From positions 60,001 through 92,000 of the forward strand of contig NW_008806276.1 of NCBI RefSeq assembly GCF_000400465.1: a stretch of 32,000 nucleotides of DNA, given 5' to 3'. The notes below the pieces were generated by a model. The model had not been told where the DNA came from and did no database searches. It worked only from the letters and a program-made list of their open reading frames with translations. Every line of letters begins with the position of its first letter. The first letter of the stretch is position 1. Origin of the DNA: Wallemia ichthyophaga EXF-994 (Eukaryota > Fungi > Basidiomycota). This document shows positions 1 through 32,000 of the stretch, piece by piece. The position numbers and the translations under genes were made by a program.

Positions 1-10
1 TCCTACTCAG

Positions 11-497
11 GTACCCCGCACGCGTATTCCCCGGTGATACCTACTGTTATTTCGCCGGCATGGCATTTGCGATAGTGGCGGTCTTAGGGCATTTCTCCAA
101 AACGTTGCTACTTTTCTTCCTACCGCAAGTGATCAATTTCGGTTTGTCGACCCCGCAGCTATTCGGACTGATGGCATGTCCGCGGCACCGTGTGCCGCGG
201 TATGTGCATGGCACGGGAGTACTTGAACCGAGTCGGGCGTATTTCGACAAGCCGCCCGCCTTCTATGTGAGCGTGCCGCTGCGTGTGCTGAGCGCCGTAG
301 GCGTTGTGCAGCTGGAGGTAGGCGGCAACGGACGCATTACTTGCTCTACTAACCTCACCCTCCTCAACGCCTTCCTCTGTCTCTTTGGCAAAATGTCGGA
401 GCGTCAACTCGCTTCTGTCACCGTCGTCTTCCAAGTTGCTTGTTCTGTCCTCGCTTTTGCTGTTAGATATGGCTTGGCGGGGTTGGTGTATGATTAG
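11..497 (+). CDS. ALG7: 3' exon of UDP-GlcNAc:dolichyl-phosphate GlcNAc-1-phosphotransferase (partial; 5' part lies outside the window)
   Basis: After the acceptor ctcag at 6-10 the frame reads YPARVFPGDTYCYFAGMAFAIVAVLGHFSKTLLLFFLPQVINFGLSTPQLFGLMACPRHRVPR. FPGDTY, GHFSKT and CPRHR are hallmark GPT/DPAGT1 motifs. Stop TAG at 495-497. Confidence 0.93.
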
Positions 498-737
498 ATG
501 TAAGTGTAAGTGTAGATATAGATATAGATGGTTTGCGTGTGCATCGAGTGTGTCGCGTGTATTGCATGCCAAGAAATTTATAATATTCACGTCCGCTCCC
601 GCTGTGGCTGCTTATCTTGTACCAGCACAGCGAACAAAGCACACACTACAACTTAAATATAAAGACAATGGTAAAAATCGGCAGACTAGATTTAAGCAGA
701 CCGCCGTCGATTCTGCCTAAATTTCTACAGCATCCGT

Positions 738-1742
738 ATGCGCGTCGCTTCGAGGGGAACGAGAGTGAGTAGGGGATGTGCGAGCGAGGAGAAGAAACGC
801 ACCGCTAACACAGCCACAGAGTACGTGACGAGTCGGTGGAAATTTGGAGTGAGTTATGCGATGGACTGGGTGATCTGCGCAGCGTTGCTAGGGTTGCTGT
901 ACATCATCAACAATGTCCACGGGTACTGGCGGGAATTCGACCTGAACGATGCGAGTATACGCCACTCGCACACGGAGGATGAGCGCGTACCCCTGTGGTT
1001 GCTGGGTATACTCATAGGACTGGTACCGATCGTGGCCAAGATTCTGCTCAGCACGCAATGGTATCGCTCTTACACGGATCTGCACCACGCGCTGCTTGGC
1101 TTTCTCCTCACAGCTGGTCTCACTCTCTCCACTACCACTGCCGTTAAGGTGCTCGTGGGCAGACCGCGCCCAGACCTCATTGCCCGCTGTCAGCCGCGTT
1201 CTGGCGCGTCTAATGCAGACGTCGGTCTTGCTACTGCGGATGTCTGCACACAAACCGACTTTGAACTGCTCCAGGATGGATTCAGGTCGTTTCCCAGCGG
1301 TCATTCCTCCACCTCGTTCGCTCTGCTGGGCTACCTCAGCTTCTACCTCGCGGGCAAAATGCAGGTTTTCGACACCAAGGGACACACAGTCAAGTCGTGG
1401 ATCTGCTGGGCTCCCTGGATCGGCGCCGTCCTTATCGCAGTGTCGCGCACTATGGACTACAGACATCACGCTACGGATATCATTGCAGGCGGCGTTATCG
1501 GCACTTTCTTCGCTTACGTGTGTTATAGACAATACTACCCACATTTGGGTAACGCAATGTGCCACAAACCGCACAACACGAGGTATGTCGAGAGGAAGGA
1601 TGCTTATAGACTGCCGAGGTATCAGGGGGACGGGGTGGACAGTGTGAGTGAGGAAGGAATGCAAATGGGGACGCTCAATGGAGGTGGACTAGTTGGACAG
1701 GAGAACAGGAGAACAGGGACAACAGGAACAAGGAACGTATAA
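738..1742 (+). CDS. PAP2-family lipid phosphate / diacylglycerol pyrophosphate phosphatase (DPP1/LPP1-like)
   Basis: 334-aa ORF with all three PAP2 motifs (KVLVGRPRP, PSGH, SRTMDYRHHATD) and several hydrophobic helices. The true start may be a downstream Met. Confidence 0.92.
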   Translation: MRVASRGTRVSRGCASEEKKRTANTATEYVTSRWKFGVSYAMDWVICAALLGLLYIINNVHGYWREFDLNDASIRHSHTEDERVPLWLLGILIGLVPIVAKILLSTQWYRSYTDLHHALLGFLLTAGLTLSTTTAVKVLVGRPRPDLIARCQPRSGASNADVGLATADVCTQTDFELLQDGFRSFPSGHSSTSFALLGYLSFYLAGKMQVFDTKGHTVKSWICWAPWIGAVLIAVSRTMDYRHHATDIIAGGVIGTFFAYVCYRQYYPHLGNAMCHKPHNTRYVERKDAYRLPRYQGDGVDSVSEEGMQMGTLNGGGLVGQENRRTGTTGTRNV

Positions 1743-1758
1743 GATAGTCGATGCATCG

Positions 1759-2249
1759 TTATATTCTAATATACTGCTCTCTATTCGTAGCAAAGTAGCG
1801 GCTAATATCCTGCTCTAATGATAGTATATACGTCCTTAGATCGTTGAGTTCGGAGGAGAGTGATTGCTGTGGGAGAGTGAGCTGAGTAAAACCGAATAAA
1901 AACACCTACGATACTGGAATTAGTACGCGTATCCTTAACCGACAATTCCTCTGTCAGAGTTGATTTGAGAGTGTCAAAGTCGCCTTCTAATGCGTCGATC
2001 CTGCTGAATTTGTCGTTCAACTGGAGCGACTCATTCCTGACACTAGCAATATCCCATTTAATGCTCTCATTCGATTTCCTATAATCTTCCAACAGGTACA
2101 TGTATCCACCCATAGACGCAGCTACGAATCCAACGCAGAATCCAAGAACGCTGTGGGAGTGAGTGAGTGCGAGAATACACGCTGATCCACACCAACCCTC
2201 CTCTGAATCCTCCTATTGGTTTCGTGGGCCGTAATTGCGCTGAATTCAT
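1759..2249 (-). CDS. Conserved fungal small protein with one TM segment and a coiled coil (function unknown), 3 exons
   Basis: Spliced reading: MNSAQLRPTKPIGGFRGG|VLGFCVGFVAASMGGYMYLLEDYRKSNESIK...TNSSI|QSLSSELNDLRTYILSLEQDISRYFATNREQYIRI*. Introns GTTGGT..CACAG and GTAGGT..CACAG restore the frame. The KPxGGFRGG motif is recalled from basidiomycete hypothetical proteins. Confidence 0.72.
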
Positions 2250-2273
2250 CGTAGTTTCTTCCAAACGACGCTG

Positions 2274-3060
2274 ATGGGTGGGCGAGAAGACAGCCAGTAA
2301 ACACAATCTAACAAATCAACAAATTAAAGGACTCCTATCGATTATTCGTAAACAGCGCTACAAATCACGTGAAATGCGTTTCCTATTCTTGTGCGTCGCT
2401 GTGTTATCCGTTATCTGCTATCTAAGCACACAATAGAGGCTTAGACAACGCAGGGAAGACGACAATAATGAAACGCGTCAATGGCGAGGATATAACGTCT
2501 ATTTCACCCACTTTAGGCTTCAATATCAAGACATTTATACATCGTGGCTATACGTTGAATGTTTGTGGGTTGCTGGTGTGTATTCGGTGTACCTTACTCA
2601 TGGTACTCCTCTTCCAGGGGACGTCGGCGGTCAACGCACATTGCGCCCTTATTGGCGTAACTACTTTGAACAGAATGACGCGGTGGTTTGGGTGGTTGAT
2701 TCATCGGATACGCTTAGAATGGATGATTGTCGGAATGAGCTGTTCGATCTACTCAGCGAGGATAGATTGGCTGGTACTACCATACTGATATTCGCAAACA
2801 AGGTTGATATCCACGGTGCAATGAGTGTGGATGATATACGCAGCGCTCTCCAATTGGACAGCATAAAGAGCCACACCTGGAGAATACAGCCCTGCAGCGC
2901 TGTGACGGGTGAGAACTTGTTACAAGGACTCGACTGGGCTGTCGGTGATTGCTCTAAACGCCTTTACTACTCTTCACAGCCAGATTTCACAGAATCGAGC
3001 GGAGATTTAACAAAAAACACTCAAGACACTCAAGAAACACCACCAAAGCTGTTTGGATGA
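2274..3060 (+). CDS. ARL2: ADP-ribosylation factor-like protein 2 (Arl2/Cin4/Alp41), 4 coding exons
   Basis: Exons 2274-2277, 2330-2390, 2437-2564 and 2618-3060 give [31 protein letters not shown]...[18 protein letters not shown]...NKVD...CSAVTG. This includes the G1/G3/G4 GTPase motifs and the ARL2-type [10 protein letters not shown]. Confidence 0.93.
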
Positions 3061-3084
3061 TTATCGAATGCATGTTTATCGTTT

Positions 3085-3488
3085 CTACCTCTTTGGCGCA
3101 GCCTCTTCTCCATATCTCAACAAACCATGCACACGCTTGCCATGCTGCACCCTCGGTCCCCAAGCCCTGAATTCCTTCTTGGGTTTTGGTTCGTGCGCGA
3201 ATGAATCCGGGTACTCGCCCTGTCTAAACTTCTCCAGGCACCACAACAAATACTTCCTATCCCTGGTAGACAAGCCCATTCTCTCAAAGTCGATGCTCCT
3301 GCGGGTAAACAGCTGCTCCCAGTTCTCTACCTTGCACTTGTCCTGTAGATTTCTACCAAATGAGCTGAGCAAGGTGTGTGTATCGGTGAATTTTCCTGGA
3401 TGGCGTGTAAGTGGGTGCAAAACCAAGCAAATCACCCACCTCTACCCGATGCTATCTGTCTACTGGCGTTTCTGATCAACGTCGTCAT
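3085..3488 (-). CDS. FYV4: Mitochondrial small-subunit protein mS41/Fyv4-like (IGR motif), 2 exons
   Basis: ATG at 3488 gives MTTLIRNASRQIASGR (presequence-like). After intron GTGGGT..CCAG it continues GKFTDTHTLLSSFGRNLQDKCKVENWEQLF...RDRKYLLWCLEKFRQG...WGPRVQHGKRV. Confidence 0.8.
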
Positions 3489-3526
3489 CGTCGTCGTCGA
3501 GGTACAAGCCTTATATCCACACCACC

Positions 3527-4872
3527 ATGTCCCAACAAAACCAAGCTGTTATTCTAATCTCTTTCCCTGGCTCAACTGCCTACCAAGTCTATCAAGACCA
3601 GCGTGTCCCTCTCAGCGCCGGTGTCCTTGACCTAAGCCTTGTCAGTCTCAATTCCACCATCAACTACGACAACCCCACCGAGATATTCGACAGTCAAATG
3701 TCAGGCGGAACTGACTACTGGCTGGTGTTATCCATCAGGGGTGACGAGAAAGCGCACGCGTTCGAGCTAGCACTGCCATCAGGTATCCCTATAGACAGAA
3801 TAGGCGATTGTGGCTACAGCATCCCTTCGCCCACACTCCCTGATGCCTATATCGATATTGAACTCCCCGAGAAGCATTCAGACGAGGACAAGGAGAGCCT
3901 CGAGGTTATCCTCGGCTCCTACGCCAGTCTCCCCGTCCCACAAGCTCAGAGTGATTTGCGCGGCAAACTCTGTCTCGTCGATACCCAAGACGGCCAAATA
4001 TTAGGTTCGCTCGATGAGGCTCAGTCGGGCGCTCCCGTTGAAGACCCTTCACTGAGCGAGACGGGTAACGAAAAACACCCAGTCGTAGTCGATTTCCCTG
4101 ACCAGCCTGACGAATCCATCCGCGTATCTGCCGCTAAAGACCCCTCGCTGATGATTCGCAGCAGCAACTACGTCAGTCAGACCATTATCGGAGGTGGGTG
4201 GAGTCGAGCTGGTGTAGCAACGATGTACTAACACACTAACGCACACAGGCGGCAACCTCCTCGGAAAAGGGCTCGCAGCCGGCTCGCAAACCTTTGTTGC
4301 CAAGACCAAGACGGGCGAGAAACCGCTCGTGTTTTCGGAGAACTCGCGCAAGAACGCGGCGCGCGTGCACAAACTCACCGGTCAAGTAGCTAGTGTGTCG
4401 GCCAAGACGAGCGGTGTAATTGCCGACTCTGCGCGCGGTGTTGGCGCGTACGTCTCTGGTAAGGGCAAGAAAGACGACAAGGAGGATAAGAAGCCGGGTG
4501 AGTTTGTGTGGAGTGTGTTGCTCAACAACCAGCTAAAGTTACCCTTTAGGCTTCTTTAACAAGGCCTTCACGGCCGTAGATAACGTCTTCACGTCGGTAG
4601 AAGAGGCCAGCAAGACTTTCGTTAGCGATGCTTCCATGGCAGGGAGTGTTATGGCTGCTCATAAATACGGCCCAGACGCTGGCAAGGCCGTTAGAGGCGT
4701 CGGTGACTCGGTCCATAACGCCGCTATTGTCTACATTGACGTCAAGGGCGTGTCGAGAAAGGCACTCATCAAATCTGCTGGCAAAGGCGCCGTCTTTGGT
4801 GGTAAACAGAGCGCCGCACCTGCTAATACCGCCGATCCTTCGCCTTCGCCTTCTTTACCATCCAAGAATTAG
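3527..4872 (+). CDS. Spartin/senescence-associated domain protein, 3 exons
   Basis: ORF 3527-~4193, then introns GTGGGT..CACAG and GTGAGT..TTAG, join to GNLLGKGLAAGS...SAKTSG...HKYGPDAG...NAAIVYIDVKGVSRKALIKSAGKG. This C-terminal pattern is typical of the senescence domain. Confidence 0.78.
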
Positions 4873-5099
4873 ATATCTTTACGAGTTTTGTATCATGACC
4901 AATATTACCTAGATGCCATGCGGTATAGCACAATTCCTAAGAAAATCAGGCTGTTTGAATAATGATACACACGTTCAAGACTGGAAGAGCTGATAATGTA
5001 CAAAGCATAATACATGATTGTGATACCGTATGTTATTTGCGTCTAGGTGTATGTGAAGGCTATGAGGGCTACTTGTCTACCGGAGAAGAGTATACTAGT

Positions 5100-5850
5100 T
5101 GTACGTGTTGTCCTGTTTCCATGTCTGTGCTTTCTATCCGTCTATCCTCTCTGGTGAGCACAAGTCCCCAGCAGCTACACATGTTAGCTGTGTATCGAGA
5201 ATAAGAATGCTACAACTTACATATATCCAATGAGCGTAGAGATGAAGCAAAACTGCTTTCGTCAGCGAATAAGATCACAACAAAGCACTCCTCACAAGAA
5301 CAGCTAAATCGAGAAGAACGTTGAGCAGGGTTGATGTAGAATTGTTCAAGGCTGGTGGTAGGAAGAATGCTGAGCTGTTTATTAGACGCCATTGAGCAGT
5401 TGAATCACCGCACCAATCAAGCCACCGAGTTGATCAACAGCAGCAGCAGCAGCAGGATCAGCATCAGCATTAACAACATTTGCAATCTCAATCATTTACA
5501 ACGTTGGCTGCTCCACTTGAAGACATCCCTTTACAAACTCAACCGACATCTCGCAGTCACATCCGGTGCTTCAGGCACCTTATCGACTGATTCTTGTGAC
5601 AGATTAAATTAGCCTGAGCTTGAGCTTGAGTTTCAAGTTGAATTAATTACGATAGAATTTACAGTAAAAGTTGAAAGTAACTTCTGTGCTCCCTCATTCA
5701 TTCAAATCCTACCCTCATAGCACCCTTTCCACTCGCTTACCATTTTTACGCCTCGTGATCTTGAGGCGCGAGACATTCAGCGGATTGATGCAGCGGCTTG
5801 AAACAACGGAGATAGCGATTTATGGAAAATTATGCTTATGGTCAGGAGGC
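5100..5850 (-). pseudogene. Degenerate remnant of a probable spliced, Leu/Ala-rich secreted-protein gene
   Basis: Intron-like elements on the minus strand (GTAAGT..GCTAAC..TAG at ~5220-5174; GTAAGC at ~5742). Fragments such as IANVVNADADPAAAAAVDQLGGLIGAVIQLLNG and STLLNVLLDLAVLVRSALL are broken by stops and frame changes. A diverged paralog lies at ~17580-18340. Confidence 0.4.
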
Positions 5851-6244
5851 GTATCAGCTAGAGTACTTCAAGACGCTTCATTCGAGTAGCTAGAGATGGA
5901 AGACAGGATTGAATGCTCATAGTGTAACTGAATCAGTGTTACATTCGGCATCCTGATCACCTATTATAAATCGTCCTTCCTGCCCTCTCCATGACTTAAT
6001 TTCACTGCTACCATCGCCCAGATGCAATCGATTATGTTGATTCTACAGCAATTAGACGCACCACGAGAAGGCCATTTTGATCTGCTTTCACTCCACTCTA
6101 CTCAAAGGATGTACCCATTTCGACACTGACAAGCTCGCGTCGATATACTGCGCCTCCTTTGACGCGAAGTATCATTCCTTGGTCGAGTGTATAAATAAGG
6201 CTGTTCTTTTTCACTATCTCTCATCCCGCTTCTGCCACTTAAGT

Positions 6245-6616
6245 ATGAAGTTTCCAGTCACTTTAGTTCTATTAGTCGCTGTTCTTTGTTGTCTTGTCGA
6301 AGCAGCCAAGCGCCGGGGGTACAATAGAGGCATCCTCGACAAGAAAGGTATGATGCAAAAGAGAGGTATCCTCGGTAAGAAGGAATTTGGCAAGAGATAC
6401 ATCCTCGATAAGAGCGAATACGTCAAGAGAGGCGGATTGACTGATATCCTGGACAAGAGAGATATCTACCGCAGACAAGAAAATAATTACGACTTCGACG
6501 AACTGACAGACATGAAGAGGGGTATCCTCAGTCGTCAAGATAACGATGACCTCGAGGAACTTTCAGCCATCAAGAGAGAGATTCTCAAGCGTCAAGATGA
6601 TGAAACGCTCGAATGA
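6245..6616 (+). CDS. Secreted Kex2-type repeat precursor (KEP-like), 123 aa
   Basis: ATG at 6245 gives signal peptide MKFPVTLVLLVAVLCCLVEA, followed by 8 KR sites separating short related segments (GILDK, GILGK, YILDK, DILDK, GILSR, EILKR). Confidence 0.8.
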   Translation: MKFPVTLVLLVAVLCCLVEAAKRRGYNRGILDKKGMMQKRGILGKKEFGKRYILDKSEYVKRGGLTDILDKRDIYRRQENNYDFDELTDMKRGILSRQDNDDLEELSAIKREILKRQDDETLE

Positions 6617-6801
6617 CTAGCTATTGGGTAAATATCAGGTCCACTCGCCATATTTTTAATATGATTCTCTGAATTCACGATTGTATGTTTTAGAAATAAA
6701 TGTTGTTTACTGTAATTAATGAAAGACATTAAAGATATCAGAGGGGTATATAAATAATCTAAAAGAGTGCAATAGCACTGACCGGACTCGCCTTGAAGGC
6801 G

Positions 6802-7119
6802 TCAGTACGAGAGCGAGTATTGATTAGTGTGTTTGAAATCATAGACCATTACGCTGAGCTCGTAGATGTAGTCGTTGAGGTCGTCGCGCTCCTGCTTCAA
6901 TTGCTTGTTGAAACTTCTCAAGTACTCAACTTCAGCTTTCAAGGAGGATTGCAAGCGTTGACGTTCGCCGTGCCGAGTATTGCAGCAGAGATGCAGAGAC
7001 TCCGCCTCATTCTTAGTAATTTCTGAGCCAGAGACATCGCGTACAATGTCTATTCCTGTTAGCAAGTGCTGATATAGATCACAATCAATCGTCTTACTTT
7101 TCTCGCTTTTTTGGATCAT
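6802..7119 (-). CDS. Hypothetical ~105-aa protein with C-terminal coiled coil
   Basis: ATG-initiated ORF containing LQSSLKAEVEYLRSFNKQLKQERDDLNDYIYEL. A 3' intron (GTAATG..ACTGAC..AAG) may extend it to a TAG at ~6759. Confidence 0.5.
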   Translation of the reverse strand: MIQKSEKSKTIDCDLYQHLLTGIDIVRDVSGSEITKNEAESLHLCCNTRHGERQRLQSSLKAEVEYLRSFNKQLKQERDDLNDYIYELSVMVYDFKHTNQYSLSY

Positions 7120-7363
7120 TTATGCAGTGAGGATATAAGAGGAGAAGAAACTGAGTAGACTCTGCACGGACTGCGTGGTCCCGCTCGGAATCCGCTCATA
7201 CGAATCTAGGGTGGTGAAAATCCGTGCCTGGAAACATCACAAGTATGTTTCCGGTAACAGTCGATGTTAAGCCTTCCTCAAACACTTGCAGATAAATGTT
7301 CAAGTAATATTGCGTGTATTATCTATCAACATCTCTATCAAGCTACTTATTACGAAGACATGA

Positions 7364-7704
7364 TCAGCTATCCTGCCTCTCGAGCTCATCTAGTACCTTG
7401 TACGCTCCCTTCTCTTCCAATGCCTTGATGAAAAGGATCCGTGCCATCTCGTCGTCCCCGAAGCGATGGAGCTTAAGCACCTCATTTCGGTAGTCAGGCC
7501 TAACTCCGAAAAGAGCGTGTGCAGCTGTATCCGTATCCAGCGAGAAGTTTGCGTTTGAGTGGGAGCGTGAATAACTACCAAAAGCACTCTTGATGTCGAG
7601 CATGTCAGGTTGATCTTCTTCGATAGCAAAATTAAACTTACAGATACCGGAGCAGCAAGCACAGAGCCTAAAACTATCCCAGTAAAGGCTGCTGCAAGCT
7701 TCAT
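7364..7704 (-). CDS. Small secreted protein, 95 aa, 2 exons
   Basis: Exon 7704-7642 encodes MKLAAAFTGIVLGSVLAAPVS (signal peptide). A 53-nt intron at 7641-7589 (GTAAGT..CTGAC..AAG) follows, then exon 7588-7364 SAFGSYSRSHSNANF...DELERQDS*. The splice joins two ORF-track frames in phase 0. Confidence 0.78.
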
Positions 7705-7906
7705 GAGTTGAAGATGTGGCGGATGTAAGTTCTCGCTGAGCAAAAGCTCCCGAGGGGGAAGCTTTCGGGTAAAAGCATACGCTAGCTCTTCTAATAATTT
7801 TAAATGATGATGTCATTTAATAATTAGGAGCATAAAGAGTCGTAAATGGCTATCATTGTATTATCGTAAATATTGGCACATTTCAATTACATCAAAGAAT
7901 CAAATA

Positions 7907-8506
7907 TTATCCCCCGCATGTTCCGTGAATAAGGAATCTCGAAAACCCTTCAATGTTTGACCTACCTTCGAGAAATAACTGGCTACCTCCGCAGGGAGTT
8001 TTGCTCCAATTAATAGTCTTATCTGAGTGATGATTAAGCACGGCATATCCATGCCAACTATCGTCAAAGTTTTGCTTTATACATTTAGTAGATTCCTTCG
8101 GTTTCTCGTTTGTTAATTTTTGGTTCATCGCACTTGATATCTTTTCCAAATGTGGATACTTGGTACATGAATTTTCGACGTGGAATTTGTAAGTGTTGTC
8201 TGATATTGCCGTTTCAATCACATTACATCTATATGTATACCAATCATAGATGGCAATGCCACTGTCATACGCAGCTCTCAGACCAAATGACAAGATTCCG
8301 ATAGAGAACCAGATTGGAACCTGATGCGTTGGAGAGCTATTGACAGGCAAATATTTAGGAAAAACCACGCGCATACTTTGAGATATAGAGTAAAAAATAG
8401 AAACATTTTCGAATGTCAAGCATTCATTATGAATGAAGTAGTTAGTGATAAGCTTGAGAAATAATGCTGCGCAATTGATGGCTATGACTTTGTGAATCGT
8501 TACCAT
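7907..8506 (-). CDS. Cys-containing CSS2-like / killer-toxin-like protein, copy A (199 aa)
   Basis: Hydrophobic N-terminus and internal helix, then C-x19-C..EKISSAM..KCIKQNFDDSWHGYAVL..PCGG. This resembles from memory the C..C..C-x7-WxGY..CG pattern of fungal CSS2-type domains. Not verified by search. Confidence 0.5.
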   Translation of the reverse strand: MVTIHKVIAINCAALFLKLITNYFIHNECLTFENVSIFYSISQSMRVVFPKYLPVNSSPTHQVPIWFSIGILSFGLRAAYDSGIAIYDWYTYRCNVIETAISDNTYKFHVENSCTKYPHLEKISSAMNQKLTNEKPKESTKCIKQNFDDSWHGYAVLNHHSDKTINWSKTPCGGSQLFLEGRSNIEGFSRFLIHGTCGG

Positions 8507-8938
8507 ATGATGAGAGTTGAGAGGATAGGACGCGACAGTGGATAGGCTGCTCGAAAGATTTCAATAATGATAACATTTCGTCTTTGACATTAATTCTGAT
8601 TACTTACTGAACACCCACTTCCAACTCCCAAACCTCTAGATGAGACGCTTCAATTTTAAACTTAGAATTCCATAAACCGTAATTGTTTATTCAATTTACT
8701 TGAAGCTCCTCCGGCTGAAACTTTGTGTCATTTTGTCTACGACAACAGGAAACGCCCAATATTGAGACAATGACGCATTAAAGTACACGCCTTTTTATTT
8801 GTTTACAAGCTTCAGCCGAATCACTTGGCAGTTTCATTAAATGACGAGATGTGATGATAGAAGTGAGAAACATCAGCCCAGCTGGCTTTATAAGAAGCGC
8901 TATATCTTTCTTTCTTCTTCACAACTAAGAAAATTGAA

Positions 8939-9659
8939 ATGTACTTCAACAACGTCAAAGCTCTCGCCGTTCTCGCCTTTACTAGCGCCATCGTATTAGT
9001 AGCCGCTGCACCTAACCCAGCTGGCAACATCTCGTATCGCGGAGATGTAGGAGATGTCGGTCACAAGAATGAAAACTCTGAAAAGGGTGTGGATGCCAAG
9101 AACAACGATAATTACGACAAATACGATAAGCAAGACAAGGAATCTCACGAAGAGGCGCTCAAGAAGCACAGCAAAGAGGTCGAAAAGCAGAAAATGCTGA
9201 CGAAAGAAGCTGCCGAAAAGAACAAAGCAAATGACAAGGTTGGTAATGACGAAGCTTGCTGAAAATTGGCTTACACAGTAATAGAACCAGAAGACAGACG
9301 AGTACTGGAAGGGTGAGAAGAAAGATGACAACACGTACGACAACAAGTCTGGTAATAAGAAGCAAGACAATCAGTACGACACCAGTAAGAAACAAGATTC
9401 TGGCAAGCACGATACCGACATGAAACAAGAGCACTACAACGACAAAAAGCAAGACAATCACTACGACACCAGTAAGAAACAAGATTCTGGCAAGCACGAT
9501 ACCGACATGAAACAAGAGCACTACAACGACAAAAAGCAAGACAATCACTACGACACCAGTAAGAAACAAGATTCTGGCAAGCACGATACCGACATGAAAC
9601 AAGAACACGACAACGACAAGAAGCAAGACAATCATTACGATACCGACAAGAAAGACTAA
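8939..9659 (+). CDS. Secreted K/D/H-rich repeat protein, copy A (224 aa; 2 full 29-aa repeats), 2 exons
   Basis: Signal peptide MYFNNVKALAVLAFTSAIVLVAA. A phase-0 intron at 9239-9284 (GTTGGT..TAG) joins ...KANDK to NQKTDEYWKGEKKDD..., in frame with the MKQEHYNDKKQDNHYDTSKKQDSGKHDTD repeats. Confidence 0.82.
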
Positions 9660-10010
9660 GCTTCGATTGTTTGTTAAGCTTATTGTACACTGTGTTCATG
9701 AATGATTCTATCATTGAACAAAGATATTAATTTTGAGTATTCAGCAAGGTGCTTTGTTCTTTACCCCGATAGGGCCTCTCGCTTATCAAGCTATTCCAAA
9801 AATAAAATCTTACTTATCCCAGCTGAGTTTGAACCCTTCAAGTTTGTCTCCTTTGTTCCACACTCTCACTACCGTAATTGATCCCTAAATCCGTCTTATC
9901 CACCTTATTTAACACAAGATACTTGACATGGACAAGCGAGATATCTAAGCGACCGTGACTATCTACCTATACAGTAATTCAAGACCACATCTAGCTCAAA
10001 TAACATCGGG

Positions 10011-11201
10011 ATGAAGTTGGAATTAGTCGCGATAGCTGCAATTATTCAGTTTGTCTTAGCGAAAGAGCCCTGGGATGACTTTAAGCATATCAAGGCATCG
10101 TTATTTGCTAATATAGTCACTTTTCACATTAAGAACACCATCATTGCTTGACGGACAAAAGTCAGAATTTTGATATTGCTGTTAATGGTATACCTTTTGA
10201 TACAAGCGTGTCATACTGAACAGGGGCCAGATTCGGACCGAATAGTGAGCCAATTCCCAAGCTCGAATATATTGCTGATTTGCTTAGGCATTAGTCAGGG
10301 ATCACGTCACCAAGACCCAGCAAATGCATGGTCGCACTTCTGGGAGGCCAACCCTTACGCGAAAGGGGTCAAAATTTTAGACTGTGGGGATATTCCAGTG
10401 ATTACAGTAGACAACCAGATGTCATAAAAAAGCACCGAAGCTGCGCACGACAATCTTCTCAATCGACCAACTGCAAGTAAGCATCTAAAGCATCCAATGC
10501 TACTCACATTTGGAGGTGACCACTCAATTGAGTTGCCAATTCTGCGTACTCTAAAAAAGGCGCGTAATCCGCGCTATTCATCGAAGTACATTTCCCGACA
10601 CTCATCTCTAGGTACACGGTCCTATATCGCTTATTCAGATCGACTCTCATATCGATACATGGTCTTCAGGCAAAAAGTATGGGTTCAGTGATAAGCACGA
10701 CACAGCACCTGTCTCTCATGGCAACATGCTTTGGCATGCGTCGGAGGAAAATTTGCTTACCTCGAGATCGATCCAAGCTGGAATAAGGACGCGTTTTACA
10801 AAAGAAAGGGATATTACAGATAATAAAGAGTTTGGTATAAAAATGATCACGATCGATGCTATAGATGAAATCGGTGCAAAGGGAATTGCAGATCAAATTA
10901 GAAAAAGGGTCGGCAATACGGCAGCCTATTTGACAATTGATATAGACTCAGTTGATCCTGCCTTTGCCGGCGCCACTGGAACACCCGAGCCTGGTGGGCT
11001 TACCACGCGCGAAGCCAAGACTATTTTAAGGAATCTGAAGGGTTTAAATTTTGTTGGGGCAGATATAGTCGAAGTTATTCACCATATGACGCTGGAAGTG
11101 AGCTAAGACAGATGGTCGCGGCTGATGTGGCACATGAAATTCTTCAATTACTGACTACGTCACCAATTATGGAATCCAGCGTAATTCACGATGAGTTGTG
11201 A
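10011..11201 (+). pseudogene. Agmatinase/ureohydrolase-family pseudogene with signal peptide and C-terminal HDEL, copy A
   Basis: Motifs FDIAVNGIPFDTSVSY*TGARFGP, GGDHSI, DSHIDTW and DIDSVDPAFAGATGTPEPGG. Lesions: -1 frameshift at ~10124, TAA 10130, TGA 10217, TAA 10425, GC donor at 10560, -1 frameshift at ~11080. The restored end reads ...SSVIHDEL*. Confidence 0.88.
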
Positions 11202-11638
11202 ATGCATTTAAATAAGCTTTCACTAATGATTTACGCTTCTAAAGGTCTCTTTTCGTATTTATTACATCACATAGCTAAGAAATGCACATCGATGCCCATA
11301 TTTTGCCACTTATACGACTTCCTACGAGCTTGTATGTCAAAAACAAGCAATCTAAATGCTGCTAAATTCAACACTTTCTATTCTCCATTTATTCAATGTC
11401 ATATATGGAACTATCACCAGGAACTCACCAGGAATTCACCGATTAGGAAGGAAGATAAAGATATCTAGGCACTTCATTATCAAACCTACATGCAAGAATA
11501 CTATCGCTTAATTTCCGTCGCTTAATTGACCTTCACATGATTTATTGACCAGAACATACAGTTGATAAGATGTCTGATAAGGCGTCGATAAGGATGAGGA
11601 TAAGTAGGGTCGTTTTTTCAATAACTCTTCTTTCACCA

Positions 11639-13598
11639 ATGAATAAAGAAGAAAAAAGGAGCCTTCCATAAACTCAGCGTGTTTTTTTTTTTTTAACAAT
11701 GCCGAGCCGGAGTCTTCAACAAAAAGGGGCTCTCATACCAGCCGAAATCTGAATAGACGTCATATCCAAATTTACGGAATAGGTGGTGTGAGTTGAAAGA
11801 GAAAGGAAAGGATTGATTGCTGATCTAAAAAGGTTATTGGGACGGCGGTGATTGTCACACTAGGAGAACAGAACACAGAAGCAGGTGTGTTTGTCTCGCG
11901 TAAAAATAAAACCACTCAAAACTCACAGGACCGCTATTCTTGTTGCTGGCTTATACCTTCTGGAGCTGCATAATCTACATCGTGAATTAATGTGTAGCAG
12001 TGCCCACTTGTCGTCTACCAGTAGAGAATGATGCATTTGTGGATTTCGCTGGTAATTATATATCACCAGCGTTTGGTGTGTCTATTGGGTACAATTACTT
12101 TTTGTGCATGGTGAGAGCTATTGATTGAAGTGTAATCACGTAACAACATCTTCAGATAGGTCTTCTCTGCTTTGAAATTACAAACTTCGGAAACGCTATC
12201 AACTACTGGACCACAGAGCCATTACACCCGGCTATAATGGTATCTGCGAGTATTGCAGCTTATGTCCTCATACACTCATGGGACTCGAGATGGTTCGGGG
12301 AGTCAGAGTTTGTGGGTTAGTTTGGAGATATTGCTTATTTTCTAAAAGCTATGCAGTGGATCGTTATCTTGAAACTCTTATTGCTGGTAATGTGTGTATT
12401 GTATACTTTAGTCACTATGTGCGGCGGAAATCCCCTCAATGGCGCTTATGGATTCAGATATTGGCGCGACCCTGGTCCAATAGTGGGTAATACAGCTTTA
12501 ACGCAACTGCAGGCGTTTCTAGCAGCGCTTTTGGTGCCTCATTTGCCGTCGCAGGACCAGACATGCTCTCAATAATCTCTGGAGAAGCTAGAGATCCTCG
12601 TAGAGTGATGCCGATCGCATTCAGAACAGTATTTGTTTGGTTGTTTGTGTTCTTCATCCTTTCAACACTCGCTGTTGGTATTGTTATATCTTCAGAGGAT
12701 AAAATTTTACTCAACTCCATCAAGAACAACGGAGCTGGAGCTGCCCAATCACCTTACGGAGCTAGCATGATGAGGCTGAAGATCAAAAGGCTTCCTCATC
12801 TAGTTAACGCCTCGATTACTACTAGCATTTTTAGTGCTGGATCAGCATTCTTTTTCAATTCATTACGTACACTGCACGGCTTGGCTGTTCAAGGGTTTGG
12901 CCCAGTTATCTTTAAACGTGTAAATAGAAATGGTGTTCCCTACGCAACGATTTTTGTTACAACGGCTTTCGCCTGCTTGAGCTACTTGAAAATTGGTAAT
13001 GGTAGCTCGAAGGTCCTCGATTGGTTCATTGGTGAGCGTCAGAAACACAAAGCTATTTCAACTGCTGACATGAGATCAAGGTATCTCTACCGCTGCGCAA
13101 CTGATCACTTGATGCGTTATTTGTGTAACATATTTGCGCTGGGAGAAGGCGATGAAGGTGCAAAGTTTGTGGGAGACTGAAAATTTAAATTATCGCTCTA
13201 AGCTCATGCCTTATGGTGCTTGGTGAGTTTACTGAGTCTTTGTCGTACCGGTAAGCTGACGTAGCCGAGGTTTGCTCTATTTTGCGCAACGGCAGTGACG
13301 TTAATAAACGGCTATACGGTTTTCTAGATGGAAACTGGGATATTGCTGACTTGTGTGTTGGAATTTGGAATTCTTGCCAAACTAATACCACATCAGCTTC
13401 TTTACTTACTTCTCACCGATATGCTTCGTGGTGCTTGGTGTTGGATATAGTGTGATCAAGAAAGAGGGGCTGGTTAGTCCTGACAAGGCAGACTTTTTCA
13501 CCGAGATGAAGGAGATCGACGAACACGAGAATTCACTGCTTGCACAAGAGGAGGAGAAACCTTTTTCAGCGAAGAAGGCTATTAATTGGATTCTTTAG
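11639..13598 (+). pseudogene. Amino-acid/polyamine permease (YAT/APC family, Agp2-like) pseudogene
   Basis: Motifs LNRRHIQIYGIGG|VIGT, WFGESEF|W, TMCGGNP..GFRYWRDPG, GEARDPRR and NRNGVPY. Lesions: frame break after ATG 11639, TAA 11988, frameshift ~12530, TGA 13110 (where W is expected), frameshift ~13323. Confidence 0.85.
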
Positions 13599-14255
13599 TG
13601 TTTTCCGTTGATTTTATTATACGCTTTTTGTATTCTTTTAAATAATTTCGAAGAGTGTCACTATACTCAAAAAGATAGTCAGTTCGTCCTCAAAATTGCT
13701 TACACTTCCGATTGTTAAGAGGAAGAACTGATTAAGAGGTGATCAAATAGACTAAGTTCCGAGTCAATTGAGAATTTAGAGATGTTTGACTACTTCAATC
13801 TCTCAAAAAAGCACGCGCACACTCTACTCGAAAATGAGACCCGACGAAATAAAAGTCTGTGAAAATTCGCTACACAAGAAGGGCAAGGAAAAGCTTCCAC
13901 TTATTTAGCCGGATGAGAGAAATTATAAGAGGGAGCAATTACGTCAGACAGAATATCATTGGAGACGAGTGAGGGCTTGTGACCTCTGGAGATTGTTCTA
14001 AACATAAAATATGCGGTTGGCTAATCTGCAAGTGTCTTCCAGCTGGTTCAAAAATCATTGTATCCAAAAGTAAGATAGTTCAAAACATTCTCCTTCCTAG
14101 AACTTATGCAGAATCTCCGCTTACGTTAAAATACTCACCGGACAAGTCGCACGCTCATCGGTCAAGATTACTGGAATATTTACTGATTCTGCACGAGACG
14201 CAAATTATCACTTTAAAGTATGTAAAATGACCGAAATTAAGACAATAATCTCAAA

Positions 14256-16064
14256 TTACATTTCATTGAAAGTGCTGAGGTTCATCCAGCACGTTTCATC
14301 AGTCGCCGTGAACGAACTTCCTGATAGGAGAGTATACTCATCAAATTCGGACATGTCCAGAGCAGATACAGGCTCTGGCAATATCCAGTTCAATGGGGGC
14401 GCTTGTTTTGGAGTTTGTGTTTGCTTCTCTGTTTCACTCAAATCCAAACCAATCTTCCTAGCTTCGTCTTCTAATTTTTTGAGCTGATTCGTGTAAGTAC
14501 AGGCTCAAACATTAAGCGATACCTACAAATCCATGTGCGGCGGTACACAATTGCTCGTGATCTTGAAAAATCTCACTATGGTCAAGAGCTCATTCTCTAT
14601 AGTACTAACAGCCTGAATGTCTAAATTCTTAGCAGCTTCAATGTAAGCACCGACAAGAATGGACGCCGAGCTGCTGTATGTTGTGAAAATCATGCTAGGC
14701 AGCCGCGTCAAATCGTAGGTGGTAGCCATTAACTTGTGAAGAGAGTTGATTGCCACGCGCGAGTAAAAGAGTAGTCTAGATTGCGAAAGCTTCTCGCTAT
14801 TGAATTGCGAATGTAGGCTAAGCATGCACTTAGCAGCGATCATATGCGCCATCAAATTGTCAATATCAAGACCATCCTCATCCACGCGAACTGGATCAGA
14901 GTATTTCGAAGGAAAGCTCTGCCTGAATGTTTGTATTAAAGTATCCAACTCTCCAAATGACACTAATTGACTGCCTGACGTCAAACACAACGCTTGAACG
15001 TCGTAAAAACTTCTCAAGTGAAAGTCATTAACTCTCCCCATCAGTACGAGGGCCTTAATGAGTAGTGACAGTCCATCACCTAGATGTTGGATAAAAAAAT
15101 TGGGCGAGTACACGTACTCAGTACTTTTCGCTATTCGACTCGTGAAAGTGCTATTCTTGAAAGCTTTCAAAGTGCAAGGTAGCGGAGTAAACAAATGGCC
15201 TTCTTGAATTATACTCGGGTTTATGCCAGTATCTAGTGTAAACAGCTGGTCGATTATGTAGGCCTTGAAAAACAGCCGCCTTCGTTGCTCAACCTCTAAA
15301 TCACTGCCTGCGGCTGTCAAATACCACTTCCTAGGATAATCTGTGTCATGATTGAGTGAAAATGCTATTACTCCTCGAGCAGCGAAGGCTACCGGAAAAA
15401 ACAAGTCGGCTTTGTTACCAATTGAAAAAAGGTGTTGACTTATTATTATAGCGGCATGTATTCGCTCTAGCACAAACATCAGCCCAGGCGATTGGCCATC
15501 TTCGTTCAGCTTCTCTAGGGCTAGCGCGGTGTGTTTTTCGGAAGGATCTTTGTTAGGAAGATGTTGGAATGCGATAGCGAATACGGCGTGACAGAGTGCT
15601 TTGCAGGGGAATTTCGGTGAGGTTGGGGGTAGATGCATCAGTCTAGTTTCGAATGACTGTCTGGGAAGATCACTTGCAGCGAAAGGCGAACACGCGTAAA
15701 ATGTAGATATCAGGTAGCTAACCATATCTTTAGGTGGGAAATCTTTTGGCCAATTTGACGTTGTAATTTTGAGCGGTTCAGCGGAGGTAGATGGCATGCT
15801 ACTGCTATTACTATTGCTGTTGCTGCTATCTATTTTCACTCTCTCCAGCTTATCCTCCAGTTCTCTGATTCTGTCTTCGTAAGCCCGCAGCTTAGTCGCC
15901 CTCCTAGCTGACTGCCGCGATTCATTATCGTAAATGCATTCTAATCCACCGCTCCTGACGCAATTCGAGCAGATTGGTTTGACGGCATCGCAGCGCATCT
16001 TCTTCCTACGGCAAGCGAGGCATGCTGAGCCTTTCGGTAGCGTGTCCGATTGTGCTTTAGGCAT
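14256..16064 (-). CDS. Zn(II)2Cys6 transcription factor (513-aa ORF; probable last exon 14483-14256)
   Basis: ACLACRRKKMRCDAVKPICSNCVRSGGLECIY zinc cluster, a coiled coil, and a fungal TF middle region (RRRLFFKAYIID). The TAG at 14525-14523 abuts a GT donor (see findings). Confidence 0.9.
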
Positions 16065-16185
16065 CTAATTGGTTGAGATTAAAAAGCCAGGAATGATGAA
16101 ATGTGACTTCTTATCTGCATCGATTGCGTAAAATTATACAAGTGAAAATGAGAAATTTAAATGAAAATTAATTGTTATTGAAAAA

Positions 16186-17181
16186 TTATGACTCAGTCTT
16201 GCCATCTTCAATTTGAAATCCTGTGTTTGATTTCTTCATACTGATTGTACGTGATGGCCAAATCAGCCAGACGCTGATAGCCAGTAGCATCGGTGCCGCG
16301 TCAAACACGAAAAAGCAGGCTTCGCTCTTTTGCACGGAATTTCCCTCACCACCGCTCAACTCTATGACTCGGTAAACGAGGCGGACCAGTATGAAGAATG
16401 AGCTAGTTGCGAGCAGTATTAGTACTTTGTCGATATTTCTGCCAACGGCTGTACTTCTCAAGTTTGGAACTCTACGGAATCGACAGTCTGTGACGATCGC
16501 TATAAAGCACAGATAAGATATAAGCTGCGCAATCATTCCAGCTAGCGTCAACTTGTTACCGTTGCTGCGTTGGTCGGATGAGATCTCCATGAGTTGCCCC
16601 GCAAATTGTGCTAAGAATGTGGTAATATCCGACCAGACAAATATATGCTTAATCGTTCGTGGAGATGCGATGGTGACACTGCCTTTCGATATGCGACTGT
16701 CATTCTTTAGGTTGTGAGAGATGCGACCGAAGACCAGATAGTTGAAAGCCAGATACGCGACCGGCGCGACCAAGATGAAGACGTCTCCCGCAATAAACAA
16801 GCCTGGTAAGTCGTGTCAGTCTTCCTTTGTTGTATTATGTTGATGTCCCACCCATCGACATCGTTTCTGCAAAACGAATCTTATTCGGATACCCAACTCC
16901 CTCGAATAGCGCACCGATAGGTAAACAGAGTGCCCACCAATCTTTATGCATACACACGAGCACTGTAAATGCGACAGCAAGAAGAAGGTAGAGTGCACAA
17001 AACAAGTAATGAGCCCCTGGCGTAGGCTCAAAGGCTTAAATTGGTTTGAGAGGGTATAATTTGTTAACAGTAACCTACGAACAAATATATCTTTGTATTC
17101 TTCAATGGGCTGCTGTGCAGATGCAAATTGGAAAATCAGGCCCAGAAATAGCAGTTTAATGAAGAATTTAGGTATTATCAT
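16186..17181 (-). CDS. RTA1/RSB1-family lipid-translocating exporter-like protein, 3 exons
   Basis: Spliced reading: N-terminal signal-like segment, KDWWALCLPIGALFEGVG, FILVAPVAYLAFNYLVFGR, FVWSDITTFLAQFAG, LVRLVYRVIELSGG, EACFFVFDAAPMLLA. The frame is intact across both introns. Confidence 0.88.
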
Positions 17182-17579
17182 TGCTTTTCAGGTCGAAAAT
17201 ATTTAATAGTATTAAAAAGGACAATATATGGCGTTTATTGAGCGATTGAGAATTTTCATCATCATCGGTCTAACTTTTGCCGTCCAAATTTGACTGGTTA
17301 ATGAGACAAGCACAGCTTTGAAGTAACTTCGGCTTAACATTCACCGGCTCTGCTGATGTCATTGCAACATAAAGTTGAGTTTAATTAGAGATTTTGCAAG
17401 TGACGAAAATAACGACAATATGGATGAAAATTGAGCTTTGTATGGCTTTTTTATATACATTTTACAATCATAATGTTCTTAATGCAGTGTTTTGTTGCTG
17501 GATGAGTGAATAAAGGAAACGCGTCTAGCTATTGAAGGCGCTGAGAGCTATTTTGTCTATTTGAGAAGAGTAAGTCACA

Positions 17580-18340
17580 TGTAAGCATAATCCTGGTGCT
17601 TTTTCTATGTCCGTGCTTTCTATCTGCCTATTCTCTCTGATAAGCAGAAGTCCCCACCAGCTGAACATGATGTTAGCCGTTAATCAAGCATGACAATGCT
17701 GCCACTCACATATATGCAATGATTGTAGAGATGAAGCAAAACTGCTTTTATCAGCGAATCAGAATGATTTCATCGAAGCACTCCTCACAAGAACAGCCAA
17801 ATCGAGAAGAACGTTGAGTAGAGTTGATGTGGAGATGTTTCCGATGAGAAGGGCGGTAAAGGTTGATGGGAGGAAGGTTGCTGAGCTGTTTATTAAACGC
17901 CATTGAGCAGTTAAATCAGCGCACCAATCAAGCCCTCGAGTAAATTAACACGATTTTCGAACATTAAAAAGTTAGATGCTGCACTTCAAGACATATCTTA
18001 CAAGTCGCAGTCATAGCCGGTGCTTCAGGCACCTTATCAACTCTTGTGATTACCTAAAATAGCTTGAGCTTGAATCGAGTTTATATTATGCCTTTAGTTA
18101 TAGAAGAAGTTAGTAAATACTCCTTCACATATTTATAGATACAACTTCTACTCTCAAACCACTACTAAACACTAGCTTACCATTTTCCGCCTCGTGACCT
18201 TGAGGTGCGAGACATTCAGCGGATTGATGGAGCGTCTTGAAACAACGGCGAGAAAGCGGGATATTCATGTTCATAGGTACGGTTATTCCCCGTATTAGTT
18301 AGAGCGCTTCAAGGCGCTTCATACGAGGGGCTAGAGATGG
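17580..18340 (-). pseudogene. Diverged paralog of the 5100-5850 remnant
   Basis: Shared blocks such as gaagcaaaactgcttt, ctcctcacaagaacagc, ccggtgcttcaggcaccttatc and gagacattcagcggattgatg, with many substitutions and indels. Contains stops (e.g. att taa ctg where the other copy has att caa ctg). Confidence 0.45.
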
Positions 18341-18828
18341 AAGACGGGATCCTCATACTATACTCGACGTTCTGTTGCTATTCTGTTCACCTCTCATACA
18401 TCAATGCAGCCATAATTTATAATTTAGGAGTGTTTCACAACCTCTTTTATACAATATACGCTCACTTCAGCGCAAAGGATCTTTACAGCTGCATGACTAC
18501 CATTCAAATGTATACTCAACACTTTCGGAAGTTCAGAGAGTGTAATACTTTGCTTGTGCCTCATTTCCTGCCTATGATGTCAATTTCACTGCTACTATCG
18601 CCCAGATGCAATCGATTATGTTGATTCTACACCAATTAGACGCACCACGAGAAGGCCATTTTGATCTGCTTTCACTCCACTCTACTCAAAGGATGTGCCT
18701 ATTTCGACACTGACAAGCTCGCGTCGATATACTGCGCCTCCTTTGACGCGAAGTATCATTCCTTGGTCGAGTGTATAAATAAGGCTGTTCTTTTTCACTA
18801 TCTCTCATCCCGCTTCTGCCACTTAAGT

Positions 18829-19200
18829 ATGAAGTTTCCAGTCACTTTAGTTCTATTAGTCGCTGTTCTTTGTTGTCTTGTCGAAGCAGCCAAGCGCCGG
18901 GGGTACAATAGAGGCATCCTCGACAAGAAAGGTATGATGCAAAAGAGAGGTATCCTCGGTAAGAAGGAATTTGGCAAGAGATACATCCTCGATAAGAGCG
19001 AATACGTCAAGAGAGGCGGATTGACTGATATCCTGGACAAGAGAGATATCTACCGCAGACAAGAAAATAATTACGACTTCGACGAACTGACAGACATGAA
19101 GAGGGGTATCCTCAGTCGTCAAGATAACGATGACCTCGAGGAACTTTCAGCCATCAAGAGAGAGATTCTCAAGCGTCAAGATGATGAAACGCTCGAATGA
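18829..19200 (+). CDS. Secreted Kex2-type repeat precursor, copy B
   Basis: Same protein sequence as 6245-6616. Confidence 0.8.
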   Translation: MKFPVTLVLLVAVLCCLVEAAKRRGYNRGILDKKGMMQKRGILGKKEFGKRYILDKSEYVKRGGLTDILDKRDIYRRQENNYDFDELTDMKRGILSRQDNDDLEELSAIKREILKRQDDETLE

Positions 19201-19385
19201 CTAGCTATTGGGTAAATATCAGGTCCACTCGCCATATTTTTAATATGATTCTCTGAATTCACGATTGTATGTTTTAGAAATAAATGTTGTTTACTGTAAT
19301 TAATGAAAGACATTAAAGATATCAGAGGGGTATATAAATAATCTAAAAGAGTGCAATAGCACTGACCGGACTCGCCTTGAAGGCG

Positions 19386-19703
19386 TCAGTACGAGAGCGA
19401 GTATTGATTAGTGTGTTTGAAATCATAGACCATTACGCTGAGCTCGTAGATGTAGTCGTTGAGGTCGTCGCGCTCCTGCTTCAATTGCTTGTTGAAACTT
19501 CTCAAGTACTCAACTTCAGCTTTCAAGGAGGATTGCAAGCGTTGACGTTCGCCGTGCCGAGTATTGCAGCAGAGATGCAGAGACTCCGCCTCATTCTTAG
19601 TAATTTCTGAGCCAGAGACATCGCGTACAATGTCTATTCCTGTTAGCAAGTGCTGATATAGATCACAATCAATCGTCTTACTTTTCTCGCTTTTTTGGAT
19701 CAT
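19386..19703 (-). CDS. Hypothetical coiled-coil protein, copy B
   Basis: Identical to 6802-7119. Confidence 0.5.
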   Translation of the reverse strand: MIQKSEKSKTIDCDLYQHLLTGIDIVRDVSGSEITKNEAESLHLCCNTRHGERQRLQSSLKAEVEYLRSFNKQLKQERDDLNDYIYELSVMVYDFKHTNQYSLSY

Positions 19704-19947
19704 TTATGCAGTGAGGATATAAGAGGAGAAGAAACTGAGTAGACTCTGCACGGACTGCGTGGTCCCGCTCGGAATCCGCTCATACGAATCTAGGGTGGTG
19801 AAAATCCGTGCCTGGAAACATCACAAGTATGTTTCCGGTAACAGTCGATGTTAAGCCTTCCTCAAACACTTGCAGATAAATGTTCAAGTAATATTGCGTG
19901 TATTATCTATCAACATCTCTATCAAGCTACTTATTACGAAGACATGA

Positions 19948-20288
19948 TCAGCTATCCTGCCTCTCGAGCTCATCTAGTACCTTGTACGCTCCCTTCTCTT
20001 CCAATGCCTTGATGAAAAGGATCCGTGCCATCTCGTCGTCCCCGAAGCGATGGAGCTTAAGCACCTCATTTCGGTAGTCAGGCCTAACTCCGAAAAGAGC
20101 GTGTGCAGCTGTATCCGTATCCAGCGAGAAGTTTGCGTTTGAGTGGGAGCGTGAATAACTACCAAAAGCACTCTTGATGTCGAGCATGTCAGGTTGATCT
20201 TCTTCGATAGCAAAATTAAACTTACAGATACCGGAGCAGCAAGCACAGAGCCTAAAACTATCCCAGTAAAGGCTGCTGCAAGCTTCAT
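19948..20288 (-). CDS. Small secreted 95-aa protein, copy B
   Basis: Identical to 7364-7704, including the 53-nt intron. Confidence 0.78.
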
Positions 20289-20483
20289 GAGTTGAAGATG
20301 TGGCGGATGTAAGTTCTCGCTGAGCAAAAGCTCCCGAGGGGGAAGCTTTCGGGTAAAAGCATACGCTAGCTCTTCTAATAATTTTAAATGATGATGTCAT
20401 TTAATAATTAGGAGCATAAAGAGTCGTAAATGGCTATCATTGTATTATCGTAAATATTGGCACATTTCAATTACATCAAAGAA

Positions 20484-21092
20484 TCAAATATTATCCCCCG
20501 CATGTTCCGTGAAGAACTGGAATCTTGCAATCCCTTCAATATCTAGCTTACCTTCGAAAAATAACTGACTACCTCCGCAAGGACTTTTGCTCAAATCAAT
20601 AGTCTTATCTGAGTGATCATTAAGTACGGCGTATCCATGCCAACTATCGTCAAACTTTTGCTTTATACATTTAGTAGACCCCCTCGGTTTCTCGTTTGTT
20701 AACTTGTGGTTCATCGCACTTGATATCTTTTCCAAATGTGGATACTTGGTACATGAATTTTCGACGTGGAATTTGTAAGTGTTGTCTGATATTGCCGTTT
20801 CAATCACATTACATCTATATGTATACCAATCATAGATGGCAATGCCACTGTCATACGCAGCTCTCAGACCAAATGACAAGATTCCGATAGAGAACCAGAT
20901 TGGAACCTGATGCGTTGGAGAGCTATTGACAGGCAAATATTTAGGAAAAACCACGCGCATACTTTGAGATATAGAGTAAAAAATAGAAACATTTTCGAAT
21001 GTCAAGCATTCATTATGAATGAAGTAGTTAGTGATAAGCTTGAGAAATAATGCTGCGCAATTGATGGCTATGACTTTGTGAATCGTTACCAT
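20484..21092 (-). CDS. CSS2-like / killer-toxin-like protein, copy B (202 aa)
   Basis: Same N-terminal ~128 aa as copy A, with a diverged C-terminus ending FQFFTEHAGDNI. Confidence 0.5.
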   Translation of the reverse strand: MVTIHKVIAINCAALFLKLITNYFIHNECLTFENVSIFYSISQSMRVVFPKYLPVNSSPTHQVPIWFSIGILSFGLRAAYDSGIAIYDWYTYRCNVIETAISDNTYKFHVENSCTKYPHLEKISSAMNHKLTNEKPRGSTKCIKQKFDDSWHGYAVLNDHSDKTIDLSKSPCGGSQLFFEGKLDIEGIARFQFFTEHAGDNI

Positions 21093-21524
21093 ATGATGAG
21101 AGTTGAGAGGATAGGACGCGACAGTGGATAGGCTGCTCGAAAGATTTCAATAATGATAACATTTCGTCTTTGACATTAATTCTGATTACTTACTGAACAC
21201 CCACTTCCAACTCCCAAACCTCTAGATGAGACGCTTCAATTTTAAACTTAGAATTCCATAAACCGTAATTGTTTATTCAATTTACTTGAAGCTCCTCCGG
21301 CTGAAACTTTGTGTCATTTTGTCTACGACAACAGGAAACGCCCAATATTGAGACAATGACGCATTAAAGTACACGCCTTTTTATTTGTTTACAAGCTTCA
21401 GCCGAATCACTTGGCAGTTTCATTAAATGACGAGATGTGATGATAGAAGTGAGAAACATCAGCCCAGCTGGCTTTATAAGAAGCGCTATATCTTTCTTTC
21501 TTCTTCACAACTAAGAAAATTGAA

Positions 21525-22941
21525 ATGTACTTCAACAACGTCAAAGCTCTCGCCGTTCTCGCCTTTACTAGCGCCATCGTATTAGTAGCCGCTGCACCTA
21601 ACCCAGCTGGCAACATCTCGTATCGCGGAGATGTAGGAGATGTCGGTCACAAGAATGAAAACTCTGAAAAGGGTGTGGATGCCAAGAACAACGATAATTA
21701 CGACAAATACGATAAGCAAGACAAGGAATCTCACGAAGAGGCGCTCAAGAAGCACAGCAAAGAGGTCGAAAAGCAGAAAATGCTGACGAAAGAAGCTGCC
21801 GAAAAGAACAAAGCAAATGACAAGGTTGGTAATGACGAAGCTTGCTGAAAATTGGCTTACACAGTAATAGAACCAGAAGACAGACGAGTACTGGAAGGGT
21901 GAGAAGAAAGATGACAACACGTACGACAACAAGTCTGGTAATAAGAAGCAAGACAATCAGTACGACACCAGTAAGAAACAAGATTCTGGCAAGCACGATA
22001 CCGACATGAAACAAGAGCACTACAACGACAAAAAGCAAGACAATCACTACGACACCAGTAAGAAACAAGATTCTGGCAAGCACGATACCGACATGAAACA
22101 AGAGCACTACAACGACAAAAAGCAAGACAATCACTACGACACCAGTAAGAAACAAGATTCTGGCAAGCACGATACCGACATGAAACAAGAGCACTACAAC
22201 GACAAAAAGCAAGACAATCACTACGACACCAGTAAGAAACAAGATTCTGGCAAGCACGATACCGACATGAAACAAGAGCACTACAACGACAAAAAGCAAG
22301 ACAATCACTACGACACCAGTAAGAAACAAGATTCTGGCAAGCACGATACCGACATGAAACAAGAGCACTACAACGACAAAAAGCAAGACAATCACTACGA
22401 CACCAGTAAGAAACAAGATTCTGGCAAGCACGATACCGACATGAAACAAGAGCACTACAACGACAAAAAGCAAGACAATCACTACGACACCAGTAAGAAA
22501 CAAGATTCTGGCAAGCACGATACCGACATGAAACAAGAGCACTACAACGACAAAAAGCAAGACAATCACTACGACACCAGTAAGAAACAAGATTCTGGCA
22601 AGCACGATACCGACATGAAACAAGAGCACTACAACGACAAAAAGCAAGACAATCACTACGACACCAGTAAGAAACAAGATTCTGGCAAGCACGATACCGA
22701 CATGAAACAAGAGCACTACAACGACAAAAAGCAAGACAATCACTACGACACCAGTAAGAAACAAGATTCTGGCAAGCACGATACCGACATGAAACAAGAG
22801 CACTACAACGACAAAAAGCAAGACAATCACTACGACACCAGTAAGAAACAAGATTCTGGCAAGCACGATACCGACATGAAACAAGAACACGACAACGACA
22901 AGAAGCAAGACAATCATTACGATACCGACAAGAAAGACTAA
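21525..22941 (+). CDS. Secreted K/D/H-rich repeat protein, copy B (456 aa; 10 full repeats)
   Basis: Same exon 1 and intron (21825-21870) as copy A. ORF 22006-22941 is 10 x 29 aa plus a 21-aa terminal variant. Confidence 0.82.
22006..22875 (+). repeat. Coding minisatellite: 10 identical 87-bp units
   Basis: Unit atgaaacaagagcactacaacgacaaaaagcaagacaatcactacgacaccagtaagaaacaagattctggcaagcacgataccgac is repeated head-to-tail with no spacers. Confidence 0.96.
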
Positions 22942-23292
22942 GCTTCGATTGTTTGTTAAGCTTATTGTACACTGTGTTCATGAATGATTCTATCATTGAA
23001 CAAAGATATTAATTTTGAGTATTCAGCAAGGTGCTTTGTTCTTTACCCCGATAGGGCCTCTCGCTTATCAAGCTATTCCAAAAATAAAATCTTACTTATC
23101 CCAGCTGAGTTTGAACCCTTCAAGTTTGTCTCCTTTGTTCCACACTCTCACTACCGTAATTGATCCCTAAATCCGTCTTATCCACCTTATTTAACACAAG
23201 ATACTTGACATGGACAAGCGAGATATCTAAGCGACCGTGACTATCTACCTATACAGTAATTCAAGACCACATCTAGCTCAAATAACATCGGG

Positions 23293-24483
23293 ATGAAGTT
23301 GGAATTAGTCGCGATAGCTGCAATTATTCAGTTTGTCTTAGCGAAAGAGCCCTGGGATGACTTTAAGCATATCAAGGCATCGTTATTTGCTAATATAGTC
23401 ACTTTTCACATTAAGAACACCATCATTGCTTGACGGACAAAAGTCAGAATTTTGATATTGCTGTTAATGGTATACCTTTTGATACAAGCGTGTCATACTG
23501 AACAGGGGCCAGATTCGGACCGAATAGTGAGCCAATTCCCAAGCTCGAATATATTGCTGATTTGCTTAGGCATTAGTCAGGGATCACGTCACCAAGACCC
23601 AGCAAATGCATGGTCGCACTTCTGGGAGGCCAACCCTTACGCGAAAGGGGTCAAAATTTTAGACTGTGGGGATATTCCAGTGATTACAGTAGACAACCAG
23701 ATGTCATAAAAAAGCACCGAAGCTGCGCACGACAATCTTCTCAATCGACCAACTGCAAGTAAGCATCTAAAGCATCCAATGCTACTCACATTTGGAGGTG
23801 ACCACTCAATTGAGTTGCCAATTCTGCGTACTCTAAAAAAGGCGCGTAATCCGCGCTATTCATCGAAGTACATTTCCCGACACTCATCTCTAGGTACACG
23901 GTCCTATATCGCTTATTCAGATCGACTCTCATATCGATACATGGTCTTCAGGCAAAAAGTATGGGTTCAGTGATAAGCACGACACAGCACCTGTCTCTCA
24001 TGGCAACATGCTTTGGCATGCGTCGGAGGAAAATTTGCTTACCTCGAGATCGATCCAAGCTGGAATAAGGACGCGTTTTACAAAAGAAAGGGATATTACA
24101 GATAATAAAGAGTTTGGTATAAAAATGATCACGATCGATGCTATAGATGAAATCGGTGCAAAGGGAATTGCAGATCAAATTAGAAAAAGGGTCGGCAATA
24201 CGGCAGCCTATTTGACAATTGATATAGACTCAGTTGATCCTGCCTTTGCCGGCGCCACTGGAACACCCGAGCCTGGTGGGCTTACCACGCGCGAAGCCAA
24301 GACTATTTTAAGGAATCTGAAGGGTTTAAATTTTGTTGGGGCAGATATAGTCGAAGTTATTCACCATATGACGCTGGAAGTGAGCTAAGACAGATGGTCG
24401 CGGCTGATGTGGCACATGAAATTCTTCAATTACTGACTACGTCACCAATTATGGAATCCAGCGTAATTCACGATGAGTTGTGA
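23293..24483 (+). pseudogene. Agmatinase-family pseudogene, copy B
   Basis: Same sequence and same lesions as 10011-11201. Confidence 0.88.
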
Positions 24484-24920
24484 ATGCATTTAAATAAGCT
24501 TTCACTAATGATTTACGCTTCTAAAGGTCTCTTTTCGTATTTATTACATCACATAGCTAAGAAATGCACATCGATGCCCATATTTTGCCACTTATACGAC
24601 TTCCTACGAGCTTGTATGTCAAAAACAAGCAATCTAAATGCTGCTAAATTCAACACTTTCTATTCTCCATTTATTCAATGTCATATATGGAACTATCACC
24701 AGGAACTCACCAGGAATTCACCGATTAGGAAGGAAGATAAAGATATCTAGGCACTTCATTATCAAACCTACATGCAAGAATACTATCGCTTAATTTCCGT
24801 CGCTTAATTGACCTTCACATGATTTATTGACCAGAACATACAGTTGATAAGATGTCTGATAAGGCGTCGATAAGGATGAGGATAAGTAGGGTCGTTTTTT
24901 CAATAACTCTTCTTTCACCA

Positions 24921-25533
24921 ATGAATAAAGAAGAAAAAAGGAGCCTTCCATAAACTCAGCGTGTTTTTTTTTTTTTAACAATGCCGAGCCGGAGTCTTCA
25001 ACAAAAAGGGGCTCTCATACCAGCCGAAATCTGAATAGACGTCATATCCAAATTTACGGAATAGGTGGTGTGAGTTGAAAGAGAAAGGAAAGGATTGATT
25101 GCTGATCTAAAAAGGTTATTGGGACGGCGGTGATTGTCACACTAGGAGAACAGAACACAGAAGCAGGTGTGTTTGTCTCGCGTAAAAATAAAACCACTCA
25201 AAACTCACAGGACCGCTATTCTTGTTGCTGGCTTATACCTTCTGGAGCTGCATAATCTACATCGTGAATTAATGTGTAGCAGTGCCCACTTGTCGTCTAC
25301 CAGTAGAGAATGATGCATTTGTGGATTTCGCTGGTAATTATATATCACCAGCGTTTGGTGTGTCTATTGGGTACAATTACTTTTTGTGCATGGTGAGAGC
25401 TATTGATTGAAGTGTAATCACGTAACAACATCTTCAGATAGGTCTTCTCTGCTTTGAAATTACAAACTTCGGAAACGCTATCAACTACTGGACCACAGAG
25501 CCATTACACCCGGCTATAATGGTATCTGCGAGT
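24921..25533 (+). pseudogene. 5' fragment of the permease pseudogene, truncated by the copy C junction
   Basis: Matches 11639-12251, including the premature TAA; it then switches abruptly to the antisense of the toxin-like gene. Confidence 0.85.
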
Positions 25534-26112
25534 GAACTGGAATCTTGCAATCCCTTCAATATCTAGCTTACCTTCGAAAAATAACTGACTACCTCCGCAA
25601 GGACTTTTGCTCAAATCAATAGTCTTATCTGAGTGATCATTAAGTACGGCGTATCCATGCCAACTATCGTCAAACTTTTGCTTTATACATTTAGTAGACC
25701 CCCTCGGTTTCTCGTTTGTTAACTTGTGGTTCATCGCACTTGATATCTTTTCCAAATGTGGATACTTGGTACATGAATTTTCCACGTAGAATTTGTAAGT
25801 GTTGTCTGATATTGCCGTTTCAATCACATTACATCTATATGTATACCAATCATAGATGGCAATGCCACTGTCATACGCAGCTCTCAGACCAAATGACAAG
25901 ATTCCGATAGAGAACCAGATTGGAACCTGATGCGTTGGAGAGCTATTGACAGGCAAATATTTAGGAAAAACCACGCGCATACTTTGAGATATAGAGTAAA
26001 AAATAGAAACATTTTCGAATGTCAAGCATTCATTATGAATGAAGTAGTTAGTGATAAGCTTGAGAAATAATGCTGCGCAATTGATGGCTATGACTTTGTG
26101 AATCGTTACCAT
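25504..26112 (-). CDS. CSS2-like / killer-toxin-like protein, copy C (202 aa; chimeric C-terminus)
   Basis: B-type sequence with an H-to-Y change (KFYVENS). The last residues TRRYHYSRV* are read from the antisense strand of the permease fragment. Confidence 0.5.
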   Translation of the reverse strand: MVTIHKVIAINCAALFLKLITNYFIHNECLTFENVSIFYSISQSMRVVFPKYLPVNSSPTHQVPIWFSIGILSFGLRAAYDSGIAIYDWYTYRCNVIETAISDNTYKFYVENSCTKYPHLEKISSAMNHKLTNEKPRGSTKCIKQKFDDSWHGYAVLNDHSDKTIDLSKSPCGGSQLFFEGKLDIEGIARFQFTRRYHYSRV

Positions 26113-27255
26113 ATGATGAGAGTTGAGAGGATAGGACGCGACAGTGGATAGGCTGCTCGAAAGATTTCAATAATGATAACATTTCGTCTTTGACATTAAT
26201 TCTGATTACTTACTGAACACCCACTTCCAACTCCCAAACCTCTAGATGAGACGCTTCAATTTTAAACTTAGAATTCCATAAACCGTAATTGTTTATTCAA
26301 TTTACTTGAAGCTCCTCCGGCTGAAACTTTGTGTCATTTTGTCTACGACAACAGGAAACGCCCAATATTGAGACAATGACGCATTAAAGTACACGCCTTT
26401 TTATTTGTTTACAAGCTTCAGCCGAATCACTTGGCAGTTTCATTAAATGACGAGATGTGATGATAGAAGTGAGAAACATCAGCCCAGCTGGCTTTATAAG
26501 AAGCGCTATATCTTTCTTTCTTCTTCACAACTAAGAAAATTGAAATGTACTTCAACAACGTCAAAGCTCTCGCCGTTCTCGCCTTTACTAGCGCCATCGT
26601 ATTAGTAGCCGCTGCACCTAACCCAGCTGGCAACATCTCGTATCGCGGAGATGTAGGAGATGTCGGTCACAAGAATGAAAACTCTGAAAAGGGTGTGGAT
26701 GCCAAGAACAACGATAATTACGACAAATACGATAAGCAAGACAAGGAATCTCACGAAGAGGCGCTCAAGAAGCACAGCAAAGAGGTCGAAAAGCAGAAAA
26801 TGCTGACGAAAGAAGCTGCCGAAAAGAACAAAGCAAATGACAAGGTTGGTAATGACGAAGCTTGCTGAAAATTGGCTTACACAGTAATAGAACCAGAAGA
26901 CAGACGAGTACTGGAAGGGTGAGAAGAAAGATGACAACACGTACGACAACAAGTCTGGTAATAAGAAGCAAGACAATCAGTACGACACCAGTAAGAAACA
27001 AGATTCTGGCAAGCACGATACCGACATGAAACAAGAGCACTACAACGACAAAAAGCAAGACAATCACTACGACACCAGTAAGAAACAAGATTCTGGCAAG
27101 CACGATACCGACATGAAACAAGAACACGACAACGACAAGAAGCAAGACAATCACTACGATACCGACAAGAAAGACTAAGCTTCGATTGTTTGTTAAGCTT
27201 ATTGTACACTGTGTTCATACATGATTCTATCATTGAACAAAGATATTAATTTTAG
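25534..27255. repeat. Segmental duplication copy C (matches copy B from 20514, offset +5020)
   Basis: Starts at gaactggaatcttgcaatccc, a B-type allele. Identity ends just after agatattaatttt at ~27253. Confidence 0.93.
26545..27178 (+). CDS. Secreted K/D/H-rich repeat protein, copy C (195 aa; 1 full repeat)
   Basis: Same structure as copy A but one 87-bp unit shorter; stop TAA at 27176-27178. Confidence 0.82.
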
Positions 27256-28016
27256 TATCGATAAGAACCTGCTTATCAAATAAATCTTCACATTTCCGAT
27301 GTATGAACCTCCCACCTGCGCAGTGATATCTGAGTTATCTATTCTCTAGGATGATTTGGGTGGCAGGTTTGAAGCTATTGAGTATTGCGCTAAGTCTGAG
27401 ATCAGTTTTACCATTCTGAAGCATTTGTTTGTCTGACAATCGGTGTTGATAAATCCTCGTTCATGTGAATCTCAATCCTGCGAATTAAAATCCATGCCAG
27501 TCAATGGAACGAAGGGAGCTCAGCCAACAGCTTTCTGTACACCACAAGCTGTACTTTATTATTGCAATTCCGACAGCGGGGCATTTCACCATCAACGCGC
27601 GTCTTATTATCGTTAAGCCTAACTATCACAGTCATTCTATCCAGACTCAGCTCATCAATATCACCCTTCACGAATTGGTCATGGATTAGCCCAATGAAGA
27701 ATTCTATCTCAGATATATGGCACCGATAGTGTAAAAACGGTAAAAAAATAGTCAAAAGCGAATGTTGCGCTAATGTGTATCGAAAAAGTTGCAACATTGT
27801 ATCGCATGTTATAAATCACAATCACGTTTGAGATTGTGTCAAGTGATGCCACTTTAATAGCATCAAGAATTATACATGGAAATTATGTTGGTAGAATGAA
27901 GTACAAAACGAGAATGCTCTACTTATTTTACTTAAATTTGGAAAATTTAAAATCCGAAACACTGAGACGAGGCAACCAATTTCCGAAATGGTAATCGCCG
28001 AAGGAAGACGAATAAG

Positions 28017-28292
28017 GAAATGAGCGATTCAATGAGCGGCGGAAGTCCTTCTTTAGCTCCACCATCAAGCTCATGCTCAAAGACAACAAGTGCAAGGTTG
28101 AGCAGGAAAGGGAGAGTCCGCCGCCATACTGCAGTATCTCAGAGTACAAACATATGCTGAGGGTGAAAGCGGAGATGATCAGTCCTGTGAAGCTTGTGGA
28201 CAAAATTCCGACTAATATGAAGTACGTAGTGTACATCTATGGCAATGAGGCTAATGAGGCTTGCTAGTAGTACATGTAATGCGAATATATAA
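28017..28292 (+). other. Possible coding fragment (hypothetical) with one intron-like element
   Basis: Open frame NERFNERRKSFFSSTIKLMLKDNK...SPPPY...KIPTNM followed by GTACGT..GCTAAT..TAG. No clear start codon and no family recognised. Confidence 0.25.
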
Positions 28293-28314
28293 TACAACGC
28301 CATCTATAATCAAT

Positions 28315-29668
28315 CTACTCCGGCTCGTTACCGGGAGAGAGATACTGCAGCTCTAATCCAATGCTCTGAACGGGTTTGTGAGGGTTGCTGAGGTCGGCGA
28401 CGAGACCGAGGGAAATGAGGAGGGACTTGAGTCTCCCTGCGTATTGAAGTGCTACTGACTGCAAAGGGAAATTAGTTAGTGTGTCTCAAAACACCCCCTG
28501 ACTCACCTTCTCTGTCGTGATTCTAGCTTTCACGTAGCCCTGAATGGGGTCTTTCTCGTCTATGGCTGTAGAAGCCGACAGAGGGATAGAGTTAACTGCA
28601 TTAGGTTTGAGTTTGAGTTCCTGCGAGTTCTCATCCCAATAAGTGTCATCGTCATTCCTCTCCTGCTCCCTCTCGCCCTCTTCGCTGCGGTGGATGGCCC
28701 ACTCAGCGCCAAGCGTGGTGACGCTCTCGTACGAAAATAGATTGAACTCAAACCGCGATGCCAGTGACAGACCACGCGCCACGGTCGCCGCGTATGTCCC
28801 GCTGAGGTATCCGGTGATGGGGCTGAGGAGTGCAACGAGGACGGTCGGCGGAGAGTGAGTGTCGGGGAGTGTCTGGAAGCGGAGACCTGTTGATACTGCG
28901 AGAGTGTGAGTGGGGTGTACCGTTTTTTAAAAAAAGCTACCCACCACCTGCTGACTTTTCGAGTGCGGATGCGTAGATTTCACCGCCGAGACTGAAATGT
29001 CCTTTGAGACCACCGGAACCATCGTCGTCAGGTTCTTCGTCTATGCGTGCTGTGTGTGGGGTGGATGGGGAGTGGGAGCTTTCGACACCCTTATCAATCA
29101 GACCAAAGTGAAAGAGAGAAGACGCGGATGCCATCCCGTCAGCCACTGAATAGGCCAATTCACTGGCATACTCCCCTTTGTCCTTTTGGTAGGTGATGTA
29201 CATTTCACTTGGCTCGTCGCGGGTTGGCGGGCGGGGATGGGATATGCTGGATACGAGGAGCTGCGAGTGGGGGCTGAGTCTGCGTGTATAGAGGGAATGT
29301 AAGCGTGAGGATGGGAGGTGTAGCTGGCCGTAGAGAAGGTAATGGTTGTGTGTGCTGGTCGGTACCTTTGGGAGGGCAGAAATGTTGAAGTTGTGGACAA
29401 GTGAGTGCAGCGTTGGTTTCTGGCGGGGCAAATCGGTTGAGCTGGCTAGATACGCAAGTGAGCCAGTGAGCGATGGCAGTATAGACAAGCTGCAGCTGCT
29501 AGCGAATGATTGCGTTGGGCATGAGGAGAGTGAGATTGAAAGTGCAGATGGCGGCGCAAAATCGAGAATGGCTGCAGATGCCCTATTTAGATTTGAATAT
29601 TGAGCATCTGGATTCCAATCTGTAGCCATGAAATAGCTGCGTAGAATATATTCAGCGTAATTGATCAT
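28315..29668 (-). CDS. MDM10: Mitochondrial distribution and morphology protein 10 (ERMES/SAM beta-barrel), 3 exons
   Basis: MINYAEYILRSYFMATDWNPDAQYSNL, LLYGQLHLPSSRL, GGEIYASALEKSAG|VSTGLRF, SRFEFNLFSYES, ending IGLELQYLSPGNEPE*. Introns GTGGGT..GCAG and GTGAGT..GCAG restore the frame. Confidence 0.92.
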
Positions 29669-29691
29669 GACTGTTGTTAAGAAGAACAATC

Positions 29692-31714
29692 ATGAGATGC
29701 CCAATCTGCAGAACGCGGAGATGGACAAAGGATCCTTCGTCTGGGCATGTAATGTGCGTTGAGGGACACATACATGAGGTTATTATGGCGCATCTCTCCA
29801 ACTCCAATCACTTACGTCTCTCAGGGCTTCCGCAACGAGACGCAGGAAGATGGCGCGATAAGGCATCAAGCACAGCAGCGATACATAAAAAAAGGCAGAC
29901 AAGTGCGCAAGAAAGTACTCAAAAGCCATGCTTGTCAGTGCGTACACTAGACTATCCACCTTATCTAATCCCGCTGCAGGGTACTCTGGCGACAAGCTTC
30001 GATTTCTGCATCTTCAAGCCCAGCAGTTGATTCTACGCAGGCAAGTGGAATGTTTGATTGCTATCTGGGGGCTACCCAACGAGTTTGAGGTACGCTGGGT
30101 TGTAAATACCACGCAAACCACGCAAACCACTCACATTCTCTAGATCGTCATACGCGACCTCTGGGCTCTCAGAGTATCCCTCCTCAAAGACCTCGTAGCC
30201 GCTCCTATTGAAATGGCACGCAGGCGGAGCACGCACGAACAAACCGACGACGAGGACGATAAGGAGGACGATAAGGAGGATAGTAAAGAGGACACGAAAC
30301 ACGACGATAAAGAAGAACCCAGCGATAACTCCGATGACGCACTCGAAGACCCCGATGAAATGCTCGGCAATCTCGAAACCCCACCTTCAGACGAAGACAT
30401 GAACCAGCCTCAGACTATGGAGGAGGCACTCGAAGCAGCTAACCGGGTAAAAACGACACGCCGTGTACAAAGTGCAGTGGATGAATTCAGCATGATATGG
30501 CTATTAGCCGTGCTGAATTTGGGATTCTGGACACTCCGCTTGCCCGTCTTCCACCTCGACTTTAAGGCAGCCTTGCAAGACCGGCGTGTGCCATACATGG
30601 ATGCTCTTGCATACCTCCCTGAACCCATCAAAGCGCGTCTCAACCCGAGCTCACGCACGTCTTTCCAAGCAGAGGTGAGCGTTGCCTGGATTTTTAGGTA
30701 GCTCGAAAAAAACACTCACACGCTCTAGACCCTTCCATCTCTGCGCAAAGTACACCGCGCATCTATCTACCTCGCCAGACAGATGCGGGAGCGATACGCG
30801 GTGACGTTCAGTGACTACAACGTGACACCAGTTTTATGGCGCTGCGTACATGATCTTGGTTTGCCACCGACTATGCACACGCTTTGCATGGAGATGGTGC
30901 AGCGCATCGGCATCAGCTTCTCTCTCCTCCCCCACCACCGCATGGGCAAGCGCAGCAAACACAGGAAGGGCGAAGCTTGCGCTCCTGAAATTATTGCTAT
31001 GGCTGTTGTTGTCTCCGTGTGCACCCTCGTGTATAACTTAGACAACGAGGTGACTGACCAGCCCCGAATAAGGAGCCTTCTCGACAAGAACAAGTGGATT
31101 ATGTCGCTAGATAAACACTTCAAACTTTCGGATAGTATCTTGAATGACCAGGTGTAAGTGGGAGTGGGAGTTTAGACAGTCAGTTCATTCATTCTCACAA
31201 ACACCCCACAGGCAAATCATAGACGCTACAGACGAACAGGTAGACGATTTTCTCGATTACATGGAACGGACTGTCCCAGTGGCAGACGAGGACACAATTA
31301 GAAGTGAGTAATGCAGCACACACAGTGCGATTCAAAACCTAACAAACCGCAGCCTGGCCACCGCTAGCCGACGAACTTAGACGCACGGGCGACCCTCACC
31401 GCATACCTGCCGTTAAACAAGACAGTAATTGGTTTCACAGCCTCTACGAAGATCGCATCCCTCTCGACGCATACCCAGCCCAGCCTGAGGCCAACCTGGT
31501 CCGCTCCTACCATACCTCTGATAGAATGGGCGACTATCCCATCCTTTACGACAGACTACTCAAGGCATCCGCTAAGGCCATAGGGGTATCCCATCCAGAG
31601 GAAATTGCTCACACTGTCGAAATGTTTCACAAAAGACTAGGGCTAGCCAGCAAGCAAACCAGTTCGAGGAGAACTAGCGTTGCGTCAGAAGGAGGGATTA
31701 ACATGTACTTTTAA
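29692..31714 (+). CDS. RRN7: RNA polymerase I core factor subunit Rrn7/TAF1B-like, multi-exon
   Basis: N-terminal zinc ribbon MRCPICRTRRWTKDPSSGHVMCVEGH, then FLHLQAQQLILRRQVECLIAIWGLPNEFE|IVIRDLWAL, an acidic insert, and DEQVDDFLDYMER. Several GT..AG introns; exact internal boundaries are partly uncertain. Confidence 0.82.
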
Positions 31715-32000
31715 ACCTACTATTAGGGTGTGTAGTAAGAGTGTAAGATACAAGAAATTGATATTAGACTGTTCAAAAAGAAACAAGACATTGACTGCCG
31801 CAATTGACATATCTCAAAATCTAGTGAGCGTGCTCGACGGTATAAAATGCGCGTTTTCTTTTAGCAGATTCAAGCAATTGGTACTTTTACATGGCCCAAG
31901 CTATCACTATCGCACGTGTACATGTCAGCATGAAACTTTTAGCTGTACAAGACAATAGAACGTCTAGATATTACCACCTATAGTTATTCATTTTAAGCCT

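Follow-up and report, generated by a model that had tools for sequence, protein, structure and literature searches.

A species-restricted, copy-number-variable cassette of orphan genes in Wallemia ichthyophaga, probably shaped by gene conversion between old repeats

The stretch of DNA analysed here, referred to as the window, comprises 32,000 nucleotides of contig NW_008806276.1 (positions 60,001 to 92,000) from Wallemia ichthyophaga EXF-994, and corresponds to 50001-82000 of scaffold KE007226.1. Between a spartin/Senescence-domain gene on the left (GME821, 3527-4872, forward strand, with PF06911 in L001; RPKM ~93 and 83) and MDM10 on the right (28315-29689, reverse strand, the PF12519 gene in L002 and L003) lies an island with a GC content of 41.7%, compared with 50.7% and 50.5% (~50.6%) in its flanks, and the original impression of an AT-rich island is borne out by base composition. 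A salt-induced hydrophobin gene is situated two genes away. A self-BLAST of the window matches copy A (5998-12251) to copy B (18582-25533) at 99-99.9% identity, while copy C (25534-27258) matches both 7933-9740 and 20514-22143 at 98-99.6% identity. A cassette present twice in full, with its last two genes a third time, is therefore what the given reference sequence contains.

The outer, nonhomogenised part of cassette A, P (5039-5972), holds a 97-aa membrane-protein gene (GME822, 5069-5495, reverse strand), with an RPKM of 76 at 10% NaCl and 12 at 30% NaCl. The adjoining homogenised repeat segment, X (5998-7929), contains the genes for a KR-repeat precursor and for proteins of 89 and 95 aa. 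The 89-aa gene (6802-7119, reverse strand, one intron), whose model was reproduced, encodes a coiled-coil-like protein with no signal peptide, weak, sub-threshold matches to coiled-coil Pfam families and a protein cluster restricted to W. ichthyophaga. The 95-aa secreted protein (7364-7704, reverse strand, one intron) has a splice model equal to EOR03539 and the signal peptide MKLAAAFTGIVLGSVLAAPVSS; its AlphaFold2 model has a pLDDT of 59.5, with a helical C-terminal half and no fold match, and a large protein search found no homologue outside the species. Next is a Cys-containing open reading frame of 199 aa (7907-8506, reverse strand, likely start M45), which is not annotated in the reference and encodes 4-5 cysteines. 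It is open in every copy and in strains L003 and L005, its 3′ tail is altered by indels of one base each in L004 and in L006, and its single match, P0028, is a Logan variant with 77% identity. The last gene (8939-9659, forward strand, a splice model with one 46-nt intron) encodes a 224-aa protein with a variable number of tandem repeats (VNTR), a very hydrophilic polyampholyte which is His- and Asp-rich, has 21% K, 17% D, 5.0% Gly and no Cys, a GRAVY of -2.42 and no Pfam family. The signal-like N-termini predicted for these proteins are clearly recognisable in the KR precursor, in the VNTR protein and, once spliced, in the 95-aa protein, while the Cys-containing frame is present but has an ambiguous N-terminus, its hydrophobic stretch being internal only.

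The KR precursor (6245-6616, forward strand) is an open reading frame of 123 aa that has a signal peptide and lacks a transmembrane segment. Eight KR sites are present where 1.6 would be expected (P ~1e-5), and dibasic sites number 11 in total in 103 residues. A recurring KR-x-I-L-x-K/R unit occurs in two classes of repeat, 11 and ~19 residues long, and the repeats are imperfect, with TRF reporting 76-80% identity at the DNA level and ~2 copies. Once the basic residues are removed the predicted peptides are short, with a net charge that is acidic or neutral. Stop-loss and truncated variants of the gene occur, and protein searches with the precursor returned matches from W. ichthyophaga only. 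The precursor is a candidate Kex2-processed repeat protein (KEP), a family for which definitions have been given by Le Marquer et al. 2019 (PMC6339444) and Umemura 2020 (PMC7329392); this literature counts six KEPs for W. ichthyophaga. For the secreted proteins of the cassette as a whole, Pfam gave nothing significant, large protein searches gave matches from W. ichthyophaga itself only, and structure models were of low confidence with no fold match. The cassette genes are species-restricted orphans.

Downstream of these genes, segment Z of copy A (9741-12251, forward strand) holds a ureohydrolase pseudogene and the 5′ part of an amino-acid permease pseudogene. The ureohydrolase is agmatinase/guanidinobutyrase-like (Pfam Arginase) and is interrupted by a TAA stop in frame (10425-10427) and, near 11075, by a frameshift that follows DIVEV, both crossed by an alignment to a PDB protein; A, B and one other strain share exactly these lesions. 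The permease is split over three frames, recognisable as pieces of Pfam AA_permease, and its remainder lies in a single-copy middle segment, U (12252-18581). In every strain examined, the enzyme gene and the permease gene are both dead. The earlier view that the co-duplicated metabolic genes are dead while the secreted genes keep open frames is thus upheld, as is the presence of intact Zn2Cys6 (14256-16064, reverse strand) and RTA1 (16186-17181, reverse strand, 300-aa model) genes between A and B. Their adjacency suggests that the middle genes formed one nitrogen-catabolism cluster, and the Zn2Cys6 and RTA1 genes are more plausibly left over from this dead cluster than in place to regulate the secreted genes and export their products. 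The RTA1 gene is down at high salt. The middle segment also holds P′ (17521-18402), which aligns to P and carries a diverged paralogue of the 97-aa gene.

Self-BLAST, TRF and gene models resolve copy B into X, Y and Z, with the KR precursor at 18829-19200 (forward), the 89-aa gene at 19386-19703 (reverse), the 95-aa gene at 19948-20288 (reverse), the Cys-containing frame at 20484-21092 (reverse), the VNTR gene at 21525-22941 (forward) and the ureohydrolase pseudogene. By self-BLAST and gene models copy C consists of Y only, with a Cys-containing frame at 25504-26112 (reverse), the tail of which extends into Z of copy B, and a VNTR gene at 26545-27178 (forward). TRF counts 3.3, 11.3 and 2.3 of the 87-bp VNTR units in A, B and C.

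The copies are a mosaic of very different levels of identity. P and P′ are 69% identical over 970 columns, with self-BLAST blocks at 80%. Within X there are four differences between A and B, all at 6012-6116, and the 1.8 kb from 6117 to 7929 is identical. A 190-bp patch follows (7930-8120), within the 3′ half of the Cys-containing frame, in which a site table and junction sequences distinguish an A-type and a C-type that differ at ~16% of bases. Beyond this patch the copies are identical, apart from two SNPs, up to Z, which is 100% identical between A and B over 2877 bp. In all, ~3.3 kb of A and B is base-identical between diverged outer parts, and this identity is likely to be the product of gene conversion. 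Since the outer parts of the repeat are only 69-80% identical, the duplication is old and would have been homogenised later, and the tandem amplification first proposed is not supported as a recent event. The proposed local diversification fares no better: the difference between copies of the Cys-containing frame is a relic patch with dS ~0.2 and dN/dS ~0.3, giving no sign of positive selection in the sole diverged coding patch. Across strains, A-type and C-type patches are shuffled, and L004 is a mosaic of both. The VNTR counts, for their part, come from a short-read assembly.

Comparison with other strains shows that the locus differs in copy number. In a few strains, L003 and L004 among them, contigs of 79-108 kb run from the spartin gene to MDM10 with one cassette; these strains are without the middle segment, RTA1 and Zn2Cys6 included, and retain the secreted genes. 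In ~12 strains, for which independent assemblies support two cassettes on either side of a middle segment, the cassette is on short collapsed contigs, and several of these strains also have a 9.2-9.7 kb contig of the middle (Z-U); the contig census is 11 short, 1 medium and 3 long. L010 and L011 cover 9250-19019 of the window in the two-cassette structure, and the reference-free Logan contig L012, assembled from k-mers of a different sample, covers 9705-18635, ending exactly at the repeat edges. U is contiguous with Z and with X of copy B in L010, L011 and L012, and the left part of copy B, from U into X, is supported by L009, L010 and L012. The supporting strain assemblies are reference-guided (IDBA-Hybrid) and the Logan contigs, whose sample origin is not given, are alone fully independent. 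Two full cassettes are independently confirmed by L010-L012 and, as strains with one cassette and strains with two are both seen, copy number truly varies, as had been predicted. The one-cassette alleles probably arose through unequal homologous recombination between copies. Without an outgroup the order of events may be read either way, from two ancestral cassettes down to one or from a single ancestral cassette through a later insertion.

The third, partial copy is a different matter, being found in the short-read reference only. This reference is a SOAPdenovo assembly (K=21) of Illumina reads from libraries of 500 bp and 2 kb, and the right part of copy B (the 11-unit VNTR and Z) is also seen nowhere else. 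The odds are roughly even that the extra material and the 11-unit VNTR represent a very recent rearrangement private to this strain or an error in assembling short reads. If the reference is right, EXF-994 has 2.5 copies and has undergone active amplification by a recent tandem or template-switch duplication, and we give this somewhat less than an even chance. In its favour, the Z/Y junction that defines copy C (25533/25534) has microhomology of at most 2 bp and no long shared k-mer, which a de Bruijn mis-join normally requires, and there are no Ns in the window. Copy B is also the hybrid expected from recombination between a C-type Y and the Y of copy A, with a C-type patch and with sites 8177 and 8182 and the right end A-type. 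Against it, the left edge of C (25534) matches to the base the start of the diverged patch (7930), a graph branch point, for which the chance is ~0.1-0.2% for a random breakpoint. Z is 100% identical between A and B, ~100-nt reads at K=21 cannot establish the length of the 981-bp array, whose 87-bp units are 99% identical, and a collapsed X segment is left over in the reference assembly itself as contig KE007282.1. The junction is absent from the other strains and samples, no other assembly compared has a branch at the equivalent of 12251 (L012 and L014 pass through it unbranched), and L003, which has the arrangement of copy C's Y with the right flank at 99.92% identity and flanks identical to the reference, has one cassette only. 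Taken as a whole the original observation is partly confirmed, with the assembly as the limiting factor, and the interpretation built on it also has partial support.

We therefore favour, with a probability of about 0.6, a low-copy repeat of two old paralogous cassettes subject to conversion and to copy-number change by recombination between the repeats. On this model a species-restricted ~4.7-kb cassette, encoding the 97-aa membrane protein, the KR propeptide, the 89-aa protein, the 95-aa secreted protein, the Cys-containing frame and the secreted hydrophilic repeat protein, would bracket a decaying nitrogen-catabolism cluster in two directly oriented copies. Gene conversion would homogenise ~3.3 kb, leaving the outer 0.9 kb 20-30% diverged and the 190-bp patch ~16% diverged, and unequal homologous recombination would generate one-cassette alleles without the middle cluster, with a change in dosage as an incidental consequence of the repeats. 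After entry into the secretory pathway, the KR precursor would be cleaved by Golgi Kex2 at its eight KR sites, giving short, mostly acidic peptides, and the VNTR protein, once secreted, would be a disordered polymer of balanced charge. Judging from composition and from the behaviour of other Kex2-processed precursors, our guess is that peptide signalling or a function in the extracellular matrix or at the cell surface is most likely, rather than a role as a toxin.

It is unlikely that the locus is a salt or low-water-activity module in which the VNTR protein and KR peptides condition a thick wall or matrix for water or cation retention, with dosage tuned by copy number. Such a role is suggested by the signal peptide, extreme hydrophilicity, balanced K/D charge and His/Asp-richness of the VNTR protein, by the confinement of the cassette genes to an obligate halophile and by the nearby hydrophobin gene. 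A survey also places Wallemia and other osmotolerant fungi among those whose Kex2-processed precursors are numerous for the size of the secretome (PMC6339444). The predicted stress regulation is not borne out, however, as the four secreted genes are missing from the 10% vs 30% NaCl differential-expression table of the single public salt transcriptome (Zajc et al. 2013), a comparison confounded by reads mapping to both copies. The neighbouring 97-aa and RTA1 genes fall rather than rise at high salt, the VNTR protein has too little Gly for a hydrophilin, and one-cassette strains have been isolated as well.

The four genes are also missing from the high-expression part of the Zajc et al. 2013 expression table, so some may be weakly expressed or gene-prediction artefacts. 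This lack of expression support would fit a second improbable reading, in which most cassette frames are nonfunctional or proto-genes in AT-rich, fast-evolving intergenic DNA and the repeat is neutral structural variation. The frames are all orphans without domains in DNA of low GC, their models are ab initio (GeneMark-ES), and the tail frameshifts of the Cys-containing frame and the KR stop-loss and truncated variants point the same way. Against this, frames remain open from strain to strain even where blocks have diverged deeply, the Cys-containing frame having 30 substitutions in 110 nt without a stop, and dN/dS is ~0.3. The KR sites are enriched and the signal peptide is canonical. The conservation in P′ of the exons of the old 97-aa paralogue is an argument that at least some of the cassette has long been under constraint.

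Some fungal toxins are excised from Kex2-type precursors. An antagonism system of toxin, effector or killer peptides, amplified and diversified under selection with RTA1 as exporter or self-protection and Zn2Cys6 as regulator, would accommodate the Kex2-type precursor, the small secreted proteins (one with 4-5 Cys), the adjoining membrane protein and transcription factor genes and the strain-to-strain copy-number variation, but is very improbable given no similarity to toxin, killer-protein or immunity families, no Pfam or fold support, no called gene of the DUF3328/UstYa or another tailoring type, peptides unlike cationic amphipathic lytic ones, a low dN/dS, the setting of RTA1 and Zn2Cys6 beside two dead catabolic genes as in a decayed metabolic cluster, and one-cassette strains that keep the secreted genes without them, which is unexpected if both were needed for export, immunity or expression.

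The individual parts of the locus resemble several known systems. The KR precursor shares an ER signal peptide, KR sites and repeats with KEPs and belongs with the stand-alone type without homologues, which makes up 2560 of 7878 in the survey of Umemura (PMC7329392); unlike in typical KEPs the repeats are imperfect, and the released peptides, with processing only predicted, would be heterogeneous. It lacks the Ste13 dipeptide signature and is thus not alpha-pheromone-like. Ustiloxin-type RiPP clusters (dikaritins) also have a signal peptide, KR-separated repeats and an adjoining Zn2Cys6 regulator gene, but combine a KEP precursor with DUF3328/UstYa genes, whereas here no DUF3328, tyrosinase or methyltransferase was called in 20-kb neighbourhoods, the conserved Y-x-I-x core is missing and the enzyme genes alongside are dead ones from primary nitrogen catabolism. 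The VNTR protein is like fungal cell-surface tandem-repeat proteins in being secreted and in its in-frame 87-bp minisatellite, the unit number of which differs between copies and strains (as counted in short-read assemblies), but has no Ser/Thr-rich stalk, adhesin domain or GPI signal, its C-terminus being hydrophilic. It shares extreme hydrophilicity with hydrophilin/LEA-type disordered proteins, although its 5% Gly is below the >6% hydrophilin criterion and it has no LEA/dehydrin Pfam match. The side-by-side agmatinase/guanidinobutyrase-like, AA_permease and Zn2Cys6/Fungal_trans genes recall fungal nitrogen-catabolic clusters, but here the enzyme and permease are pseudogenes. As a whole the locus is most like low-copy repeats with concerted evolution and nonallelic homologous recombination (NAHR), such as subtelomeric and other fungal gene families and human segmental duplications, with which it shares direct repeats that are 100% identical over at least 1.8 kb and lie 12.6 kb from each other, outer edges that have diverged, breakpoints of deletion alleles inside the repeats and shuffled patch haplotypes. 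The mechanism is an ordinary one; what differs here is the cargo, which is made up of orphan secreted genes, and that the deleted interval takes with it two intact genes, RTA1 and Zn2Cys6.

The island is best explained as two old cassettes of orphan secreted-protein genes that flank a decayed catabolic cluster, were homogenised through gene conversion and vary in number through recombination between the repeats. In a self-BLAST of the window, cassette copy A (5998-12251) pairs with copy B (18582-25533) at 99.0% identity over 5998-9644 and 99.93% over 9357-12251, copy C (25534-27258) pairs with 7933-9740 and 20514-22143, and the 123-aa KR-repeat protein (6245-6616) matches exactly at two places on KE007226.1 (GCA_000400465.1), which sets the window at KE007226.1:50001-82000. 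The repeat consists of segment X (5998-7929), with the genes for the KR precursor (6245-6616 +), an 89-aa protein (6802-7119 -) and a 95-aa protein (7364-7704 -); segment Y (7930-9740), with a Cys ORF (7907-8506 -) and the VNTR gene (8939-9659 +); and segment Z (9741-12251), followed by the single-copy segment U (12252-18581). The Cys ORF is absent from the reference annotation and is the Cys-containing protein of the original prediction. An in-frame 87-bp minisatellite runs to 3.3 units in A, 11.3 in B and 2.3 in C (TRF), and the VNTR proteins have 224, 456 and 195 aa respectively. GC content across 5000-27258 is 41.7%, lower than that of the flanks (50.7% and 50.5%), which bears out an AT-richness first judged by eye, and the window has no Ns. 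What had been described from the sequence is on the whole largely correct. The reference genes were predicted ab initio by GeneMark-ES (PMC3849046), and the models were regenerated here by intron search.

Identity between A and B is uneven along the repeat, without a uniform 99%. The two X segments differ at four sites only, all within 6012-6116, and are identical from there to 7929, a stretch of 1.8 kb, and Z(A) and Z(B) show 100% identity over 9375-12251. Y opens with a patch (7930-8120) of about 30 differences (~16%), beyond which it is identical over 1.2 kb save at sites 8177 and 8182, where C alone differs. Homology persists past the identical block at low identity, as the outer part of A (P, 5039-5972) aligns with a paralogue within U (P', 17521-18402) at 69% identity over 970 columns, with blocks at 80%, and in P' the exons of a diverged paralogue to the 97-aa membrane-protein gene can still be recognised. 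Within the patch dS is ~0.2, comparable to the divergence of P from P'. Copies that diverge deeply at their edges and in one island but are identical between these argue for gene conversion between old paralogues, a process that would homogenise the two cassettes; paralogy that reaches beyond the identical block at far lower identity is the pattern looked for in concerted evolution. Judged from these alignments the duplication is old and homogenised, and the ancestral cassette is about 5039-9740. The evidence therefore runs against the proposal of tandem amplification, in that old paralogues would have been made alike by gene conversion. The paralogue of the 97-aa gene in P' is unannotated (17552-17881 -), and its exon-like stretches are 40-73% identical at the protein level.

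The number of cassettes varies among strains. Twenty-one strains have been sequenced and assembled with the reference-guided IDBA-Hybrid (Gostinčar et al. 2019, PMC6738226). Two long strain contigs, L003 (108 kb) and L004 (79 kb), have one cassette between the spartin gene and MDM10, with P-X joined to the Y-flank and Z-U missing. In about 12 other strains the cassette is found collapsed into contigs of 2-3.5 kb, whose left ends fall at 5998-6317 and whose right ends are mostly in or beside the VNTR. In several of these strains a further contig of 9.2-9.7 kb carries RTA1 and Zn2Cys6 together with the permease and the arginase-family gene. Strain contig L010 corresponds to window 9250-19019, that is Y(A)-Z-U-X(B), and the Logan contig L012 (SRR25393947, 8931 bp) to window 9705-18635, ending exactly at the repeat edges. 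Since L012 is a k-mer assembly made without a reference, it independently confirms the two-cassette arrangement. With one cassette in L003 and L004 and the two-cassette adjacency in L010 and L012, copy number is truly polymorphic, as had been predicted. A single true copy, with the whole locus an assembly artefact, had been named as the outcome that would undo the prediction, and is ruled out by the Y-Z-U-X adjacency in reference-free and other-strain contigs. A census of contigs for the 89-aa gene variant gave 11 short, 1 medium and 3 long.

The simplest mechanism would be unequal homologous recombination inside X or Y, deleting Z-U together with its two intact genes; the repeats are direct and of high identity, and the alleles differ by exactly the intervening interval. 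The flanks of L003 (GCA_004918625.1, SPOK01000032.1) equal the reference over ~5 kb on the left and 4.7 kb on the right, yet it has one cassette, and with about 9.7 kb of identical flank the change can be very recent. The difference between L003 and the reference may be a very recent rearrangement, or one of the two assemblies may be wrong at the locus. Patch types are also shuffled across strains, L004 being a mosaic and L005, a collapsed contig, A-type. The Logan contigs (L009 and L012-L015) come from four public runs (SRR25393947, SRR25394065, SRR25394068 and ERR15373361), are 99.7-99.9% identical to the locus, and represent further W. ichthyophaga isolates or samples containing W. ichthyophaga.

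It is somewhat doubtful that the partial copy C and the 11-unit VNTR allele are real in EXF-994, whose reference was put together by SOAPdenovo (K=21) out of Illumina libraries of 500 bp and 2 kb (PMC3849046). At the junction 25533|25534 the permease pseudogene breaks off midway and Y follows; the two share no k-mer there, which speaks for a real event, and microhomology is 2 bp or less. C begins, however, on precisely the base where A-type and C-type sequence first differ (7930), a branch point of the assembly graph. Copy B has a C-type patch and then turns to A-type, as a recombinant hybrid should, but Z(A) is exactly equal to Z(B), the equivalent of 12251 is traversed unbranched in the Logan contigs L012 and L014, and an array of 981 bp made of 99%-identical units is beyond sizing by short reads. 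A leftover X contig is also kept in the same assembly: KE007282.1 (1917 bp) is an unplaced contig that represents the collapsed X repeat (window 6013-7929). This contig covers three of the four A/B-differing sites, being A-type at two and B-type at one, and such a mix of alleles points to repeat copies that were filled into the scaffold without independent assembly. Of the three copies originally predicted, the two full cassettes are upheld by L010 and L012, and the third, partial copy, seen in the reference only, is retained as a candidate.

The decayed catabolic cluster of our preferred account begins in Z with an arginase-family gene (Pfam E 7e-34), the closest structures to which are guanidinopropionase, guanidinobutyrase and agmatinase. 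An uninterrupted ureohydrolase frame through the Mn-binding motifs was not found, as the alignment to 3nip crosses an in-frame TAA at 10425-10427 and the frame shifts between DIVEV and SPYD, with no space for an intron. Both stop and frameshift are identical in Z(A), Z(B) and L010, and the gene models of other strains skip the GGDHS motif. The amino-acid permease gene that begins in Z and runs on into U has Pfam matches spread over three frames; their profile coordinates overlap (61-198, 192-360 and 372-407), and they include internal stops. The co-duplicated metabolic genes are therefore dead, as first proposed. The reference model EOR03541, "General amino acid permease AGP2" (438 aa; 10843-13598 +), is a chimera of ureohydrolase and permease pseudogene exons.

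RTA1 and Zn2Cys6 are intact, again in line with the original prediction. A 300-aa RTA1 model (P0022) covers positions 3-201 of 208 in PF04479 (E 2e-39) and aligns end to end with window 17181-16189 in an open frame, so RTA1 is intact but mis-annotated. In the reference it appears (16186-17181 -) as a truncated 208-aa "RTM1", and the first exon of the 300-aa model starts at 17181. Zn2Cys6 is a 513-aa ORF in the window and a 588-aa model in L010. Exact-protein look-ups gave no record for the 513-aa Zn2Cys6 ORF, a 334-aa PAP2 ORF or the B and C versions of the Cys ORF.

The putative products of the cassettes are probably a Kex2-processed peptide precursor and a secreted disordered protein, for which we infer a cell-surface or signalling role. 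The KR precursor has an N-terminal ER signal peptide, judged by composition (MKFPVTLVLLVAVLCCLVEA; 12-residue Kyte-Doolittle mean 3.55), and a hydrophilic mature part (GRAVY -1.28) without a transmembrane domain. The pipeline of Le Marquer et al. asks that in-silico cleavage at KR and RR give four or more fragments, each two or more residues long, and with 8 KR sites and 1 RR site the precursor does so; the 8 KR compare with 1.6 expected, a 5-fold excess over shuffles (P ~1e-5). Its units (KRGILGKKEFG, KRYILDKSEYV, KRGGLTDILD, KRGILSRQDNDDLEELSAI and KREILKRQ..., plus NRGILDKK) share x-I-L-x and recur as KR-x-I-L-x in two length classes, giving at least three similar peptide repeats between cleavage sites. 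At the DNA level the repeats are imperfect, TRF giving 76-80% identity for the 33-nt and 57-nt periods, and the predicted peptides are short and mostly acidic. [quoted passage not shown] Among its variants from other strains and samples (P0002, P0003 and P0007) are an extension by stop loss (...ETLEWQTIG), a shortened tail (...AIKRDSLASR) and R24G, which abolishes the first KRR site. An ustiloxin-type RiPP (dikaritin) cluster is ruled out, as the tailoring genes (DUF3328/UstYa, tyrosinase and methyltransferase) are missing among the Pfam families of genes called in the 20-kb neighbourhoods of L001-L004.

The VNTR protein has a signal peptide, a very hydrophilic mature part (GRAVY -2.42; 21% K, 17% D), no Cys and no GPI-like tail. 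It matches no Pfam family, and with 5.0% Gly the mature protein falls short of the hydrophilin/LEA threshold of >6%. Each 29-residue unit contains two KK pairs (9270-9659, 21856-22941 and 26876-27178). Le Marquer et al. reported 6 Kex2-processed precursors among 282 secreted proteins of W. ichthyophaga, placed Wallemia among the taxa richer in such precursors, and included a KK-cleavage pass in their pipeline (PMC6339444). The three VNTR proteins might therefore have been counted as Kex2-type precursors, and together with the two KR genes the locus could supply up to five of the six. A further-reaching reading would make the cassette a halophile-specific system of extracellular peptides whose two processed precursors are the KR and VNTR proteins, in which each KK-bounded 29-residue unit could yield two repeated peptides on cleavage, selection acts on dosage and repeat number, and the locus explains much of the reported Kex2-precursor excess of Wallemia; we consider this improbable.

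The 95-aa protein has a signal peptide and a helical C-terminal half (AlphaFold2 without alignment; pLDDT ~75 in this half, 59.5 overall). A Foldseek search of this model against the PDB gave no match at E up to 0.001, a weak fold-level test with a low-confidence model. The Cys ORF is open in all three copies and, in the strains examined, through at least ~175 codons, with four conserved Cys; its 3' tail may be an intron, or else varies through single-base indels. By exhaustive HMMER search one relative only was found among 1.84 billion representatives, its own variant from a Logan sample, the model of which has a pLDDT of 49.9 (AlphaFold2 without alignment). Codons 38-75 (window about 8280-8395; L004-L006 and the Logan variant P0028) form a second deeply diverged block between strains, with ~30 substitutions in 110 nt and no stop, yielding an alternative, more signal-like N-terminus (MGVFSPIYLLFKSSTTRLALILFF...). 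Two old haplotypes are suggested at the start of the Cys ORF as well. Local diversification had been proposed; positive selection on the Cys ORF is ruled out by 6 synonymous and 9 non-synonymous differences (dN/dS ~0.3), which is evidence against the term "diversifying". None of the cassette proteins belongs to a Pfam family (E up to 1 gave sub-threshold noise only), and the searches run found no homologues outside W. ichthyophaga. No similarity to toxin or killer families was found by Pfam, HMMER (Cys ORF) or Foldseek (95-aa protein, low-confidence model), so the suggested toxin or antagonism function has no support.

The salt transcriptome tables were searched by sequence and gene number, with the KR, 89-aa, 95-aa and VNTR genes taken as GME823-826 and GME830-834 by gene order. 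In Table S6 of Zajc et al. the 97-aa gene GME822 (5069-5495 -) falls six-fold, from RPKM 76 in 10% NaCl to 12 in 30%, and RTA1, GME829 (16186-16861 -), two-fold, from 68 to 34. The KR, 89-aa, 95-aa and VNTR genes are missing from Table S6 and from the high-expression part of Table S4, but identical copies make reads multi-map, so that their absence is weak evidence. As far as these parts of the tables go, the proposed role in salt stress has no support. Just outside the window, GME837, by gene order the hydrophobin two genes past MDM10, rises about nine-fold at 30% relative to 10% NaCl. To the right of MDM10, an ORF that adjoins an Rrn7-like gene has an acidic EDDK-type stretch, encoded by a perfect 12-nt repeat at 30252-30280 (+) (GAGGACGATAAG x 2.4).

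[quoted passage not shown] If the account of two old, homogenised cassettes is right, the island would add orphan secreted genes in such an organism, including a candidate Kex2-processed precursor. The analysis also flags problems in the reference genome, namely a possibly spurious 5-kb partial copy, an unreliable VNTR length, a chimeric "AGP2" model of two pseudogenes and a truncated RTA1 model. The locus opens no new class of system; on the same account it would be a clean small-genome case of concerted evolution between old paralogous cassettes, with presence/absence polymorphism of RTA1 and Zn2Cys6 arising from inter-cassette recombination.

Follow-up and report, generated by a model that had tools for sequence, protein, structure and literature searches.

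Among fungal secreted precursors, the KEPs (KEX2-processed repeat proteins) are proteins that, in the definition of Le Marquer et al. [quoted passage not shown] According to that paper, Wallemia ichthyophaga has six KEPs, which places it among the richest species relative to secretome size; Wallemia is singled out there among the osmotolerant KEP-rich species and is not among the fungi that the paper lists as lacking KEX2. Umemura (2020; PMC7329392) counts seven KEPs in the assembly considered here, describes 2560 of 7878 KEPs as stand-alone proteins without homologues, and reports a DUF3328 neighbour for only 6% of basidiomycete KEPs. Moreover, KEP-derived linear peptides have been seen by mass spectrometry in other basidiomycetes, and KEP knock-outs in Coprinopsis were without phenotype (Vogt et al. 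2022; PMC9769878).

In the ascomycete alpha-factor-type pheromone precursors (MF-alpha, Ppg1, and Ccg-4), a signal peptide is followed by repeated short peptides that are freed at KR sites by Kex2 and Kex1. Basidiomycetes use CAAX lipopeptide pheromones. Ece1 of Candida albicans, from which candidalysin derives, consists of a signal peptide and a string of non-identical peptides that end in KR and are processed by Kex2 and then by Kex1. In the ustiloxin- and phomopsin-type (dikaritin) precursors, very short repeated cores lie between KR sites and share a conserved tyrosine and an E-D-Y-x-I signature. A basidiomycete example is Rep1 of Ustilago maydis, a secreted repeat protein that is cut by Kex2 into many peptides (PMC6339444).

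The gene compared here with these systems lies in a window of 32,000 nucleotides of the W. ichthyophaga EXF-994 genome (contig NW_008806276.1, positions 60,001 to 92,000), that is, the whole stretch of DNA that was analysed; coordinates below are those of the window, and the main features are collected in Table 1. The protein, referred to as the precursor, is encoded exactly on KE007226.1 (GCA_000400465.1) at 66245-66616 and 78829-79200, and its ORF is annotated by NCBI gene models in the reference and in several W. ichthyophaga strains, the 2019 population assemblies included. Under a codon-usage log-odds model built from the window's sure genes, the precursor scores +0.26 bit/codon in frame and at most 0.01 in the other five frames, while the sure genes themselves score 0.12-0.23 bit/codon. 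The TATA-like box of copy A has a counterpart at 18774-18781. No other ORF of the window combines a hydrophobic N-terminus with multiple KR or RR pairs, and a Pfam search assigned the precursor to no family at E <= 0.01. Logan contigs that bear the gene are genomic and not transcripts, being collinear across intergenic DNA, and the precursor is absent from Table S6 of Zajc 2013, which gives the protein sequences of genes differentially expressed between 10% and 30% NaCl. Two apparent variants were discarded: a "128-aa read-through variant" (P0001, on L001-L004), for which the caller had read TGA as Trp although the DNA has the same stop as the window, and an "88-aa" variant (P0002), which is truncated at a contig end.

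Table 1. Coordinates of the precursor gene, its parts, and the duplicated blocks; positions are those of the window unless a contig is named.
Feature	Position	Strand	Remarks
Precursor gene, copy A	6245..6616	+	single exon, 123 aa, ATG at 6245, TGA at 6614-6616
TATA-like box TATAAATA	6190..6197	+	55 nt 5' of the copy A ATG; inside the duplicated block
AATAAA polyadenylation-like hexamer	6695..6700	+	79 nt 3' of the stop; suggestive only
Predicted signal peptide MKFPVTLVLLVAVLCCLVEAA, residues 1-21	6245..6307	+	hydropathy; von Heijne -3/-1 rule by eye
Basic N-terminal half of the pro-region, residues 22-72	6308..6460	+	units of about 11 aa, KR-[G/Y]IL[D/G]K[K/S]-xxx(x); 33-nt repeat
Acidic C-terminal half, residues 73-123	6461..6613	+	units of about 19 aa, KR-[D/G/E]I[Y/L]x-RQ + acidic tail; 57-nt repeat
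Precursor gene, copy B	18829..19200	+	0/372 nt differences from copy A
Segmental duplication, copy A	5998..12251		self-BLAST
Segmental duplication, copy B	18582..25533		87-nt tandem array expanded to about 13 units
Third, partial block, copy C	25534..27163		without precursor; begins at the equivalent of 7933/20514
Frameshift allele P0010	L017:15471-15824	-	117 aa, ends ...SAIKRDSLASR; also R24G and L31F

The original prediction described a signal peptide followed by eight KR sites, and both are present, as judged from the hydropathy profile and the residue positions. The predicted signal peptide has the n-region MK, a 16-residue hydrophobic core, and the c-region V-E-A-A; with Kyte-Doolittle values of 2-3, residues 1-21 are the sole hydrophobic stretch, all later windows of the profile being hydrophilic. 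Cleavage is likely to occur after A20 or A21, directly ahead of the first KR. The KR pairs occupy residues 22-23, 39-40, 50-51, 61-62, 71-72, 91-92, 110-111, and 115-116. In the mature part of 102 aa, the 13 lysines and 13 arginines are arranged as eight KR, two KK, and two RR pairs, with no RK. Eight KR pairs were reached in only one of 200,000 composition-preserving shuffles of this part (mean about 1.3; p about 5e-6), a value that overstates the significance because the units arose by internal duplication and the KR sites are not independent of one another. In silico cleavage yields 8 fragments at KR only and 11 at any dibasic pair. In particular, cleavage at KR gives RGYNRGILDKKGMMQ, GILGKKEFG, YILDKSEYV, GGLTDILD, DIYRRQENNYDFDELTDM, QENNYDFDELTDM, GILSRQDNDDLEELSAI, and QDDETLE, which reproduces exactly the eight products listed earlier; the dipeptides that follow the eight KR pairs are RG, GI, YI, GG, DI, GI, EI, and QD.

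Seven units of the precursor share the motif [K/N]-R-x-I-[L/Y]-x-[K/R]-[K/S/R/Q], which never recurred to this extent in 200,000 shuffles. It is conserved at four positions, namely R(-1), I(+1), L/Y(+2), and the basic +4; Ile and the +4 residue are invariant, and Arg at -1 is found in six of the seven units. Whole units or fragments are only about 30-55% identical to one another. At the DNA level, the repeated unit AGA-GGY-ATC-CTC-GAY-AAG noticed earlier is real and common to the units, and Tandem Repeats Finder delimits a 33-nt repeat at 6368-6430 (1.9 copies, 80% matches) and a 57-nt repeat at 6491-6598 (1.9 copies, 76% matches). The shared DNA unit and the two periods therefore point to growth by duplication of 11-aa units in the basic half and of 19-aa units in the acidic half. 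The net charge is +10 over mature residues 1-50 and -6 over the acidic half. A single KR-containing unit was duplicated, which inflates the number of KR pairs; as judged from the alignment of the units, the better argument for processing than the shuffle p would be that KR, Ile, and the +4 basic residue have remained fixed while the rest of the unit has diverged to 30-55% identity.

If the precursor follows the Kex2 route, its 21-residue signal peptide would bring the protein into the ER and would then be removed. In the late Golgi, Kex2 would cut after each of the eight Lys-Arg pairs, probably also after Arg76-Arg77, and with lower efficiency at the two Lys-Lys pairs, and the C-terminal basic residues would be trimmed by a Kex1-type carboxypeptidase, so that about 8-11 unmodified linear peptides of 3-18 residues would be secreted. 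Most of the released peptides would start with x-Ile-Leu, and the two that begin with Gln could form pyroglutamate. The repeated element may represent either an N-terminal tag of each peptide or a tri- or tetrapeptide core (GILD, GILG, YILD, DILD, DIY, GILS, and EIL). Five of these seven cores are flanked by basic residues on both sides (GILD-KK, GILG-KK, DILD-KR, DIY-RR, and EIL-KR), which makes tri- and tetrapeptides a possible alternative set of products; since the motif hugs the cleavage site and the +4 basic residue is invariant, the actual products may be shorter than those listed above (GILD, GILG, DILD, DIY, and EIL). A bolder version, to which we give a rather small chance, holds that the ultra-short x-Ile-Leu-x cores form a recently amplified, species-specific cassette that releases tri- and tetrapeptides as an extracellular signal (e.g., of density or aggregation), the acidic tails being mere spacers.

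The same charged sequence might have a role without being cut at all. A single-sequence AlphaFold2 model of the precursor (pLDDT 60.7, pTM 0.20) has no compact fold; the N-terminal half is disordered, with residues 27-60 below a pLDDT of 50, and the acidic half is helical at moderate confidence. The predicted lack of a compact fold is as expected of a precursor. The disordered N-terminal half and the long helix of the C-terminal half would also suit a small, highly charged, disordered extracellular or cell-wall protein of the hydrophilin-like kind, secreted uncut, whose KR pairs simply belong to a charged unit that was duplicated. K, R, D, and E together make up half of the mature protein, and the next gene of the duplicated block also encodes a secreted, very hydrophilic, tandem-repeat protein, one without KR sites. 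LEA-type proteins have 11-mer repeats, to which the N-terminal half bears a resemblance through its period of about 11 residues, a likeness to be taken as a lead only. However, mere charge leaves the order of the basic residues (eight KR against no RK) unexplained, glycines are frequent in the 11-aa units, and hydrophobic moments are low (<=0.4) with no clear amphipathic helix, for which reason an amphipathic, membrane-active, or LEA-like reading is little supported. Moreover, the specificity of Kex2 for KR sites is established, and eight exposed KR pairs in a disordered secreted chain should be cut in a Golgi that contains kexin. A function as an uncut protein is consequently regarded as unlikely, though not negligibly so.

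Compared with the KEPs, the precursor is alike in its signal peptide, its many KR sites between short related units, and its lack of a Pfam domain, and, as with most basidiomycete KEPs, no DUF3328 gene lies beside it. With no homologue found, it falls under the stand-alone type of Umemura's survey. Set against the definition of Le Marquer et al., it has, by hydropathy and the -3/-1 rule, a signal peptide as its sole membrane segment, 8 fragments at KR or 11 at any dibasic pair where at least four are required, and repeats over 42 of 123 residues (34%) if the 6-residue motif is counted as a repeat. Repeat similarity is loose and amounts to a motif present seven times, Tandem Repeats Finder repeats of 1.9 copies each, and fragments that are about 30-55% identical, and a FIMO-based pipeline that looks for at least three similar fragments might not call the precursor. 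In contrast to the KEPs, its units are degenerate, only the 6-residue motif by the cleavage site being conserved, and they come in two lengths (11 and 19 aa) along a basic-to-acidic gradient. The earlier interpretation of the gene as a Kex2-type precursor is supported in part: all the sequence features listed for it are present, are non-random, and fit the KEP definition.

Ece1 has a similar architecture of non-identical peptides, each ending in KR; no similarity to it surfaced in a phmmer search of 1.84 billion representative proteins. Whereas the Ece1 peptides are about 30 aa long, those predicted here have 3-18 aa, are mostly acidic or neutral, and form no amphipathic helix, and nothing in the sequence suggests a membrane-damaging product. 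Like the alpha-factor-type precursors, the protein has a signal peptide and repeated short peptides that could be freed at KR, but it is without Ste13 X-Ala/X-Pro dipeptides after KR, a long pro-region, or near-identical units, and similarity to MF_alpha was found neither with Pfam at E <= 0.01 nor with phmmer, whose matches lay within the species. Because Ste13 dipeptides are absent and W. ichthyophaga has CAAX-type pheromone candidates together with STE3 at a putative MAT locus (PMC6738226), the precursor does not appear to encode an alpha-factor-like mating pheromone. Rep1 is likewise a secreted basidiomycete repeat precursor with Kex2 sites, to which no sequence similarity was found; its amphipathic peptides, which have their role at the hyphal surface, measure about 35-55 aa, in contrast to the 3-18 aa expected here.

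With the dikaritin precursors, the protein shares very short repeated cores between KR sites, but it lacks their conserved core Tyr and E-D-Y-x-I signature, and Tyr occurs only in the YILD and DIY units. It had been stated that no DUF3328 gene is visible in the window, and a Pfam scan of ORFs of at least 90 aa confirmed this. In the 55 stop-to-stop ORFs of that size in the unique parts of the window, no DUF3328 (UstYa), tyrosinase, P450, methyltransferase, or prolyl oligopeptidase domain was detected, and there was no DUF3328 among the precomputed Pfam hits of the called genes of L005-L008 and L017. Since the window has no DUF3328 gene, dikaritin-type chemistry is not supported. The neighbours recognised by Pfam are PAP2, Arf, Senescence, arginase, an amino-acid permease, a Zn2Cys6 factor, RTA1, MDM10, Rrn7, and mS41. 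A RiPP precursor whose x-I-L-x tri- or tetrapeptide cores are cyclised or otherwise modified by enzymes encoded elsewhere would account for the very short core with basic residues on both sides in five of seven units and for its formal likeness to the tetrapeptide cores of ustiloxin-type precursors. Nevertheless, such a product is considered very improbable, given that window ORFs of at least 90 aa and the called genes of the flanking loci contain no tailoring-enzyme domain and that an aromatic residue for a dikaritin cross-link is present in only two of seven cores; the low share of basidiomycete KEPs beside DUF3328 genes (6%; PMC7329392) also argues against it.

Searches for homologues led back to the species itself. 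A word-indexed search of 5.8 billion proteins returned same-species alleles only, the exhaustive phmmer search of 1.84 billion representative proteins returned only the precursor itself and one spurious repeat protein, and a scan of metagenome contigs yielded no precursor homologue. P0005 (E = 1.3e-5) was rejected as a relative; this protein, built of 57-aa repeats and lacking a signal peptide, is unrelated and was matched via a KRQ-acidic stretch. Two contigs from other Wallemia-like genomes were reached through relatives of the Senescence-domain and MDM10 genes that flank the locus. The first (L013), from a related species at about 65% nucleotide identity, has Arf-Senescence-ZnClus-RTA1 in the same order as upstream of copy B and stops about 800 nt past the last conserved stretch, short of the expected gene position; the second (L016) stops 750 nt beyond MDM10. 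By sequence comparison, and within the databases searched, the precursor is an orphan restricted to W. ichthyophaga. The description as a "new linear peptide family" is fair for an orphan sequence with no homologue outside the species, although genes of this kind are well known.

The two gene copies in the window, which had been reported as identical, are indeed so over the whole CDS (Table 1), and a further copy is found on the unplaced contig KE007282.1 (L012). Both window copies belong to a segmental duplication, with 99.0% identity by self-BLAST between 5998-9644 and 18582-22230 and 99.9% between 9357-12251 and 22639-25533. In copy A, this block carries, besides the precursor and an arginase gene, a KQD-rich tandem-repeat gene for a secreted protein, two small minus-strand ORFs, and a stretch of hypervariable sequence; an amino-acid-permease part (12563-13180) follows after the block. 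From 6117 to 7929, copies A and B are 100% identical over 1.8 kb, non-coding DNA included; it is therefore very recent duplication or gene conversion, and not selection, that explains the identical CDS, and an inference of selection from the comparison of A with B was rejected on this ground. Identity between the copies rises to 99-100% from 5998/18582 onwards, which suggests that gene conversion or renewed duplication has recently acted upon an older duplication.

Other parts of the region also differ between copies and strains. Upstream of both gene copies, 5110-5909 and 17596-18350, which include a 97-aa minus-strand gene, are only about 80% identical and thereby point to an older layer of duplication. 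A second arginase copy (ORF 24008-24388) lies in the block that ends at the equivalent of 12251 and is without the amino-acid-permease part, and at the junction 25533/25534 copy B is joined directly to the partial copy C, whose sequence is equivalent to 20514 onwards. In three contigs of other strains (L007, L008, and L017), a single-copy order of Senescence, 97-aa gene, precursor, small ORFs, repeat protein, and MDM10 is found, and arginase, permease, ZnClus, and RTA1 are missing from that layout; either the locus is structurally polymorphic or the repeat was collapsed by short-read assembly.

Further contigs of other strains begin exactly at window position 6117 (L009-L011) or in the CDS just after the polymorphic codon 24 (L018-L021). 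Short-read assemblers break contigs where paralogues diverge, and these starts therefore indicate that the precursor is multi-copy across the population. To judge from these breakpoints, a single genome probably carries both the R24 and the G24 version.

Compared over strains and copies, the CDS is less variable than the adjacent flanks, with 3 variable sites in 372 as opposed to 15 in 432 (Fisher p = 0.015). The alleles differ mostly by non-synonymous changes (R24G, L31F, G41A, and E79G, against one or two synonymous changes), and in at least four strains a frameshift allele (P0010) replaces the last 12 residues and is without the last KR, the EIL unit, and the QDDETLE unit. KR pairs are kept in all other strain alleles, with too few changes to give this observation statistical power. 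Since the variation is mostly non-synonymous and the frameshift allele is common, constraint at the protein level is not demonstrated. These polymorphisms would also suit a non-functional ORF, young and perhaps de novo, that arose in a fast-changing duplicated region, is known from ab initio annotation only, and is either not transcribed or gives an unselected product. The limitation of the orphan to one species, the abundance of other orphan ORFs and recent rearrangements in the region, and the absence of the precursor from Table S6 of Zajc 2013 would fit that explanation as well. However, a signal peptide, ordered KR pairs, and a sevenfold motif with invariant positions would be hard to obtain without selection, and the codon usage equals or exceeds that of the sure genes. 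Moreover, the CDS is less variable than its flanks, and each of the 20 or so strain contigs examined has an open ORF, the frameshift removing only the last small units. An ORF without function is held to be improbable, though not negligibly so.

Two other elements of the duplicated block deserve mention in their own right. The first is a second orphan secreted gene, present on the plus strand at 8939-9659, 21525-22941, and 26545-27262, whose product has the signal peptide MYFNNVKALAVLAFTSAIVLVAAAP followed by extremely hydrophilic 29-aa (87-nt) tandem repeats KQEHYNDKKQDNHYDTSKKQDSGKHDTDM. Copies A and C have 3 of the 29-aa units each, as against about 13 in copy B, and no Pfam family was found for this gene in the window ORF scan. 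As a hydrophilin-like extracellular repeat protein of an extreme halophile, it may outrank the precursor in interest. The second is a minus-strand ORF of 199-202 aa (7907-8506, 20484-21092, and 25504-26112) that coincides with the hypervariable stretch. Across strains and copies, 11% of the sites of this stretch vary, and 24% do so in 8305-8404, compared with 1-3% of the sites around it; the segment 7930-8120 holds 26 of the 35 differences between A and B. The ORF has a hydrophobic N-terminus, no Pfam hit, and no gene call in the NCBI models.

On balance, the evidence leans, without great assurance, towards a lineage-restricted, degenerate gene of the KEP type that would yield short linear peptides, its expression and cleavage both being predicted only. 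The precursor would be a new, or possibly already catalogued, member of the KEP class. Because there are thousands of stand-alone KEPs, the gene is one more example and leaves the picture unchanged. As a best guess, the peptides would serve as an extracellular signal or act in encounters with other microbes, and not as a mating pheromone. To our knowledge, W. ichthyophaga is the most halophilic fungus, and its genome is tiny (9.6 Mb, about 4,900 genes). If the peptides are made, they would constitute a taxon-restricted secreted set from an obligate halophile with a small secretome, of which KEPs form an unusually large share, and the gene would offer a simple test case for the function of KEPs, which is still largely obscure. 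Given that the gene is orphan, multi-copy, and freshly duplicated, it is reasonable to consider the precursor a candidate signal or competition factor specific to the species.

Follow-up and report, generated by a model that had tools for sequence, protein, structure and literature searches.

The window analysed here, a 32,000-nt stretch of Wallemia ichthyophaga EXF-994 DNA, carries three neighbouring copies (A, B and C) of a gene for a lysine- and aspartate-rich protein with a 29-aa repeat. Judged from its sequence, the repeat gene is a real protein-coding gene, and its copies sit within a recent segmental triplication. The family is restricted, as far as its members could be placed, to the xerophilic and halophilic basidiomycete genus Wallemia. 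Our best reading of the product, held tentatively and at slightly less than even confidence, is an intact secreted hydrophilic polyampholyte, which would act like a dehydrin or a hydrophilin while being a member of neither group.

Gene Structure and Coding Capacity

Without splicing, the ORF of each copy comprises 107 aa and ends in ...DKVGNDEAC*. The preliminary description had joined this ORF through a 46-nt intron to the exon that carries the repeats, giving proteins of 224, 456 and 195 aa (Table 1), and these models held up. The 224- and 456-aa proteins are already in GenBank as hypothetical proteins of EXF-994 (scaffold KE007226.1), with the same span and length. The splice layout is kept in four diverged homologues, which share the donor position, an in-frame intron of 46-49 nt and an open exon 2. 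Their introns measure 46 nt in L004 and L006 and 49 nt in L003 and differ in sequence from one to the next, with a donor GTTGGT or GTGAGG conserved in all three. In the exon-2 regions, +1 is the sole open frame across all homologues; in exon 1, dN/dS was 0.20-0.44 among homologues with dS of 0.5-1.2. An alignment of the upstream regions of seven loci revealed conserved promoter blocks. It is the GenBank models, the conserved donor, in-frame intron and open exon 2, the exon-1 dN/dS and the promoter blocks that lead us to regard the gene as real.

Two other ways of reading the locus were rejected. With a 40-nt intron (acceptor cacAG), exon 1 would run straight into TAA and yield a 100-aa product, and the AG of that intron is only 4-5 nt away from the branch-like CTTAC, which argues against it as the productive form; such splicing could occur as a minor form. 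Antisense coding would use minus-strand ORFs of 379-390 aa that span the array, and these are broken in the homologues. Copy B also has a second possible in-frame acceptor, CAG, 6 nt further 3' at 21876. The spliced exon-exon junction had 0 matches in JGI metagenome contigs. Exact look-ups showed the 224-, 456- and 195-aa proteins to be absent from the protein collection, although GenBank annotates two of them, and the unspliced 107-aa ORF and the 513-aa transcription-factor ORF gave no match in that collection.

Table 1. Features of the repeat genes and of the duplicated block, in positions of the window
Feature	Position	Strand	Details
Block copy 2	18582-25533		Self-BLAST: matches 5998-12251 at 99%
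Block copy 3, partial	25534-27258		Self-BLAST: matches 20514-23022 at 99.6% apart from array length; abuts block copy 2
Copy A, 224 aa	exon 1 8939-9238, intron 9239-9284, exon 2 9285-9659	+	Spliced model; ATG 8939, stop at 9659; GenBank (L001 16406-17126)
Copy B, 456 aa	exon 1 21525-21824, intron 21825-21870, exon 2 21871-22941	+	Spliced model; ATG 21525, stop at 22941; GenBank span identical (L001 3124-4540)
Copy C, 195 aa	exon 1 26545-26844, intron 26845-26890, exon 2 26891-27178	+	Spliced model; ATG 26545, stop at 27178
Predicted copy-B intron, 46 nt, phase 0	21825-21870	+	GTTGGT donor, CTTAC branch-like site, TAG acceptor
Promoter blocks	21398-21486	+	CAGCCGAAT CCAAT-like 21398-21406; AATGACGAGATGTGATGA 21426-21443; CAGCCCAGC 21460-21468; TATA-like TTTATAAGAAGCGC 21473-21486
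Signal-peptide coding part, predicted	21525-21599	+	MYFNNVKALAVLAFTSAIVLVAAAP; read by inspection; conserved in all homologues
Best-conserved coding block, charged helix	21720-21824	+	S[HY]xxxLKKHxxEVEKQxK..EAAEKNK, residues ~66-100; alignment
Copy-A tandem array, 3.3 units (9360-9644 by TRF)	9357-9644	+	TRF, unit listing
Copy-B tandem array, 87-nt (29-aa) unit, 11.3 units	21943-22926	+	TRF at 21946-22926, 99% matches, score 1920; unit listing
Copy-C tandem array, 2.3 units	26963-27163	+	TRF, unit listing

Duplicated Block and Distribution of the Family

The last 5020 bp of block copy 2 (20514-25533) are the same unit that starts again at 25534, and copy C retains only ~80 nt of the shared 3' flank beyond its stop. 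The neighbouring genes scanned comprised PAP2, an arginase-family pseudogene, an amino-acid permease, a Zn2Cys6 factor, RTA1, Exo5, MDM10 and Rrn7. The arginase-family neighbour is a pseudogene in both copies, and the permease is truncated. One EXF-994 paralogue of the repeat gene has decayed.

Around the Zn2Cys6 factor, neither a close relative (L002) nor W. hederae (L012) has a family member; the gene is therefore dispensable at that locus. Together with the decayed EXF-994 paralogue, the empty syntenic sites count as points against reading the protein as an intact secreted polyampholyte.

An exhaustive search of 1.84 billion representatives returned 6 matches only, all of them short exon-1 ORFs: one from W. 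hederae, one from W. ichthyophaga and the rest from Logan or ENA assemblies. Searches of a collection of 5.8 billion protein clusters brought up no relatives beyond Wallemia ORFs, and nothing was found there with the 224-aa protein as query. No match came from a profile search of the PDB and no relatives from a profile-guided scan of JGI metagenomes. When five family members were compared with Pfam at E up to 1, only two chance-level matches appeared, both with L007 (E 0.06 and 0.46) and far under the cut-offs.

Repeat Array and Unit Counts

For the sequence as assembled, a listing of the units bore out the earlier count of 2, 10 and 1 units in A, B and C in the register MKQEHYND...KHDTD, and these units are identical at the DNA level; the composition of the 29-aa unit (6 K, 6 D, 1 E, 3 H, 2 Y, no C) was confirmed as well. 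In the register KKQDN, full units number 3, 11 and 2, followed by a 13-aa end piece, and all three copies have the same variant units in first and last position. The nine internal units of copy B (22030-22812) are identical. A single synonymous difference in the last partial unit of copy C (CAC versus CAT) marks it as a separate copy.

Quite possibly, the 2/10/1 difference is an artefact of short-read assembly or gap filling, and the true numbers are other than these or equal; this would concern the counts only. The EXF-994 assembly (2013), to which the window is 100% identical, is a SOAPdenovo assembly (K=21) of Illumina reads from a 500-bp and a 2-kb library. Because the internal units are identical and all three copies share their terminal units and array flanks, reads cannot assign units to copies. 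The assemblies of two other strains behave as this explanation would have it, with contigs that end exactly at the first unit and three loci collapsed into one contig. Against an artefact, the 2-kb library is able to span a 1-kb array, so that array size could be estimated, and the window has no N gaps. Moreover, real SNPs separate the copies (A and B differ by 1% in the sequence upstream of their arrays, and C has its synonymous change), which indicates that three loci exist. The short-read assembly and the unassignable units mean that the counts are to be taken as assembled and not as proven.

The proposal that the protein is "tuned by repeat number" found no support: since the count difference may be an artefact, it provides no evidence for tuning, and the tails of homologues L003 and L007 have the same composition with no regular repeat. 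The W. hederae homologue carries a 14-aa repeat unrelated to the 29-aa unit. Because other members thus have different repeats or none, selection would appear to act on the composition and length of the tail and not on a particular peptide. The repeats themselves may have arisen by slippage or unequal exchange of the 87-nt unit within the tail.

Protein Architecture and Physical Chemistry

The encoded protein is ordered as a signal peptide, an N-terminal stretch, a charged helix, the position of the phase-0 intron, a DEYWK motif and a long disordered tail. By inspection, a conserved hydrophobic h-region at the N-terminus leads into small residues, and the protein has no other hydrophobic stretch, in agreement with the secretion predicted earlier. 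The N-terminal stretch of most homologues contains RRGD, where the W. ichthyophaga copies have YRGD; this motif may be a pro-peptide site. AlphaFold2 placed a single helix at residues 66-103 with pLDDT ~80, and elsewhere pLDDT was about 50 (<55). Within the helix, an 18-residue window (68-85) has a µH of 0.35, ~four times the tail mean of 0.09.

The tail consists almost wholly of K, D, N, Q, H, Y, S and T. In the W. ichthyophaga copies, K makes up ~21% and D ~18%, with almost no R, no C, a pI of ~6.0-6.2 and a GRAVY of -2.39 to -2.59. The family as a whole ranges over K 18-27%, D 13-23%, R ~0, C 0, GRAVY -2.2 to -2.6 (-2.19 to -2.45 for the homologues alone) and pI 6.0-7.0. The fraction of charged residues in the tail (FCR) is ~0.47 and the net charge per residue (NCPR) ~-0.04; the family tails span FCR 0.39-0.67 and NCPR 0 to -0.07. 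Tail kappa was 0.03-0.09 against 0.14-0.18 in shuffles, indicating that the charges are mixed more evenly than chance. The single predicted helix, the FCR and NCPR of the tail and the pI together sustain the earlier description of the protein as disordered and charge-balanced.

Two further activities were considered. One is that the tail is chiefly an extracellular binder of metals or divalent cations, in which K-H-D, H-Y-D and Asp clusters would chelate Zn, Cu, Ni, Ca or Mg, for metal acquisition or for buffering the Mg/Ca-rich bittern that the fungus inhabits. This overlaps with the polyampholyte reading, differing in that metal binding would be the main activity, and we consider it fairly unlikely. 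The mature protein contains 6-9% His and 13-23% Asp, and in the pooled tails the dipeptides KH and HD occur more often than in shuffles (z = 5.1 and 4.5); His-rich dehydrins of the KS type also bind metals. However, the HxH, HH runs or Cys typical of strong sites are missing, and weak carboxylate/imidazole sites would be largely screened at the extreme NaCl in which this fungus lives. Nor was a linked transporter or metal-regulated gene present among the ORFs scanned, or similarity to known zincophores found.

The other activity, which we judge unlikely, is that of a structural protein of the wall, matrix or an adhesive, with a Lys/Tyr-rich tail that would be cross-linked (dityrosine, Lys-derived) or gelled by salt and so cement thick-walled, sarcina-like clumps. 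A secreted, repetitive protein with 5-6% Tyr, ~21% Lys and an aromatic residue every ~9-21 tail residues would suit this role, and W. ichthyophaga forms compact, thick-walled clumps when it grows (Zajc et al. 2013, PMC3849046). Speaking against it are the hydrophilic C-terminus (...DKKD), which has no GPI signal, and the lack of a Ser/Thr-rich stalk, Cys, Pir or other wall-linkage repeat or Pfam match. In addition, the even charge mixing predicts an expanded chain that does not stick.

Possible Processing at KK Pairs

The preliminary description had offered an alternative in which both KK pairs of every unit serve as cleavage sites, and the sequence features of the tail disfavoured it. Such a Kex2-processed-type repeat protein (KEP) would be cleaved in the Golgi or by yapsins to release QDNHYDTS and QDSGKHDTDMKQEHYND peptides as signals or effectors. 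Formally, the pipeline of Le Marquer et al. 2019 (PMC6339444) looks for a signal peptide, tandem repeats and KK pairs; it uses KK sites as a fallback and calls for at least 3 repeats separated by KR, RR or KK. The same study reported 6 KEPs in W. ichthyophaga EXF-994, a count not tied to copies A-C, and placed Wallemia among the top relative producers (PMC6339444). By inspection, the protein has a signal peptide and no transmembrane segment, and copies A and B could formally be counted under the repeat and cleavage-site definition by way of KK. The duplicated block also contains a canonical KEP-like gene, ~2.3 kb upstream of the repeat gene.

That neighbouring gene has KR or RR 8-9 times in ~100 aa, whereas the W. 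ichthyophaga tails have neither. KK was not enriched over shuffles in 6 of the 7 models, being as frequent as 21% Lys would predict in A, C and four homologues, with a depletion in L006. Copy B alone exceeded expectation (26 KK observed versus 18.5 expected, P ~0.02), an excess that is inflated because of its ten identical units. The putative peptides are not conserved, given the lack of a regular repeat in L003 and L007 and the different 14-mer of W. hederae, and Kex2 strongly prefers Arg at P1. Compared with known KEPs (PMC6339444), such as the alpha-factor precursors and Ustilago Rep1, the Wallemia proteins are similar in having a signal peptide followed by tandem repeats with dibasic pairs; they differ in the absence of KR/RR between units, in chance-level KK, in their long 29-aa units and in the unconserved peptide. 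We therefore regard processing at KK as distinctly improbable. Fungal RiPP precursors of the ustiloxin type have a repeated core peptide between KR sites, with UstYa/DUF3328, tyrosinase or comparable genes close by. Such a precursor was rejected as well, as no DUF3328 was present among the neighbours scanned and the tail has no KR.

Comparison with Known Families

The SP7-like effectors of Rhizophagus irregularis are secreted hydrophilic tandem-repeat proteins. They resemble the Wallemia proteins in their signal peptide, imperfect hydrophilic tandem repeats, lineage specificity and variable repeat number. However, the sequences showed no relation, Wallemia lives freely as a xerophile without a host, and no function of the nuclear-localisation type is implied.

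Dehydrins are defined by their K-segment (PMC4215689). In five family members, the best ungapped match to a K-segment (EKKGIMDKIKEKLPG-like) was 4-6 of 15 residues, which equals the shuffle mean, and Pfam Dehydrin gave no match at E up to 1. TDEYWKG and TDEYWKS agree with the dehydrin Y-segment, (T/V)D(E/Q)YGNP, at 4 of 7 positions, a resemblance only, as 7-8% of shuffles reach the same score. The likeness to plant dehydrins (LEA group 2, His-rich KS type) lies in a very hydrophilic, disordered protein rich in Lys, Asp/Glu and His with one short Lys-rich helix segment. The roles ascribed to plant dehydrins are the binding of water, ions and metals and the shielding of other molecules. The Wallemia protein differs from them in having neither a K-segment nor homology, and its signal peptide would direct it out of the cell, whereas dehydrins are cytosolic or nuclear.

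The DPR proteins of Aspergillus fumigatus (DprA/DprB, PMC3103405) and Tuber borchii (PMC1550403) are likewise fungal and disordered, with tandem repeats of similar length (23 aa as against 29 aa), and the response to osmotic stress depends on DprB (PMC3103405). In contrast to the predicted secretion of the Wallemia family, Dpr proteins are cytosolic or peroxisomal, and they are defined by the DPR motif. The DPR tripeptide is absent from the 29-aa unit, and neither the search of 5.8 billion clusters nor that of 1.84 billion representatives found similarity to DprA, DprB or TbDHN1.

Hydrophilins (PMC6730492) are alike in having predicted coil over most of their length and a mean hydrophilicity above 1 (GRAVY below -1). 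The Wallemia family lies well under that limit of -1 (-2.2 to -2.6). The glycine threshold for hydrophilins, however, is at least 8% (PMC6730492). Copies A, B and C contain 5.0, 4.2 and 5.3% glycine, and the homologues 4.8-7.0%, which leaves the family outside the hydrophilin definition; predicted secretion is a second difference. The original criterion of Garay-Arroyo reportedly called for glycine above 6%. With glycine too low and the K-segment missing, formal membership of the hydrophilins or dehydrins was rejected.

Expression and Salt

W. ichthyophaga is described as the most halophilic of known fungi and has a very small gene set (PMC3849046). Accumulation under water deficit also belongs to the definition of hydrophilins. 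From the numbers of the neighbours GME818 and GME829 (the latter at 34 RPKM), we deduced GME826 and GME833 for the repeat genes. The repeat proteins are absent from the differential-expression table of Zajc et al. 2013 (10% versus 30% NaCl), and the link to salt that had been suggested for them is unsupported in this one data set. This absence is weak evidence, because reads fitting more than one copy could have been discarded and the genes thereby hidden.

A young orphan gene of little or no function, with weak or no transcription, could also be absent from such a table, and might drift in a duplication-prone region that bears pseudogenes. The arginase-family pseudogene in both copies, the truncated permease, the decayed EXF-994 paralogue and the syntenic site that is empty in two relatives would all agree with this explanation. 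Nevertheless, we hold it to be very improbable: exon 1 evolves at a dN/dS of 0.2-0.44, the frame, intron phase and promoter blocks are kept at dS 0.5-1.2, and all three copies are intact.

Possible Role Outside the Cell

According to the polyampholyte reading, the protein would be secreted intact and, at the wall or within the extracellular matrix, would stay highly solvated. A chain that does not collapse may hold water and buffer ions there, outside the cell, and its K-H-D sites possibly bind divalent metals. By analogy, it would be the extracellular counterpart of the presumed intracellular role of dehydrins and hydrophilins, and a longer tail would provide more of the same activity per molecule. 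Further points count against the polyampholyte reading. The secreted proteins of halophiles are usually acidic and lysine-poor, and the repeat protein is 21% lysine; it lacks both the glycine content of hydrophilins and the K-segment of dehydrins, and its absence from the differential-expression table is weak evidence in the same direction.

Wallemia grows only at low water activity. A more specific version of the polyampholyte reading, which we advance as an improbable one, is that the genus has its own class of extracellular xeroprotectant: an even Lys/Asp polyampholyte with Tyr/His "stickers" that would be solvated or gelled in multimolar salt and would coat the wall, holding water and buffering ions, with its dose raised rapidly by gene duplication and repeat expansion. 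If this were true, no fungus would have provided an "outside-the-cell hydrophilin" before. Published accounts of salt adaptation in W. ichthyophaga deal with hydrophobins, ion transporters and the HOG pathway; such a protein would add a mechanism of halophily beyond explanations based on compatible solutes, ion pumps and hydrophobins.

For the present, the value of the family is that of a lead, and its most striking feature, 2 versus 10 versus 1 units, is the least secure. As a genus-specific, extremely hydrophilic, triplicated and repeat-expanded family with predicted secretion, it offers a cheap and concrete candidate for extracellular adaptation to low water activity. The tail is also a natural, well-mixed polyampholyte, and its behaviour at 0-5 M salt would be of interest to protein physicists.

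Gene models and predicted splicing of the three copies

Copies A, B and C, three neighbouring paralogs, represent a real, Wallemia-restricted gene that encodes a secreted intrinsically disordered polyampholyte, was recently triplicated, and evolves in its K/D-rich C-terminal tail by gain and loss of units. The preliminary description had proposed that a 46-nt intron joins a signal-peptide exon to a repeat exon, giving proteins of 224, 456 and 195 aa, and both the intron and the proteins were reproduced on the sequence. The predicted intron (GTTGGT...CTTAC...TAG) follows codon 100, and its excision places the two exons in frame; unspliced, each copy gives an ORF of 107 aa ending in DEAC and a stop. 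GenBank models of 456 and 224 aa have exactly the same spans; these genes, ab initio predictions made with GeneMark-ES for EXF-994, have been known as hypothetical proteins since 2013. Positions 4256-26064 of the window match scaffold KE007226.1 of the EXF-994 reference (GCA_000400465.1) with 100% identity, which places the window at about 60,001-92,000 of the scaffold. The genome of W. ichthyophaga, a basidiomycete that is obligately halophilic, measures 9.6 Mb and has a mean intron length of 61 nt (PMC3849046).

The plus strand has a single open frame in the repeat region. Antisense coding was considered and rejected: two minus frames are open in W. ichthyophaga, but they are broken in the homologues. 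The long antisense ORFs are a by-product of the sense-strand codon make-up.

A scan of metagenome contigs gave no match to the spliced exon-exon junction. Despite their GenBank annotation, the 224- and 456-aa proteins had no exact match in the protein collection, where the first homology search was also empty; absence from that collection's output is thus not absence from public data.

Coordinates of the repeat-tail genes and of neighbouring features
Feature	Position	Strand	Remarks
Copy A	8939-9659	+	224 aa after intron removal
Copy B	21525-22941	+	456 aa after intron removal
Copy C	26545-27178	+	195 aa after intron removal
Conserved promoter blocks	21398-21486 (copy B)		likewise upstream of A and C
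Antisense ORFs across array	21745-22917 and 21857-22996	-	390 and 379 aa, hydrophobic nonsense repeats
KEP-like gene	18829-19200 and 6245-6616	+	annotated, 123 aa, one per full block
Arginase/agmatinase-family pseudogene	10011-11198 and 23293-24480	+	in-frame stops and frame shifts relative to the orthologue in a relative (L002)
Amino-acid permease	25280-25534 and 10843-13598		gene interrupted where the 5020-bp unit restarts (25533/25534 junction)
Zn2Cys6 ORF	14523-16064	-	513 aa; 99-100% identical to W. ichthyophaga proteins

Homologues and conservation

HMMER, run exhaustively against 1.84 billion representative proteins, gave six matches, all of them ORFs of 82-134 aa that end just past a common ...K-V-G and correspond to exon 1 read into the intron. 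On the homologous contigs L003, L004/L005 and L006, a donor (GTTGGT or GTGAGG) follows the same Lys codon, with a branch-like CTAAC, CTTAC or CTGAC behind it. The first suitably spaced AG gives in-frame introns of 49, 46 and 46 nt, respectively, after which exon 2 starts with (NQ)K(T/I)DEYWK or KDYWK and contains no stop for 110-150 codons. Removal of the 46-nt intron from L004 yields ...NQKIDEYWK, in agreement with the acceptor used for the W. ichthyophaga models; both sequences also have an in-frame CAG 6 nt downstream as a possible alternative acceptor. The more divergent L007 has its donor, GTGGGT, behind that same Lys codon, and its exon 2 is open over 129 codons; its acceptor is ambiguous, and an intron of 75 nt was modelled. 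Exon 1 is under purifying selection (dN/dS 0.20-0.44, dS 0.54-1.2), and ~130 nt of promoter contain blocks conserved in diverged homologues, namely a CCAAT-like CAGCC(A/G)AT, AATGACGAGATGTGATGA, CAGCCCAGC and a TATA-like TATAAGAAGCGC. The block AATGACGAGATGTGATGA includes a half CRE-like TGACG.

In L004 (Logan SRR25394091, 5714-6821; same gene in L005), two whole modules are fused into a product of ~337 aa, in the order helix block, intron, YW motif, K/D tail, second helix block, second 45-nt GTTGGT intron and second tail. The neighbourhood of this gene differs and holds a Telomere_reg-2 gene. The W. hederae homologue L008 (GCA_004918325.1, SPNW01000096.1; 6001-6256) carries its own 42-nt/14-aa tandem repeat, GVEYGKDSKDSDKK, right behind the N-terminal region, indicating independent repeat expansion within the family; its contig stops inside this repeat, so that a repeat again breaks a short-read assembly. 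EXF-994 itself has a decayed paralogue beside a hydrophobin gene (scaffold KE007243.1, ~184.1 kb; L009, 6001-6460), which has lost its start (ATT TAC TTC AAC), contains an internal stop and lacks the tail after ...KTDEYRN. GenBank annotates it as a 118-aa protein.

Duplicated blocks and repeat arrays

Self-comparison showed that 5998-12251 matches 18582-25533 with 99.0% identity up to the array and 99.9% beyond it, and that 20514-23022 matches 25534-27258 at 99.6%. Because the third copy begins exactly at the end of the second, the tandem unit measures 5020 bp, and real SNPs between the copies indicate that three loci exist. An older layer of ~80% identity (5110-5909 vs 17596-18350) lies directly left of the 99% block and, together with the higher A/B identity after the array than before it, may reflect two or more events, or gene conversion.

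Besides the repeat-tail gene, both full blocks (A and B) carry a small gene resembling a Kex2-processed repeat protein (KEP), a pair of small annotated genes, an arginase-family pseudogene and a portion of an amino-acid permease; the partial third block holds gene C with its upstream sequence and nothing else. The remainder of the permease, the Zn2Cys6 gene and an RTA1-like gene lie between the blocks, and Exo5-, MDM10- and Rrn7-like housekeeping genes lie to their right. No RiPP-type neighbours were present among the ORFs scanned. The intact arginase-family orthologue of L002 is 381 aa long, begins with a signal peptide and ends in the ER-retention signal HDEL, and the 438-aa Arginase + AA_permease model in GenBank looks like the pseudogene fused with the permease.

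TRF counted 3.3, 11.3 and 2.3 copies of the 87-nt unit in A, B and C. The arrays share a first variant unit (Q for H), a last variant unit (EHDND) and a 13-aa end piece, and differ solely in their identical internal units, which number 1, 9 and 0. In the unit phase of the preliminary description, whose unit composition matches the sequence, these are the 2, 10 and 1 units reported there; they are present in the sequence as assembled, but the counts are insecure, as the assembly is a short-read one (Illumina 500-bp and 2-kb libraries, SOAPdenovo, K=21). With internal units identical across 783 nt and array flanks that do not differ among the copies, reads could not tell which copy a unit belongs to; only the 2-kb read pairs could have sized the arrays. 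It is a serious possibility, somewhat short of even, that the unit numbers are an assembly artefact, against which stand the real SNPs that separate the copies. In strains GCA_004918015.1 and GCA_004918455.1, the contig stops exactly at the first unit, and the annotation gives a partial protein of 122 aa (E3P89_04141); since these annotations took the EXF-994 proteome as evidence, they lend no independent support to the intron. Given the limits of the assembly, the unit numbers are the weakest part of the finding.

Protein layout and physical chemistry

Five full models were aligned to obtain the protein layout. The signal peptide, M(Y/H/L)FN..KALAVLAFTGTIASVAAA, is followed by ~10 residues ending in RRGD (L003, L006, W. 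hederae), RGGD (L004) or YRGD (W. ichthyophaga); this position, the single canonical dibasic site, may delimit a pro-peptide. Next come a variable K/D/N stretch, the best-conserved block (S(H/Y)xxxLKKHxxEVEKQxK..EAAEKNK), the intron, a (D/E)YWK motif and the tail, which terminates in ...DKK(Y/D). The tails of different members allow no peptide alignment; L003 and L007 are without a regular repeat, and L006 shows short duplications (DDKKFEGKH and DDKHDKYE).

The earlier proposal of a disordered, charge-balanced protein was supported. AlphaFold2 (single sequence, mean pLDDT 54) predicted a signal-peptide helix and a highly charged, weakly amphipathic helix at 66-103 (pLDDT ~80), with the rest unstructured. 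The mature proteins contain 18-27% K, 13-23% D, ~15-20% N/Q, 6-9% H and 4-6% Y (5-6% except L007), 0-7 R residues and no C, with a GRAVY of -2.2 to -2.6 and a pI of 6.0-7.0. In the tails, the fraction of charged residues is 0.39-0.67, the net charge per residue is 0 to -0.07, and the charge-mixing kappa is 0.03-0.09, which for six of the seven models lies ~2-4 standard deviations under shuffled sequences. Such values typify a strong, well-mixed polyampholyte, whose chain should remain expanded and solvated. The dipeptides KH and HD are enriched in the tails (z = 5.1 and 4.5), so that K-H-D recurs as a motif. Metal or cation binding as the main role is unlikely.

Relation to known families and proposed function

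Pfam, including the Dehydrin and LEA families, gave no match even at E up to 1, and no relatives were found in the PDB or in JGI metagenomes. By type, the family resembles stress-type hydrophilic disordered proteins or secreted repeat proteins. The proposed working of the protein is similar to that of dehydrins and hydrophilins, but it belongs to neither: the dehydrin K-segment is absent, the likeness of TDEYWK to the Y-segment is not significant, and the family has the hydrophilicity of hydrophilins but not their glycine content. The DPR dehydrin-like proteins of fungi reside in the cytosol or in peroxisomes and show no sequence kinship with the secreted Wallemia family. We found no published account of the family, its Wallemia restriction, its conserved intron and promoter or its physical chemistry.

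The best explanation as a whole, held with slightly less than even confidence, is an intact extracellular hydrated polyampholyte. On this reading, the protein would form an extracellular chain, strongly hydrated and resistant to collapse, that retains water and buffers ions at the wall or in the matrix and may also bind divalent metals through K-H-D; tail length would set its activity per molecule. A cross-linked or gelling wall or adhesive protein is distinctly unlikely. Several observations count against the favoured polyampholyte. The high lysine content is unusual among exoproteins of halophiles. The proteins are not in the table of genes differentially expressed at 10% vs 30% NaCl, but this carries little weight, since reads of the three copies have more than one mapping position and the all-genes values covered did not extend to low or medium expression. 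Two relatives (L002 and W. hederae L012) have no family member at the syntenic site. A nearly functionless orphan is very improbable. As a lead, the family is good and inexpensive to follow, and the organism is remarkable, although its headline feature, the unit numbers, is insecure.

Cleavage at KK and the neighbouring KEP-like gene

Cutting of the tail at KK pairs, with release of short peptides, had been suggested as an alternative. The pipeline with which Le Marquer et al. detect KEPs falls back on KK where there are not enough KR/RR sites, and their study lists six KEPs in EXF-994 and remarks on Wallemia (PMC6339444); the repeat protein may well be one of the six. The sequences disfavour this cleavage, which we regard as improbable. 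KK is as frequent as a lysine content of 21% predicts and is unenriched in six of the seven models, copy B alone exceeding expectation (P about 0.02) with a count inflated by its repeats. Moreover, the tails of the W. ichthyophaga copies have no KR or RR, and the putative KK-bounded peptides are not conserved among homologues.

In contrast, the 123-aa gene in the same duplicated block, which has no Pfam match, has the classic look of a Kex2-processed repeat protein and shows how such a precursor appears in this genome. Its signal peptide, MKFPVTLVLLVAVLCCLVEA, is followed by 8-9 KR/RR sites between short related GIL.../ILDK... peptides (among them GILDKKGMMQ, GILGKKEFG, YILDKSEYV, GGLTDILD and GILSRQDNDDLEELSAI), and TRF detected 33- and 57-nt repeats in the gene.
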